Notes under the pieces: generated by a model | What the model was told of the DNA's origin: nothing | What the model saw: the letters and a program-made list of their open reading frames with translations, nothing else | Database searches by the model: none | Assembly: GCF_004010195.1 (NCBI RefSeq) | Contig: NC_057717.1 | Span: 102,516,849 to 102,575,192 of the forward strand | Direction: 5' to 3' | From: Chiloscyllium plagiosum | Taxonomy: Eukaryota | Length of the DNA: 58,344 bases | Shown: positions 1 to 58,344 of the stretch, in pieces | Layout: each line of letters starts with the position of its first letter | How positions within the stretch are numbered: the first letter of the stretch is position 1 | Program-made: the position numbers and the translations under genes

Positions 1-36
1 ACCTTTAAGGGTCATGCTCCTGACATCATCGCTGTG

Positions 37-209
37 TCATGGCATGTGGTCCAATGGCATAAAACTCTCATACTCCATCTCACTGAGCTTTGTCCCCTTG
101 GAGCATGTCACACTGAGGGAAGGATGATGTAGGATATCTGAATGACTTCTGTCTAGCTCAGACATACAAGAACCTTGTGATTGTAATGTAGGTATGTAGA
201 TATCAGGTG
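37..209 (-). other. Candidate terminal coding exon of an unidentified gene (APDIYIPTLQSQGSC...EYESFMPLDHMP*)
   Basis: Non-repeat-looking sequence; on the minus strand tattttattacag| is followed by an open phase-1 frame of 57 codons to TGA; no family recognised. Confidence 0.2.
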
Positions 210-404
210 CTGTAATAAAATATGGTTGCATTTTTCAATATGACATGACCTACATCTCCTCTCTATGGACCTAACATTAGTATTATAGCGTGATAGTGGG
301 CTAACATCAATATACCTCAATACCTCATTGCAACACAACTTTTGAGCCCCAATTCAGTTCCTTGTTCAACACCAGCTATTACAATTAGAAGGTAGAACAT
401 AGAA

Positions 405-1010
405 ACTTTATAAGACTTTGGTTAGGTCACACTTAGAGTATTGTGTTTTATTCTGGTCACCACATTACAGGGAAGGATGTGGGGAGGCTTTGGAGAGGGT
501 GCAGAAGAAGTTTACCAGGATGCTGCCTGGATTAGAGGGTATAAGCTATAAGGAGAGGCTAGAAAAACTCGACTTGTTTTCTCTGGAGTGGTGGAGGCTG
601 AGGGGAGACTTAATAGACATACGTAGATAGGTTTGACAGTCAGGATCTTTTTCCCAGAGTTGAAATGTCTAATACTGGAGGTGGGGGGGGGGGGGCATGC
701 ATTCAAGGTGAGAGGGGGAAAGTTCAAAGGGGATGAAAGGGGAAAAGTTCAAAGGGGATGCGAGGGGCAGGTTTTTTACACAGAGAGGGGTGGGAGTGTG
801 GAATGTGCTGCCAGAGTTGGTGGTGGAGGCAAATACAATAAGGACTTTTAAGGATCCTTTAGTTAAGCACATGAAAATGCAAGGAATGGAGGGATATGGA
901 CCAAGGGTGGATGGAAGGGATTCGTTTAATTTGATGTCATGTTCGGCACAACATATTGAGCTGAAGGGCCTATTCCTCTGCTGTGCTGTTCTATGATCTA
1001 TATTCTATGT
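405..1010 (+). mobile_element. CR1-clade LINE 3' fragment (HER1-like)
   Basis: ORF2 C-terminal peptides VRSHLEYCVLFWSPHY, LERVQKKFTRMLPGL, RLRGDLI; tail gaagggcctattcctctgctgtg...ctatgatctat. Confidence 0.9.
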
Positions 1011-1509
1011 ACAATTCATACAAATTCAATGATTGAAATGACTCCCAATATTTACTTTCTTATCATGTCGAACATGTGGTAAAATAAATATTGGGAATGG
1101 GCTGTGGATCAGGAATTGCTGATCAAGCTCCAACTACACAGATAATCAGCCTGGGATCCCCTTCAAACCATGACCTGGAATTGAAAGTCTATCGTCTGGA
1201 TGGAAAACATTCCTGATCTCAGACAATAAACAATTCAAGACAAAGGCTGTTGTTTTGTGGTTATCAAGGGAATGAATCGATTTGGGAATAGTTGGGCAGC
1301 TGGATTTTAAGTTAGAAGTTCACTCGTGAGTATAGAACATTGTAGAACAGGTTTGAAGGGCTGAATGGTCTACACTTGCTTTTAGTTCTTCATTCCTTCA
1401 ATTTCTCTTCACTCCAAATATCCGCCAGGTGAGGAAATGTTGGATGGGCAGTCAATGGATGAATAAATAAATAAATACAAAAAAAAACAAGTGAAGAAAG
1501 GTAATCTCC

Positions 1510-1830
1510 AAAAATCAAACAGGAGCCACACCACCTACATGTTCCCTTCAAGTTCTACACCAGCTCAATTTGAAAGAGTATCACTGGTCCTTCATTGTCA
1601 CTGGGATTGCAGAATCCCCTCCTTAGCATCGCTTTGGTTCTACCGATACCACATGGTCTGCAGGAGCTTGAGAAGATAGTACAGCACTACTATCACCACT
1701 GCAACTGGAGATGGATGACAAATGCTGCCCTGACTGAAGACACTTCCATCTTACAAATGACTGAAAAGGACAAGAGATGAAGAAAGGAAGGGCATCATTG
1801 ATGGTGTTCCACCCGGGTCTCTGTATACAT
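1510..1830 (+). mobile_element. Decayed 3' end of a second LINE family plus flank (duplicated at 4579-4810)
   Basis: Similar to LINE tails at 11690-11945 and 22460-22690. Confidence 0.55.
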
Positions 1831-2382
1831 CACAGTTTGGATTTTAACACGTGGATCATTTGAACGCGCAAAGTAACACAAGGCAAGATGGAATTAGAAT
1901 TGAGCTCAAAACTGTTACACATACAAACCAAACGGTGCAGGAGAGATTTAATCTACTTTTTTGTCTGTAAATTGCTCAGATGATCCTCTGCATTACAGAT
2001 TCTTTCCATTAAGTTCAGTATGGTGTCATTAAGCCAACCACAGAGTCAGTTCTATTTACATTCCAGCATGATGGTTTATCTACTCTTACCACTATACTGT
2101 TGGTGCCTGATGTTCTGCTGTGTAGTTAGCTATCCCTGAAAGCAACCATAATAAGGAATTCTCATTTTCGATTGGTTTTTGGCTTAGTCTGGCTTACACG
2201 TGACCCTTGACCCACAGTAATATGGTTGGCTCTTAACAACCCTCTGGGCTGTGAGAGTTGAGAAATAAATGGCTACACCCCATGAACAATTTCTTGAAAA
2301 GAATAAAATTATGAAGCACAAGTCTGGTATTACTGATTTGTAAGGTAGTCTCAGGCACCCCATCAAATATAAAGTGTTCTTG

Positions 2383-2885
2383 AAGCAAAAATAGAGAAAC
2401 TCAGCAGATTGGGCAACATCTGTATGGAATGAAAGCAGAGTTATTCTTTTAAGTAGATTAGAATAGATTTCCCGACAGTGTGGAAACAGGCCCTTCGGCC
2501 CAGCAAGTCACACTGACCCTCTGAAGAGTAATCCACCCAGACCCATTTCCCTCGTGATTAATGTACCTAACACTCTGGGCAATTTAGCATGGCCAATTCA
2601 CCCTAACTTGCACACCTTTGGACTGTAGGAGGAAACCGGAGCACCTGGAGGAAACCCACACAGACACGGGGAGAATGTGCAAACTCCACATAGACAGTTG
2701 CCCAAGGCTGGAATTGAACCTGGGTCCCTGGCGCTGTGAGGCAGTAGTGCTAACCACTGAGCCACCGTCTCGTGTGACCCAGCCTCTCAGTCACTGGAAT
2801 CGAAACATTAACTCTGCTTCTCTATCCACAGATACAGCCAGATCTGCTGAGTTTCTTCAGCAACATCTGTTTTTGTTTCAGCTCT
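2383..2885. mobile_element. Hammerhead lineage B fold-back element split by an HE1 SINE
   Basis: Left arm gagaaactcagcagattgggcaacatctgt...gcagagtta; right arm gaaacattaactctgc...cagatctgctgagtttc is its inverted counterpart. Confidence 0.6.
2458..2768 (-). mobile_element. HE1-like tRNA-derived V-SINE
   Basis: Minus strand: A box tggctcagtgg, B box ggttcaattcc, V-domain core gtggagtttgcacattctccccgtgtctgtgtgggtttcctcc, CR1-like tail gggccgaagggcctgtttccacactg. Confidence 0.9.
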
Positions 2886-3017
2886 TGATTGTCCATGGTT
2901 CTTTGTTTTATTCTAGAGACTTCCACCCTGCTCAGCAGCCAAAGATGGACAATTAACTGTTCCTGCTGCGTTTCCATACCAAAGATAGCCCAGTCAATGA
3001 TCACCCTGTAAATGGGT

Positions 3018-3385
3018 CTACAAAATTACGAGGGGCATGGATAGGATAAATAGACAAAGTCTTTTCCCTGGGGTCAGGGAGTCCAGAACTAGAGGGCATA
3101 GGTTTAGGGTGAGAGGGGAAAGATATAACAAGGACCTAAGGGGCAACCTTTTCATGGAGAAGGTGGTACGTGTATGGAATGAGCTGCCAGAGGAGGTGGT
3201 GGAAGCTGGTACAATTGCAACATTTAAAAGGTATTTGGATGGGTATATGAATAGGAAGGGTTTGGAGGGACATGGGCCGGGCGCTGGCAGGTGGGACTAG
3301 GTTGGGTTGGGATATCTGGTCGGCATGGACGGGTTGGACCAAAGGATCTGTTTCCGTGCTGTACATCTCTATGATTCCATGACTG
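3018..3385 (+). mobile_element. CR1-clade LINE 3' fragment
   Basis: MDRINRQSLFPGVRESRTRGHRFRVRGER...WNELPEEVVEAGTIATFKRYLD; tail ctgtttccgtgctgtacatctctatgattc. Confidence 0.9.
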
Positions 3386-4044
3386 TAAATGCGCTGTGTA
3401 AATTGGCATCCCTTTTACCAGGTTTCTTTGTAATGTTCTAATCCTGATGAGACGAAAAAAGCTTTGATTTTTCTTTCCTCTCTGTACTTTTAGTAATGTT
3501 TATGGTTTAAGATGGGAAAGGGTATCAGTAACACCAAAACAAGCTGAGTCCCATCACTAAGGTGGGTTTTGCAGATTTTTATAAACGACAACCATCGGTT
3601 TTTCTCTCGCTAAAGGGTTATCTTTGCTTAGCTTTGGCAACACAACAACTTTCAAGTGGTCATTGCTTTCATCTTCTGCCAAGTTTCCCTCCTGGTGGTG
3701 AGTCTTAGGTTACAAAGCGTCTGAAAGTTTCTGGTGCCAGGTTCATAGAATTGTAGAGTACAGGAGCAGCCCTTTGGCCCATTGTGTACTGCCTCAAGGG
3801 TTGTACACTCCAAGCAATAGCCAAACTCTCTCTCGAAACACAAAGTGAAAATGTCACACCATCCCTTCATCATTGCTGATTCAAAGCTATGGAACTTTTA
3901 AGAAGGCAGCTCACCACATGGAGTTTAAGAAGGCTACTCACCACTGCAATACAATGAGAACAGTCATGAGAGTAACACCATGAAGTATCAAAGGCTGTTA
4001 GCAATGAGGGGACGACTGAGAAGGGGAAGGATTAGTCTCCTCAC

Positions 4045-4360
4045 TGAGGAATATAGAATCATATAATCCCCACAATGCGGAAAGAGGCCATTCAGCCCAT
4101 CAGGTCTGCACCAACCCACTAGCCCCCTACCCTATCCCCATATTTTCCCATGGCTAACCCACCTACATATCCCTGGATGCTATGAGCAGTTCAGCACGGC
4201 CAATCCACCTAACCAGCACATCTTTGGACTGTGGGAGGAAACTGGAGCACCCTGAGGAAACGTACGAATACCCGGGCAAAATGTGCAAACTCCATACCAA
4301 GTTGAACCTGGGTCCCTGGAGTAGTAAGGCAGCAGTGCTAACCACTGAGCCACCGTGCTA
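4045..4360 (-). mobile_element. HE1-like V-SINE
   Basis: Same head, V-core and tail as 2458-2768. Confidence 0.85.
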
Positions 4361-4424
4361 CCCATGGTATTTGCATGAACGTACCTGCATGCACTTACAG
4401 AAAAAGAACGGTTCATCACCACCT

Positions 4425-5835
4425 TAGAGTGATAGACAGACCCTTTGGTCCAACTCATCCATGCTGACCAGACATCCCAATCTGACCTAGTCCCATTTGC
4501 CAGCATTTGGCCCATATCCCTCGAACTTCGTCCCATTCATGTACCCATCCAGCTGCTATTTAAATGTTGTAATTGTACCTGGGATCCCAGAGTCCCCTCC
4601 TTAGCGTCACTTTGGTTCAACCTATACCACATGATCTGCAGGAGCTTCACAAGACAGCACAGCACTACCATCATTTTGGCAATTAGAGATGGATGACAAA
4701 TACTGCTCTGACTGAAGAAACTTCCATCTTACGAATGATTGAAAAGGACAAAAGATGAAGAAAGAAGAGGCATCGTTGATTTTGTTCCATCCTGGGCTCT
4801 GTGTAGATGATAATGTTGGGCCAAACATGAATCCAAATTAAACTAATCTCATCGGCCTGCTCTTGGTCCCTATCCCTCTATTCCTTGCATATTCATGTGC
4901 TGATATAAAAGTCTCTTAAAAGCCTACATCAAATTTGCCTCCACCCCACCCAGCAGTGCGTTCCACACTCCTACCACTCTCTGTGTAAAAAAACTGCCTC
5001 TCACATCTCCTTTGAACTTTCCCCCTCTCACCTTAATTCGACATTTTAACCCTGGGAAAAAGATACTGACTGTCCACCCTACCTATGAATCTCATAATTT
5101 TATAGATTTCTACCAAGTCTCCACCACTTCCTCTGGCAGCTCGTTCCATACACGCACCAACCTCTCCGTGAAAAGGTTACCTCTCTGGTCATTTTTAAAT
5201 CTTTCCCCTCTCACCTAAAAGCCCCAGCCCATTCAGCCTCTTGCTATAGCTCAAACCCTCTAGTCTCTCCTCAAGGGCAACTAGCAATAGGTAATAAATG
5301 CTGGTGCAGCCAGTAATGCCCACATTCCATGGATGAATTAAAATAAGGACTAGGGCGGTTCATCACCACCTTACAGAAAGTGATATAGATAAAAAGACTT
5401 AGCAGAGATCTTCCAGTGGTTGACATTAGTCATTCATTGGGAAGAGCTCAGAAATTACAAGCCACAAGTTACTATAGGAAACATAGATAGAGTCATAGAG
5501 TCATACATCACTGAAATAGACCCTTCAGTCCAACCAATCCATGCTGACCATAATCCCAAACTAAACTAGACACAGTATCCCAGAAGAGACCTCATCAATG
5601 TCCTGAACAACCTCAACATATCTCAAAGGTCTGAGCAATGAAGGTAAGTGTGTTAAACGCCTTCTTAACCGCCCTGCCTATATGTGATGCAAACTTCAAA
5701 GAATGTTTACCTAAACCCCAAGGTCTCTCTGTTCTACAGCACTGCCCAAGTCCTGCCCTAGTTTGTTTTACCAAAATGCAACACCTCATGTTTATCCAAA
5801 TTAAAATCCATCTGCCACTTTTCAGCCCATTGACC
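4425..5835 (-). mobile_element. Cluster of CR1 3' fragments (about 4425-4578, 4820-5260, 5485-5835)
   Basis: Antisense CR1 tails (gagtcatagagtcatac, gacccttcagtccaac) and ORF2 pieces (RAVKKAFNTLTFIAQT). Confidence 0.8.
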
Positions 5836-6174
5836 TTATTGCTAGCTGCAGAATGGAACCCCAAGTCTCAGGTGTGTTGACAACGCAACTCTGCCCTCTC
5901 CAGGGCAGTTAGGAATGGGCTGGTCTGATTGGCTGTGCCCCAAATAAAATTAAAAAGAACCCAACCTTAATTTTGAAGGATGCATGTGCCGTTTTGCTTC
6001 CAAAGTGCCACAAACATTCATTCAAGGCTGGGGAGATGAGGGCTGTTGGGGTCTGTAATGAGGTGTTTGAGCAGGATTCCCATTTTTCGTGAATCACAGC
6101 AAGTTATTTGTTTTGAAGATGTGAAGGGGACCCTGCAGCTAACAAGATTAGAGGCTGCAGCAAGGGAACTGGAT

Positions 6175-6730
6175 GGTTTGATAATTGGATGTAGGTTTGC
6201 TCGCTGAGCTGAAAGGTTCAGTTTGAGATGTTTCGTTACCTTATTAGGTAACATCTTCAGTGGACCTCAGGCGAAGCAATGCTGAAAATTCCTGCTTTCT
6301 ATTTACATGTTTGGGTTTTTTTGGGTTGGTGATATCATTTCCTGTGGTGATGTTATTTCCTGTGATGAAATAACTTCCTGTTCCTTTTCTCAGGGGATGG
6401 TAGATGGGATCTAACTCGATGTGTTTGTTGATAGAGTTCTGGTTGGAATGCCATGCTTCTAGGAATTCTCGTACGTGTCTCTGTTCGGCTTGTCCTAGGA
6501 TGGATGTATTGTCCCAGTCGAAGTGGCGTCCTTCCTCATCCATATGTGAGGACACTAGTGAGAGAGGGTCATACCTTTTTGTGACTAGTTGGTGTAGATG
6601 TATCCTGGTGGCTAGTTTTCTGCCTGTTTGTCCAATGTAGTGTTTGTTGCAGTCCTTCCAAGCTATTTTGTAAATGACATTGGTTTTGCTCACTGTCTGT
6701 ATAGGGTCTTTCAAGTTCATTAGCTGCTGG
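6175..6730 (-). mobile_element. Penelope-like element, 5'-truncated: GIY-YIG endonuclease plus 3' pseudo-LTR tail
   Basis: QQLMNLKDPIQTVSKTNVIYKIAWKDCNKHYIGQTGRKLATRIHLHQ...HFDWDNTSILGQAEQRHVREFLEAWHS; the upstream part of ORF 6244-6999 runs into unrelated sequence. Confidence 0.9.
6227..6264 (-). ncRNA. Minimal hammerhead ribozyme motif, lineage D (Penelope 3' end)
   Basis: CTGAAGA-t-gttacc-taataa-ggtaac-GAAACATC; stem I decayed. Confidence 0.65.
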
Positions 6731-7828
6731 TTTGATAATTGCACAATCTCATGAAAGCAGAGGGTGAAGTGAAGTGTGAGGCTTACAAGGCAACATGCGG
6801 TCATCAAATTCAACGTGACAGCAGTAAACATCCGATGGCTGAAATAAAGAGAGAGAAGGTACACCAAGAATGATCGGAACATTGGATTTGATGAAGAGGT
6901 GCTGCCACAGAGTCCATAAATTTCTTTAAAAGGGAGTTGGGTTGCTTCATAAAGAAGATTAAAGGATTCAGGGGAGAATGGGATTAAACCAATTGGCACA
7001 GACTGAAAAATATTAGCTTCAACATAATGGCCCAGATGGTCTGTTTCAGTGTTTGAACAGTCTCTGAAGCTACATGCCCATACTTGTTCAAGTTATGAAA
7101 TAGGAAATTGCTGGTTTTCTTTCTTTCAGCACAAGTTACTGTTGAGCCTTTAAAAGCATGCACGGCAGACACGAGAAGGGACTGACTGCGTGTTAATGAT
7201 GCTTCCAGCTCAATCGCAAGTTTCAGCAATCTCACAGCCTCCAGCACAATACTCACACATGCACAGGCAGGGCAAGTGAGTGTCTCATTTCTGCTTCGCA
7301 CACAGCCCAATGAACCAAAATACTCCTCACGGGGACGTTTCTCAATCCCTTTTCCAGGGACTAGGAGCTAGCTCTGCCTGGGTCACACTGACAGCTTCTA
7401 ACGCACGAGACGCTTGAGGTTTATTCGAAGGGCCAAATGATGTGTGGGGAGTCCAAGTCACCGTCTTCTCTGAGCAGGAAGAAACCCCTTCCATCGGGGT
7501 TGTCACATTGGACAAGTCAGTTCAGTTTGCATAAAAAACGTTCCCAAAAAACACCAATCTGACAAAGGCTGGATAATCTTAGTTTGCGACTTTGATGAAA
7601 AGCTATACTAGCCAGGTCATCTGGTACACCTCGTGTGCTTCACGTTGAAATGGTGCTTTGGGTTATTTCATGGCATCCTCAGAGAGCGGTTGGGATTCAG
7701 TAACATTTCGTCTTTAAGGTTACATCCTAGGCAGTCTAACATTCAGTGCCTGAGCCTAGGATTTGTCCTCAAGTCCATGACTTGAGGATGGCACGGCGGC
7801 TCATCCTTAAGCGCTGCTGCCTCATAGC

Positions 7829-7960
7829 GGGAGAAAGTGAGGACTGCAGATGCTGGAGACCAGAGTTGAAAAATGTGGTGCTGGAAAAACACAGCAGGCC
7901 AGGCAGCATCCAAGGAGCAGGAGAGTCGATGTTTCGGGCATAAGCCCTTCTTCAGGAATT
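7829..7960 (-). mobile_element. Short Penelope-tail element with lineage A hammerhead (single arm)
   Basis: Minus strand CTGAAGA-a-gggc-ttat-gccc-GAAACATC followed by the family tail ...ctgcagtcctcactttctcc. Confidence 0.8.
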
Positions 7961-7974
7961 GATCACAGCGTCAG

Positions 7975-8905
7975 GGACCTATCGGAAGGATGCTGTGAAA
8001 CTTGGAAGATTCACAAGGATGTTGCCTGGATTGGAGGATTTGAGCTATAGGGAGAGGCTGAATAGGCTGGGGCTGTTTTCCCTGGAGCATTGGAGGCTGA
8101 GGGCTGACCTTATAGATGTTTATAAAATCATGAGGGTCATGTGTAGGGTAAACAGACAAAGTTTTTTCCCTGGGGTGGGGGAAGCAAAACTAGGGAGCAT
8201 AGGTTTATGGTGAGAGGGGAAAGACTTAAAAGGGACCTATGGGGCAACTTTTCATGCAGAGTGTGCTGCATGTGTGGAATGAGCTGCCAGAGGAAGTGGT
8301 GGAGGCTGGTACAATTACAACATTTAAAAGGCATCTGGATGGGTACATGAATAGGAAGGGTTTGGAGGGATATGAACCAGGTGCTGGCAAATGGGACTAG
8401 ATTAGGTTAGGATATCTGGTCAGCTTTGACAAGTTGGACCAAAGTGTCTCTTTCCGTGCTGAACATCTCTATGACTCTATGACTGTGTGGGGTTTGCACA
8501 TTCTCCCTGTGTCTGCATGGGTTTCCTCCGGGTGCTTTGGTTTCCTCCCACAGTCTAAAAATGTGCAGGTTATGGTGGATTGGCTCAGCTAAGTTGCTCC
8601 ATAGTATCCAGGGATGTGCAGGCTAGGGGGAGGGGTTAGCCATGGTGAAATCTCTCCCCTCTCACCGTAAATCTATGTCCCTAATTTTGGACTCCAGTAT
8701 CTGGGGAAAATAACTTGGCTATTCACTTTATCTATGCCCCTCATGATTTTATTTACCTCTGTAAGGTCACCCCTCAGCCTCTGACGCTCCAGGTAAAACA
8801 GCCCCAGCCTATTCAGCCTCTCCCCATAACTCTAACCCTCCAACCCTGGCAACATCTTTGTAAATCTTTTCTGAGCCCTTTCAAGATTCACAACATCTTC
8901 TTTAT
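7975..8905. mobile_element. CR1 3' fragment (+, 7975-8483), partial HE1 SINE (+, 8483-8650), CR1 fragment (-, 8650-8905)
   Basis: YRKDAVKL...FTRMLPGLEDLSYRERLNRLGLFSLE; V-core sequence; antisense ORF2. Confidence 0.85.
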
Positions 8906-8952
8906 CAGTGGTTTGGCTACTTAAGTTGACTATGTTCACGCTTACACTAATA

Positions 8953-9113
8953 CAGAGGAACCTTGATTTTCCAGCATTCAATTATCTGAATATCAGATTT
9001 CCCGGCAAGATCACAAGGTCCCAATGCTCGGCTAAAGCATGTTATCCAGCATTCGCTTATCCGGAATTCGATTAACCGAATGAAATACTCCCCGGCCATG
9101 TCCTTCGGAGATT
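8953..9113. mobile_element. TcMar/Tigger-like MITE, one end decayed; inverted copy of 51456-51628
   Basis: ta|cagaggaacctt terminus; internal ttatccggaattcgattaaccgaa; interior is the reverse complement of the 51.5-kb copy. Confidence 0.75.
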
Positions 9114-9289
9114 CCAGATGAGCGTTTATCTACTCCCTTTCAGGGGAAACGTGGAGAGAATTTACGGCCCAGAGGCAGACCATTTCTGGACCTCCTCCCA
9201 TCCAATATCATCTGACCTTATCCTTCTGTCCCTCACTTGGAGTCACGCGCAATTCCGCGATTAACAAATCCTATTTGTTGTGAACCAGC

Positions 9290-9535
9290 AAGAATTAACA
9301 ATCAGGACAGACAGAAACATGGGACAGAGAGTATGGAAAGGGTCAAGAATCAACCTTCATACATAGCAGATGAGAAGACAACTCTGAAAAGCGGGCAGTC
9401 AGCACAGGACTGAGGGTGTTGTACTTAAAATGCACACTGTATACAAAACAAGGTCAATGCGCTTATAGCACAAATTGAAACTGGTGCATATGATATTGTG
9501 GGTATCATAGAGACGTGGCTGAAAGGGATGCAATT
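9290..9535 (+). mobile_element. CR1 ORF2 apurinic-like endonuclease N-terminal remnant
   Basis: Frameshifted LRVLYL.NAHCIQNKVNALIAQIETGAYDIVGIIETWLKG (NARS...ETW motif). Confidence 0.75.
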
Positions 9536-10849
9536 GTATAACCATTACACTACCGACATCCCTGAGCTGATGATAAAGTTCTCTCAATTGCAATTTTACC
9601 AGAGATACATAGAAGGAAGGTTTTGTGTTAGCAGTTTGAGGGAGTGTTAATGCAAGCCTTCTCATTATAACATTTGAGTCATTTCTACATTAGGAACTTG
9701 GACAAATGCCTCTGAAGTGAGCTGTGGATGCCAAGTGTGAGAACAGGAGACTGAAGGCACAGTCAGATGCTACTTTTGCGGCTGAGGTGGGGTTTAGTTG
9801 GTGAGGCTCCTCAGACTTTAGGATTGTAAAAAACACAGTCTCAGTCAGAGCAAAGGAGACTTGCAGTAGACCAGAACTCGGAAAGGAGAGTTGGGTGGGT
9901 TCAGATTCTCTTGCAGTTTGAGAACTCTCTTTCTTGGCATGTTCCACTATCATTTCAGATGAATTCACAATGGGGATATTCAGCCAGTGTCTGCCTCCAG
10001 AAATGTGCTCGATCATTGTTTTCCCTTTTACGGAGATGATCCACTCATCAGCTAATGGTCCAGTACTTACCTCAAGACGTGGGAGAAACTGGGCACCTCC
10101 TAAAAGTCACAGGGAACGTCAAAAACCCAAAACAAAATCTAACTTTTTCCAGATTCACCTCCTACTTCTTTCCCACTGTGATTCTGACAGAAACTTCCTC
10201 TGAATTTCTGCAAAGGGCAGACTGTGGGTGTATGCAGGAACAATCCAGTCGCTCTCTTCCTCCCCCTCCCTTTGCTCCTGACTGACTTGGTTCTGATTTT
10301 TAATTTAAATCCAGTATGCACTGTTTGTTGTAGATGTTATATGTGGAGGGAGAGAGAGAACGCTCCCAGGATACAAAGTTTTTTTTTGGTTTTGCTGTGA
10401 AATCATGGAAAATACTGCCAGAAAATGTGGGCCTAAATCATTCTTTCCTGGCTTCGGCACCCCCCTTGGTCACCCAGCCCAGGTTTAATTTGCTTGTGTG
10501 AACTCAGATATAATCCCCGTTTCTACCATTCATGGCTTCATAATGCAGTCACACAGTTGGGTAATACCTTGTGGTTTAAAGCTTTGAAGGGATGCTTTCA
10601 AAACCTCTGCAACATGTTAGGAAGTTAACAGAAGTTTGTTTCAGATTGCCCATTGAGCTGCAAATCTCTTGCAGCAATTCTGTGAATAGAAGACCCAAAA
10701 GGTTGCAGTCACAGTTATATTAATGTCAATTATGAGATGGGATTTTAGGGAGAGGTGAGTTGCTAAAAGAAACCCTGTATATATCATTGAGAGAAGGAAT
10801 TTTTGATTTCATCCCATCCTTTTTAATGTGTGCTGGGGCTCAGTTGGTT

Positions 10850-12520
10850 TCCTTTTTATTTGTTCAGCGCTGTCTGGGCCAGCGTTTATTACCCGTCCCT
10901 ATTTGTCCTTGAGAAGGTGGTGGTGAGCTGCCTTCTTGAACCGCTGCAGTCCATTTAATGTAGGGATACTCACAGTGTTGTTAGGGAGGGAATTCCAGGA
11001 TTTTGACTGAAGGAACAATGATGTATTTCCAAATTGGGATGGTGTGTAGTTTAGAGGGGAAGTGGTTTTGCCATGAATCTGCTGCCCTTGTCCTTCTAAA
11101 CAGGAGATGTTATGGAATTCTAAGGTTCTCTCAGAGAGGTGTATGAGTTACTGGGTTCCTTCTTGTAGATGGTACACACTGCTGTGCATCAGTGATCAAG
11201 GCAATAACTTCTGAATGTGTGATGGGGCTGACGAAGAAATGAGCAGTTTTATCCTGGATGGTGTCAAGCTTCTCGAGTGTTGTTGGAGCTGCCCCCATCC
11301 AGGCAACTGGGGGGTGCATTCCATCACACTCCTGACTTGTGCCTTGTTGATGGTGGACAGGGTTTGGGGAGGCAGAAGGTGGGTTACTCACTGCAGTATT
11401 CCCAGCCTCTGACTCTCTCTGCTAACCACTGGTCCAGTTCAGATTCTGGTCAATGGTGCACCCAGAATTTTGATAAAGCGATTCAATGATGGCAATTCTA
11501 CTGAATATTGAGGAACAACAGCTGGATTCTCTCTTGTTGGAGATGACCACTGGATGATAATATCTACATATATCCATACCCTCCAGCACTGACGCTCAGT
11601 ATAGACGATATATAAGACGCACTGCAGAAATTCATGAGGGCTCCTTAGCCCTTCCAAATCCATGACAATTTCTATTCAGAAGGACAAAGACAGCAGATAC
11701 ATGGGAACACCACCCCCTGCAAGTTCCCCTCCGAGCCACTCACCATCCTGACTTAGGAATATGTCGCTATTCTTACAGTGTCTCTGGGTCCAAATCCTGG
11801 AATTCCCTCCCTCAGGGCGTTGTGTGTCCAGCTACAGCACATGGATTGCAGCGGTTCAAGAAGGCAGCTCACCCCCACCTTCTCAAGGGGCAAATAGGGA
11901 CAGGTAATAAATACTGGGTCCAGCCAATGATGCCCCCATCCTACAAAAAAATCTCCCATAAAAACCCCGCTGTTCTCTAGCCAAGACTGCATGGCATTTT
12001 CAGATTGGTGGAGTCTAACACAATTAACCCTTTTCAGAACTATTATCTTATGCAATATTTAAGAGCCACATGGGCAATGTTCCACATTGTTGGGTAGATG
12101 CTGATGTTCCAGCTGCATTATAACAGCTTGTTTATTCTGGAGAACAAGTACTCATTACAATTGCTGGAACAGTCAAAGCCTATAATCTTGGCAATCTTCA
12201 TGCTTTCGGCCAATTCTTGATATCATGTTGAGTGAATCGAAGTGGCTAAGGACTGACATCTGTGATGCTGGGAGGAGGTGAAGAAGGATTATTGACTTGC
12301 CACTTCTGGCTGAAAATTGTTGCCAATGCCGCAGCCTTCTCCTTATTACTCGTTTCCACCATCAGTAAGCACAGGAATGTTTGTAAAGCCTTCATCTCCC
12401 ATTTGTTGTTCAATTGTTCATCACCATTTGTAACTGGACGTGACAAGACCCGCAAAGCTCTGAGCTGGTCTATTGATTGAGGGATCATTTAACCCCAACA
12501 TATGCTGCTCCTACTGTCTG
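10850..12520. mobile_element. Fragments of the second LINE family (-, 10850-11560; +, 11580-11945; -, 12040-12520)
   Basis: AWMGAAPTTLEKLDTIQDKTA; tail ggttcaagaaggcagctcac...ttctcaagggg; KEKAAALATIFSQKWQV. Confidence 0.75.
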
Positions 12521-12524
12521 ATGT

Positions 12525-13373
12525 GTAACACAGGAACAGGCCATTCAGCCCTTCAATCCTGTTCCACTCTTCCAATCAGATCAAGGCTGATCTGTTGCCT
12601 AACTCCATTTTACCTCTCTTTGCGCCAAATCCATTAATACTTTTGCTTAACAAAAAATGATCAGATTGAAAATCTCAGATTTAGATTTAATAACTGATCC
12701 TGCAATTATTGCCATTTGTGGAAGAGAGTTTCCAATCTTCCCTGTCTTTTTTGTGTAGAAGTGCTTCCTAACACGCAGGTAGATACGATAGTGAAGAAGG
12801 CGTTTGGAATGCTTTCCTTTATTGGTCAGAGCATTGACTATAGAGTTGGGAGGTCATGTACAAGACATTGGTTAGGCCACTTTTGGAATATTGCATTCAA
12901 TTCTGGTCTCCTTCCTATCGGAAGGATGTTGTGAAACTTGAAAGGGTTCAGAAAAGATTTACAAGAATGTTGCCAGGGTTGGAGGATTTGAGCTACAGGG
13001 GGACATTGAATAGGCTGGGGCTGCTTTCCCTGGAACGTCGGAGGCTGAGGGGTGACTTTATAGAGGTTTATAAAATCAAGAAGGGCACAGATAGGATGAA
13101 TAGACAATGTCTTTTCCCTGGGATCGGGGAGTCCAGAACGAGAAAGCATAGGTTTAGGGTGAGAGGGGAAAGATATAAAAGAGACCTAAGGGGCAACCTT
13201 TACATGCAGAAGGTGATATGTGTATGGAATGAGCTGCCAGAATAGGAAGGGTTTAGAGGGATAATGGCCAAATGCTGGCAAAGACTGGATTAATTTAGGA
13301 TATCTGGTCGGTATGGATGAGTTGGGCTGAAGGGTCTTGTTTCTGTGCTGTAGGTCTCTATGACAATGACTCT
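12525..13373. mobile_element. CR1 3' fragments (-, 12525-12770; +, 12772-13373)
   Basis: MYKTLVRPLLEYCIQFWSPSYRKDVVKLERVQKRFTRMLPGLEDLSY. Confidence 0.9.
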
Positions 13374-13689
13374 AATTGCTGAAATAGATCAAACAATCAC
13401 AAATTACGTGAATTTCCAGGAGCAAAATATCACACACCAAGTTCATTGCAAACTTTCAGAAACAATGTAAGTAATTTTGTTGTTGGACAAAGAAATTAAT
13501 GACCCGTGCAGCTACTTATGGTGTGAAGGCGACTTTGAAGTCATAAGGGGAACTTCCATAGTCCTACTCTCTCGTTTACAAAGAGACAAATGTTGGTGAG
13601 TTTAACCTGAAGGTCAGCTCTCCTCAAGGTGGGACTTTGTTTTTGACAGTGAAAGACAACAAGAGTACAAATCTCTATTCAATTCCCAT

Positions 13690-13975
13690 CGGCAGGAAGA
13701 AAGGAAACACCCGAGTGGCCAGTGACAAGCAGTGCCCTTCACATCAAAGGGCAATGCTGCGTGATCAAACAGTGAAGGGGAGGGCAGGGATTAAATCAAA
13801 ATAGAGTTGGAGGGGGAAATAAAGCACTGAACTCCCTGCGGTGCCCATCTCCCCCTGAACAGCTCGAATGAGATGGTACTCCTTCCCCAGAGACACCTGG
13901 GCTCGGACGTAGCCGCGGAAGAGGGGCAGGCAATCAGCCAAAATGACACCTGCCACAGCCCGCTGCCTGGTACTG
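13690..13975 (-). mobile_element. Tx1/L1-clade LINE 3' end inside a tRNA-derived SINE (SINE halves about 13525-13630 and 13980-14065, minus)
   Basis: DCLPLFRGYVRAQVSL...LFRGRWAPQGVQCFISPSNSILI resembles Tx1 ORF2 C-termini; flanks match the SINE at 52976-53190. Confidence 0.6.
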
Positions 13976-14869
13976 TCAAGATGGGACCTTTGTGATAACC
14001 TTGCTCAGTGTGGGAATTGAACCCGTGCTGATGGTATTACTCTAGATTGTAAACCAGCCAATCAATGCTGCACCAAGACATAAGGCAGTAATAGCCTCAG
14101 GTGCTGGTGGTAGATGTGGGGATTGAGTTAACCCAAGAATGAATATTGGTAAAGGCTTCAGCAGCTGTCAGACAATGTTTGGTTCAAGGAAGTGCAACAT
14201 CAAAGGAGGTAAAGCATGGAATGGAATTACAATATAAAGAGTGGGAGAACACTCTTTTTAAAGAGATTTGGGCTTAAGATGCAAATATATAATCCATTGA
14301 AATGATGATAAGTACAGCCAAGAGTTTTTAGGTTTTCTAGTCAGGGATTAGCCAAGAACTAGTGTTAATAGATTTGCAATGGGCTGCACTTAAGAGTACT
14401 GTGTGCAATGTGGTGATTGTTAGATACAGGACTGCAGCACCCTAGGCAGCAGGGATATCGATTCACTGGGATGGTTAATGACAATGGCTCATACAATTCA
14501 CTCCCGTGGTAATGTGGCTGTTTACACTCGCTATTATTTATGCAAAAGTGACAGAGCAGCCCAGGTAAGGGGAAATGCACAATTGCAGTGAGAAATCAAA
14601 AATCTGCTGTATTGACGCTAACCATATAACTCCACATAGACAGCAGCTTGCTATCTGCTTCACAACAGAGCCATTTTAAATGATGTGAAGTGACTGCATT
14701 CATGTGGTAGATAAGTCAAGTTTAAATCTCCCTTTTTAAAATTCACCTATGGAGCTACTTGATTCCCCAACTCTAAACATTTGAGAAGATGGTGCTGGGT
14801 TCCTATCTTCCTGAATTTTCAGATAAGTGGCACCTGGCTAACCAAGTGGATAGACCTGAATTTCATTTG

Positions 14870-15440
14870 AATTATTATTGTCATATGTACCGAGAAACAG
14901 TGAAAAGTATTGTTTTGTGTGCAATCCAGGCAGATCCTGCCTTACATAAGTGCATCAAGGTAATAGAATGGAACGCAGAATATAGTGTTACAGCTACAGA
15001 GAAAGATCAACTCTAATATGTGAGAGGTCCGTACATAAGCCTGTTAACAGTGGGGAAGAAACTGTTCTTAAATCTGTTGTTACGTGTTTTCAAACTTTTC
15101 ACCTTCTTCCATTGGGCAGAAGATATTATAACCGGGGTGGAAGGGTCTTTGATAATGTTGACTGCTTTCCCCAGGCAGTGGGAAGTGTAGTTGGAGTCAA
15201 TGGATGGGTGGCTGGTTTGTGTGATGGACTGGGCTGCATTCGCAATTCTGTAGTTTCTTATGGTCCTGGACAGAACAGTTGCCATACCAATCTGTGATGC
15301 ATCCGGATAGGAAAATTTCTATGGTGCATCTGTGAAAATTGGTAAGAGACATTGTGAATATGTTAAGTTTCCTTCACCATCTGAAGAGATAGAGGTCTTG
15401 GTGAGCTGGCTTTACTGTAATGTTGATGTGGATGGACCAG
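14870..15440 (-). mobile_element. Rex1/Babar-clade LINE 3' fragment
   Basis: NFHRCTIE...SGCITDWYGNCS...AQSITQTSHPSIDSNYTSHCLGKAVNIIKDPS...RFKNSFFPTVNRLM. Confidence 0.8.
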
Positions 15441-15607
15441 TGATGTAAGTGTTAGATTGTGTGTTGTACAGCAAGATCAATCCTTCCCCAAACCCCACTG
15501 CCTCCAACAACAAGGCCAATTCCAGTTGACAGCATCCTGCCCATGTCCCTGTAGCCAACTCATCCAGATGGCAGTACTAATAGCCTTGGGCTCTGACAGA
15601 AGGTGAC

Positions 15608-15765
15608 GAGTGTGGTGCTGGAAAAGCACAGCCTGTCAGGCAGCAGGAGAGTCAATGCTTTGGGCATAAGCCCTTCATCAGGAAGGTGCTGCCTGACCAG
15701 CTGTGCTTTTCCAGCGCCACACTTTTTGACTCTGATCTCCAGCATCTGCAGTCCTTGCCTTCGCT
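15608..15765. mobile_element. Lineage A fold-back element (internally deleted)
   Basis: gtgtggtgctggaaaagcacagc...aagcccttcatcagg / tgctgcctgaccagctgtgcttttccagcgccacac. Confidence 0.75.
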
Positions 15766-16589
15766 CTGACTGAAGCGCCAACACACTAATGGGCATGGCA
15801 TTGGGTGGCATGGCAAAGGAATAGTGTGAGCAGGTGGGTAGGCACCAAGGGAGTCAGTGTTAAGACTCATAGAATCTTACAGCCTAGGAGGAGGTCTTTT
15901 GACCCTTGAGTCCGTACCCCTCCTGAATGAGCAAAAAGGTGTTCAAGTGTCCACCAGCATTCATGGCTCAGTGTGCCAGAGGTGCAAACGTTAGACCTGA
16001 TTTGTTGGTCATGGGATCATTTATCTCTATTTATCACTTGCTGCTTATGCTGTTTGCCATTACCAAGTAATTCGGTTTGAGCCTGGTCCAATCCCTGAGC
16101 TGCCTGTCCCTCTGTGCAATACGCCCTTGCAGCTTTTCAATGTGAGTTGCTATAGTGCCCCGCAATAAAACCCTCTGCTTCCAGGGTGTCTCCCAACCGG
16201 ATGGGAGATGTACCCCTGAGGGACTAGCAGATGTTGCATCCCAAGGAGTAGTATGAGACGGGAGCTGTGGGGGCTGCAGGGGGTGGTGGTGTGAGCGGCT
16301 GGTGCCCAGGGACCGTGCCCTGAGACGCTGTTTGGTGCTGAGCCACTTGGAGGTTCCTCATAGTCATCGGCGAGCTGAAGTCTTCAGGAATGCGCTCGGA
16401 ATGCCACATCGGGAATTCCCAGCATTGCGTTATTTGCCGTGGGAGGTAGGAGAAGACGTTGTACGTTAATGGGGTGAGATGTGTGGTTTATGAGGTCATT
16501 CACAAACCATTCCTCCCCTTATTGGGCAACTGACCACTCACTGGGGAGACCCTTACCTCGACTGGTCAGGAACTCACTTAAGTTGAGAA

Positions 16590-16830
16590 AAGTTTGGTTT
16601 AAGGTGAGAGGGGGAAAGTTTAAGGGAAGGTTCTTTTAGACAAAGGGTGCTAGGTACCTGGAACGTGCCGCCATGGTAGAAGCAGTTACATTAGCAAAGT
16701 GTTAGAGGCATTTAGACAGACACATGAACAGGCAGAGAATAGAGGGATATGCACCATGTGTAGGCAACTGGATTGGTTCAGATTGGCTTATGGTCAGCAC
16801 AGACTTGGTGGGCCGAAGGGCCTGCTCCTG
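16590..16830 (+). mobile_element. CR1 3' fragment
   Basis: ggtttaaggtgagagggggaaagttt...gggccgaagggcctgctcctgtg. Confidence 0.75.
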
Positions 16831-17074
16831 TGGTTAAAGCTGCAACAGGTTACTCCAGATGTTGCGATTGGCCTCACTGAACATCTCCTGTAATTCTTCC
16901 ATAATTCTCACCATAGCCCACGTTGTTCAGGTCCCTATAATACGCTGTGCCTTGTGATTGACAAGTACACAACAGAAATGTCAAATAAAACAGAAGGACT
17001 GAAGTTAGAGGGAGACACCGCATTACTGATCGCAAGACGCATTTATAAGATAATCCCTTGGCTTTCACTCCTGT

Positions 17075-17165
17075 TTCCTGAAGAAGGGCTCGTGCCCGAA
17101 ACGTCGATTCTCCTGTTCCCTGGATGCTGCCTGACCTGCTGCGCTTTTCCAGCAACACATTTTCA
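17075..17165 (+). ncRNA. Lineage A short element with intact hammerhead core at 17078-17105
   Basis: CTGAAGA-a-gggc-tcgt-gccc-GAAACGTC; flanking repeat gctttcactc at 17061-17070 and 17166-17175. Confidence 0.7.
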
Positions 17166-17814
17166 GCTTTCACTCTGGTCGTTCAATGTTCGGAGAAAAC
17201 ACGAGAACTTAAACAAAACCTGCCATGAGAAAGACTCTCGACAGCTCAGCGAACGACTATTGAGGTGACTCTGCATCACTGGAGGTATTCGTCCAGAACT
17301 CTTCATCAATCCTAGCGGATGTGTTAGTTTGTAATAACTAATAGATGATGCAAGCCTGAGGCGTCTCAGATTTGTTTTTTTTGGGATTCGAACAAGAAGC
17401 AGATGATTGGATCAATGCAGTATTGATTCGTGAGAGTTCTTTGCAGCGCCTCATCTTACATTCCATCTCTTAATTCTCTGACTACCCAGTTTTACTCTTC
17501 ATACAGGCCTTTAGGACAACAGGTCTAAGAGGCACTGAAAGGGACGGTAAGGTCATACTGGCAGACATGTCTGCACATGTGGAGGGGAGAGACATCTGGA
17601 ACTCACTGCGGGGTCTAACGTTCCCAGTTCTTTTTGCCATCATGACATTTTTTGGGGATTAAGAGAATGCTATCCAAATCACTTAATGAAATGAAAAATG
17701 TCTTTTTCCCTTGTTAATAGCGAGTGTCTCCATCTCATCCCAAGCCTGCTTCAGTGTTGCCAGCTGCAATGAAGTGTACTCCTGGGGACTTCACTTACAT
17801 GGTCAAATATCAGC

Positions 17815-18680
17815 CAAGCGGTAATGTCACAGGATGAATGGTCCAGTTGGGCAGCTTGGTTTGAATCCCATAGCAGATAGAGAAATGTAATTCAATTTAA
17901 TGGTTTTCAAAAAACTATTATCATAGTCATCATGGGTGTGAAAACCCATTTTGTTCATCTTTGAGGAGAGAAATCAGCCATCCTTACCTGGTCTGGCTGA
18001 CATGTGACTCCAAACCCAGAGCCATCGAGTCATACAGCGCGGAAACAGACCCTTCGGTCCAACCAGCCCATGCCGACCATAATCCCAAACTAAACTAGTC
18101 CCACCTGCCTGTTCCTGTCCCATATCCCTCTAATCCTTTTCTATTCATGTCCTTATCCAAATGTCTTTTAAATGATGTAACTGTATCCATGTCCATCACT
18201 TCCTCAGGAAGTTCATTCCACATGTGAACTACCCTCTGTGTAAAAAATGTGCTTCATGTCTTTTTTAAATCTGTCTCCTCCCACCTTAATAATGGACAAT
18301 GTAGTTCGAAATTCTCCATCCTGGTAAAAGACAACTACCATTAACTCTCCCAGTACCCTTCATTAGGGACCTCTATAGGGAAGGCAATGGTCTTAACGCT
18401 GGACTGTTAATCCAGAGACAGAGATAATGTTCTGGGGACCTGGGTTCAAATCCTGCCATAGCAGATGGTGGAATTTGCATTCAATAAATAGTTGGAATTA
18501 AGAATCTAATGATGATCATGAATCCACTGTCAATGTTTGGTTCACTAATGTCCTTTAGAAGAGGAAACTGCCATCCTTACCTGGTCTGGCCTACATGTGA
18601 CTCCAGACCCTCAGCTATGTGGTTGACTCTTAACTGCCCTCTGGGCAATTGGGGATGGGGCAATTAATACTGGCCTAGCC
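17815..18680. mobile_element. Two tRNA-headed SINE copies with second-LINE-family tail (+, 17815-18022 and 18378-18680) around a CR1 tail (-, 18025-18365)
   Basis: B box gggttcaaatcc; shared core ccatccttacctggtctggcctacatgtgactccagaccc; tail gggcaattggggatggggcaat. Confidence 0.75.
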
Positions 18681-19254
18681 CCTTCTGGGTGACGACCTGC
18701 TCGTAGCGGGTAGGTGCGTATTTTTAAACGTCATGAGAGTGGGGCAGGTTTCATTAGCGAGTGGGTCTTTCCTGCCTGTCAGTTTGGTGGGCCGTATCCC
18801 GCTGGCAACAGCACAGTTAGGGTGATCAAACACCTCACTAACCGGGCTATTGTTCCAACGTACAACTTGCACAGGATTTCCATGCCCTGTTTCTGCCCAC
18901 CTAACCACATTGCTCACAATCACCACTTAACCAAGATGGTACTCACCACATTAACTGAAGTTTGTACCAATTCTAACTGACTAAAGAAAAATGCTAGATC
19001 TGAGTCCAAAGAAGTCGATCCTCTATATCTAATTCCTGGAATTATGTTTGCTTTGCCTGGAGGCAAGTTCTGGCTTCTTTGTCTGTTGACATTGAACCTG
19101 ACCCCGTATTTTCCTTTGTCATTGTTATAGTATTGTACCACATCCCCAGGAGCAGGCCAGGGAACAGATTCCAAGTCTACTCGAGCCGGAATGGGAATTG
19201 AACTTACGCTGTTGGTGTTATCTGAGTACCAAGCAATCCATCTGCTCGAAAACT

Positions 19255-19782
19255 CATAGAAAACAGTGCAGCAGAGTAACAGGCCCTTCGGCCCATGATG
19301 TACCGAACATGACGCTAAATTAAATTAATCCCTTCTGCCTGCTCTTGGTCCATTTCCCTTCATTCGTTGCATATTCATGCGCTTATCTAAAGGTCCCTTA
19401 AATGTCCCTATGACATCTGCCTGTACCACCAGCCATGACAGCGCGTTCCAGACTCCTACCACTCTCCGTGTAAAAAACATGCCCCTTGCAACTCCTTTGA
19501 ACTTTTCCCCTCTCACCTTGAATCTGTACCCCCCTAGTATTAGACACTTCAACCCTGGGAAAGAAAGTCCTGAGTGTCCAACCCCCATCTATGCATCTCC
19601 TAATTTTATAGACTTCTGTCAAGTCTCCCCTCAGCCCCTGCCACTCCAGAGAAAATAGCCTGAGTTTTCTACCCTCACCTTCTAGCTCATACCCTTTAAT
19701 CCAGGCAACACCCTGGTAAACCTCTTCTGCACCCTCACCAGAGCCTTCACATCCTCCCTGTGGCCATGTGGTGACCAGAACA
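19255..19782 (-). mobile_element. CR1 3' fragment
   Basis: GYRFKVRGEKFKGVARGMFFTRRVVGVWNAL...TFKGPLDKRMN. Confidence 0.9.
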
Positions 19783-20354
19783 TCTCGAGGGCAGTCGATT
19801 GCACCCCAAAAGCCCCTTCAACAGAGAGTTAGTCAACCTTGGTGTGACACACCTCTGGGTAGGCGGCAGCTGAACCCAGGCCTCCTAATCTAGGGGTGGG
19901 GACACTACCATTACACCAGAAAATGCCTTTGAACTAACCAGACCTGAATCTTCTTAGCTTCTGTGATTAAACAAGATCATACATTTTCCGACCAGAATGG
20001 CTGCAGGCAAGATCAGTCATAGCAACTCACAATCCCTGGTCTTTGAATTAGAAGCAAAAAAGAATTGCTCAAATCGATTAACCTTCTGCAGATGATTTAG
20101 AATTCTGCAACCTGTAAACGAGGCAACCTAATTAATTATTTTTGATGAAGTCATCACTCACTAACGTTGTTAAACATTCCCAGTTAACCCCTTTGTCTGA
20201 CCTTATGTACAGAACTGGGATCTACCTTTCTCAGCAAAATATATATTCCACAGTCCTGTGGAGACAAATGATTTTCCTTCAGTAAAACTCCACCACCTCT
20301 GAATGATTTGTTGTTAAGTCACTTGAAAGATTGCAAACATTTTTTTTAAACCAA

Positions 20355-20500
20355 GTGGCTGTTCATCTCATTGCTGCTACTTGGGGCTTGCTAGGCACAA
20401 ATTAGTTGCCATGTTTCTTGCATTATAACAGTGCTGGCCATAAGGTGCACTGGGCCATCCTTAGGTCGGGCAAGGCACTACAGAAATGCAAGTTCTTCGT
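20355..20500 (+). mobile_element. Deu-type (SacSINE1/AmnSINE-like) SINE 3' remnant
   Basis: cattgctgctacttggggcttgctaggcacaaattagttgcc...cattataacagtg...aggcactacagaaatgcaagttctt. Confidence 0.55.
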
Positions 20501-20607
20501 TTGACTGGGGTACAGCGTCAGGGAAAAGAAACAGCAAGCGCCGAAATACCTGGCTGCTATCGAAATGCTGTTACTGAGTTCCACTGATTGAGCAAACAGC
20601 CACCATG

Positions 20608-21115
20608 CCATAGTCATAGAGTTGTACAGCACGGAAACAGACCCATCAGTCCAACCAGTCTGTGCTGAGCATAATCCCAACTAAACAAGTCCCACCTGCC
20701 TGCTCCTGGCCCATATCCCTCCAAACCTTTCCTATTCATGCACTTATCCAAATGTCTTTTAAGCATTGTATCTGTCTCCACATCCACCACATCCTCAGGA
20801 TGTTCATTCCACATGTGAGTCACCCTCTGTGTAAAAATATTGACCCCGATGTTTTTTTTAAAATCTCTCTCCTCTCACCTTAAAAAATGTGCCCTTTAGT
20901 CTTAGAATCCTGCATCCTAGGGAAAAGACAACTACCATTAACTCTATCTGTACCCTTCATTGTTTTGTAAACATCTATTAGGTCTCCTCTCAACCTTTTA
21001 CATTCCAGTGAGAAAAGTCCCAGCCTATCTAGCCTTTCCTTATAACTCAAACTTTCCGTACCCAGCAATCTCTTCTGAACCCTCTCCAGTTTAATAATAT
21101 CTTTCCTGTAACTTG
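20608..21115 (-). mobile_element. CR1 3' fragment
   Basis: LSYKERLDRLGLFSLECKRLRGDLIDVYK; tail catagtcatagagttgtacagcacggaaacagaccc. Confidence 0.9.
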
Positions 21116-21374
21116 ACAGATTTATTCACCTTTCACTTTAACAATCGCGCATGAACATTGGAGTCACACATAAGTATAGGAATTAACCTCCCATTAAACT
21201 CACCTGGGGTTTACTTAACAATAGCCTGAATTTAATGTGACACCTTTAATATTGCACATCCCATGGTGCTGTCACATCAATTACCTTTGGTTGTTCTACA
21301 TTGCTACAAATCAACAACAACATTCTCCAGGCAACTTTCTCACCCATAACTCAGAACATTGCCTGACATGTTCT

Positions 21375-22690
21375 GTGAGTACTATTCGACTGAGTGTGGC
21401 ATCAAAGAGGCCCAGCTAAACTGGAATCAATGGAAATTGGGGAAAATTCTGCACTGGTTGGAATCATACCTGCCACAAAGGAAAATGGATATGTTTGTTA
21501 GAGGTCAGTCATCTCAGCTCCAGGACAACTCTGCAGAAGTTCATCAGGGTAGTGTCCTCAGATCAACCATCTTCAGCTGCTTCATCAATGATCTTCCCTC
21601 CATCATACGGTCAGATGTGGGGATATTCACTGATGATTGCACAATGCCAATCACCATTTGTGACTCCTCAGATACTGAAGCAGCCCAAGTTCAAATGTAC
21701 TAAAACCTGGACAATATCCATGGTGTGGAGGTGCCAGTGTTGGACTGGGGTGGACAAAGTCAAAAGTCACACATCACAAGGTTAAATTCCAACAGATTTA
21801 TTTAAAATCACAAATTTTCAGAGCACTGCTCCTTTATCACCCTCTCTTGACGAAGGACCAGTGCTCTGAAAGCTTGTGATTTAAAATAAATCTGTTGGGT
21901 TATAAACTGGTGTTGTGTGACTACTGACTTTGGATAATATCCAGGCTTGGGCTGACACGTGGTAAGAAACATTCACATTTTACAAATGCAAGGCAATGAC
22001 CATCTCCAACAAGAGACTATTCAACTCACTGCCCCTTGACATTCAATGGCATTACCATCACTGCATCCACCACTATCCTTGGAGTTCAAGTGATCGGCAA
22101 AACAACTGGATTCACCATATAAACACAGTGGCTGCAAAGGCAGATCAGAGGCGGGGAGTCCTGTGGGGAATAACTCACCTCCTGACCTCCAAAACACCTG
22201 TCCGCCGTCTACAAGGCACAAGTCAGGAGGGTGAGGGAATACTCCCCACTGGCCTGGATGGGTACAGCACCAACAACACTCAAGAAGCTCAACACCATCT
22301 GGGATAAAAGCAGCCCGCTTGATTGGCACCACACCCACAAGCATCCACTCCCTCCACCACCGACGCTCAGTAGCAGCAGTGTGTATCATCTACAAGATGC
22401 ACTGCAGAAAATCACCAAAGATCCTCAGGCTGCACCTTCCAAACACATGATCACTTCCATTTAGAAGGACAAGGGCAGCAGATACATGGGACCACCGCCC
22501 CCTGCAAATTCCCCTCCAAATCACTCACCATCCTGACTTGGAGATATATGGCCATTCCTTCAGTGTCGTTGGGTCAAAATCCTGGAACTTCCTCCCTAGT
22601 TGCACTGTGGCGTTCCCAAACTGCTGCAGCTCAGCACTGCCTTTGCAGGAGCAACTAGGGACAGTTGCCCACCTCCCCAGAATTAGTAAA
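21375..22690 (+). mobile_element. Second LINE family, RT C-terminal half to 3' end (interrupted at 21721-21930)
   Basis: LHWLESYLPQRKM...VHQGSVLRSTIFSCFINDLPSIIRSDVGIFTDDCT (QG and F-x-DD RT motifs). Confidence 0.9.
21721..21930. mobile_element. Lineage C fold-back element with decayed hammerheads and 13-bp TSD
   Basis: Inverted arms (cacacatcacaaggttaaattccaacagatttattt / aaataaatctgttgggttataaactggtgttgtgtg); TSD tgga(c/t)aatatcca at 21708-21720 and 21931-21943. Confidence 0.8.
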
Positions 22691-22946
22691 AATCACTCAG
22701 CTCCTGGATGTACTAACAGACACGATGATGTTCTCTCAGTACCACATCACAGATTGCATGGCATCTTATAAGTAGCTAACCTGTTGAGGGCCATCACATT
22801 CTCAGGGTGGAAAGTGCACATGGAAAGAGAGAATGTTCTCCTCCTTACATCTGATTTGGAGTCAGAAATCTAAGAGCAAAAAATATGTTCGAATGGCCCT
22901 CTTCAGAGATACACCTCTGCACCAGGTGGGACTTGAACTCAGCCCT

Positions 22947-23034
22947 TAAAAATGTGTTGCTGGAAAAGCGCAGCAGGTCAGGCAGCATCAAAGGAACAGG
23001 AGAATCGACGTTTCGGGCATAAGCCCTTCTTCAG
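22947..23034 (-). ncRNA. Lineage A short element with intact hammerhead core (23007-23034) and 12-bp TSD
   Basis: Minus strand CTGAAGA-a-gggc-ttat-gccc-GAAACGTC; TSD gaactcagccct at 22935-22946 and 23035-23046. Confidence 0.75.
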
Positions 23035-23142
23035 GAACTCAGCCCTCCTGGCTCAGAGGAAAGGACACCACCAGAAACCATTTTTAAAGAACCACATTAG
23101 GGAGATTTAAACAATCCTTGGATAAGCACATGGGTGATGATG

Positions 23143-23263
23143 GCTTGGAGATGCCGGTGTTGGACTGGGGTGTACAAAGTTAAAAATCACACAACACCAG
23201 GTTATAGTCCAACAGGTTTAATTGGAAGCACTAGCTTTCGGAGTGCTGCTCCTTCATTAGGTA
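23143..23263 (-). mobile_element. Lineage C single arm inside a CR1 tail
   Basis: Minus strand CTAATGA-a-ggagc-agc-actcc-GAAAGCTA-gtg (core mutated). Confidence 0.75.
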
Positions 23264-24121
23264 GTATAGGGGGGACAAGCTGAGAATAGTCCACAGATCA
23301 GCGCAACATTGAGGGATGAAGGGCCTGTTCTGCGCTCTATTGTGCTATGTTCTAGAACCTGTACAGATATGTTGCAGCATACCTCTACGGCAAGTGGGAC
23401 TTGACCTGGCCCTCCTAGCTCAGAGGCAGTGGTGTTACCACTGTACCACAAGACTCCAGCAGCATCAGTTCAATGTTATCTAATCAACCTGTTCAGAGAT
23501 GTTATTACACCCCTCTGGAGCAGGTGGGACTTGAATCTGGGACTCCTGCCTCGGAGGTAGGAACACTAACACACTGTCAATCTGCCAAACCAGCTTCAGC
23601 AGCAAACATTAATCCCTAACTGATCTCTTTTGACTGCAATCAAACTATTTAGCCTTGAAGTCAGGGTAAAGACAGCTGCAGGATAGTGCCCAAGGTACAA
23701 ATCTATCTGTGATTAGCAAACATTGCATCTCCTTCTTATATTATTAATAATGGTGATACACATTATGATAAATGATGAGCACTTTCAAATTGTTAAATAG
23801 TTCATCTTGAAAGCATGTTTTTAATTTTCAGCTGAAATTAAAATGTTATCTGTCTGTCACTTAATAATCAAACGGAAATGATCTTTTGGCCTTTGCAAAT
23901 GTTTCCAATTAAAGATGTTTAAAAAGAAAGATTTATGACTGAATACCAGACATAAAAAATCCATTTAAGCAATGCTGGCTGCACCTTGCTGGGATTAAGC
24001 CATCAAATTCGGTTTAAAGGGAATTACATCTCATTGGCAAACTGTTTTCAATGTAGCCTCCTTTCTCTCCCTTTTTGGATTGTGGTAGTTTTACTTTAAT
24101 GGGGTTTGTCAGTCATCCAGT

Positions 24122-24260
24122 TTCCTCATTCCTGAAGAAGGGCTAATGCCCGAAACGTCGATTCTCCTGTTCCCTGGATGCTGCCTGACCTGCTGCGCTT
24201 TTCCAGCAACACATTTCCAGCTCTGATCTCCAGCATCTGCAGACCTCATTTTCTCTTCAA
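24122..24260 (+). ncRNA. Lineage A short element with intact hammerhead core (24132-24159) and 11-bp TSD
   Basis: CTGAAGA-a-gggc-taat-gccc-GAAACGTC; TSD agtcatccagt at 24111-24121 and 24261-24271. Confidence 0.75.
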
Positions 24261-24728
24261 AGTCATCCAGTCAAAGCATGATGATGCACCCGTTGAGGGG
24301 AAACTCCTGTTGCCATGGCGATTTCCCTTCGCAGACTGGTGACAGCACTGAAAGCAGGCCGCTCGGCCCATCTCTGTTCAGGCTAGCTCTCTTAAGGAGC
24401 AGATCACTTTGTGCGACTTACTCGCCCTCTCTCTGTACCCTGATGTAGTGCTCCTTTTCAGACGATAATGCAATCCTCTCGTCACAGCCTCGATTGAAGC
24501 TGCCTCGACCACAGTTTTGAGGCCGTGCATTCCACAACCTAACTACTCGCTGTAGGGGAAAGATGTGCTTCAGGCTGCCCCTTGCTTCTTTTGACATTTC
24601 TCTTCAATCTGCACCCCCTCATTCTTGACCTTCCACCAATGGGAATGGTTTCTCCCTGGTCACTCTGCAAAGACACCTTGTGAATTTGAAAACCTCCATC
24701 AAATCTACGCAACTGAGGTCAATATTTG

Positions 24729-24936
24729 CCAGGCAGCATCAGGAGGCGGAGAAGTCAACGTTTCGGGTATTAACCCTTCTACAGGATTAGATATGGGGGG
24801 GGTAGGGGGAATCCTAAAAACGAGCTATACCCAAAGTGTTGACTTCTCTACCTCCTGATGCTGCCTGGCTTGCTGTGTTCTTCCAGCCTCCTGTTTCTCT
24901 CCTTTGGATTCCAGTATCTGCAGTTTTCTGTCTCTG
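24729..24936. mobile_element. Lineage E fold-back element with perfect 17-bp TSD
   Basis: TSD actgaggtcaatatttg at 24712-24728 and 24937-24953; minus strand CTGTAGA-a-gggt-taat-accc-GAAACGTT-gac; inverted arms. Confidence 0.85.
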
Positions 24937-25199
24937 ACTGAGGTCAATATTTGTTCCCTAACCATAGTGCTCACTGGCCAGACCAATATCTATTGGCTGT
25001 CTCTGTTTGTGTTGTTTTTATATCAGACAGGTGTTTGGTCGTTATTCCCCCGGGAATGAGCATCACTGGCCGGGTCAGCATTAATTGCCCATCCCTAACT
25101 GCCCCCCAAGATGCTGATGGTGAGCTCAGAGTCCTAGAGTATTACAGCCCATTGTGTCTGCACTGTTTATCAAACGTCTATCTCCTGTAGAGTTCTAGG

Positions 25200-25300
25200 A
25201 TTCTGAAGGAAGGCCACTTGACCAGAAACGTTAACTCTGATTTCTCTCCACAGATGCTGCCAGACCTGTTGGGCTTTTCCAGCAATTCCCGACTTTGTTT
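25200..25300 (+). mobile_element. Lineage B single arm (further copies about 29410-29525, 30345-30445, 33645-33785, 43270-43545)
   Basis: Shared gaaacgttaactctg...tctccacagatgctgccagacctgctgag; consensus CTGAGGA-a-gggtc-NNNN-gaccc-GAAACGTT-aac. Confidence 0.75.
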
Positions 25301-25374
25301 CTATCTTCTCCAGTCCTGCTTTCTAATACTTCACACAAAGTACATTAAACATTTCGACTGATCATCTAAATATT

Positions 25375-25990
25375 TAGAGTTATCGAGTCATACAACACCG
25401 AAACAGACATCTACCATTAACTCTATCTATATCCCTCAGGTTTTTATAAGCTTTTCTCAGGTCACCTCTCAACCATATATGGTCCAGTGAAAAAAGTCCC
25501 AGCCTATCCAACTTTTCTTTATAACTCAAACCTATACCTGGTAACATCCTGGTAAATCTCTTCTGAAACTTCCCCAGCTTACTGATGCCCTTCCTATAAC
25601 TGGACGACCAGAACTGGGCACAGTATTCCAGAAGCTCATATAATCACAACCCTTCTCTGATTTTTATTTAATTTTTTTATGTGATGTGGACCTTGCTAGC
25701 AAGGTCAACAACTGTTGTCCATCGCTAGTTGTCTATAAAATGAGTGGCTACCATTTTGAAGGGCAGTTAAGAGTCAATTGCTTCACAGGGATGCATCTCA
25801 TCTGGGCCTGGAGGTTTATCCCATTTTAATTCCACTTGAACAGCAAACACCTCCTCCCTCCCAATGGTAATTCGGGTATAAGGCAGTCCTCCTGTTAGGT
25901 TTCTGTAGCTGTGCTGACCACCTTTCCCATGAATAGATGCAAAGTACTCACCCATCTCCTCCAGCTCCAAACACCGTTGCCCTGTGGGCA
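25375..25990 (-). mobile_element. CR1 ORF2 fragments (25375-25637; 25780-25990)
   Basis: EEMGEYFASI...REEVFAVQVELKWDKPPGPDEMHP (K-S/P-PGPD motif). Confidence 0.75.
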
Positions 25991-26484
25991 GCTGGACTCT
26001 GGAGAAAAGGCCATTGTGACATCCGTAAGTCTTTGTTGGTGAAAATGTTGCATTGCGTTGCTTTGGATAGCAAGGGGAGGTGCTGACCGAGGGAAGAAAG
26101 GGGCGTTTTGTCATGCTCCTTGCCCAAACAATGGAGCACAAACTCTCAGGAAGCTTTTAGCTTTACTGTAACACTCGCCATTGGAATCAGGAGTTAATGA
26201 CAACCCAGTACTAGCTAATCTGTCCTTATATGGAGCTGAGCTGCCTGTTGCATTAAACAGGCCAGCAGGCAACTGCACTGAGACAGCCAGGGACATCCGA
26301 GTCTTGTCATCATGTTTAATAAGATGTCACAGGGTTAAGGACAATACAGTAAAGAGTATTGCAAGCTGTCAGTGATCTTGCTCGTCAGCCAAAGAGCTGT
26401 CTGTTTTTATCTGGAGGTTATACAAAGCCTATTAGACTGCTCTGCCTGTCTATAGCTTCTCAGTCATTGGGTATTTAGGAGTTA

Positions 26485-27450
26485 CTACATCATGTTGAGG
26501 TTGTACAGGACATTGGTAAGGCCACTGTGTACAGTTCTGGTCACCCTGCTAGAGGAAAGATAGTATTAAACTGGAGAGGAATCAGAAAAGATTTACCAGG
26601 ATGGAATGGGAGGTTTGAGCTATAAAGGAGAAGTTGGATAGGCTGGGATGTTCTTCACTGAAGGGTAGAAGGTTGAGGAGTGATCATAAAGAGGTTTATA
26701 AAATCATGAGGGGTATAGATAAGATGAATAGCGTAAGTATTTTCCTTAAGGGGCAGGAGTTCAAAACTAGAGGGCATAGGTTTAAGTTGAGAGGAGAAAG
26801 ATTTAAAAGGGACTTGAGGCAACTTTTACACCCAGAGGGTGGTTTGTGCGTGGAATGAACTGCCAGAGGAAGTGGTAGATGTGGGTTACAGTTACAGCAT
26901 TTAAAGCAGTTACAGCATCAGGCCTCAATCCTGATGAAGGCCTTTTGCCCAAAACGTCGATTTTCCTGCTCCCTGGACGCTGCCTGATCTCCAGCACCTG
27001 CAGTACCCACTTCTGCCTACCACATCTAAATCACATTTGGACAGGTACATGGACAGGAAAGGTTTAGAGAGATGTGGGCCAAGCACAGGGAAATGGGATG
27101 AGTTTAGTTTGGGAAATCTGATCGGTGTGGAGGAGTTGAACTGAAGGGTCAGCATCAGGCCTCAATCCTGATGAAGGCTTTTGCCCAAAACGTCGATTTT
27201 CCTGCTCCCTGGACGCTGCCTGACCTGCCGTGCTTTTCCAGCACCACTCTAATCTTGACTCTGATCTCCAGCATCTGCAGTCCTCACTTCTGCCTACCAT
27301 ATCTAAAAGACATTTGGACAGGTACATGGACAGGAAAGGTTAGAGGGATGTGGGCCAAGCACAGGGAAATGGGATGAGTTTAGTTTGGGAAATCTGATCG
27401 GTGTGGAGGAGTTGAACTGAAGGGTGTTTCGATGTACCACGATTTGCGAC
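26485..27450 (+). mobile_element. CR1 3' fragment with an inserted lineage A element; the insertion plus CR1 tail is tandemly duplicated (26913-27149 / 27150-27425)
   Basis: EVYKIMRGIDKM...TRGHRFKLRGERFKRDLR; two copies of aatcCTGATGA...AAAACGTCgatt 237 nt apart. Confidence 0.85.
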
Positions 27451-27536
27451 TCATTCACAGGGACATCTTCAACCAGGCACATGTCTCAAACCTCCAAATG
27501 GGAGGCTTCTGCTCAAAAGGCTGACAAGGATACAGT

Positions 27537-27760
27537 AACAATGACTTGCATTTGTATAGCGCCTTTAATGTAAGGACGATTTCAACCACAGCCTTTCGAC
27601 TGTCAACCTAAATTTTGATACCAGCTTACGCGAGGAGACGTTACAGGCAAGTGACCAAGAACGTTATCCTTGGGGTGGGTTTGAAGCACCATCCTAAAGG
27701 TGGAGAGGGCATGGAGAATGGGACTGGTTCAAAGAGGGAATTGCGGAGCCGAGGAACGGA
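27537..27760 (-). mobile_element. L2 LINE 3' end (further L2 remnants at about 45650-45890 + and 52540-52970 +)
   Basis: Antisense tail aacaatgacttgcatttgtatagcgcctttaatgta; the 52.6-kb piece resembles the L2 ORF2 HITP...LHWL...RSLRS region. Confidence 0.65.
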
Positions 27761-27984
27761 TCGGAGCAGACCCCAAACTCTCAGGCTGGGCTCCTTCAGT
27801 CTTCAAGGTCTAACATGGGTCTGATCAAAGTCTCAGTTGAGTTGGGTTTGCCATCAATCTAGGATTAGCCTCAGCAACTGAGGTTGGATTTCTTGGACAC
27901 TGTCACAAGCCACAACCAAATTGAAAATCCTGGAATGACGTTCGAAAAAAAAAGACTTTTACTTTAAGTTTGAACACTTTTTAC

Positions 27985-28305
27985 GAACCCCACCATGCAG
28001 AAACAGGCCATTTAACCCAACAAGTCCACACTAACTCTCCAAAGAGCACTCCACCTGGAGCCGTTCCCCCTACCCTATAACCCTGCATTTCCCCATGGCT
28101 GTTCCAGCTAGCCTGCAGGGCCCTGAACAATTTCCCATTACCAATCCACCCTAACCTGCACATCTTTGGACTGTGGGAGGAAACCGGAGCACCTGGAGGA
28201 AACCCACACAGACATGGGGAGAATGTGCAAGCTCCGCACAGACAGTCTGGAATCGAAACCGGGTCCCTGGCGCTGTGAGGCAGCAATGCTAACCACTGCA
28301 CTGCT
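27985..28305 (-). mobile_element. HE1-like V-SINE
   Basis: Head, V-core and tail as in other copies. Confidence 0.85.
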
Positions 28306-29534
28306 CCAGGATAATTTCTGATTCTTAGCGACCGATCTATTGGAGATAGGGGAAGAAAGCTGTTTGATTGACTGTCAGGAATGAATCTCCGAATGAACAA
28401 TCACGCCTTTTCTTATTAATTGGCTGTGAGAAGGAAGGGCATCACAAGAACAGGGCAGTGGCGATAATATCGGGATGAGTCACGTGATGAAATCTCCAGG
28501 AAAACGGTCAGGCAGAGTTGCCAATCTGAGGTGGTAAAGGCCTGAATCTCCATTTGTCTTCCTGGGCCCCAGGGTTTGATGTTCCCAGCTGGAAAAGTGG
28601 CCAAAAATCCAACATCTTTCAAAACGTCAAGAACCAAGGAGGCGTCTGAGGAGTTAAATGTGACGTTACACGGGTCAGTACAGTCAAACATTTTTCTATT
28701 TCTCGACGACGGCTGACATTTGTCGGAACTCCTGATGCAAAATACCACCTCAAAGACAATACCCCTCAAGCAGGAAGTGAAGGTGGGCAGGAAAGGGGTG
28801 AGGGCGAAAGTGCAGTCTCTGGGAAATGAGTTACTGGAACACAGAGGGTGGACAGTAACAGCTGAGCGATCAGTTGGGAAGGGGATAGGCAGGGGGCAAG
28901 AAGGTCATCAATGAAGACAGCCAGGCAGAATGTACTGTTGCAGGAAACTGGGTGGGGTGTATTTGAGCTGCACAGTATACCCCACACATGGATTCTATCC
29001 AGAGCTCCAACCACTGCATTTTACTGAGTTTACACAAACTCATTTAGGAATGTCCGATAGTTCCCATGGTGACACATCTGGAAAACCAGCAAGCATTTCT
29101 TAGTCGCTCTCAATTCAGGGAAGCGAATCCCTGAGCTAGCAACGTAATTTGTGAAATCTGATAGACAATGGACGCTTAATTAAAACCTGATGTTCAAGGG
29201 GTTGACACACTGAATCTGAGACTCCAGCGTAATTGTGAAGTATCTATTGCTCTTTCATGGCACGTACAGCCAATATAACAACCATATCATGTACAGGTTT
29301 ATGTCTGTTCACAGCCTGAGGAATGGGTGAGATTTTAACCCTTGCAAAACCCAATATGCGTGAACAAAGTTAAAATCATTGCCTTCTAGTTTGCATCTCG
29401 GGGTCAGGGATTGCTGAAGATGGGTTTCCGGACTCAAAACTTAACTCTATTTCTCTCTCCACACGTGCTGCCAGACCTGCTGAGTTTCTCCAGCATTCTC
29501 TTTATCTGTTTCAGATTTCCAATCTTTTTTTTAG

Positions 29535-29850
29535 GTTAGATTCTCTCCAATATGGAAACAGGCCCTTCGGCCCAACAAGTGCACACCGACCCTCCGAAGA
29601 GTAACCCACCCAGACCCATTCCCCTACCCTATATTTCACTAATGCACCTAACACTATGGGCAATTTAGCACAGCCAATTCACCTGGTCTGCGCATCTTTG
29701 GATTGTGGGAGGAAAGTGGACAACCTGGAAGGAACCCACACAGACACAGGGCGAATGTGCAAACTCCACACAGTCGCCTGAGGCAGGAATTGAACCCAGG
29801 ATCCTGGCGCTGTGAGGCTGCAGTTCTAACCACTGAGCTACCGTGCCACC
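29535..29850 (-). mobile_element. HE1-like V-SINE
   Basis: gggtggcacggtagctcagtggttag head; V-core; tail. Confidence 0.9.
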
Positions 29851-29864
29851 CTTCTGGTGTAAAT

Positions 29865-30245
29865 ATAAGAACCAGGAGCATGAGTAGGCTGCCTGACCCC
29901 TCGAGCCCGCTCCGCCTTTCAATAAGATCATGGCTAATCTTTTCATGGACTCAGCTCCACTTAAGCGCCCTCTCACCATAACCCTTAATTCCTTTACTGT
30001 ATCTATTTTTGACTTAAAAATATTCAACGAGGTAGCGCCAACTGCATCACTGGGAAGATTCCACAAATTCACAATCCTTTGGGTGAAGACGTTCCTCCTC
30101 AGCTCAGTCCTAAATCTGCTCCCCCCTATTTTGAGGCTATGCCCCCTAGTTCTGGTCTCACCCCTCAGTGGAAACAACCTCCCTGCTTCCATCTTATCTA
30201 TTCCCTTCATAATTGTATATGTTTTTATAGGATCTCCCCACCTAC
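29865..30245 (-). mobile_element. CR1 3' fragment
   Basis: MKGIDKMEAGRLFPLRGETRTRGHSLKIGGSRFRTELRRNVFTQRIVNLWNL. Confidence 0.9.
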
Positions 30246-31264
30246 TATCCTAAAGATGCCAGTCCCCCCTCCTATTCACTATGACATTACATTCTCTGAT
30301 CTACAGTTGTCCCCTGTCTCTGTCAGTGACCCAGTACATCAAAGCCCTCTGAGGAAGGGTCTCCGGACCCAAAGCATTAACTCTGATTTCTCGTCACAGA
30401 TGCTGCCAGACCTGCTGAGCTTTTCCAGCACCTTCTGTTTTTCTAGCCCTTACACAGACTTAAGTTATCTGCTAGCTCTGGGTCTTTGTGGATTTCTCCC
30501 TGACCCCTTTGGTGAACATCACCACCAGCATACCCCCAGCCCCGATCACTCCAAGAATGGACCACGGCCTACCCCATAGACTGATGTCTCGATAGCCCCC
30601 CAGTGGTCCTACCTGTAATCCCCACCTGACCAGGGCTGATACACCTCTCTGATCAGACCCAGTACTGATTGTGGGCAACCCCCTGGTCTGCGATAGGTCA
30701 CGTGCCTTGACAGACTGGAGCAGGACCCCCCTGACTGACTATAGTTCCCTCCCTTCACCCCACTAAGGACTGCTCCCCTTTGATGTTTACACATGGCTGT
30801 GTGTTTGAAGTATGTGTAGTGTATTTGCTGTGTAATGTGCCAGCATGTACTGTGGCTCTGACAGTGCCCTACAGAGACATGTCCATCCCTTATAGGGTGG
30901 TTTATAGCGTGACTAACTGTTTGGTTCTCTACACTGTCTCCAGCTCCCTCTGAACTGAAAAGCAGTGTTGGCCATTAAGGCCGGCACTGGGCACAATAAA
31001 GACCCTGTGAGTTCAGGAAGCAAAGAGACCGCCCTCGGGATTGGCAGCTGGTACATCAGTGCTGAAGTCCGGAAGCATGCACTACAGCAACACCGTGGAG
31101 CAGATGGAGTATGTCAGGCTCCAAGTGCTCACTAGGTGAGCGAGTGCTCACAAAATGAGCTGAGAGCCATAAGGGGCATCCTGTGTCGAGTGTCCCTGAG
31201 GACAGAGTGACCTGGCAGAGACCTGGCAGTGAAGATGGCGCTGCGCTTCGAAGAAGGTTTTGTG

Positions 31265-31775
31265 TGGAAGACCGTCAGAAAGCTGCCTGTGTGGAGTTTG
31301 CAAGCTCTCCCTCTGTCTGCATGGGCTTCCTCGAGACGCTCTGGTTTCCAAAGGTGTGCGGGTGGATTAGCCGTGCTAAATTGCCCCGTAGTGTCTGAGG
31401 ATATGCAAACAAGGTGGGTTAGCTATAGGAAATGCAGGGTTACAGGGATAGGTAGTCAAAAAGTGTGGCGCTGGAAAAGCACAGCCGGTCAGGCAGCATC
31501 CAAGGAACAGGAGAATCGACATTTAGAGCATAAGCTCTTCATCCTGATGTAGGCCTTGTGCTCAAAATGTTGACTCTCCTGCTCCTTGGATGCTGCCTGA
31601 CTGGCTGTGCTTTTCCAGCGCCACACGTTTTGACTCTGATCTTCAGCATCTGCAGTCCTCACTTTCTCCTACAGGGATAAGTAGGGATCTGGTTTGGGCA
31701 CTCTTTGGAGGGTCAGTGCAGACTTGATGGGCTGAATGGCCTCTTCCTGCACTGGAAGGATCCTACAATTCTAAA
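31265..31775 (+). mobile_element. HE1-like SINE containing a lineage A fold-back element (31456-31669)
   Basis: V-core; TSD tacagggata(g/a)gtag at 31441-31455 and 31670-31684. Confidence 0.85.
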
Positions 31776-31820
31776 GTGTGGAGTGGTATGAGAGTTCACC
31801 TGAGGGTGGCCATGGTGAGG

Positions 31821-31989
31821 TCAGGGACAAAAAAATCTGCAGATGCTGGAATCCAAGGAGGCTGGAAGAGCACAGGAAACCAGGCAGCATCAGGAGGTGG
31901 AGACGGCAACATTTCAGGTCCTGAAGAAGGGTCAGACCCAACACGTTGACTTCTCCACCTCTTAATGCTGCCTGGCTTGCTGTGTTCTT
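31821..31989. mobile_element. Lineage E fold-back element with TSD
   Basis: TSD ccatggtgagg at 31810-31820 and 31990-32000; gtc-CTGAAGA-a-gggtcagaccc-AACACGTT-gac at 31918-31950. Confidence 0.8.
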
Positions 31990-32539
31990 CCATGGTGAGG
32001 CCAGGAGCATAACGCAGTGCCAATGCCTACCTGTGGGGGAGGAAGGTTGGAGGGAGATGGTGCCCTTGGAGTAGTCAATGGATGTTGCAGTGATGCAGCA
32101 GTTGGATGATGAGCTGACAGTCATTGAGATGCAATCACCAGGTACCCCATTCTGACTTGTGTCAGGGGTTCGTGCCACTTCATCCCTCAGTGGCCAGTTG
32201 GACAACTGGGAGGTGAGCTGGGGTTTGCATGAGATGCAAACATGTGCAAACGAGATTCTGAGCTCACACCGAGGGGGAAATCCAGGGTGGTGTTTCCCAT
32301 TCCTATCATATTTTCCCACCTTCCTTACCAGTTCCCATACCACACCAGCCAGGAGGAAGTTCTGCCCATGATCACTCCCCTCGTCAGCTCCATCCTGAGG
32401 GATGTGCCCCAGATTTGTCAGAATAAAGCACTCAACTGGTGCAAATCATGTGGGTCCTCCATTCCTGAGTGAAGTATCTTCCTGAGATACTACATGTTAT
32501 GTTACATCAAAGAGGTTAACAGAATCATTGAATTTATCC

Positions 32540-32860
32540 TAGAATCCTTACAGGCCATTTGACCCAACAAGTCCATACTGACCCTCCGAAGAGTAACCCA
32601 CCCAGGTCATTCCCCTCCCCCATTACTCTATATTTACCCCTGAGTAATGCACCTAACCTACACATCCCTGAACACTACAAGCAATTTAGCATGGCCAATT
32701 TACATAACCTGAACATCTTTGGATTGTGGGAGGAAACCGGAGCACCTGGAGGAAATCCAGGCAGGCGTGGGGATAATCACACAGACAGTCGACCGAGGCT
32801 GGAACCAAACCACCCTGGCGCTGTGAGGCAGCAGTGCTAACCACTGAGTCACCACACTGT
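32540..32860 (-). mobile_element. HE1-like V-SINE
   Basis: Head, V-core and tail. Confidence 0.85.
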
Positions 32861-33127
32861 CCTACACAGAATAACAGCACGTCTGATAATCTATTGAGGG
32901 CTGAGGCTGGATGAGTCACAAAACCAAGGACACAGAGGCTGAGTCAGATTAATGTGCCATCTTTTTGATGATGGACTGGAGCTGGCAGGGGGTTCCAGTC
33001 AAAGCTTGCTGTGAAAAAGTGGGTCACCCTTAACCGATTACCCAGTCAACCCAGGAAATGTCCGACTTGCTGGATTATTCCGGACATCTCCATGGGCACC
33101 GTGACACTCATTAAAAGCTGCATTGTC

Positions 33128-33221
33128 TTCCTGAAGAAGGGCTCATGCCCGAAACATCGATTCTCCTGCTCCTTGGATGCTGCCTGACCTGCTGCGCTTT
33201 TCCAGCAACACATTTTCAGCT
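33128..33221 (+). mobile_element. Lineage A single arm
   Basis: CTGAAGA-a-gggc-tcat-gccc-GAAACATC at 33131-33158. Confidence 0.75.
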
Positions 33222-33794
33222 CGTTTCTGCCCGACTGTCAGTCAACAATATCGTCTGCGAACAGAAGCGCAAGGAAAGACTCTGGTGTTCCTGTCATATC
33301 TTATCCCATCCTTTGCCAACATCTTAGGGTTGCGTGGTGGGGTCCGGTGGGAAATGTCACAGGAATTTCACTCACACAGCAAGACCCCACACAAAGCGAG
33401 GTGCGATGGGAAACTCTGCAAACTCGCCATGAGCTACTTATCGTTCACTGGAGGATGTCAAGGTGGTCTCATTGCAATCTCACTCACTGCACCCCCTCAT
33501 TATTTCCGATGGACTGTCCGATGTAATCTGCTGCTGGCCCGGGACTTTAAATCTATTGAGCCAGAGGGGGAGGGACAGAGTGTGATCTCTGCAGCTGGGT
33601 GCTCAGAGAAATTATCACCACCAGGGTGGTCTTTTACAATGAGGGTTAATGTTTTGGGTCCAGCGTCCCTTCCTCAGAGCAGGCCTGGACCTGAAACGTT
33701 ACCTCTGATTTCTCTACACAGATGCTGCCAGACCTGCTGAGCTTTTCCAGCACCTTCTGTTTTTGTTTCGGATTTGCAGCATCTGTTTGTAAAT

Positions 33795-34360
33795 TTCCTC
33801 CCCGGGGCTGGTGGGTTTGTACTCAGTCGTTTCGTCACCAGGCTAGGTAACATCATCAGTGAGCCTCCGGTGAAGCGCTGCTGCTGCGTCCCACTTGCTA
33901 TTTGTCTGCCTCGGTTTGTTGGGGTGGGTGATATCATTTCCTGTTCTGTTTCTGGGAGGTTGGTAAATGGGGTCAAGATCGATGTGTTTGTTGATGAAAT
34001 TCCGGTTTGAATGCCAGGCCTTTAGGAATTCCCCTGCATGTCTTTGTTTAGCCTGTCCCAAGATGGGTGTATTGTCCCAGTCGAACTGGTGTCCTTCGTC
34101 TGTGTGTGTGGATACCATTGATAGCTGGTCACATCTTTTGGTGGCTAGTTGATGCTCATATAAGCTGGTGGCTAGTTTCCTGCCAGTTTGTCCAATGTAA
34201 TGTTGCAGTCCTTGCAGGGCATTTTGTACATGATGTTCGTTTTGCTGATTGTTGGTACAGGGTCCTTTAAATTCATCAAGAGCTGTTTGAGGGTGGTGGT
34301 AGGTTTGTGGGCTACCATGATGCCGAGGGGCTGGATCTACAGTTCTTTCAACTTGTGCAA
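33795..34360 (-). mobile_element. Penelope-like element GIY-YIG fragment plus 3' tail
   Basis: HYIGQTGRKLATSLYEHQLATKRCDQLS...QFDWDNTPILGQAKQRHAGEFLKAWHSNRNFINKHIDLDPIY. Confidence 0.9.
33822..33863 (-). ncRNA. Lineage D hammerhead motif with full stem I
   Basis: ctca-CTGATGA-t-gttacc-tagcct-ggtgac-GAAACGAC-tgag; stem I ctca/tgag; cleavage triplet mutated (GAC). Confidence 0.7.
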
Positions 34361-34517
34361 CGAGTGCTGTGTTTCGACACGGGGGGATGTGGAGAAAGTG
34401 CTTCCGGTAGTGAAGAGGACTGAAATGAGGACTCATAATCTACTCTCCCTTCAACTGCCCCTGTTGCTTTGTGGGCATCCAAGAATCGTGTGCAGCAGTA
34501 CCTTCCAGAACTGGTCA

Positions 34518-34730
34518 TGATGTGGAGGAGCCAGTGTTGGACTGGGGTGGACAAAGTTAAAACCCACACAATGCCAGGTTATAGTCCAACAGGTTTATTT
34601 GGAAGCACTAGCTTTCGGAGCACTGCTCCTTCATCAGCACCACAACCACCTGATGAAAGAGCAGTGCTCTGAAAGCTTGTGCTTCCAAAGAAACATGTTG
34701 GACTATGACCTGGTGTTGTGTGATTTTTAA
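34518..34730. mobile_element. Lineage C fold-back element with hammerhead cores on both arms (- 34609-34637; + 34650-34678)
   Basis: CTGATGA-a-ggagc-agt-gctcc-GAAAGCTA (-) and cac-CTGATGA-a-agagc-agt-gctct-GAAAGCTT-gtg (+). Confidence 0.85.
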
Positions 34731-35289
34731 CTTCTGGAAGTGGGAATGCTTTGAAGGGGGTGCTGCTCCCAGTAATTACTAATAAATCCAGGGAAGAAAT
34801 GTTTTTACTCAGAGAGAAGTTAAAAAGCAGAACTCACTGCTGAAGGAAATGATTGAGGTGATTTGGGGCAGAGACTGGAGAGAAAAGGAGATAGGAAGAT
34901 ATTCCCAGATAGATAAAATGCGGGAAGATCTTTGTGAAATATGCATGACCGCATCTGAATGGCATATTTGCACCCTCCATATTCCACATAGAGTCATAGA
35001 GTTGTACAGCATGGGAAAAATCTCCTTTGGGGTTAAAGAGAAAGGCAAAGAGAGACCTCAGTGCTATATCCCAATGCCATCTTTGGGATTGGGAGAGGAC
35101 ATTCATTTCCAATTTGTCCACTCCCTGTGGATTCTAGCCCTCGGTTTTGCCTCATGACCCACTCAGGAACTGAGAAGCAGTGAAGTGGGGAACTACAGGG
35201 GCAATCCTCAAGTACTCTGTGAGGGTTGTGGCTCACTGGATGACATGTATGCTTACAGAAGGATACGTGTAGACTTTGCACTGCAGTCC

Positions 35290-36010
35290 AGCCCACACTC
35301 CCAGACTGTACTCCGAGTTCGTACTGAGGGAGTGCTACACTGACACCAGGGTCGTGATTGTAACAAAGTCAGCCAGCTGGATCTCATCGAATAGGGGATC
35401 CCTGATTGGGGCTGTCAACCTGGTCCAATCAGGGAGCCCTGGCTGACAGATATGAACAGGAGGGTCAGAGGTACTGACTCTCTGATAGCTGACTCTGAAT
35501 GAAGCAGTACTAAAGTTAAAGACTCTTTACATGTAAATAAAGGCATATGAATGAGTGCACAAATAGTAAGTGTTTGGAGGGATATGCACCAAATCCTGGC
35601 AAGTGGGGCTAGATTAGGTTGGGATATCTGGTCGGCATGGCTGAGTTGGATCAAAGGGTCTGTTTCTGTGCTGGACATCTCTATGACCCTGAAGGGTAAC
35701 TTCATTACGGGATACTGGATGCTGTGGAGTTACTTCAAGGAGTGCCATCTTTGAGATCAAATGTTCGACCGAATCTGTCGAAGGTTGAAGATCTCATGGG
35801 CCTGATTTGAAAAAGACCCTGATCAATATTTACCTCACAACATCCCCCACAAAGATGATCTCATCACTACGCTGCTTTGTGGGAGTTTAACTTGCTCACG
35901 ATTGGCTGCTCTACCTCCTGCGTTTCGACAGCCGCCGCACTCAGTGGGCCGTAAAGCAGATCGTTATGTTCTATGGGTGATAAAAGGTGCTAACTAAATG
36001 CAAGTCTGAC
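35290..36010 (+). mobile_element. Deu-type SINE, interrupted by a solo-LTR-like element (a second Deu-like copy at about 37220-37950 is split by CR1)
   Basis: gtactgagggagtgctacactg...gtgccatcttt...aatatttacctcacaac...ctgctttgtgggag...attggctgc...aaatgcaagtct. Confidence 0.6.
35359..35737 (+). mobile_element. Solo-LTR-like element carrying a CR1 tail insertion (about 35544-35691)
   Basis: tgtaac...ttca termini, aataaa, internal ccctgattgg/ccaatcaggg inverted repeat; homologous to 38032-38237. Confidence 0.6.
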
Positions 36011-38031
36011 CTTAGATCCCAGCAGGCGACGTGTAAACCACATCCTGGACATAATGATGTGTTGGAGACATGCAACCCATTAAATGGAGGTGATTTTATC
36101 CTAACACCACTCTTTGGAAAATGACAGGGATAGGTGCAATGTTGATTTAACACCTTATCCAAATTCACAGTGAATCAGGGGAGGGTATGACAGTTAGACT
36201 GTGTCCTCTCTCCCCTCTCCCCGCACCCCCCATCATCTTCCTGTCTGTTTAGTTCTCATCATGTCTGGGTTCCATCAGGAATGAACAGTACAGCATCTCT
36301 CACATTCCCCGCCCCACCCGTTGCCCAGGATGTGGTGGAATGAATTGCTTACACTGTAAAAGAGGGCTCCAACTAATTGGGGAATAAAGGGTGCAGAGTG
36401 CTCCCCAACTCTCACAGGCTCCTGTACACGCCAATCCATTTGGTCAGCCAGCCTGTCACTTCAGGACAACTCACGACAGGCACTTTCTGGGTTAAAAGTG
36501 ACCAATTAAGCACAGCAGCAGAATCAGAAAAATTCTAAGTGAGCCAAGTCAAAATAACGGACTAAGATTATCTGAATGCGCACATCGGGCGTTGTGAAGC
36601 TAAGGGAGGTAGGCACCAGTGCTGGTCACCCTGTGCCAGTAAACACTCTAAACCACTATGTACGGACAACAACCAGATACTGTTCTCTTAATTAGCTCCT
36701 CAGACCAATTCGAGTTCTCTCTTGTTTAATATTACTGTCAGGACAGGACTTCAGGGTAAAACGTCATCAGACTATTTTCTGCTATCATTTAGCTGGTTGG
36801 TTTAATTTAGTTTCTGCCACAGTTAGTTCTGAGTTCCAAGGGCAATTTGCCTACGCGTCTTTGTAGCTACCCCAAGTCGTGTTACCTTTATCTTTTGAGA
36901 GTTCCCTGGGAATTTTTGAATGATGAAGTGAGGGGTGTTCATGCTCCGGATAACCATCCCCTTCCCAAAAACCTGCATGTGCCTTAAACATGCTCAGCGT
37001 CGTCATTATTCAGAGTACAAAACAGAGAGGCCCCTATCTCCGAGAGCCTCCCTTTCAGCTTCCAAATCAGTTACCCTTGTGGCCTCCCTCAGTTCGAGAC
37101 CCAGTTTAATGTCAATTAATTCCAGTCCAGCGCAGAGACTGTGAGGAGCTGCTCTGTCACTGCCCACGCTCATTTTTTTTCTTTCTGCTGTTGCACAGAA
37201 TTCCTCATGGACTGCAGATGGAGATTACTTGCAATCTTGCCTCTGATTCAGGGGTTGAGAGTTCAAGTCCCACTCCGGGGGAACAGGGCACAAAACTCCG
37301 GCTGCCACTTTGAGTGCTGCACTGTTGGTCATTGGCATAGTTCAGGTCCATAGTTGAACTTGCCAAAGCAGGTGGGCATAAAGGATCCCAGTTTGGTGCT
37401 ACCTGAAAGAGGTGCTGGGATGGGGCGGGCGGACATGATGGAGGTCTTTAGGGTAATGTGGGATGAATAGAGAGCAGCTGTTCCCCTTGGTTGAGGGGCC
37501 AATCAGCAGGGGGCATAGTTTTGGGGTATCAACGGGATTTGGGAATCAACTTTTTCACTCAGTGGGAAATCTGGAAAGTGCAGCCTGGGAAGGTAGTGGA
37601 GGCTGGAAAGTTCACACCTTCAACAAAAACAACTTGGATGCGCATTTCAAATATTAGAACATTCAAGGATAGGGGAATAAGTGTAGGAAAGTGGGATTAG
37701 TGCATTTTAGTGATAGTTATGTTGTTGCAGACTTGATGGGCTGATGTGCTGAATGAATTTACACTTTCTTGAGCTCTCTATCAGTCACCTTTAAACCAAA
37801 TGGTTGGTCATCGTTGCATTTTTAACTGTGGGAGCTCACTGTGTACAAATGGGGTCTCCCATTACTTATATAACAACAATGACTACCCATGTGATTGGCC
37901 GCAAAGCACTTTGCAATGTCTGGTGACTTTGAAAGCTTATATATTCCTTCCTTCCCTCTTCTCCATTTGGATTTGAGTTAAAACCAAAGCTGAACGTCAC
38001 ATTACTTGAGAATGCCATCTGCCTCGGGCCC

Positions 38032-38237
38032 AGTAACGAGGTCAGCTAGGGGCAACTTATAGAATCTGAGTTCCCTGATTGGGGCTGTTAACCTGGTCCA
38101 ATCAGGGAGCCCTGGCTGACACATACAAACAGGAGGGTCAGAGGTTCTGTTCACTCTGAGGGGGCTGGATCAGTGTCATATACTGTGGATGTATAAATAA
38201 AGGGTGACAGGATACTGGCCCCTGTGGAGTTATTTCA
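38032..38237 (+). mobile_element. Solo-LTR-like element, second copy
   Basis: agtaac...gagttatttca; same inverted CCAAT repeat and aataaa. Confidence 0.6.
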
Positions 38238-38475
38238 GATTCTTACTGTATGCTTGTTGATATGATTATTACCCACTGAGCTATGTCCCTGCCTGTTTGA
38301 GAGATACAGCTGTAAATGACAGAGCTGTATCACGCAGACGATGACCTGGAAGTCAAGCTCCACTGAATCTGTATGACAAATGGCAGTGATTGGACTGTGA
38401 TCCTCTTCATTTTTGGCAGACGTGCTTTCACATGAACCGAGAAACTGGAATATCCACAAGACCTGCCTACTTTTT

Positions 38476-38510
38476 CTCTCTCTATCTCTCTTTTTCTCTT
38501 CCTCTCTCTT

Positions 38511-38545
<35 letters not shown>
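38476..38545. repeat. (TC)n microsatellite
   Basis: Imperfect, then perfect TC run. Confidence 0.95.
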
Positions 38546-38548
<3 letters not shown>

Positions 38549-38629
38549 ACCCCCCTACTCCTGTCTGTCGAAAAGCCTGTACCAGCTTTACAAGCATGTT
38601 CAAACATAATGCCCAGAGAAAGGCCTGAT

Positions 38630-39250
38630 TAGGGTGGCTCAGTGGTTAACACTGCTGCCTCCACAGCACCAGGGACAGGTGTTCAAATCCAGCCTTGGGC
38701 GACTGTCTGTGTGGAGTTTGCACATTCTCCCTCTGTCTACGTGGGTTTCCTCCGGGTGGTCTGGTTTCCTCCCACAGTCCAAAGGTTTTGTAGGTTAGGG
38801 TGGATTGGCCGTGGGAAATTGTTCATAGTGTCCAGAGGTGTGCAGGTTAGGTGGATTGGCCATGCTAAATTGTCTGTAGTGTCCAGGGATGTACAGGTTA
38901 GGTGGATTGGCCATGCTAAATTGTCTGTATTGTCCAGGGATGTACAGGTTAGGTGGATTGGCCATGCTAAATTGACTGTAGTGTCCAGGGATGTACAGGT
39001 TAGGTAGATTGGCCATGCTAAATTGGCTGTAGTGTCCAGGGATGTACAGGGTAGGTGGATTGGCCATGGAAAATTGTCTGTAATGTCCAGGGATGTGCAG
39101 ATTAGGTGGCTTGAACATGGAAAATGTAGGTTTACAGGGATATGAGTTGGGGGTGTGGTGGAGTGAGGGGGATCTGCACAGGATGATCTTCAGAGGGTCT
39201 GTCCAGATATAATCGGCTGAATGGCCTTTTTCATACTGTCAGGATTCTAT
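38630..39250 (+). mobile_element. HE1-like SINE with an internal 51-bp tandem array (about 6.5 units, 38791-39120)
   Basis: Unit caggttaggtggattggccatgctaaattgtctgtagtgtccagggatgta; gives the 17-aa repeat ORFs in the track. Confidence 0.9.
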
Positions 39251-40579
39251 AAATAATGCAAACCATGCCATAATTTTGAACCTATACCATGTATTTTGTG
39301 AACTCCAATTGCTCCCGTCCCGTCCCATTGCCATCCCTTGTTGAACAACTTATTTAATGTCCCCTTGCAATTTCTGCAATCTCCAGTTTGCGTTACTGTG
39401 TAGATTTCCCATTCTCGCTGTTTAAATGTATCTCGTGTCTCTCGGAATACTGTCCAGGGAGATAATGACTGTCCCATCATTAGGTGACCAGGATTCAACC
39501 TGTTGCTATTGCCAGGGTCTTTCTGGCACTTTGTCCAGCAATAAGACAACCTCAAAAGAAAACACCACTGATGCTGGAAATCAGAAACTGGAAATAGCCG
39601 ATAGGTCGAGGTATCCTCTCTTTGAAGAGAGGGTGAGACAGAGTTTAATGTTTGTGAGGAGCAGGTTTAAGCTATCTCTGGCTCAGTGGCTGATCTGCAT
39701 TTAACTCCATTGATCTGTCTCTCATTCATTTCCTCAACATGAACCTATCAATCTCAGTCTCAAATAATCCTTTGGTCACAGTATTCTTCCATGTTGCCAA
39801 TTCTCTTGGAATTGAAGATTAATTGAAGTGGAACACTGCTGGGAACAAATCTTGTAGAAAGAAATAACAGTTGTTCGAACAGTTGTGCGTCTTATTCAAT
39901 GCTTAGGTATTGCCATGCACACCCAGCACAACTCTGAATTACTCATGGATATATTGGACTTTTTATAATGTACTGCATGTGCTTATTCAAAGAAGGGCAT
40001 ATAAGGCTGAGAATATAAATTCTGTGGCAGGCTCAATTCCTTGTGTGCATTACACTGAGTCCCTGTAGAACATTACACCTGAGGAGTGACAAGGGAACTT
40101 CAGGCAACAAGACTTCTAATGAAGGGATATCATTATTAAAATAAACTGAATTGTGTGACCAAGTGATAATGAGGGTTGCTCACTCCCTCATCAGGAAACA
40201 ATGTCTTCTTCCAGATTCTGTGCATGATATAATTGAAAGAACATTTTTTAACATCCCAGGAATGCACAAGAAACACTGGTTTCTCTGTGCAAAGCGCTGG
40301 TATGTTAATGTGATTCCTTGGAGTTTGAATGTTCACAGCTAAGAATTTCCTGTATACACTCTTGATTGAGCGGGTAAAATGAAATTAGGTATCTTTCTCT
40401 CCCTCTGTCTCCCTTTGTCTCTCTCAGCCGGTTGCACTCACTCGCATTCATTCTGTCACTCTGCCACTCCAGCTCTCTATCTGAACATCTCCTGAAAAAC
40501 ACCTTAATCCAACAAAACTACTGTTGAAGGAACCTGGACAAACTCCTTTCAGCTCACTGTAGAATCAAGAATCTCTGAG

Positions 40580-40910
40580 AGCAGTGGCACAGTGGTTAGC
40601 GCTGCTGCCTCACAGTGTCAGGGACCTGGGTTTGGTTCCAGCCTCGGGTGACTGTCTGTGTGGAGTTTGCACATTCTCCCAGAGTCTGTGTGGGTTTCTT
40701 CCGGGTGCTCCGGTTTCCTCCCACAATCCAAAGATGTGCAGGTAAGGGTGGATTGGCCATGGGAAATTGCTCATAGTGTCCAGAGATGTGCAGACTAAGT
40801 GGGAAATGCAGGGTTACGGGATGGTGTGGGTCTGGGTGGGGTGCTGTTTGAAGGGTTGGTGTGACTCAATGGGCCAAGTAGCCTATGTCTGCACTTTAGG
40901 GATTCTACTA
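40580..40910 (+). mobile_element. HE1-like V-SINE
   Basis: gtggcacagtggttagc head, V-core, tail gggattcta. Confidence 0.9.
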
Positions 40911-41109
40911 AATGCTCAGCTGAAATCTCAGCACGATCAGAATCACCTTAACAGCCATAAGGTTTCGCAATCAATTCATTACGGACAAACCAAAGACTGA
41001 GTTGCATCTGTTTTTGAACTTTAACATTTTGTACTTGCCTCTTGTATATAATCTCTGAGCGTGTCATGTTTTAATAAGTTTTTTCACATTTAGTAGCTAA
41101 AAGAACTCA

Positions 41110-42255
41110 CATTGGCAAGTTATGTTGTAGCTTTGTAGAACTTTGGTTAGGCTGCATTTGGAATTTTGCTTACATTCTTCATAGAATCTTTTACAGTGTG
41201 GAAACAGGCCCTTCGGCCCAACAAGTCCACACTGGCCCTCCAAACAGTAACCCACCCAGACCCATTCCCCTACGTTTGATCCTTGACTATTGCACACATC
41301 CCTGAACACTACAGGCAATTTAGCATGGTCAATTCGCCTAACATTTCGCCTAACATCTTTGGACTCTGGGAGGAAACCATAGCACCCAGAAGAAGCCCCC
41401 ACAAACACAGGGAAAATGTGCAAACTCCACACAGACAGTTGCCTGAGGCTGGAATCGAACCTTGGTCCTTGGCGCTGTGAGGCAGCAGTGCTAACCACTG
41501 AGCCACCGTGCCACCTGCGTCAGCACACTACCAGAAGGATGTTGAAGCTTTGGAGAAGATACAGAAAACATTTACTGGGATGTTGTCTGGTTTGAAAGGT
41601 GTTAGCTATAAAGAGAGATTGGAAAAACTCAGCTTGTTTTCATTTGATTGTCAGAGGCTGAGGGGCAACCTGATAGAAGTTTACAAAGTTTGAGAGGCGT
41701 GGATAGGATGGATAGTCAGGGTCTCTTTCCCAGGGTAGAAATGTCGATTATTAGGGGACGTAGGTTTAAGATGAAGGAGAGTTAGTTGAAAGGAGATGTG
41801 AGAGGCAAATCTTTCACACAGAGGATGGAATGCAATGCCAGAGCAGGTGAGAGATGGAGACACAATGGCAACATTTAAGAAGCATCTTCACAGACACATG
41901 ATTGAGCAGGGTAAAGAGGGATGCTGCGTGGAGGCAAAGGTTTTTAATTGAGAAAGGTGTTGCATGTCAGTACAATCTTGGATGGTGCTAGAAAAGCACA
42001 GCAGGTCAGGCAGCATCCGAGGAGCAGGAAGATCGACGTTTTGGGCAAAAGCCCATCATCAAGAATGATGATGAAGGGCTTTTGCCCGAAACGTCGATTT
42101 TCCTGCTCCTCGGATGCTGCCTGACCTGCTGTGCTTTTTCAGCGCCACTCTAATCTAGACTCTGATCTCCATCATCTGCAGTCCTCACTTTCTCTTACAG
42201 TCTTGGATTGGCCGGAGGGCCTGTTCCTCTGCCGTACTGTTCCTTGTTCTTTGAA
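41110..42255 (+). mobile_element. CR1 3' fragment with nested HE1 SINE (-, 41180-41512) and lineage A fold-back (41984-42195)
   Basis: HYQKDVEALEKIQKTFTGMLSGL; TSD taca(a/g)tcttggat at 41971-41983 and 42196-42208. Confidence 0.85.
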
Positions 42256-44029
42256 CTGAGCGCCCAGTGCCCACAGTGTAGTATTGTTTTCTCATTGTAA
42301 AGCATGTGGGAGATGGATGAAGAAAATCAGGATTCAAAGATTCTCTTTCCTCCCGTTTGGTGAGGGAAGATGAGATGGACGTGTCAGGTGACCAATGGCT
42401 GGAGGCCATGTGATTCAATATGTCCAATCACAGTTGGCAACCCCAGTCACTGTTTATAAAGCAAGCTTGCTTTTGGCTGTGATACATCATCCATCTTTAA
42501 CTGAATGCCCTCATTTATCTAATCAAAAGCATTTTAAGGATCTCAATGCTCCATTATTTGCCCATCACTAGTAGTCCCATTGAAAAATATCATCTTTACT
42601 GCAACCTGATGCTGAATATTCACTGGAGTACAAGATAATTACGGATAAGCAGATTATCAGACTCTTTCCAAGACCCTTATCCCAAAGTAGCATTTATTAA
42701 ACAGTTCCAGAATTCTTGTCTGCTTTATTTCAGGTGATGGGACATAGGCAACTCTGGAGTTGTACACCAGAGTCATAAGTAACCAAGAACCAGCAGAGGG
42801 AGAGCCAACCACATTGCTGCGGGTCTGGAGTCTCATGAAGCCCAGACCAGGTAAGGATGGCAGTTTCCTTCCCTCAAGTAGGAATTAGTGAATCAGATGG
42901 GTTTTTCCCAACAATTAATGCTGGCTTCAAGGTGACCATCACTGCTCTGTATTCCAGAACGTATTTTTGATGAATTGGGTTCCAATTATGACAATTTCCG
43001 AGGTGAAATTTGAATCCATGCCCTTAGAGCACTTGCTTGGAGCCTCTGCATTATTAGGTCTAATGACATTAGCAGAATCCCCTTGGATTCTTTATTTGAG
43101 GATAAGTCCAGATCATAGAATCATAGAATCCCTACAGTGTGGAAACAGGCCCAACAGGTCCACACCAACCCTCTGAAGAGTAACCCACCCAGCCCTACTG
43201 TGCTTTTTACAGCACCATACTCTATCTCCTTGACCCTCCAACATCTGCAGTCCTTACTATCTCCTAGCCACTAACAGTCCCATTGGTAGCTATTCTCCCT
43301 CCTAGTCAGATCGTTCACCAATCCTTTGTCTGTCCAACTGCTCTTCTCTCTCTTTGGGCTCTATCCCTACTTATCGTTTACTCCTTACCCCGCCCCACCC
43401 TATTATCTGCATAAACAAACATCTTTTCCCTCGCTACCATCTCTTCTGAGGAAGGGTCACTGGACCCGGAATGTTAACTCTGCTTTCTCTCTCCACAGAT
43501 GCTGCCAGATCTGCTGAGTTTTTCCACCGATTTCTGTTTTTGCTACGTCTGTGAACTCTGTGATGAACACGTCCTCTCCTGTAGAAGTGGGTAGTGACTG
43601 GCAGCACATTGGCAGATGTACCGATAAAGGTACACCTCATGTGTTTGTGATTCGAGCGCGGTGACACTATGAAAGAAGTTAAACATGAGGGAAGGAAGTG
43701 CAGTTTGATGCTTTGAGATTTCCAGGACTTAACTTGAATCAGGAGGGACAGCGGCTAGGTGTTCAGGATAAGATGGAATCTGCTGTGTTTGTTAAAACAC
43801 AACCAAGAGTAACCGTTGGGAGATGCATGAGTGGACAATTTGTCCATGGCTAACACAGTTCAATTGATTCCATTCTGCCCCTCTATCTTGCCCCCTCCGC
43901 CCCCCCCCGGGGAATGGATTCAATGCTGAACACTGGCCAATTGTGCTGGTTCAGGTTTTATTGAAAGCCTATTGCGAGAAACAGATGCAGAATTAAATAT
44001 CGGTGTTCATTTCTGCAGTGCCACTGAAA

Positions 44030-44410
44030 TTGTCCTGTAGTTGTAGATTCGTCCACTGAGCCAATGTGTTTGTCTGCAGACATTTTGTCACCCCCCACCC
44101 CTCTCCCTGGGCAACATTGTCAGTGTGCCTCTGGTGAAGCATTGGTGGGCTGTCCCACCTGGTATTTATGTGTCTCTGTTTTATGGTACTCCCGGTTCTG
44201 TATCTGACTGGTTTATATGTCGGGTCCAGTTCAGTATGTTTATCACCCCGTAGTGCCCAGGGATGTGCAAGCTAGGGGTAGGAATGGCCATGGGGAATGC
44301 AGAGTTACAGGGATAGGGTGGCAGAGAGGCGGGCATTGGGTCAGGGTGGGATGCTCTTCGGAGGGTAGGCATGGACTCGATAGGCCAGACTGTCTACTTC
44401 TATGCTACTG
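44030..44410. mobile_element. Decayed Penelope 3' tail (-, about 44030-44200) and HE1 SINE 3' half (+, 44245-44410)
   Basis: gtcagtgtgcctctggtgaagc resembles 49425-49446; SINE tail. Confidence 0.55.
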
Positions 44411-45379
44411 TGATACAGTGTGCTGTGCTGACCTGCCCTTCCCCCACTTTCTCACAGCATGACGCCCTTCCATCTTGTCTGCCCATAGGATATTCCAACA
44501 AAACACTCCCCAGCATGGGTTGGACCTTGCTCCTCAACATACTGAGTGAGGAGTGCTTGACCCGAGCTATCACTGTCTTGGAAGACCCGTTAGCTCCTTT
44601 ACTTGATTTATTGCGACGCGTATGCATCGTTTTTCTTTCAGGTTATTGAGTGTTTCGACTTGCTGTTTCTCTGGATATTGTAAATACCTCCCTGTCTTGG
44701 CAGTTGGCTCTGTTTGGATCAGCTGACTTCCTCTGTAACACACTGGGGTTGGCAGCTTGTACTGTGCTGTGTACATCTCTGTAGCTGGCAAAAGAGGGGG
44801 TGGGGGGGGGGGGGGGGGCTCTTTCCTAAATCAGTTCCTAGTGCGAATGAGGCACAACTTGGCTGCTTTTAAAAATGTGGGAACTGATATACAATTCACA
44901 GGATAATCGACCGCTAGAGTAACAGCCCCGGGAGCCTTGCCTTGGTGACTCACTCGCTCCGAGAAATTGCTTTGTCCAACTGAAGCCTGAGCATTCCCTC
45001 GTCCGCCACACTCCCACCCCCCCACTCCCTCCCGCACATGGATTCTTAAAGTCAACTTGTTTCCTTCATTCAGCAGTCACATCAAATCTACGTGACGTGT
45101 TGGATGTGCTGGCTGGAGTGCACACCGCAGTCTTTCAGAATACAACCCACAGATTCAAGTTATTTGTGGTCGCCAACTGAAGTTAACCCCCAGTCTGGCA
45201 AAGGCTTCAGTTTTCACATTATCGTCTGTGGTTTCAAATCTTTCCACAGCTGTGCGCCTGCTTCCCCCCTATGCTGTAATCCACCTCCCCCCACCCCCCA
45301 CTACTCTTCCAGGTCCAACACCCTCTGAGATCCCTGCAGTCCTCCACTGCCTCGTTTCATCATGAAAGGGCAGTTAAGG

Positions 45380-45630
45380 ATGAGGGGTAAACCTTTCAGG
45401 ACTGAGCTGAGGAGAAATGTCTTTGCCCGGAGAGTGGGGAGTCTGTGGAATTCACTCCTAGCGGAAGTGGTCGAGCCCAAAACACTGTGTTTTCAAGAAG
45501 GAGTTAGAGCTCTTGTGAGATCAAGGGATTTGGGGGAGGGTAGGATTAGGGTATGGAACTCAACGATCATATTGAATGGTGAGGTGGGCTTGAGGGGCTG
45601 AATGGCCTACTCCTATCTTCTACGTTTCTA
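45380..45630 (+). mobile_element. CR1 3' fragment
   Basis: RGKPFRTELRRNVFARRVGSLWNSL; tail gaggggctgaatggcctactcct. Confidence 0.8.
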
Positions 45631-46804
45631 AGCTTCTCTGTCTCTTACAAAACCCCGATATTAATTATTTCAACACCAGTGGCTATGCCATCATCTGACT
45701 TGGCCATACTGACCCTGCCAAAACTCTCTCTCCTTCCTTTAACATGCCCCTTAAGATCTACCAACGTTTGGCTGACCAAGCATTCGGTCAAGTTGCCCCG
45801 ACGTGGTCTGTCTTTGCTTGACAATCCTCCTGCAGAGTGCTGTTCTTGCCAGGTGAAAGTGGCTAGGTAAATGCAACTCATTGTTGCTGCCAAACCGTCG
45901 CAACGAAATGAAGGATTGGTGGTGACCTGGAGCTGAGGGACATGGCTTTGCGTATCCGGGAAGTGAATTCCTTGGCCTGCTTTTCTGAAAAAAAAGCGCT
46001 CCCTCTTTCTCGCTCAAACTGAAATGGTGTTGCATGTAAACTGAATTGCATCCTTGTCTCCTGTTCTCCTCTGCATGCCTCACAGTGAAGGTCACTGTGG
46101 AAAACCATCAGCAGACAGAATCTGGTTTCACTTAAGATAGGACACATTAAAAAGAGATCTCATCAAGCTTTTCACAAGTTAGGGAGCCTTGGTAGCTAGC
46201 CGGATACACAGTTGCCAATGGGTGGTGTGTCGCAGTTGAAACGCAGACTGTGGCAAGATCAGCGACAAAAGAATGAGAGATTAAAGTGTTTGTCTGAACA
46301 ACTGCGAGAACTTGGAGCCAGGATTCATCAAAGCTTTAAAAAAAAAGTAGTAATGGGTTAAACAGTCAAAAGAACCATTTGAAAGGTTGTGAGGAGGCAG
46401 TACTCAAAGCAATAGACTTGTCTATCATCAAGTCAGCACAGGCTTGATGGGCTCAATGGCCTGCTTGTGCCTAGTGGACATTTGTTGAGGAGACTCACTG
46501 CCACCAATCTTGGTCATTTGTATTAGTCTGCATCGCTGATACCAGATGCCTCAATGACATCTCAGGAAGCAAACCATAAGACATTGGAGCAGAAATTAGG
46601 CCATTCAGCACATCCAGTCTACTCCACCATTCGATCAGGGCTGATAGGTTTCTCAATCTCATTCTCCCGCTTTCTCCCTGTAACCTTTGATCCCCTTGAG
46701 AATCAAGAACCTATCGATCTCAGTCTTAAACATACTCAACGACCCGGCCTCCACAGCCTTCTGTGGCAATGAATTCCATCGATTCCCCACCCTCTGGCTG
46801 AAGA

Positions 46805-47068
46805 AGTTTCTCCTTATCTCCATTCCCTTTACTCTAAGGCTGTGCCCTCAGGTCTTGGTCTCTCCGACCAATGAAAACATCTTCCCAACATCCACTCTGT
46901 CCAGACCATTCAGTATTCTGTATCTTTCAATTAGATAGTTTCTCCTTATCTCCATTCCCTTTACTCTAAGGCTGTGCCCTCAGGTCTTAGTCTCTCCGAC
47001 CAATGAAAACATCTTCCCAACATCCACTCTGTCCAGACCATTCAGTATTCTGTATCTTTCAATTAGAT
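46805..47068. repeat. 132-bp near-perfect tandem duplication within CR1
   Basis: 46805-46936 and 46937-47068 differ at one visible position. Confidence 0.9.
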
Positions 47069-49309
47069 CTCCCACTCCCCCCACCCCCCATTCTTTTTAA
47101 ACTCCGTTGAGTATCAATCCAGAGTCCACAAACATTCCTCATATGTTAAGTTTTTCATTCCTGGGATCATTCTCGTGAACCTCCTCTGAATACACTCCAG
47201 GGCCAGTGCATCCTTCCTGAGATATGGGGCCCAAAACTGTGCATGATACTCCAAATGTGGTCTGACCAGAGCCGAATAGAGGCCTCAGAAGTACATCCCT
47301 GCTTATATATTCTCGTCTTGTCAAAATGAATGCCAATATTGGGTTTACCTTCCTAACTATTGACTCAGCATGTCAGTTTACCTTAAGAGAATCCCAGACT
47401 AGGCCTGCCAAATCCCTTTGCATATCAGATTTCTGAATTTTCTCCCCATTTAGAAAAGAGTCCATGTCTCTATTCTTCCTATAAGATGCATGACCTCACA
47501 CCTTCCCAGATTGTACTCCATCTGACACTTCTCTGCCCACTCTCCTAACCTGTCCAAATCCTTCTGCAGCCTCCCTGCTTCCTCAATGCCAACTGTCCTT
47601 CTACCTATCTTTGTATCATCTGCAAACTTAGTCAGAATGCCCTCAGTTCCTTCATCTAGATCATCAATGTATGAAGTGAAAAGTTGTGGTCCCAACACTG
47701 AGCCTTACAGAACACCACTTGTCACCGGCTGCCATCCTGAGAAGGACCCTTTTATCCCCACTCTCTGCTTACTGCCAGACAGCCAAGCTTCTATCCAGGC
47801 TAGCACCTTGCCTCTAACACCATGGGCCCTTATCTTACTCAGTAACCTCCTGTGCGGCACTGTGTCAAAGTCCTTCTTGAAGTCCAGGTAGATTACATCC
47901 ATTGGCTCTCCTTGGTCTAACCTGCTCATTACTTCCTCAAAGAATTCTAGCAGATTTGTCAGGCATGACCTCCCCTTAATGAAACCATGTGGATCTGCTC
48001 TATTTTACCATATACTTCCAAGTCTTCAGAAATTGCATCCTTCGCAATGGGGTCCAAAATCATACCAACGACTCAGGTCAGGATAATTGGCTTGTCATTT
48101 CCCGACTTCTGCCCCTTCTTAAACGGGGGGGGGTGAGGGAGGGTTACCTTAGCAATTTTCCAGTCCTCTGGGACCCTCCCTGACTCCAGTGAATCCTGAA
48201 GGATCACCACTAACAACTCCACTATCTCTTCATATCTACCTTTGGGGTATATCTACCTTCAGGCCATTCAGTTATTCTAGCACCTTCTCCTTGGTAATGG
48301 TCACCATACTCATGTCATTTCCCCCCCCCCCCCGCCACTGATTCTCTTGAATTTTTGGGATATTAATCTTTCTTCCACTGTGAAGACTGACACAAAATAA
48401 TTATTCACTTTCTCCGCCATTCCTTTGTTCTCCACTACTATCTCTCCAGCATCATTTTCCAGCAGCCCAATGTCCTCTTTTATCTCTCTTTTACCCTTTA
48501 TATATCTAAAGAAACTCTTATGTCACTGGCGAGGTTACCCTCATATTTAATGTTCTCCCTTCTTATTTCTCTTTGTTGTTGTGCTCTGTTGGCGTTTGGA
48601 GCTGGAAAAGCACAGTAGGCCAGGCAGCATCCGAGGGGCAGGAGAATTGACAGTTCGAACATGAGCCCTTCACAGGAATCTTCATTCCTGATGTAGTGCT
48701 TATGTTCAAAAAGTTGATTCTCCTGCTCCTCAGATGCTGCCTGACTGGCTGTGCTTTTCCAGCAACACGCTCTCGACTCTGAGCTTTAGCATCTGCAGTC
48801 CCTTTATAAGCTTCCCAATCCTCTGGTTTCCCACTGCCTTTTGCCACATTACATGCCTTCTCTTTTGCTTTTATGCTATCCCTGCCTTCCCTAGGCAGCC
48901 ACGGTTGCTTCATCCTCCCTGCACCATGCTTTTTTTTCTTCGGGATGAATCTCTGCCGTGTCTCCTGAATTATTCCCAGAAACTCCTGCCATTGCTGTTC
49001 CTGCTGGGCTCCTCTCCCAGTCAATTTTACCCAGTTCCTCCCTCATGCTTCTGTAGTTGCCTTTATTCAACTGTAATTCTGTTAGCGAGTTTTGAGAAGA
49101 TTTGTAGCTCAGGTTGAGGTTCTGGATGTAGGTTTGCTCGCCGAGCTGGAAAGGTTCTGGATGTAGGTTTGCTCGCCGAGCTGGAAGGTTCGTTTTCAGA
49201 TGTTTCATCACCATACTAAGTAACTGCTGTTCCTGCTGGGCTCCTCTCCCAGTCAATTTTACCCAGTTCCTCCCTCATGCTTCTGTAGTTGCCTTTATTC
49301 AACTGTAAT

Positions 49310-50383
49310 TCTGTTAGCAAGTTTTGAGAAGATTTGTAGCTCAGGTTGAGGTTCTGGATGTAGGTTTGCTCGCCGAGCTGGAAATTTCGTTTTCAGATGT
49401 TTCATCACCATACTAAGTAACGTCATCAGTGAGCCTCTGGTGAAGCACTGGTATATGGCCCGCTTTATATTTATGTATTTAGGTTTCCTTGGGTAGGTGA
49501 TGTTATTTCCTGTGTTGGTGATGCCATTTCCTGTGTTGGTGAGGTTATTTCCTGTTCTTTTTCTAAGTGGGTGGTAAATGAGGTCCAAGTCAATGTGTTT
49601 CTTGGTAGAGTTCCGGTTGGAATGCTATGCTTCTAAGAATTTTCGTGCATGTCTCTGTTTGGCTTATCCTGGATGGATGTGTTATTCCAGTCAAAGTGGA
49701 TTCCTTCCTCATCTGCATGTAAGGATACTAGTGAAAGTGGGTCATGTCTTTTTGTGGCTAGTTGGTGTTCATGTATCCTGGTGGCTAGTTTTCTGCCTGT
49801 TTGTCCAGTGTAGTGTTTGTTACAGTTCTTGCACAGTATTTTGTAAATGACGTTCGTTTAGCTTGTTTCTCTGTGTAGAGTCTTTCAAGTTCATTAGCTG
49901 CTATTTTAGTGTGTTGGTGGGTTTGTGAGCTACCATGATGCTAAGAGGTGTGAGTAGGTCTGAGTCATTTCCAAGATGCCTTTGATTTGGGGAGAGTGGC
50001 TAGAATTTCTGGACACATTTTGTCTGCTTGTTTAGGTTTGTTGCTGAGAAATCGGTGTTCATTGGAGAATCCGTTCTTTTTGAATATGCTGTATAGGTGT
50101 TTCTCTCTTCTCTGCATAGTTCCTCTGTGCTGCAGTGTGTGGTGGCTCATTGAAATAATCTTCTAATGCACCTTTGTTTGTGGAGGTTGGGGTGATAGTT
50201 TCTGTCGTTCAGTATTTAGGCCGTATGTGTTGTTTTCCTGTAGATGCTGGATTGAAGTTCCTCATTGGCTGTTCACTCTACTGTGACATCTAGAAATGGC
50301 AGTTTGTTGTTGTTTTCCTCCTCTTCAGTGAATTTTATGCCTGTAAGGATATTGTTGATGGTCTTGAAGGTTTCATCTAATTT
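49310..50383 (-). mobile_element. Penelope-like element (RT C-terminus, linker, GIY-YIG, hammerhead tail) with 17-bp TSD
   Basis: IKFTEEEENNNKLPFLDV, KHLYSIFKKNG, NVIYKI.CKNCNKHYTGQTGRKLATRIHEHQ; hammerhead ctca-CTGATGA-c-gttact-tagtat-ggtgat-GAAACATC-tgaa; TSD ctttattc(aa/ct)ctgtaat at 49293-49309 and 50384-50400. Confidence 0.9.
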
Positions 50384-51455
50384 CTTTATTCCTCTGTAAT
50401 AATTTTACCTCTGATTCCACCTTCTCCCTCTCACATTGCTGAGTAAATTCAATTATATTATGATCACTGCTTCCTAACGATTCCTTCACCTTAAGCTCCC
50501 TTATCAAGTCTGCCTGATCCCACCCAAACACACCTCCTTCCACCCCACCCAAACCACCCCACCTTGATCCATCTTCTAGGCCTGCCCCATAGCAGGCTGA
50601 AATGGGGTAAGGTTAGGGCTATGTCAGGGTAACTTAGAGTTGTCACATCTCACACCTGAAGGGTAGCCGGGCAGGCGGGCGAGAAACTCGAGAGTGGGTA
50701 GTTCACTTGGAAATGTGCCCATTCACTGAGGAGGGGCAAGGAGAGAAAGGGAAAAGTGAGAGTTGAGAAGAAAAAAGCTTGAAATGAATCACACAGCAAT
50801 TGAAAGGTGCTGTGTTTCACGAGCAGTTTGGAAACAAAACAGAGTGAGAAATTAGTGCGACTGGAACATCGGCCGATAAAGTTACTGCCCTCAGTTCCAT
50901 TCATCCAGGGGTAAGAATCACAAGCCCGTGTGAGTAGATTGATTTACAAGCTGGGGATTTTACCTGATGGATGTACGAGAAACACTCAGCACCACAATTC
51001 TCCAAGCAGCTTCTTAGCTTATAGTTTTGAGGATTAGCAGCAACAATGTGAGACAAACTCCACGAGAGAGATAGAGACGCGAAACCAGATGGGCTGTCTC
51101 TCCATGACATTTCTTCCCAATAAGTGCTGTCATCGTTGATGAGGCGCAGACGGATTTCTGGACTGAAATTGTTGAGATGCTTTTCTTTCAGAAACTGTAC
51201 GTTGACTGACAGACCTTGGTTGTGACTAATACCAGGCGGCTGTTTAATGTACAACTGCACCATTGCTGGGAAGGTAATGCTTTATCTAAAGCAAACACGG
51301 TGTGGGGTTTGTAACTCCAGTGCAGGCAAGCAAGGAAGATAAATGGCTCCCTCAACAGTCCTTGAATCTTTTAGTCTGTGTTACTGTGGCTGTACTGATA
51401 GCCTTTGTTTAGGACATGACTGGGCAGCAAGAGAATGATGGAAAAGAAAAGATCA

Positions 51456-51628
51456 CAGAGGAACCTCAATTATCCGAAGGACACGGGCAGAGAGTACTGA
51501 ATTTGGTTAATCGAATTCTGGATAATTGAATACCGGATAACATAGTTAGCCAAGCTCCGGACCTTGCGATCTTGTTCAGATAATCCAAAGTTCAGTTAAT
51601 CGAATTCCGGTTAATCGAGGTTCCTCTG
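51456..51628. mobile_element. TcMar/Tigger-like MITE
   Basis: TIRs cagaggaacctcaattatccg / cggttaatcgaggttcctctg followed by TA. Confidence 0.85.
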
Positions 51629-51696
51629 TAGATACGAAGATGTAATCATAGGATGTTGCTAACCAGATGTCTACATACCTTCCTCATCTCTACTTA

Positions 51697-52280
51697 GAGT
51701 CATAGTTTTCACAGCTCTTTGGTCTGATGTGTCTGCACTGGTCATCAAGCATGGGCCTGTTCTAATCCCAATTTCCTACACTTGGCCCCATTCCCCTACA
51801 GAAAGCCTTGTGTGCTGGCGGAAATGATGCTTGAGGGCTTATTCCCATCTACTGATCTTTTCAGTTCCACCTCCCCACCACCCTCTGGATGAAAACAAAA
51901 TAGTCAAATCTCCTCTAAACATCTTGCTCTTGACATGTTCACGAGCAGGTGCTGTTGGGCCTTTGGAAGCTCCAAGTTGATGTTGACTCACCTTGGGTGA
52001 AGGATGTTTGGGATTCTAGGACAATTCAGACACATTCATGACTCCCTATTTCTACCAGCCATTACCGAATGCATTGAGCCATCTTGCCAGAAGCATAGAA
52101 CATGGAACAATACAGTAAGGAAACGTGCCCTTCGGCCCACCACATCTGTGCCATTCTAAACATATCCCATTTGCCTGTCCATGATCTGTATCCCTCTATT
52201 TTCTGCCTGTTCATGTGTCTGTCATGATCCTCTGAAATGTTGCTGCCCTTATTGGCTTCTACCACCCTCTCCCGGCCCTG
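51697..52280 (-). mobile_element. Two decayed CR1 tails (51697-51935; 52093-52280)
   Basis: catagaacatggaacaatacag...cccttcggcccac. Confidence 0.7.
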
Positions 52281-52975
52281 CGTTCCAGGCACCACCCACT
52301 ATGCAGCTGGGAGCCATGAAAGGAACATCACTCCTGATGTCATCTCAAAAATACAGTTTCTTTAACAATGTTTTCTCCCTTTTGTCTCAAGTCAGGTTCA
52401 TAACCCACAAGCTAAAAAAAGGAGAGAATGCCACCTACATATGATGGAAAACTAAAGAGGCTACCCACATTCCCCTATAATTAATATATCCCTTTGATAG
52501 TTGACTTTATAATGAGCTGCAAAGTAATCTCACTTGCATCTTTCAACGTATCTAAAACTTCTTAACAATCTGCATCTATTCAAACGCAAGTTTTTTTTTG
52601 AATTGATCACCTCTGCTCTCGTTGCCCTGTATTGGCTTATGGTTTGGTGACACCACTGTTTAACTTAAATCCTTCCATTGCCCGTCACCCCTCCCTACCT
52701 CTGTAACCAACTCCTGCCCCCGGTTCTCCTGAGGTCCCTGTACTCCAGTTGGATGCTCTTGTGCATCCCAGGTTCCCATTGCTCTGCCATTGGAGACTGT
52801 GTGTCCAGCTGCCTGCAAGTCCCTCCCACAAGCTCTCCATCTTTCTCGACTCCTCCTCAGACCCTCTGGAAAGCCCATCTCATTGATCAACTTTACAGTT
52901 ACCTGTCCTTCTGTGCTGAATGTTGTCTCATTCCCATCTAATGTAGTACCTTGAAATATTTCACGACGTAGATTC

Positions 52976-53190
52976 ATGGGGTTGGTTAGCTCAGTGGGCT
53001 AGACGGCTAGTTTGTGATGTAGTATGACATCAACAGCGTGGGTTCAATTCCCACGGTGGCTGTGGTTACCATGCAGATCCTTTCTCCCCTTGTGTGAAGC
53101 GTGTTGACCCTCAGGTTAAACTCACTCACCTACCTAAGAAGACAGCAGCCCTGTGCTCTGGTTAAGCTATAGTGGCTTTACCTCTTTAAG
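52976..53190 (+). mobile_element. tRNA-derived SINE (third family)
   Basis: A box ttagctcagtgg, B box gggttcaattccc; homologous pieces at 13.5-14.1 kb and about 19185-19245 (-). Confidence 0.7.
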
Positions 53191-53917
53191 TTGAAGGTAA
53201 TTATGCAATAAGCCATCATCATGGGCTTTTTTAAAAACCATGTTGAGAAGAGCTATGTTTACACAAGGCTATAATATCAGTTTTCCAGGCTATATTGTTC
53301 TGTTTTCCTTTATTTTGAAAGTGTGATGTTATCAGTGAGTTTGATTTGAAGGGGTTTTTGAGTCTGGCAGAATGAAGGGCTTGATTTACAGTGTACTGTT
53401 TAAGTAAGTATTTTGATAGATGTCTGTACCTTTGCTGTCATTAACTTAAGCTTCTTTTCACTCACCATCACTCCCACATGTCAGTTCTTCAGTTCATATA
53501 ATGATCACCCAATAAAACACCAGTGAATATAAACATAAAACAAATGCTGCTAATATTTATTGCACCGTTCCACACAACCTCCATTTGGCAACCTTTCCTG
53601 GGGTCCCTCTCCCCAGCAGATGTTACTGATTTCTCCCTCAATTTTATTTTTCCTTTAGTGCGATGTGGGGATAACTGGCAAGTTGCTCCCTATTCCTAAC
53701 TGCCCTAACACCAGTTGGAATTTTAAGAGTCCCTTCTAGCAAAGACAGTGCTCCCATTTCTCATAAATTCTGCTACATAGTACGATGAAAGGTTTCTGAT
53801 TGATATATGTATCAATATCCCTTTTAGAGTTTGGATTTCAAACTAGTGGCATTTGGATGTTGGTTATTTTTGTAAACGGTTTGAGAATAATTAGATCAGT
53901 CAGTCTTCCAAAAATAT

Positions 53918-54072
53918 GGTAAAAACAATGACTGCAGATGCTGGAAACCAGATTCTGGATTAGTGGTGCTGGAAGAGCACAGCAGTTCAGGCAGCATCCA
54001 AGGAGCTTTTTAGAACTAGGGTGAGGTGGGGGAAGGGGAAATGAGGAAACTGTTGAAGTCCACATTGATGCC
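53918..54072 (-). mobile_element. 3' end of a second Penelope-like lineage (coding C-terminus plus lineage A tail)
   Basis: Minus strand GINVDFNSFLISPSPTSP* (54072-54016) joined to ...gctccttggatgctgcctgaactgctgtg...ctgcagtcattgttttacc. Confidence 0.6.
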
Positions 54073-54126
54073 TAATCCTATTGAAACACACAAATACCTG
54101 TGCTGGCTTGACAAGGTAGACTTTGA

Positions 54127-54279
54127 TTCTGGAATAGACTGGTGCTGGAATCCTGATGAAGGGCTTTTGCCGGAAACGTCGATTTTCCTGCTCCTCGGAT
54201 GCTGCCTGAACTGCTGTGCTTTTCCAGCACCACTCTAATCCAGACTCTGGTTTCCAGCATCTGCAGTCATTGTTTTTAT
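54127..54279 (+). mobile_element. Lineage A element with perfect 15-bp TSD
   Basis: TSD caaggtagactttga at 54112-54126 and 54280-54294; aatc-CTGATGA-a-gggc-tttt-gccg-GAAACGTC-gatt at 54149-54184. Confidence 0.85.
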
Positions 54280-54930
54280 CAAGGTAGACTTTGAGAAGAT
54301 ATTCCCAAAACCCTTCCCTCATTCAGGTCTCTGTATTGCAGGGGTCACCATCCTCTATTGTGGCTACACTGAGCTCTCCCCATTTGTCCTCAGTCCCATT
54401 CTTCAAGGTCTGGAGGGGGTTTCTGTTAGTTCATGATACACCATTGGAAGTAAGGAAGCTGAGAATACCAGTGATGTTCGAGGTAAAATGCGTTAAGAGG
54501 TATCTGGATACCTTCCGAAACTGGTTTATGTTCATAATAAGGCCAGGCTCATCCACAGACATTTTGTCACACTGTTCTTTCTTTGGACGAGACCGGTGGA
54601 CGAACTCCTTGGACTCCCAACAGCTTTTGACCAAGCGTTTGGGTCAATGAGCAGATAGCTAGGCATTCACGCAAGGTGAAGCCAGACGCTCAAGGTGGAG
54701 CGACTAAGAGAGAGAGAGAAAGCGAAGCATTGATGAGTGCAAGACTGGTGGGTCGGACCTACCCATTACAAAGGTATTCCTCCAAAATCATAATAACGGG
54801 GGTGGGAACATGATATAGATTGGGGTGGACCCTGAACCCGACAGAGTCATGAGGCAGCTGATCTTAGACAACAGTTCACAGAGAGGGGGAGTTGTTTGAG
54901 GTCAGGTATTTGGTGGACGATGGGAACAGC
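54280..54930 (+). pseudogene. Highly decayed Gypsy-like LTR retrotransposon integrase C-terminal region
   Basis: Across frames: DFEKIF; YLPKLVYVHN; SST...FFGR; PVDELLG; KVFLQNH..GGNMI...DPEP.RV, in Gypsy integrase order. Confidence 0.45.
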
Positions 54931-55293
54931 TCACCCTGTGGGACTAGGAGGGACGGTGTAAGATGGCTCAAGAGAAGTGGAGTGGGATGGTGATGTGGAC
55001 ATTCTTGGGTTGGGGCGGGAGCTGTGTGTTGTGAATCCCGGGAGCGCGCAGCCACCATGGGGAAGCCTTTTCCCACTCTGGGAAACAGGGAGAACCTGTC
55101 AGGAGGCAGGGACTGAAGCAGCAAGTGCAGCCTACCATACTAGAGACCTGGATCCCAATGTGAGTGATCACCCAACCAGCCTGGATCCATTGGAAGGTAC
55201 CAGCCCTGGAAAGAGGCCGAGTAGATCGTATCGAGCAAACACTGGATCTCGCCCCAGCTCATACCAGATTGGTGGGGCAGGAAGAGAATGCTG

Positions 55294-55382
55294 TCGAAAA
55301 GTGTGGCGCTGGAAAAGCACAGCAGGTCAGGCAGCATCTGAGGAACAGGAGAGCCGACATTTCAGGCATAAGCCCTTCATTA
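55294..55382 (-). mobile_element. Lineage A single arm
   Basis: Family sequence; flanking repeat agaatgctg at 55285-55293 and 55383-55391. Confidence 0.7.
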
Positions 55383-56409
55383 AGAATGCTGCCATTAATG
55401 TAGACTAGCCTTCGTGGTACAACTGAATCTCCTAATCGCGCAACTGCTGAGCATGCGGTCACTGTATCGCTGTTGGTGTGGCACATTTGAAGCAAGGGCT
55501 GATGGGAAGGCAGGGCCAATGTTCAAAGGAATTCCTCAGCCCAGTGCAAACCACAAGCTCCTCCTGTGTGCGCATTGTAAGCAGTTCCTTGTTTATCTAA
55601 AATTTCTCCTCCCGATTGTAATAATGCCCGCGGAGGAATAATGCCTGCATCCTGATCTTTGCGTCATTCATATGTTCAAATCCCGTGTTGCAGAGAGTAC
55701 TCATGGGAGACCTCTTCACACTTCACGGGCAAGAACTGGGATCAATCACACAGCTCACACGTAAATCTCTGAGAAGGAGAAGGAATCCCTCCACACTTGG
55801 TGATTGTTCAGGAATTGATGAAAACGTCACTTTGCTGTGGGCTTTAAGATCTTTCAAACTTAATCCTCAGATGGGGGTATGAACTGTTCACCTTTACACT
55901 GAGTTCGCTGCTTTATTTTCTCTCTCTGGGATGGATGCTTAATAGAAAATCTCTGTGAATATTCATTTCTGAGCTTTCACAGCACTTAGTTCACACTTAC
56001 TCCTTGAACTGTACATTTCGGGATGGATAATCCAAAAAAACTGCCCGTGTCTGACTTTCCATTCATCTGTAACCCAGTGTACTGGGTGTGGCAGAAGCTG
56101 TCAGATTAATGCCTCATTAAGCACTTGAATTTATTTTTAGATGGATCGCTTGATTAGTTTTATTGTCTCGTCCTCCTTTTAACTAATAAACATCTGTTCC
56201 ACTGTTGAACACAATCTGCCTTCTCACGTTACCATGTTTCAGTGAGTGACTGTGGCATTGACTAAAATTAAACTAAAACAATGATCTACTAGGGATCTGG
56301 ATTGTCCTGTGGTGCCATCAGCTGTGAGTATTACACCAGCAAGCGGCTAAGTTTCAATAACTGGTCACAGGAGCAGAAGTGAGTCATTCAGCCTCTTGTA
56401 CCATCCTGT

Positions 56410-56740
56410 AATCACAGAATCCTCACAGTGCGGAAGCAGGCCATTCGGCCCTTTGAGAACACACTGACCCTCTGACATCCCACTCAAAGACTCACCCCAT
56501 CCCTGTAACCTCGTATTTCCCATGGCTAAGCCACACATTCGCCCCATCCCTGTAACCTCGTATTTCCCATGGCTAACCCACACACTCACCCCATCCCTGT
56601 AACCTCGTATTTCCCATGGCTAATACACACACTATGGGCAATTTAGCATGACCAATCCAGCTAACCTGCACAGGAGGAAACAAGAGCACTTGGAGGAAGC
56701 CCATACAGACCCCAGGAAAACATGCAATCTCCACACAAAA
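56410..56740 (-). mobile_element. HE1-like SINE with three 47-bp internal tandem units (56491-56625)
   Basis: ctcaccccatccctgtaacctcgtatttcccatggctaa starting at 56491, 56538 and 56585. Confidence 0.85.
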
Positions 56741-56742
56741 GT

Positions 56743-58344
56743 GTAACTACTCCTGTTGCTGCCTGTAGCTACTCCTGTTGCTGTCTGTAGCTATTCCTGT
56801 CGCTGTCTGTAGCTAGGAGAAAGTGAGGACTGCAGATGCTGGGGATCAGAGCTTAAAAATGTGTTGCTGGAAAAGCGCAGCAGGTCAGGCAGCATCAAAA
56901 AGAAGGAGAAGGAGAACCGACGTTTCAGGCATAAGCCCTTTATTCCTGAAGAAGGGCTTATGCCCGAAACGTCGATTCTCCTTCTCCTTTGATGCTGCCT
57001 GACCTGCTGCGCTTTTCCAGCAACACATTTTTAAGCGCTGTCTGTAGCTACTCCTGTTGCTGCCTGTAGCTACTCTTGTCGCTGCCTGTAGCTACAGACA
57101 GCAACAGGAGTAGGTACAGACAGCAACAGGAGTAGTTACAGACAGCAACAGGAGTAGCTACAGACAGGAACAGGAATAGCTACAGACGGGAACAGGAATA
57201 GCTACAGACAACAACAGGAGTATTCAAAAACAGCAACAGGAGTAGTTACAGACAGAAACAGGGGTAGTTCAGACAGCAACAGGAGTATTCAAAAACAGCA
57301 ACAGGAATAGCTACTGACAACAACAGGAGTAGTTACAGACAGCAACAGGAGTGACTACAGACAGCAACAGGAGTAGATACAAACATCTGTAGGAGTCTTT
57401 ACAGACAGCAACAAGAGTAAATGCAGACAGCAACAGGAGGAGTTACCGACAGCAACAGGAGTAGATACAGACAGCAACAGGAGTAGCTACAGAGAGCAAC
57501 AGGAGTAGCTACAGACAGCAACAGGAATAGTCACAAACAACACCAGGAGTATTTACAGACAGGAACAAGAGTAGATACAGACCGCAACAGGAGGAGTTGC
57601 AGACAGCAACAGGAGTAGCTACAGACAGTTACAGGAGTAGGTGCAGACAGCAACAGGAGTAGATAGAGACAGCAACAGGAGTATGTGCAGACAGCAACAG
57701 GAGTGGCTACAGACAGCAACAGGAGTAGTTACAGACAGCAACAGGAATAGCTACAGACAGCAAGAGGAGTGTTACAGACAGAAACAGGAGTAGCTACAGA
57801 CAGCAACAGGAGTAGTTACAGACAGCGACAGGAGTAGCTACAGAGAGCAACAGGAATAGCTACCGACAGCAATGGGTGTAGATACAGACAGGGACAGGAG
57901 TAGTTACAGACAGCAACAGGAATAGCTACAGACTGCAACAGGAGTAGCTACAGACAGCAACAGGAGTAGCTATAGAGAGCAACAGGAATAGCTACAGAGA
58001 GCAACAGGAATAGCTACAGAGAGCAACAGGAATAGCTACAGACAGCAACAGGAGTAGCTACAGACAGCAACAGGAGTAGCTACAGACAGCAACAGGAATA
58101 ATTACAGACAGCAACAGGAGTAGATACAGAGAGCAACAGGAATAGCTACAGACAGCAACAGGAATAGCTACAGATAGCAACAGGAGTAGATAGAGTCATT
58201 TACAGGAGTAGCTACAGACAGTTACAGGAGTAGTTACATACAGCGACAGGAGTAGATACAGACAGCAACGGGAGTAGATAGAGTCATTTACAGGAGTAGC
58301 TACAGACAGTTACAGGAGTAGTTACACACAGCGACAGGAGTAGG
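56743..58344. repeat. 22-bp minisatellite/satellite (gctacagacagcaacaggagta)n, inverted before 57091, running off the window end
   Basis: About 57 forward units from 57091; reverse-complement units at 56743-56815 and 57036-57091. Confidence 0.95.
56816..57035. mobile_element. Young lineage A fold-back element with intact hammerhead core (+, 56946-56973) inserted in the satellite
   Basis: Near-perfect inverted arms; CTGAAGA-a-gggc-ttat-gccc-GAAACGTC; cgctgtctgtagcta on both sides (56801-56815, 57036-57050). Confidence 0.9.

Follow-up and report, generated by a model that had tools for sequence, protein, structure and literature searches.

Probable Penelope-like minimal hammerhead motifs in a 58-kb window of the shark Chiloscyllium plagiosum

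The analysed stretch of Chiloscyllium plagiosum DNA (58,344 nt, hereafter the window) raises the question of whether the hammerhead-like motifs scattered through it are ribozymes, and to which elements they belong. A sequence-only reading had proposed at least five distinct lineages (A to E) of minimal hammerheads in otherwise different repeat families. The recurring motifs are real and occur beyond chance: a strict descriptor found six intact motifs in the window, compared to a mean of 0.005 in 200 shuffles, and the pattern CTGANGA-N6-30-GAAAC was observed 10 times against an expectation of 1.18. They are very probably the helix-III-less minimal hammerhead ribozyme motifs (min-HHRs) of Penelope-like elements (PLEs) in a shark genome, including PLE-type short insertions. 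A scan of metagenomes yielded 0 matches to the A motif.

Lineages A, B, E and C: sites and insertion pattern

Lineages A, B and E have about 60 nt downstream of the motif in common (z 12–14) and are to this extent not different families. Outside the motif, no sequence is shared between A/B/E, C and D; the core is therefore their common part. Judged by sequence comparison, the window holds three unrelated repeat families (A/B/E, C and D) instead of five. The element copies comprise 31 of A/B/E and five of C, in total 36, and D adds three, which results in 39 motif-bearing copies. A/B/E and C account for roughly 7% of the window bases (estimated from 36 copies of about 120 nt). The sites of A/B/E, with target-site duplications (TSDs), are as follows.

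17078–17105 (+): lineage A motif, all features intact, CTGAAGA-A-GGGC/tcgt/GCCC-GAAA-CGT-C, helix I of 2 contiguous pairs; the element around it (17071–17165) has the 10-nt TSD GCTTTCACTC on its flanks
23007–23034 (−): lineage A motif, intact, in the short-form element 22947–23034 with the flanking 12-nt TSD AGGGCTGAGTTC
24132–24159 (+): lineage A motif, intact, in the long-form (tail-bearing) element 24122–24260, which has a 10-nt leader and the 11-nt TSD AGTCATCCAGT on its flanks
56946–56973 (+): lineage A motif, intact, right, short arm of the head-to-head pair 56847–57040, whose left arm lacks box 1 and has the tail
7928–7955 (−): lineage A motif, long form, both core boxes kept, helix III palindrome lost (CAT)
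33131–33158 (+): lineage A motif, helix III palindrome lost (CAT); position 33156 is G in most reads from other genomic copies
54153–54180 (+): lineage A2 motif, 10.1-11.1 mismatch (GGGC/GCCG), 6 helix I pairs supplied by a 26-nt inverted stub; element 54127–54280 with a 14-nt TSD
30349–30378 (+): lineage B motif, 5-bp stem II kept, GAAA box lost (AAAG)
43446–43475 (+): lineage B motif, 5-bp stem II kept, GAAA box lost (GGAA)
24757–24784 (−): lineage E motif, box 1 broken (CTGTAGA); short arm, paired with 24857(+), the pair flanked by a 17-nt TSD
31921–31947 (+): lineage E motif, GAAA broken (AACA); short arm of the pair 31863–31992, TSD CCATGGTGAGG
31454–31635 (unstranded): head-to-head A-type pair, 90-nt arms, 89% complementary and 2 nt apart, one long and one short; TSD TACAGGGATA at 31441–31450 and 31670–31679
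41983–42147 (unstranded): head-to-head A2-type pair, 79-nt arms, 92% complementary

Lineage C is represented by the following sites.

34609–34637 (−): lineage C motif, intact, GGAGC/agt/GCTCC, helix III GCT, A17, 0 helix I pairs; long arm of the head-to-head pair 34554–34733
34650–34678 (+): lineage C motif, intact, 3 helix I pairs from a 12-nt leader; short arm of the same pair
21755–21932 (unstranded): head-to-head C-type pair, both cores decayed, one long arm and one short

The four A sites had been described as intact, which was confirmed, with loops tcgt, ttat, taat and ttat in the order 17078, 23034(−), 24132 and 56946. The cut predicted after 56973 agrees with the motif parse, which is based on sequence only. 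Both C sites, 34637(−) and 34650, were likewise recovered as intact by the strict descriptor and the parse. The GAAA core attributed to the two B sites is absent from both, and the E sites do not carry an intact core either (CTGTAGA for CTGANGA at 24784(−); AACA for GAAA at 31921). The stem I aatc/gatt was found in the A2 copies 54153 and 26931 only; in the four intact A copies the core is preceded by ttc, which gives 2 contiguous pairs. A stem I had also been assigned to C; helix I has 0 pairs at 34637(−) and 3 at 34650.

The A/B/E and C copies are retroposed modules of 90–150 nt with TSDs. Nine head-to-head pairs were found, and in 9/9 one arm has a tail of about 40 nt and the other arm is short. 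Copies of A/B/E and of C end at either of two 3' positions that lie about 40 nt from each other, without poly(A) or microsatellite. Tail-pattern matches at +7 in the B copies 30399 and 33721 were false and excluded from the tail count. TSDs of 10–14 nt flank four single copies and TSDs of 10–17 nt flank three pairs; the other six of the nine pairs have no demonstrable TSD. For the pair 56878/56991, a local array of repeats in the flank makes the TSD ambiguous. The copies 26931 and 27168 are the sole direct neighbours and have their flanks in common, which looks like a local duplication.

No PLE ORF adjoins A/B/E or C copies in the window, and their assignment to PLEs is therefore based on insertion signatures. 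PLE insertions include an inverted 5'-truncated copy and a tail of 30–40 bp, often at one end only (PMC8557442), and it has been described that both DNA strands are extended and that reverse transcriptase (RT) has two internal start sites (PMC11167929). The pairs, one-arm tails and TSDs of A/B/E and C fit these published signatures.

Lineage D and the Penelope-like ORF remnants

Lineage D differs from the other lineages in its neighbourhood, as listed below.

6227–6260 (−): lineage D motif, 6-bp stem II GTTACC/GGTAAC, both boxes kept, helix III palindrome lost; starts 116 nt past the end of the GIY-YIG homology
33826–33859 (−): lineage D motif, 5 helix I pairs, helix III palindrome lost; starts 86 nt past the GIY-YIG homology
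49396–49429 (−): lineage D motif, stem II kept via G-U pairs, helix III palindrome lost; starts 121 nt past the GIY-YIG homology
6376–6711 (−): 5'-truncated PLE ORF remnant (GIY-YIG endonuclease C-terminus), 65% identical to residues 596–702 of P0004
33858–34394 (−): PLE ORF remnant (linker plus GIY-YIG)
49538–50398 (−): PLE ORF remnant (C-terminal RT through GIY-YIG), P0004 residues 419–702, interrupted by frame changes

P0004 is a 705-aa RVT_1 + GIY-YIG protein, to whose C-terminus the ORF remnant matched with an E-value of 1e-46. Transposon domains were not detected by Pfam (E ≤ 0.01) in the nine longest ORFs of the window; the window's own ORF yielded GIY-YIG with a Pfam E-value of 0.15, and the link was obtained via homologues only. 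A CR1/L2-like LINE reverse transcriptase is also located in the window, at 47450–48004(−).

All three D motifs lie 86–121 nt after PLE RT/GIY-YIG ORF remnants. From this context, lineage D is taken to be the putative min-HHR at its usual position, roughly 100 nt downstream of the RT/GIY-YIG ORF in autonomous PLE copies with a truncated 5' end. The earlier description of the D sites was partly upheld: both boxes and the 6-bp stem II are present, but not the helix III palindrome, since the sequence after A15.1 reads CAT, CGA and CAT in copies 6260, 33859 and 49429. The minimum-free-energy fold of D_33859 is the hammerhead secondary structure with helix I, open core and stem II.

Core, stems and decay

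In total, 29 motifs were parsed in structural register by script, because MAFFT did not bring lineages C and D into structural register. The proposed architecture stands: the core is that of a type-I hammerhead, only a palindrome is left of helix III, and A9 is followed by an additional base. Box 1 (CUGANGA) is kept in 18/29 motifs and GAAA in 19/29, both together in 12/29, and each box is present in at least one copy of every lineage. The single base between A9 and 10.1 is found in 29/29 motifs as parsed, a layout that presupposes such a base. In A/B/E and C this base is A and in D it is T or C, two T variants excepted. The helix III palindrome (15.2–16.2, ACGU or AGCU) is kept in 16/29, and losses are mostly at CpG sites.

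As claimed, stem II differs between families yet stays paired, with all pairs kept in 22/29 copies. Six sequences were observed (GGGC/GCCC, GAGC/GCTC, GGGTC/GACCC, GGGT/ACCC, GGAGC/GCTCC and GTTACC/GGTAAC). Most copies have G10.1-C11.1, with exceptions including 34650 (A-T) and 54153 (G-G). Helix I reaches at least 4 contiguous pairs in 4/29 motifs (D_33859, A2_54153, A2_26931 and E_31921). All features are kept in 6/29, and in these helix I has 0–3 pairs: 2 contiguous pairs in the four A copies and 0–3 in C. The 5' strand of helix I is missing from many insertions because the insertion begins 0–10 nt before C3.

The core had been expected to be conserved above the rest of the repeat, a point named in advance as one on which the hammerhead reading could fail. 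The A/B/E core matches the majority base at 0.78–0.84 compared to a repeat average of 0.77; its conservation does not exceed that of the remaining repeat. The downstream box from +45 to +75 is better conserved than the core: of its 31 positions, 29 match in 20 or more of the 26 copies, most of them in at least 23. Most core losses are transitions at CpG sites (G12 to A; ACGT to ACAT or ATGT), as expected under neutral decay. Most copies in the window are mutated, CpG-decayed relics, and the genomic copies are not under selection.

In ViennaRNA cofolding of the A copy, GAAA is predicted to be taken up by base pairing between the two molecules, unlike in the active fold. Searches of the region 33000–34800 and of the whole window with the Rfam hammerhead families yielded no match at the gathering score or at E ≤ 10. 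Rfam matches of the inverted pairs to miRNA hairpins were rejected; they are below threshold (e.g. mir-9457, 51.5 bits, cutoff 90) and are obtained with any long hairpin.

Known systems and competing explanations

The motifs correspond to the PLE min-HHR described by Cervera and de la Peña (2014, PMC4209133) and also by Lünse, Weinberg and Breaker (2017, as cited in PMC6765202), an identity that the sequence-only reading overlooked. In common with the motifs of PMC4209133, they have a type-I core, an unpaired base between A9 and 10.1 and G10.1-C11.1 in most copies, form several consensus families per genome with compensatory stem II changes, occur mostly as dispersed singles or close opposite-strand pairs, and adjoin a PLE RT/GIY-YIG ORF (lineage D). 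In both cases a dimer would be needed because helix III is absent or only a palindrome. The shark host is a difference, as are a stem II of 4–6 bp in the window compared to 7–8 bp in Schistosoma min-HHR and a helix I of 2 pairs in the youngest A copies compared to 4–5 bp in published min-HHRs (PMC4209133). In addition, two of the three shark families occur only as 90–150-nt modules starting 0–12 nt before C3. Cartilaginous fish are absent from the text and two supplement files of PMC4209133, of which another supplement file may list more species, and no relevant report of a hammerhead ribozyme in a shark or cartilaginous fish was found in the literature searched. The motifs are a known PLE motif type with new shark members and not a new ribozyme class.

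As in the Poseidon PLE of Anolis carolinensis (Frangieh et al. 2024, PMC11167929), the hammerhead lies just upstream of an internal RT-initiation module. Poseidon has two RT start sites separated by 30–40 nt (the tail), cutting and extension involve both DNA strands, and its ribozyme is protein-assisted and dispensable for insertion. The module is the ORF start in Anolis, whereas the shark A sequence has no long ORF (from an ATG in loop II, a stop follows after 26 codons, read by eye). The 3' ends lie about 61 and 101 nt past the cut site in A, compared to about 85–92 and 125 nt in Anolis. RNA-seq reads ending at the cut site were found neither in Poseidon nor in the poly(A) single-cell RNA run X18, in which the repeats are covered on both strands without a pile-up of read starts or ends and whose library cannot reveal cleavage ends; run X19 contributed 0 reads.

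With canonical type-I hammerheads and non-LTR retrozymes (RF00163; PMC7229834; bioRxiv 10.64898/2026.07.22.740005), the shark motifs share the core and the occurrence in PLE-derived non-autonomous repeats. Unlike canonical type-I hammerheads, they lack a helix III hairpin as well as loop-loop tertiary contacts and are not matched by Rfam at E ≤ 10, and unlike non-LTR retrozymes, the mapped copies are dispersed or head-to-head and not in head-to-tail tandem arrays. The schistosome Sm-alpha and Sj-alpha (PMC6765202, PMC6155905) are also short, very abundant non-coding retroposons with a hammerhead, but they carry a full canonical hammerhead, active as described, in promoter-bearing SINE-like units that are often in tandem.

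According to the favoured explanation, A/B/E (one superfamily) and C would be very short PLE-type insertions of about 90–150 nt, laid out as a 0–12-nt leader, the min-HHR, the conserved downstream box and one of two 3' ends (the PLE tail). They would have arisen by target-primed reverse transcription that often started at the two cut DNA ends simultaneously, which would produce head-to-head pairs with a single TSD. In source transcripts, two motifs may pair via the ACGU or AGCU palindrome to form helix III. Cleavage would follow H17 and be weak, probably with the protein of the element as a helper, in line with publications on other PLEs. More tentatively, A/B/E and C might form a distinct, possibly dominant shark repeat class of ultra-short 'junction-only' PLE products or parasites, with RNA that begins 0–12 nt before the hammerhead and reverse transcription that runs from the first internal RT start site to this 5' end.

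It is possible, though we consider it rather doubtful, that the A/B/E and C motif is a hitch-hiking vestige, non-catalytic even in source copies, and that the functional part is the downstream box as RT binding or initiation module. The superior conservation of this box across the 26 copies, with a merely average core, would fit, as would the 0–3 helix I pairs in 6/6 intact copies, the dispensability of the hammerhead for PLE insertion in vitro (PMC11167929) and the successful proliferation of hammerhead-free PLE clades (PMC8557442). However, the boxes, the extra base, the paired but different stem II and the palindromic helix III recur in three otherwise unrelated families, which is hard to explain without selection on source elements, and every core position is kept in the youngest A copies. 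We regard as very unlikely the earlier proposal of a genome with a very large population of working hammerheads at about one per 2–3 kb. In its favour, there are 39 motif-bearing copies in 58 kb, about one per 1.5 kb, and contig word depth in a DNA run is 1e5–1e6 in repeat bins compared to 10–30 in unique bins, depth not being a copy number. The working state is contradicted by the 6/29 motifs that keep all features (about one per 10 kb), none of these six with a helix I of at least 4 bp, by losses of the neutral CpG type and by the many insertions without the 5' strand of helix I. Furthermore, the head-to-head pairs are predicted to form hairpins of −124 to −160 kcal/mol, which would bury the core.

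LINE-mobilised SINEs or MITEs, unrelated to PLEs and with a chance hammerhead-like head, are a very improbable source of A/B/E and C. The LINE reverse transcriptase in the window and the resemblance of the pairs to terminal inverted repeats would agree with such an origin. MITEs do not fit the variable TSDs (10–17 nt), the single copies with their own TSD, the two 3' ends and the one-arm tail in 9/9 pairs; this pattern is reportedly unseen in LINE-type insertion (PMC8557442). The lack of a poly(A) or microsatellite 3' end and a motif frequency far above chance (6 vs 0.005) also argue against it.

Taken together, a very abundant set of shark repeats is assigned to the Penelope-like class, and the host range of the PLE minimal hammerhead is extended to a cartilaginous fish, a host group for which no earlier report was found in the literature searched. 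The window provides clean natural examples of PLE insertion (inverted pairs, one-arm tail, variable TSDs) that are useful for repeat annotation, and its copies would permit asking whether the hammerhead or the downstream box is selected. If the 'junction-only' interpretation is true, the repeats would provide evidence from nature, on the scale of a genome, for the internal-initiation, two-strand mechanism, which has so far been seen only in vitro for the Anolis PLE, and might explain a good share of the repeats reported as unclassified in shark genomes.

Hammerhead-like motifs and number of repeat families

The looser pattern CTGANGA-N6-30-GAAAC, which joins box 1 to the second core box, yielded 10 matches in the window compared to 1.18 expected from shuffles. 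Since all ten fall inside repeat copies, this count mostly reflects repetition and a stricter descriptor was applied, which demands box 1, a single unpaired base, at least 4 pairs in stem II, GAAA, Watson-Crick pairing 15.2-16.2, U16.1 and any base but G at position 17. Six motifs matched, four in lineage A and two in lineage C, whereas 200 shuffled windows contained a mean of 0.005. The hammerhead-like motif reported by the sequence-only reading is thus real.

Motifs matching the strict descriptor
17078, plus strand, lineage A
23034, minus strand, lineage A
24132, plus strand, lineage A
56946, plus strand, lineage A
34637, minus strand, lineage C
34650, plus strand, lineage C

At least five distinct lineages had been proposed. 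When aligned on a box of 19 nt that follows the motif (30 occurrences in the window), A, B and E form one repeat superfamily, and local alignment of their sequences 3' of the cut site shows a clear relationship (z 12-14). Lineages C (five copies in the window) and D are unrelated to A/B/E and to one another (z about 0), except for a weak A-D signal (z 3-4). These values indicate three independent families (A/B/E, C and D) instead of five. Several details assigned to individual copies also had to be corrected: neither cited B copy has the GAAA attributed to it, one of the boxes is broken in both of the cited E copies, and the helix III palindrome ascribed to lineage D is lost in all three copies. 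The helix I pairing aatc/gatt described for lineage A occurs only in the A2 copies at 54153 and 26931.

State of the copies and relation to known ribozymes

Twenty-nine full-length motifs could be parsed in register.

Features kept among the 29 full-length motifs
Box 1 (CUGANGA): 18/29
GAAA: 19/29
Both boxes: 12/29
Helix III palindrome: 16/29
All stem II pairs: 22/29
All features: 6/29
Helix I with at least 4 contiguous pairs: 4/29

In all six copies that keep every feature, helix I stays below 4 contiguous pairs. Many of the losses are CpG transitions (CCCG to CCCA; ACGT to ACAT or ATGT). Conservation of the core above the rest of the repeat, the yardstick proposed by the sequence-only reading itself, was not found within A/B/E: in 26 of 30 copies (the other four, misaligned or without the motif, were left out), the majority-base match was 0.78-0.84 for the core and 0.77 for the downstream sequence overall, and the best conserved part was a box at +45 to +75. 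The case for past selection on a ribozyme comes instead from the core being the sole element common to three unrelated families.

Cervera and de la Peña described the minimal hammerhead (min-HHR) as a type-I core without helix III that is expected to act as a dimer (PMC4209133). As emergent features they name an extra base between 9 and 10.1, G10.1-C11.1 pairing, a palindrome at 15.2-16.2 and a short helix I; the motifs also fall into many consensus families in each genome and often occur as pairs on opposite strands (PMC4209133). Apart from helix I, which reaches at least 4 contiguous pairs in 4 of 29 copies, all of these are present among the motifs of the window, with the stem II variants GGGC/GCCC, GAGC/GCTC, GGGTC/GACCC, GGGT/ACCC, GGAGC/GCTCC and GTTACC/GGTAAC. 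The minimum free energy fold predicted for the D motif at 33859 has helix I and stem II formed around an open core. The Rfam hammerhead models gave no match in the window, even at E ≤ 10, which is expected for a variant lacking helix III because these models include it; membership in the canonical hammerhead type is thereby excluded.

If transcribed, head-to-head pairs (two inverted copies) are predicted to form hairpins of -124 and -160 kcal/mol in which the core is buried. The pairs at 34597-34690, 21801-21886 and 42032-42100 would form long double-stranded RNA on transcription. They resemble Rfam miRNA-precursor hairpins at 38-51 bits, below the cutoffs of 81-93, and were rejected as members of miRNA families.

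Insertion signatures and Penelope-like reading frames

Canonical Penelope-like elements (PLEs) encode a reverse transcriptase (RT) followed by a C-terminal GIY-YIG endonuclease. Stop-to-stop ORFs immediately 5' of two D motifs translate into GIY-YIG endonuclease-like sequences, one of which aligns over 107 residues, at 65% identity and E 1e-46, with the C-terminal end of a 705-aa protein with an RVT_1 domain and a GIY-YIG match below cutoff. By tblastn, each of the three D motifs is preceded, at a distance of 86-121 nt, by an ORF remnant of RT/GIY-YIG type. Canonical PLEs reportedly have hammerhead motifs in their terminal repeats in every case (PMC6765202; PMC4209133). At 33700-33870, a B-type copy (plus) and a D-type PLE 3' end (minus) adjoin tail to tail, which suggests nested or adjacent PLE-type insertions.

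No ORF adjoins the A/B/E or C copies in the window, but the signatures published for PLE insertion are seen in them. Among the single A copies, four have an exact direct repeat of 10-14 nt on either side; their starts are 0, 7, 10 or 26 nt ahead of C3 (the C of box 1), and their ends fall at either of two positions, about 88 or about 129 nt past it. All nine head-to-head pairs have a 3' extension (tail) of ~40 nt on one arm that is absent from the other. A single direct repeat of 10-17 nt brackets three of the nine, a length reached by 0 to 6 of 200 shuffles; no convincing target-site duplication (TSD) was found for the other six. The A/B/E and C pairs match exactly the PLE pattern given by Craig et al. 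(PMC8557442), namely strong 5' truncation, an adjoining inverted copy that is itself 5'-truncated, and a tail of 30-40 bp that is frequently confined to one end, a pattern absent from LINE-type insertion according to the same authors.

The TSD of the A pair 56847-57040 is ambiguous, since units of ~22 nt, some direct and some inverted (CTGTAGCTAC...CAACAGGAG type), form a local array at 57037-57255 directly to its right, and similar sequence lies to its left. Two A2 copies at 26931-27400 stand in direct orientation 237 nt apart. They have in common the 18 nt before them and about 45 nt of the flank after them, and part of the interior is deleted in the first. The arrangement has the look of a composite repeat or a local duplication rather than of the tandem arrays formed by retrozymes. 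The A-type pair 48601-48763 is located just upstream of two adjoining ORFs (47450-48004, minus strand) that encode a LINE-type RT (FADDTK motif, read by eye). The match of this RT to PLE RT is weak (27% identity, E 3e-7), and it is a non-PLE retrotransposon remnant.

Sequencing reads, proposed mechanism and classification

In a DNA run with the same species label, repeat bins reached a summed word depth of about 1e5 to 5e6, which is not a copy number, compared to about 10-30 for unique bins. At position 33156, G predominates in the reads that come from other copies, and with G the palindrome is intact. Contigs part from one another at 33128, which is 3 nt ahead of C3, and about 10 nt past 34637, supporting a defined 5' end immediately ahead of the motif.

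Poly(A) single-cell RNA reads covered the repeats on both strands without a pile-up of starts or ends, but this library type could not show ribozyme ends. In this run (X18), 710 and 431 reads, derived from many genomic copies, have a poly-T run joined at 34579 and 34582 (34579-34599, minus-strand sense). It follows that minus-sense RNAs of C-type copies acquire their poly(A) tail 12-15 nt past the AATAAA at 34599-34594, only about 27-30 nt downstream of the predicted hammerhead cut site, so that C elements may serve as sites of polyadenylation.

The sequence architecture, the PLE ORF remnants next to lineage D and the insertion signatures are shown directly by the data. By analogy with the literature, the motifs would dimerise via the ACGU or AGCU palindrome and cleave weakly, with protein assistance, after H17; any role of the hammerhead in the PLE cycle would be dispensable for insertion in vitro. 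The protein of an Anolis PLE cuts and extends both DNA strands, and internal reverse-transcription starts lie at two sites bracketing the tail, downstream of the hammerhead (Frangieh et al., PMC11167929). For the short A/B/E and C modules, we suggest that reverse transcription may begin at whichever internal site is closest to the 5' end of the RNA and then run off that end, which would leave the 5' boundary fixed and the 3' end at either of two sites.

No report of PLE min-HHRs in sharks was found in the literature searched. Penelope is among the repeats listed in a whale-shark genome paper, and non-LTR retrozymes were noted in one chondrichthyan (2026 preprint, bioRxiv 10.64898/2026.07.22.740005). 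The min-HHR class itself is published and reportedly massively abundant in metazoan genomes: coelacanth has about 4,000 motifs and Xenopus about 9,000 (PMC4209133). We conclude that the motifs in the Chiloscyllium plagiosum window are new members of this already published class.

Follow-up and report, generated by a model that had tools for sequence, protein, structure and literature searches.

In a family of Penelope-like retrotransposons (PLEs) of sharks, the frame encoding the reverse transcriptase and endonuclease (RT-EN) runs through the pLTR into a hammerhead ribozyme motif and terminates there, the stop codon being the first three bases of loop II. This layout is real and holds across the family. 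The same hammerhead also carries a predicted start codon of the element. The window, that is, the whole stretch of DNA that was analysed, comprises 58,344 nucleotides of Chiloscyllium plagiosum (contig NC_057717.1) and holds four copies of the element, all on the minus strand. The shark family is a lineage-limited variant of the known PLE hammerhead; a coupling of translation to ribozyme folding is unproven and is not the simplest reading of the layout.

The window copies are shown to be dead 3' ends of a Poseidon-type PLE in a carpet-shark-type genome. The label "Poseidon-type" is suggested by the layout shared with PAc of Anolis carolinensis, a Poseidon element with a hammerhead in its pLTR (Frangieh et al. 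2024, PMC11167929, in the portions covered). The copies are truncated and match the RT-EN proteins P0160 and P0161 (tblastn), with Pfam RVT_1 and weak GIY-YIG domains; the top fold match of the P0161 shark RT-EN model is TERT (E=8e-7). Carpet sharks provide the closest named proteins to the element of copy 1. The pLTR contains the hammerhead together with the first ORF codons, the arrangement typical of EN+ PLEs, in which a further tail of 30-40 nt is optional; these elements have a single ORF with a telomerase-like RT and, C-terminal to it, a GIY-YIG endonuclease.

Copy 1 is a 540-bp 5'-truncated insertion (6188..6727, minus strand), delimited by an exact 14-bp repeat, the target-site duplication, which is found at 6174..6187 next to the element 3' end and at 6728..6741 next to the truncated 5' end. 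It consists of the end of the endonuclease, the pLTR, the hammerhead and the first 67 nt counted from the AUG, and it matches P0160 at 67% over 190 aa (tblastn). The remnant of the GIY-YIG endonuclease (6400..6727, minus strand) was assigned from Pfam and from an excess of third-position differences between copies. Its Pfam GIY-YIG match (E=0.036) is below the cut-off, as are the weak matches at E<=1 of 11 of the 12 aligned endonuclease relatives; Pfam gave no match for two whole ORFs of the window. The pLTR (6261..6399, minus strand) is open only in the endonuclease frame, where it is read as a low-complexity C-terminal extension. A 282-codon ORF at 6244-7092 was considered as the gene of the element and rejected, being element-derived only to 6727; the target-site duplication begins after this position, and the upstream part of the open frame is therefore flank DNA.

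The hammerhead of copy 1 is a minimal type-I motif (6224..6263, minus strand), identified by motif scan, pairing and folding. The core CUGAAGA occupies 6260-6254 and is followed by a bulge at 6253; stem II is formed by 6252-6247 with 6240-6235, the GAAA box lies at 6234-6231, and stem I pairs 6263-6261 with 6226-6224. The stop codon TAA of the RT-EN frame (6244..6246, minus strand) opens loop II and is directly followed by a second TAA, the only other in-frame stop between loop II and the cut. The first-pass annotation had proposed that the frame overlaps the core and stem II, with the stop as the first three bases of the loop, and that the predicted cleavage site lies 17 nt after the stop. 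The coordinates agree on both points, the cut being predicted after 6227, and when read in translation the frame ends T-E-D-V-T in copy 1 (TAA 6246-6244) and T-D-D-V-T in copy 2 (TAG 33845-33843), as had been stated.

Eleven hammerhead-like motifs were found in the window by motif scan against a mean of 0.38 (maximum 2) in 100 Markov shuffles, and 3 of the 11 belong to the Penelope family of copies 1-3. Rfam returned no hammerhead model among its 7 matches at E<=1, and the stability of the whole motif on folding is ordinary (z from -2.0 to +0.2). In the stems of the three copies, 93% of the cells are paired vs 24-42% in slid controls. On the stem covariation proposed earlier as a check, the 3 copies show one-sided changes and no compensatory double change. 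The CUGANGA core and GAAA boxes, the bulge and the G10.1-C11.1 closure are present in copies 1 and 2; the closing pair of stem II is G-U in copy 3, and the core is mutated in copy 4. Directly upstream of stem I there is a 5-bp hairpin (6264..6277 in copy 1, minus strand) that is paired in all three copies, with ensemble probabilities of 0.03, about 0.5 and about 0.9 in copies 1-3. The tetramer of helix III is non-self-complementary in all three window copies tested. Activity of copy 1 was considered and rejected: two of the three stem I pairs are lost and the tetramer of helix III is non-palindromic, and judging from these features its hammerhead is unlikely to cut.

The remaining copies are decayed in different ways. 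Copy 2, which belongs to another subfamily (33782..34330, minus strand; C3 at 33859, AUG at 33853, TAG at 33845-33843), has a broken cleavage triplet, GAC. Copy 3 (49312..50383, minus strand; C3 at 49429, TAG at 49415-49413) has ACG at the position of the AUG, a long 3' tail and frameshifts. Copy 4 (44079..44244, minus strand; C3 at 44123) has an expanded loop; its endonuclease frame continues across the core and meets CAG where the other copies have their stop. Target-site repeats were not found for copy 2, and copy 3 has only 9-bp matches. The window contains no full tandem unit of the element.

Copy 3 had been described as having the same layout as copies 1 and 2. The layout stands, but the continuity of the frame does not, the endonuclease being one base out of register: 144 nt separate its EN Tyr codon from C3, one base short, and the same spacing is 139, 103 and 91 nt in the three in-frame copies of the window (all but copy 3). 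Three of the four window copies are thus in frame from endonuclease to core, and three of four have the stop at the start of loop II, copy 4 being the exception. At least three of four in frame would arise by independent one-in-three chance in about 11% of cases, a calculation that ignores the kinship of the copies. At 80% likeness, copy 3 attracted 23,333 contigs from one species, 22,149 from a second, and 490 RNA reads; RNA run X22 contributed none. The base that is missing in copy 3 is present in the loose ends of 161 and 151 family contigs. None of the three stop positions is among the variants listed (40 of 125, which reach about 40% in some run); the stop therefore looks like the majority state, subject to reference bias. 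The G that restores the palindrome of helix III accounts for 28% and 24% of DNA depth and for 72 of 152 RNA reads, figures likewise subject to reference bias. An extra base in the short hairpin that precedes stem I is common, occurring in 134 and 125 contigs and 33 RNA reads, the agreement of the variant consensus being only about 0.6; unless compensated upstream, this variant would appear to stop at the UGA of the core, 13 nt earlier.

Gene models point to the same end of the frame. Nine of the 188 fetched proteins end exactly at the motif, corresponding to about 6 loci after isoforms and near-identical entries were merged; all nine are named Chiloscyllium punctatum or Stegostoma tigrinum, and they cover two subfamilies. 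These share the end point with tails that are identical in 14 of 47 columns, vs 71 of 96 columns in the endonuclease. Another 3 of the 188 continue past the stop position, where they have K, S or L; a single base substitution would turn any of these codons into a stop. Several shark gene models depart from the frame or end upstream of this point (P0016, P0090, P0145, P0165 and P0167), as is expected for decayed or spliced copies. Taken with the contigs and the window copies, the gene models bear out the claim that the stop in loop II is a feature of the family and not an accident of a single copy.

Some host gene models, namely P0003, P0162, P0165 and P0167 (among them WBP2-like, CUEDC2 and EYA3-like isoforms), splice into the element end. 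Two of these isoforms, P0003 and P0162, terminate at the position of the loop II stop.

The first-pass annotation overlooked an AUG in the same hammerhead. A9, the bulged U and G10.1 together spell this codon (6252..6254 in copy 1, minus strand), which precedes the stop by 8 nt, is in the +1 frame with respect to the endonuclease, and is the predicted start codon of the element ORF. The U at the bulge makes up 97.6% and 96.5% of DNA depth and 114 of 131 RNA reads. The peptide read from the AUG of copy 2 aligns to residues 1-23 of the 832-aa protein P0048, a result equalled in 3 of 2000 shuffles; in the same test copy 1 is marginal (35/2000) and copy 3 non-significant (279/2000), and a control protein gave about half. 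A homologue search with the 42-aa AUG-frame peptide returned no candidate, and its pairwise BLASTP match to P0048 is weak (E=0.39). The element 3' ends lie at +102 to +112 from the AUG in family contigs and at +67 in copy 1. A tandem unit without an untranslated spacer, in which the next start codon precedes the stop by these 8 nt, is well supported. Start codon, stop codon and scissile bond all fall within 28 nt, the cut being 25 nt after the start codon.

The layout does not extend to PLEs at large. The tail after the endonuclease has a median of 37.5 aa with a wide spread (148 of 158 homologues anchored), and 4 tails end at the motif; P0048 ends 28 residues after the endonuclease. In a metagenome collection, 28 of 84 loci have a hammerhead-like motif near the endonuclease, some of the loci being duplicates and some of the stops possibly premature. 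Three motifs were set aside for an atypical core, a long spacer or a position inside the endonuclease region (L007, L009 and L050). In 25 of the 84 loci the motif lies 70-788 nt after the stop, and none of the 25 motifs holds the stop of the frame. An AUG at A9 opens no long frame in the distant metagenome loci, and the AUG layout is therefore non-universal. The loop II stop as a general property of PLEs was rejected, relatives stopping upstream; on the homologues compared, it would be limited to a lineage. The exact motif scan of viral contigs gave no hit, and the 3 viral loci and 1 genome locus from protein-based scans are uninformative.

One of the 188 proteins is a trematode protein that ends one residue past the motif. 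The 105-residue tail of P0034 (Trichobilharzia szidati) closes with A-E-D-V-A-Q, which may reflect an independent run of the frame into a hammerhead core. A 495-bp contig in a bacterial genome record (L084) encodes the same endonuclease at 52% identity and is probably contaminating animal DNA.

The closest described system is PAc, as far as the portions of its account covered go (PMC11167929). As in the shark family, the AUG of its ORF lies at the start of stem II, which is published; the cut is 26 nt after the start codon, vs 25 in the shark family, and the element 3' end is about 111-118 nt from the AUG (RT start sites +111 to +118), close to the shark values. Both have an AT-rich target and no read ends at the cut in RNA-seq, and the PAc template has, by eye, a TATA-like run at about -51, similar to a TATA-like site of the shark element. 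PAc differs in having a 126-nt UTR between stop and AUG and a 7-nt loop II and, unlike the shark read-through, its hammerhead holds no stop in the upstream frame (by eye). The PLE hammerheads of Cervera, in the portions covered, are alike in the short helix I, the long helix II, the bulge between 9 and 10.1, the G10.1-C11.1 pair and the palindromic positions 15-16, the palindrome not being kept in the window copies. Ten of the 56 motifs in Cervera's alignment, which includes no shark, have the AUG layout by eye; two Clonorchis motifs are closest in stem II, which is nearly the same, and their loops begin with UCG, not with a stop (by eye). An overlap with the ORF end is not mentioned in the portions of that account covered. 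In Adineta vaga the pLTR of Penelope likewise holds the first ORF codons; unlike in the shark family, a C-terminus running through the pLTR is not described in the covered parts of that paper (Arkhipova et al. 2013, PMC3846280). Full-text literature searches, which included portions of PMC4209133, PMC11167929, PMC8557442, PMC3846280, bioRxiv 10.64898/2026.07.22.740005, PMC2377424, PMC10275272, PMC5972666, PMC13725137 and PMC6155905, returned no description of a PLE stop in hammerhead loop II, and shark entries of Repbase or Dfam may show one. The start half of the layout is known, and the stop half is the new addition. A loop II stop may also be shown in a paper by Lunse and colleagues, which is reportedly on hammerhead dimer cleavage.

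The extension between endonuclease and hammerhead is about 35 codons long, and each of the two other frames of the pLTR contains 3 stops. Between copies 1 and 2, third positions account for 42 of 67 differences in the endonuclease (p=8e-7) and for 12 of 29 in the tail (p=0.23); between copies 2 and 3 the figures are 39 of 74 and 11 of 27. For copies 1 and 3, third positions are not in excess in either region (endonuclease p=0.13), and the contrast of endonuclease vs tail is itself non-significant (Fisher p=0.07 and 0.37). Residues 427-463 of the P0161 model, the homologous tail, have a pLDDT under 50 where the alignment is shallow, and the extension is predicted to be disordered. The DNA underneath contains three 18-nt repeats (6330..6380, minus strand; regex and alignment) with motifs at -126, -108, -90 and -83 from the AUG (regex), which we take to be ETS-like GGAA and CRE-like. 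A decayed TATA-like site lies at 6301..6306 (minus strand; regex), -52 from the AUG; across copies it is found at -52 to -51 and encodes part of a conserved I/V-N dipeptide. The repeats and the TATA-like site may, to judge from their motifs, serve as a promoter.

Read-through over the putative promoter and the pLTR to the last stop before the cut is the best reading of these observations, and we hold it with somewhat better than even confidence. With no stop at the endonuclease-pLTR junction, the RT-EN frame continues, at the level of the family, into the pLTR for about 100 nt, crosses the hammerhead core and ends in loop II; apart from the second TAA of copy 1, no further in-frame stop precedes the cut. 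The stretch read through would be promoter-like DNA with an unconstrained peptide, and the same hammerhead would supply the AUG in the +1 frame, a step that is well supported. The stop is probably under a loose constraint: the frame must end before the scissile bond, since otherwise cleavage would leave a non-stop message, and loop II may be the last in-frame place where a stop harms neither the core nor stem II. The ribozyme itself is probably weak and, by analogy with papers on metazoan PLEs, would act as a dimer or with the element protein, and only when free of ribosomes. Against read-through stands the UCG at the loop start in Clonorchis, and the shark stop may have been selected at its place. 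The length changes in the extension (repeats longer by 18 and 21 nt, one deletion of 12 nt) are each divisible by three and leave the reading frame intact, which a dispensable tail would not require, and shuffled tails stay open in only 6% (copy 1) and 38% (copy 2) of cases; there may therefore be some selection for a frame that is open as far as the ribozyme. If the read-through reading holds, the shark element is a case of overprinting, in which promoter, ribozyme and both ends of one ORF share the same DNA and no new mechanism is involved.

The in-frame indels are also what a working protein part would leave behind. The extension could be a basic localisation or RNA-binding tail, or could carry a terminal motif, and the loop stop would simply follow from it; both subfamilies keep a basic stretch and end L-H/R-R-R-L...D/E-V-T, and in the PAc model, in the portions of the paper covered, a C-terminal helix joins the dimer interface (PMC11167929). 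Such a role is nevertheless unlikely. The tail has no third-position excess, it is predicted to be disordered (on a shallow alignment), and its shared residues coincide with DNA or RNA motifs, namely the TATA-like site, the hairpin and the core.

Termination in loop II could instead be followed by a restart at the AUG 8 nt upstream, on tandem or circular RNA. In the caliciviruses, influenza B and SART1 (PMC10275272, PMC5972666, in the portions covered) an out-of-frame AUG likewise lies a few bases from an upstream stop. These TURBS systems have start and stop within 20 nt, a range into which the out-of-frame distance of the shark family falls (<= about 20 nt), and influenza B reinitiation involves a region of about 45 nt with a UGGGA core. 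UGGGA is found at -40 in copy 2, one of the three copies scanned and at a distance like that of the influenza B motif, at a similar place in copy 4 (by eye) and at a place similar to that of copy 2 in one loose-end consensus of the family. It is not conserved, being absent from copies 1 and 3, and the loose-end consensus of the second species has C at the first position. In the known systems two different ORFs are coupled and the cis element is proven, whereas in the shark family the overlap joins successive copies of a single ORF and lies within a ribozyme and, on sequence only, there is no conserved TURBS motif. If a promoter lies directly upstream, reinitiation is unnecessary at the 5' AUG, and at the 3' copy reinitiation would yield only about 22-37 element-derived codons, which makes the proposal quite improbable.

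The coupling put forward in the first-pass annotation would require that a ribosome pauses on loop II as it terminates, opens the core and so keeps the 3' hammerhead from cleaving until it is released. Part of this stands: when the footprint of a ribosome whose A site holds the stop is masked, the probability of stem II is 0, so that stem II and the core would melt, with the cut 7 nt beyond the edge, as follows from the mask and the assumed size. Two divergent subfamilies share the position of the stop, and in PAc uncleaved RNA is the main substrate (PMC11167929, in the portions covered). A dedicated device does not follow, in view of the tail without third-position bias, the relatives that stop upstream and the variant with a stop at the core UGA (unless compensated); nor would the coupling be specific to the stop, as a ribosome that initiates at the AUG of this motif would be excluded equally. 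Neither PAc nor the metagenome PLEs have a loop II stop. According to the portions of the literature covered, the PAc ribozyme does not cleave without the element protein and is unneeded for insertion in vitro (PMC11167929), and minimal hammerheads are silent as monomers, so that no ribosome block would be needed. Transcript ends, proposed as a further check, gave no pile-up of read starts or ends at the predicted cut among the 490 poly(A) RNA reads, a weak test. Gating by the terminating ribosome is thus distinctly improbable, and the layout looks more like tight packing than like a switch between translation and cutting.

Least probable is that the shark element lacks any UTR and that dimer cleavage gives a unit-length RNA which circularises into a fully coding circle, on which ribosomes would terminate and reinitiate at the ribozyme and keep it unfolded; the regenerated ribozyme would then hold the start and, one turn later, the stop 8 nt past it, the unit length would be 1 modulo 3, and selection would act on the start-stop distance. 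The role of the hammerhead in endonuclease-bearing Penelope elements is still open according to the portions of PMC8557442 covered. Start, stop and scissile bond within so short a distance offer a compact test of the competition between translation and cleavage and of the proposed circular intermediate.

Several further observations concern the surroundings of copy 3. Flank and copy 3 tail are locally duplicated at 48993-49224, with an inner 35-nt repeat, and the duplication breaks inside the 5' strand of stem II. In RNA run X21, reads at 49285-49720 are about 5 to 1 element-sense. A loose-end consensus from this run at the element 3' end (27 reads) has a poly(A)-like run, for which internal priming is possible. 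Behind 49383 a second loose end (20 reads) has A-runs read as G on the element-sense strand, covering the GAAA box and the next A-run; this is as A-to-I hyper-editing would give, and the reads may derive from one locus.

Other elements are found elsewhere in the window. A second short hammerhead family has six copies, at 7955(-), 17078(+), 23034(-), 24132(+), 33131(+) and 56946(+), with a 4-bp stem II and an intact palindrome in 4 of 6; the shared sequence begins 3-5 nt upstream of the core. The segments 34598-34690 and 21801-21886 are palindromic head-to-head elements, the former containing two motifs (34637 minus, 34650 plus) that belong to a third hammerhead family. Rfam miRNA matches to both segments were rejected as weak look-alikes on palindromic repeats. 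A 51-nt tandem array occupies 38748-39155, and a 22-nt satellite array fills 56963-58344.

Follow-up and report, generated by a model that had tools for sequence, protein, structure and literature searches.

The short hammerhead-bearing inverted repeats found in a 58,344-nucleotide stretch of the Chiloscyllium plagiosum genome (the window) very probably arose as dead-on-arrival insertions of endonuclease-positive Penelope-like elements (PLEs). Their architecture, namely an inverted 5'-truncated copy, a one-sided tail, variable target-site duplications (TSDs) and a minimal hammerhead, has already been published for PLEs, and no new class of mobile DNA is involved.

Fold-back units and single-arm copies

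The first-pass annotation had listed eight inverted-repeat units. All eight were confirmed, at or beside each site, with lengths of 164-223 bp measured between TSDs or arm ends (shortest 31826-31989, 164 bp; longest 34516-34738, 223 bp). Inverted-repeat arms were found at 21755-21932, 24728-24869, 31454-31635, 41983-42147, 48601-48763 and 56847-57040, and were likewise identified at sites 31821 and 34518. The window units span at least three sequence families (A, B and C). As had been claimed, they are devoid of any coding capacity and their arms are unequal, because one arm is longer by an extension of 32-38 nt. The units are as follows, the last being absent from the earlier list.

21721..21932, family B: tail-bearing arm 21719-21839 (-), short-form arm 21848-21932 (+); TSD 21708-21722 / 21931-21945, 15 bp, 2 mismatches
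24729..24936, family C: left arm 24729-24791 (-), decayed hammerhead; right arm 24827-24936 (+), tail; TSD 24712-24728 / 24937-24953, 17/17, perfect
31456..31669, family A: short-form arm 31461-31543 (-), tail arm 31542-31668 (+); TSD 31441-31455 / 31670-31684, 15 bp, 1 mismatch
31826..31989, family C (site 31821): tail arm on the left (-), ending in helix II; short-form arm on the right (+); TSD 31810-31825 / 31990-32005, 16 bp, 1 mismatch
34516..34738, family B (site 34518): tail arm 34516-34649 (-), short-form arm 34650-34733 (+)
41983..42196, family A (site 41984): tail-less left arm 41983-42071 (-), tail arm 42069-42196 (+); TSD 41971-41985 / 42196-42210, 15 bp, 2 mismatches
48593..48801, family A, old (site 48590): arms 48601-48679 (-) and 48679-48801 (+, partial tail)
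56816..57035, family A: tail arm 56817-56940 (-), short-form arm 56942-57030 (+); TSD 56801-56815 / 57036-57050, 15/15, within a 22-bp satellite
15603..15762, family A: short-form arm 15611-15684 (-), tail arm 15684-15755 (+); TSD 15590-15602 / 15763-15775

The arms had been described as joined a few bases 5' of the CTGANGA box, which holds for six of the eight listed units. It fails in unit 24729, where about 35 nt of unrelated filler separate the arms and the long arm has no CTGANGA box, and in unit 31821, where one arm terminates within helix II and the short-form arm begins at CTGAAGA (31921). The left arm of unit 41983..42196 ends about 12 nt before the usual short-form end. The junction of unit 15603..15762 is asymmetric, as its (-) arm extends to the 5' edge of the hammerhead and its (+) arm begins 44 nt inside the unit. 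Unit 21721..21932 sits in a reverse transcriptase-like frame of another element, of which an RVT_1 fragment occupies 21350-21700, and unit 56816..57035 is embedded in a 22-bp satellite.

Variable TSDs of 11-17 bp had also been proposed; they were recovered in six of the eight units (13-17 bp), while none was found on searching units 34518 and 48590. The TSD of unit 56816 is weak evidence because of its location inside the satellite. In the control, a score of at least 11 was reached in 1.5% of 2000 random placements. The 17-bp TSD reported for the coding PLE at 49310-50383 is present, with 2 mismatches. Overall, TSD lengths range from 9 to 17 bp in the window and in the genome-scale loci of two families.

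The same families are also represented in the window by about a dozen copies with a single arm, likewise missing from the earlier list. These and other copies include:

7831..7959 (-), family A, single arm with tail
17069..17168 (+), family A, single arm, short form; whole hammerhead at 17078; TSD with 2 mismatches
22947..23034 (-), family A, single arm, short form; starts at CTGAAGA; whole hammerhead; perfect 12-bp TSD
23137..23260 (-), family B, single arm with tail; starts at CTGATGA
24122..24260 (+), family A, single arm with tail; whole hammerhead; perfect 11-bp TSD
26923..27289 (+), family A, two copies in direct orientation: 26923-26990, with an internal deletion, and 27160-27289, with tail
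33128..33222 (+), family A, single arm, short form
54127..54279 (+), family A with tail; a 24-nt antisense piece precedes it; perfect 15-bp TSD core 54112-54126 / 54280-54294
55299..55388 (-), family A, single arm, short form; 10-bp TSD, 1 mismatch

The direct copies at 26923..27289 lie in a duplicated LINE 3' end, and a separate antisense arm is found at 53932-54004, near the copy at 54127..54279.

Arm sequence, hammerheads and coding relatives

Judging by its sequence, each arm is the 3' end of a PLE. Within an arm, the hammerhead is followed by about 60 nt and by a fixed 3' end, of which there are two versions separated by 38 nt. Arms of family A, once aligned, have their 5' end in common, at (A)TTC-CTGANGA, and display two end forms about 38 nt apart; family B arms begin at CTGATGA and their tail corresponds to reference positions 97-134. 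For the 331-nt 3' region of the coding family, matches stop either near 286-293 or near 320-331 (30 loci). In PLEs, two reverse-transcription start sites are described as bounding an optional tail of 30-40 bp (PMC11167929; PMC8557442), and the 38-nt difference is, on sequence grounds, this published "tail". The Penelope-type origin put forward in the first-pass annotation is thus upheld by the variable 9-17 bp TSDs, the optional 38-nt tail, the inverted 5'-truncated arms and the minimal dimer-type hammerhead.

The window copy at 24122-24260 has 40 scored places in the genome at 96-100% identity, and shares 98-99% identity with the 3' end of longer copies of a young PLE family. In all 9 other loci fetched, homology to it extends further 5' (to totals of 165, 206 and 227 nt, 282 nt in three loci and at least 560 nt in three loci) and the 3' end is always the same. 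The longer young-family copies carry a frame that includes both a CxxC linker and a GIY-YIG motif; it scores 20.6 bits with Pfam, below the cut-off, and shares 43% identity over 47 aa with the window GIY-YIG. At one locus (L072) the endonuclease, about 240 nt and the hammerhead unit follow each other on one strand. No reverse-transcriptase frame came to light for family A, most loci having their upstream stretches given as N. Two copies of another, coding family lie in the window:

49310..50383 (-), coding PLE, 5'-truncated; GIY-YIG domain 49636-49857 (Pfam 23.5 bits, cut-off 22.6); own hammerhead box 49423-49429; 3' end 49310
49078..49224 (-), short copy of the coding family's 3' end, starting 8 nt inside the hammerhead

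The latter holds a 35-bp internal duplication.

A descriptor search returned six whole minimal hammerheads in the window (17078+, 23034-, 24132+, 34637-, 34650+ and 56946+), the expectation from shuffled sequence being 0.01. Among the eight listed units, the whole motif is confined to 34518, in both arms (34609-34637 (-) and 34650-34678 (+)), and to 56816, in the (+) short-form arm (56946-56973). The hammerheads of the other listed units are decayed, mostly at CpG, as in unit 31456..31669, and the CTGANGA box is intact in some arms only. Helix I measures just 2-5 bp. Transcripts of either strand had been expected to sequester the hammerhead, and the computed folds of two units agree, with a predicted hairpin of about 90 bp burying the motif (34516..34738, -131.9 kcal/mol, z -15; 56816..57035, -162.1 kcal/mol, z -21). 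The predicted hairpin and hammerhead burial follow from the architecture and are not a demonstrated function.

Formation of the fold-backs and competing explanations

The proposed origin can be briefly summarized as follows. Each arm would be a cDNA of the last 90-140 nt of PLE RNA. This stretch would run from a minimal dimer-type hammerhead through about 60 nt to either of two fixed sites, 38 nt apart, at which reverse transcription starts; the choice of site would yield the short form or the long form with a tail. The fold-back would be created at the moment of insertion: two staggered nicks, later the source of the 9-17 bp TSD, would each prime a cDNA, and the two cDNAs would extend inward and join head to head, with a few bases lost or added. 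Such two-nick priming fits the published in vitro nicking and extension of both strands by PLE protein. Since the hammerhead's 5' edge is where the majority of arms stop, the usual template would have, or act as having, a 5' end there; a transcription start in the pseudo-LTR and a reverse-transcriptase stop are candidates for it.

The close pairs are strongly oriented: among 96 listed exact 32-mer matches on one contig (C1), 13 pairs were (-,+), none (+,-) and one direct. Exactly one arm is tailed in 37/37 fold-backs classified genome-wide (sets of 11, 11, 3, 7 and 5), as well as in the 5 other window units that could be classified. Independent arms would give 37/37 with a probability of at most 0.5^37, and two independent priming events would not lead one to expect such a rule. 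The 5' ends cluster as well. One contig and one young family supplied a sample of 20 copies, kept in the order of the listing. Of these, 8 start within the 12 nt just 5' of CTGAAGA (P ~1.6e-6 if starts were uniformly spread), and two additional sites account for 3 and 2 starts, respectively. In the window, 19/21 family A arms start at reference positions 1-18. Plain random truncation fails to explain this clustering. Nor are the junctions wholly random: they vary from copy to copy but gather at the 5' edge of the hammerhead.

The first-pass annotation had favored a SINE-like class amplified as a unit, and the comparison of shared with unique junctions went against it. The best-scoring genome matches, which are not a random draw, were aligned for two families, and in each of them 11/11 loci displayed unique junctions and their own flanks. 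The 41984-type loci have different flanks and their own TSD in 11/11 cases, with a junction filler that varies (TCA, TGACC, TAGA, GGG, CGGA, AGAC, TCC or none), and the inner ends of both arms differ in 11/11 34518-type loci. With distinct flanks and a distinct junction at each of these loci, the short fold-backs were therefore formed at each insertion. A self-propagating lineage, in which a fold-back master is transcribed and its whole hairpin RNA copied by PLE proteins, is decidedly unlikely. A head-to-head unit would indeed supply transcripts of either strand with a valid PLE 3' end, and the length is nearly constant (query 9-218 in 39 other scored places, 1-218 in 39 others), but fixed outer start sites and a preferred 5' end account for this constancy. 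Filler and inner arm ends differ in 22/22 aligned loci, no fixed difference between left and right arms is visible by eye among the aligned 41984-type copies, and fold-backs are less numerous than single arms (the 96 matches listed on contig C1 include 69 that are unpaired, and 13 pairs). A further argument for unit copying is a longer inverted composite, made of an antisense endonuclease fragment and a 282-nt arm, which retains the same junction at ~100% identity in 40/40 scored loci, its outer end alternating between short form and tail; some inverted structures are therefore copied as units.

A PLE origin by snap-back, where one cDNA folds back at the template's 5' end and the second arm is copied from the first, seems unlikely. 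Most short units are nearly symmetric, one arm being complete to the 5' end and the other about 5 nt shorter, and the few extra bases between the arms of 41984-type loci resemble a hairpin loop. A copied arm, however, cannot hold sequence missing from the first, yet the tail-less arm is the longer one in two longer copies (L002, 485 nt against a tail arm of 206 nt; L064, 812 against 66 nt), the arms of unit 15603 begin at reference positions 9 and 56, and the tail on one arm has no template in the other. The unrelated arm lengths of L002 and L064 fit two independent cDNAs. Transposase-driven MITEs or fold-back DNA transposons, suggested by the hairpin-like look and the flanking direct repeats, can be almost entirely discounted, as they are already contradicted by TSDs varying from 9 to 17 bp; arms unequal by a fixed 38 nt, common TSD-flanked single arms and a 5'-truncation series with one fixed 3' end also speak against them. 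Non-LTR retrozymes, tandem hammerhead repeats spreading via circular RNA, are highly improbable: the genome does bear PLEs, the hammerhead lies in a short non-coding repeat, and direct copies exist at 26923-27289 and as one pair 212 nt apart among the 96 listed matches, but 13/14 pairs are inverted, the motif is of the minimal PLE type and not canonical type I with loop-loop contacts, 5' ends miss the cleavage site (about 2/26 arm ends near it) and no back-joined reads were reported. The outward end of each arm is a PLE reverse-transcription start site. Together with the variable junctions, the unrelated arm lengths and the longer young copies, this makes extreme 5'-truncated PLE copies the best reading.

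Comparison with known systems

In LINE-1 "twin priming", a further cDNA is primed from the second target strand, leaving an inverted 5' part within one TSD; both pieces of a 5'-inverted L1 derive from one RNA and do not overlap. The PLE units share the second-strand-primed second cDNA and the inverted part inside one TSD. Unlike those of L1, the two arms each begin at a 3' start site belonging to the element itself and so duplicate each other.

The minimal hammerheads described for metazoan PLEs (Cervera and De la Pena 2014, PMC4209133) have the boxes CUGANGA and GAAA, an additional base preceding helix II, a short helix I and a palindromic ACGU or AGCU in place of the helix III loop, and occur as many solitary copies or as opposite-strand "dual" motifs ~100-700 bp apart. 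The present units have the same boxes, helix features and solitary and opposite-strand copies. They differ from that account in that a single insertion holds opposite-strand motifs spaced by ~10-150 bp, decay has affected most copies and the first helix II pair of family B is often A-U, not G-C. Non-LTR retrozymes are presented as short hammerhead repeats that lack coding capacity, are believed to rely on PLE proteins and are akin in sequence to PLE pseudo-LTRs (PMC7229834; bioRxiv 10.64898/2026.07.22.740005). Our units are likewise short, non-coding, hammerhead-bearing and PLE-related, but form inverted pairs or single copies with a minimal motif, whereas retrozymes are described as repeated in direct tandem, as carrying canonical type I hammerheads and as having circular RNAs.

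The closest match is with insertions of endonuclease-positive PLEs. The accounts in PMC8557442 and PMC11167929 describe strong 5' truncation, an inverted 5'-truncated copy beside the 5' end, a 30-40 bp tail at one end only, variable TSDs, a hammerhead close to the 3' end, a pair of adjacent internal reverse-transcription start sites and, in vitro, nicking and extension of both target strands. All architecture features listed there are matched by the present units. The one-tail rule is quantified here (37/37), no such count having been found in these two accounts. Compared with the published insertions, both arms are usually reduced to 90-140 nt, so that only the hammerhead and the start-site region remain, and the 5' ends are concentrated at the 5' border of the hammerhead.

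Inverted units and the anatomy of their arms

The eight places listed as inverted repeats in the first-pass annotation (21721, 24729, 31456, 31821, 34518, 41984, 48590 and 56816) are all genuine fold-backs, that is, head-to-head pairs of arms. Comparison of the window with itself revealed many further copies of the fold-back sequences, mostly single arms. Three sequence families (A, B and C) are distinguishable among the units, and a fourth is represented by a truncated coding element.

Sequence families in the window (window positions)
Family A: units at 31456, 41984, 48590, 56816 and 15603, and single arms
Family B: copies at 21721, 34518 and 23137
Family C: units at 24729 and 31821
Fourth family: truncated coding element at 49310-50383

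When aligned, the family A arms display a common 5' end at (A)TTC-CTGANGA followed by two alternative 3' ends. The short form ends about 90 nt past the CTGANGA box and the long form about 38 nt further, this extension being referred to as the tail. Family B arms have the same layout with a tail of 38 nt, and the 3' region of the coding family displays two end zones, at about 286-293 and 320-331 of a 331-nt query, in 30 genome loci. In Penelope-like elements (PLEs), the tail is described as an optional extension of 30-40 bp, often present at one insertion end only (PMC8557442). For an anole PLE, whose protein can nick both strands of the target and extend each of them in vitro, it has been explained by two adjacent internal reverse-transcription start sites (PMC11167929). 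The units carry this optional-tail signature (30-40 bp, one end, two reverse-transcription start sites). Arms of the same window unit are 79-90% identical, compared to 72-80% between units, the units compared being from different subfamilies.

Target-site duplications (TSDs) of 13-17 bp were found in six of the eight listed units, as well as at the 15603 unit, and TSDs of 10-15 bp flank five single arms. As a control for chance, a TSD score of at least 11 was obtained in 1.5% of 2000 random placements. Across the fold-backs and genome loci, TSD lengths range from 9 to 17 bp, and the PLE signature of an adjacent inverted, 5'-truncated copy with variable TSDs is present.

A number of other repeats were observed in the window. 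A 22-bp satellite occupies 56742-58343 (57 copies from 57088), its orientation changing near 57090. Because this array surrounds the fold-back at 56816-57035, the TSD of that unit is indistinguishable from the satellite periodicity. The 3' end of a CR1/L2-like LINE at 26640-27423 carries a family A unit; unit and LINE tail block are duplicated in direct order about 253 bp apart, the first unit being internally deleted. Two further tandem repeats are located at 46805-47068 (132-bp unit, two repeats at 99% identity) and 38792-39113 (51-bp unit, 6.3 repeats).

Relationship to coding Penelope-like elements and to other classes

The minus-strand frame at 49636-49857 of the coding element encodes a GIY-YIG domain (Pfam 23.5 bits, cut-off 22.6), and a hammerhead box is located downstream of this frame on the same strand. 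Pfam detected no RVT domain in this truncated copy (49310-50383), and a scan of the 92 window frames of at least 90 aa returned only two RVT_1 fragments of other elements and one chance-level match. These fragments of other retroelements are located at 21350-21700 (plus strand), where the sequence is interrupted by the fold-back 21721-21932, and at 47708-48004 (minus strand). A second, short copy of the 3' end of the coding family, at 49078-49224, lacks the first 8 nt of its hammerhead and includes a tandem duplication of 35 bp; the surrounding host sequence (48990-49350) is itself duplicated.

The search was extended to the genome (3.56 Gb). The window copy at 24122-24260 is represented in 40 scored places at 96-100% identity. 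In nine other fetched loci its homology continues 5' over differing lengths, for totals of 165, 206, 227, 282 (three loci) and at least 560 nt (three loci). These nine loci have a common 3' end and different downstream flanks, and they form a 5'-truncation series. Identity is about 100% in all 40 scored places for the region lying further upstream, and the genome contains 1743 exact occurrences of a 32-mer from the unit versus 0 for the reversed control, which together indicate that the family was active very recently. A genome search with the 66-nt core of the unit gave no matches, its words being too frequent in this genome, and is no measure of rarity.

In the upstream DNA of family A, where visible, one frame combines a CxxC linker with a GIY-YIG motif, and the endonuclease frame of two loci, L064 and L072, scored 20.6 bits against the Pfam GIY-YIG model, below the cut-off. 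On one strand of L072, the endonuclease, about 240 nt and the hammerhead unit follow one another in the canonical PLE order. No reverse transcriptase was found in the visible DNA of families A and B, the upstream sequence reading N in 25 of 30 loci. The N runs upstream of the family A 3' region (L053-L082) extend from 33 to more than 1500 bases and end at a few fixed positions relative to the element; they resemble masked sequence rather than assembly gaps, and cover the interior of the young PLE family.

Three other classes of elements were considered for the units. Miniature inverted-repeat elements (MITEs) or fold-back DNA transposons were checked for fixed-length TSDs; the TSDs proved variable (9-17 bp), and 32-38 nt at one end of the units have no partner. 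The units are therefore not MITEs, because TSD length varies and the arms are unequal. Non-LTR retrozymes are described (PMC7229834; bioRxiv 10.64898/2026.07.22.740005) as direct tandem repeats with canonical type I hammerheads. Among the close pairs, 13 of 14 are inverted and a single one is direct, Tandem Repeats Finder detected no array of the units in the window, and direct tandem repeats with a canonical type I hammerhead were not observed; the inverted arrangement and the minimal motif exclude this class. Finally, SINEs in the usual sense were rejected because a pol III head is absent, no tRNA, 5S or 7SL match overlapping any unit being returned by Rfam at E values up to 10. The units are PLE debris in a PLE-rich genome, and are of a kind already known.

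Junctions, tails and 5' ends

Besides the window copy, 39 scored places in the genome match the 41984-type fold-back over almost its full length, and the number is the same for the 34518-type. Junctions were aligned for the window copy and 10 other loci per family, taken from the best-scoring matches. Every aligned family A locus has its own flanks and its own TSD, with a left arm ending at the short-form site and a right arm carrying the tail. At the usual family A junction, one arm extends all the way to ATTCC whereas its partner begins at TGATGA, the filler being TCA, TGACC, TAGA, GGG, CGGA, AGAC, TCC or none depending on the locus. For family B, the position at which either arm ends internally differs between loci, over a stretch of about 18 nt around the box. 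Given these differing fillers and inner ends, the junctions are private in 22 of 22 aligned fold-backs, and the first-pass idea that the fold-back is copied as a unit did not survive the junction test proposed with it. The first-pass interpretation was half right: the units are made by PLEs and do not form a fold-back lineage of their own.

In longer young copies, the lengths of the two arms are unrelated (485 and 206 nt in locus L002; 66 and 812 nt in L064, which has a TSD of 16 bp). A single cDNA folding back on itself cannot yield an arm containing sequence that the other arm lacks; such lengths can be accounted for by two separately primed cDNAs and not by one folded cDNA. A longer composite, consisting of an antisense endonuclease fragment and an inverted 282-nt arm, has an identical junction in 40 of 40 scored places, so that an inverted structure can itself be copied. 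Its outer end, among the 30 loci fetched, is of the short form in 12 and of the tail form in 16. Judging from the visible fragments, the composite was apparently copied from a transcript antisense to the coding frame and ending in the inverted arm.

The tail is present on exactly one arm in all 37 fold-backs classified at genome scale (11 of the 41984-type, 11 of the 34518-type, and 3, 7 and 5 from further genome sets), and the same rule holds in five other classifiable window units. Tails were found on 11 of 15 single arms. If the arms were independent, the probability of a uniformly mixed outcome would be at most 0.5^37. No published count of one-tail fold-backs for PLEs was found in the partial texts available.

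In order to sample 5' ends, 20 copies were taken in listing order from one genome contig, C1, among unpaired 32-mer matches. Eight of these have their first base in the 12 nt immediately preceding CTGAAGA (binomial P 1.6e-6) and four inside the hammerhead; three start at one site 116 nt upstream, two at another site 150 nt upstream, and the remaining three 46-128 nt upstream. None of the 20 extends past the site at 150 nt. Of the 21 family A arms in the window, 19 have their 5' end at reference positions 1-18. The 96 matches listed on C1 include 13 head-to-head pairs, one direct pair and no tail-to-tail pair, and the head-to-head spacing is 136-154 nt in 7 of the 13, the value expected if both arms begin at the box being 148 nt. 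Cleavage at the classical hammerhead site was rejected as an explanation for where the arms begin, since about 2 arm ends out of 26 are close to that site. For the window copies, a spliced leader or an intron was also rejected because the TSDs directly abut the 5' ends.

Two other 5' ends recur among the genome loci, one located exactly 282 nt from the tail end (L003, L004, L008, L091 and L102) and one at about 248 nt (L087, L092 and L098). The inverted arm of the shared composite also measures 282 nt.

Hammerheads, RNA reads and comparison with known elements

Whole minimal hammerheads were searched with a descriptor in which CTGANGA precedes a hairpin for helix II, followed by GAAA, a palindrome of two bases, T and a non-G base. 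The window contains six, versus 0.01 in shuffled sequences. The order of a minimal hammerhead (CUGANGA box, helix II hairpin, GAAA box) is conserved, and the remaining arms contain decayed versions; decay affects the hammerheads of most arms, chiefly at CpG. In the six whole motifs, the four bases after GAAA are CGTC for family A, and GCTT or GCTA for family B. The helix III palindrome (positions 15.2-16.2, without a helix III loop) is part of the descriptor, so that its presence in the window motifs is not independent evidence; the aligned genome copies show it as well. An extra base between A9 and 10.1, seen as a best fit at a one-base offset, is present in six of six motifs. The first pair of helix II (10.1-11.1) is G-C in family A and G-C or A-U in family B. 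Helix I is short, with 2-3 pairs in family A and 5 pairs, including one mismatch, in family B.

Within family B (34609-34678 and L103-L112), most right arms open helix II with a G-C pair, and 3 of 11 have A-U there (the window copy win34516, L107 and L112). This suggests a compensatory change in the source lineage rather than random decay.

Rfam returned no hammerhead family match in the window, either at the gathering score or at E values up to 10, as expected since the motifs lack helix III; the only matches at the units are microRNA-like and lie on the hairpins themselves. Hairpins of about 90 bp are predicted for transcripts of the units, with folding energies of -131.9 and -162.1 kcal/mol and z scores of -15 and -21. 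The earlier suggestion of a sequestered hammerhead is thus borne out structurally by predicted folding, as a consequence of the inverted-arm architecture.

None of the runs on record as RNA matched the element. Four further read sets were compared, X19, X20, X5 and X1, the last two being contigs of uncertain kind. X20 contains no matching reads. In X19, a single-cell poly(A) set with the same species label, 320 reads fall on the element in both orientations, and 87% of the X19 reads continue into unlike sequence, which indicates that they mostly originate from copies embedded in other transcripts. A depth drop at the 5' edge of the hammerhead, loose ends at L072 positions 1029 and 1032, and five strand-switch reads at L072 1021/1032 mirror the genomic copy structure. 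No pile of molecule starts or ends is reported in these mostly embedded reads, which is neutral with respect to a discrete RNA, and the lack of a read-end pile at the predicted hammerhead cut site is uninformative on self-cleavage either way.

A joint reading of these regularities, which we regard as rather unlikely as a whole, is that the mini-units report a discrete PLE RNA. Such an RNA would measure about 100-140 nt, with a 5' end placed exactly at hammerhead helix I and 3' ends at the two reverse-transcription start sites; it might originate from a run-off cDNA, the enzyme starting at the 5'-proximal site of a transcript begun in a pseudo-LTR. The one-tail head-to-head form would then be the in-vivo footprint of an asymmetric, two-strand target-primed reaction in which the PLE particle acts as a dimer. 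The role of the hammerhead would be to mark or set where the template begins at its 5' side, instead of cutting at the classical site.

The units constitute a natural record of Penelope integration, a process of which little is yet understood. The genome offers thousands of very young copies, as the 1743 occurrences of the 32-mer and the identity of about 100% in all 40 scored places illustrate. They reveal that both target strands are used, with arms always differing by the tail, and that cDNAs tend to stop at the 5' edge of the hammerhead. From these regularities, specific expectations follow for the PLE reaction reconstituted in vitro in 2024, and they bear on the role of the hammerhead in PLEs. 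The tail on one arm only and the clustering of 5' ends at the hammerhead edge should be of interest to specialists. Among the papers listed for sharks and Penelope, and for template switching in PLEs, none on such mini fold-backs was found.

According to a study of PLE hammerheads (PMC4209133), these motifs are characterized by an extra base before helix II, the lack of a helix III loop and a palindrome, ACGU or AGCU, through which pairing between two copies would be possible. The extra base, the loop absence and the palindrome are all shared by the window motifs. The units match PLEs in both insertion architecture and hammerhead type.
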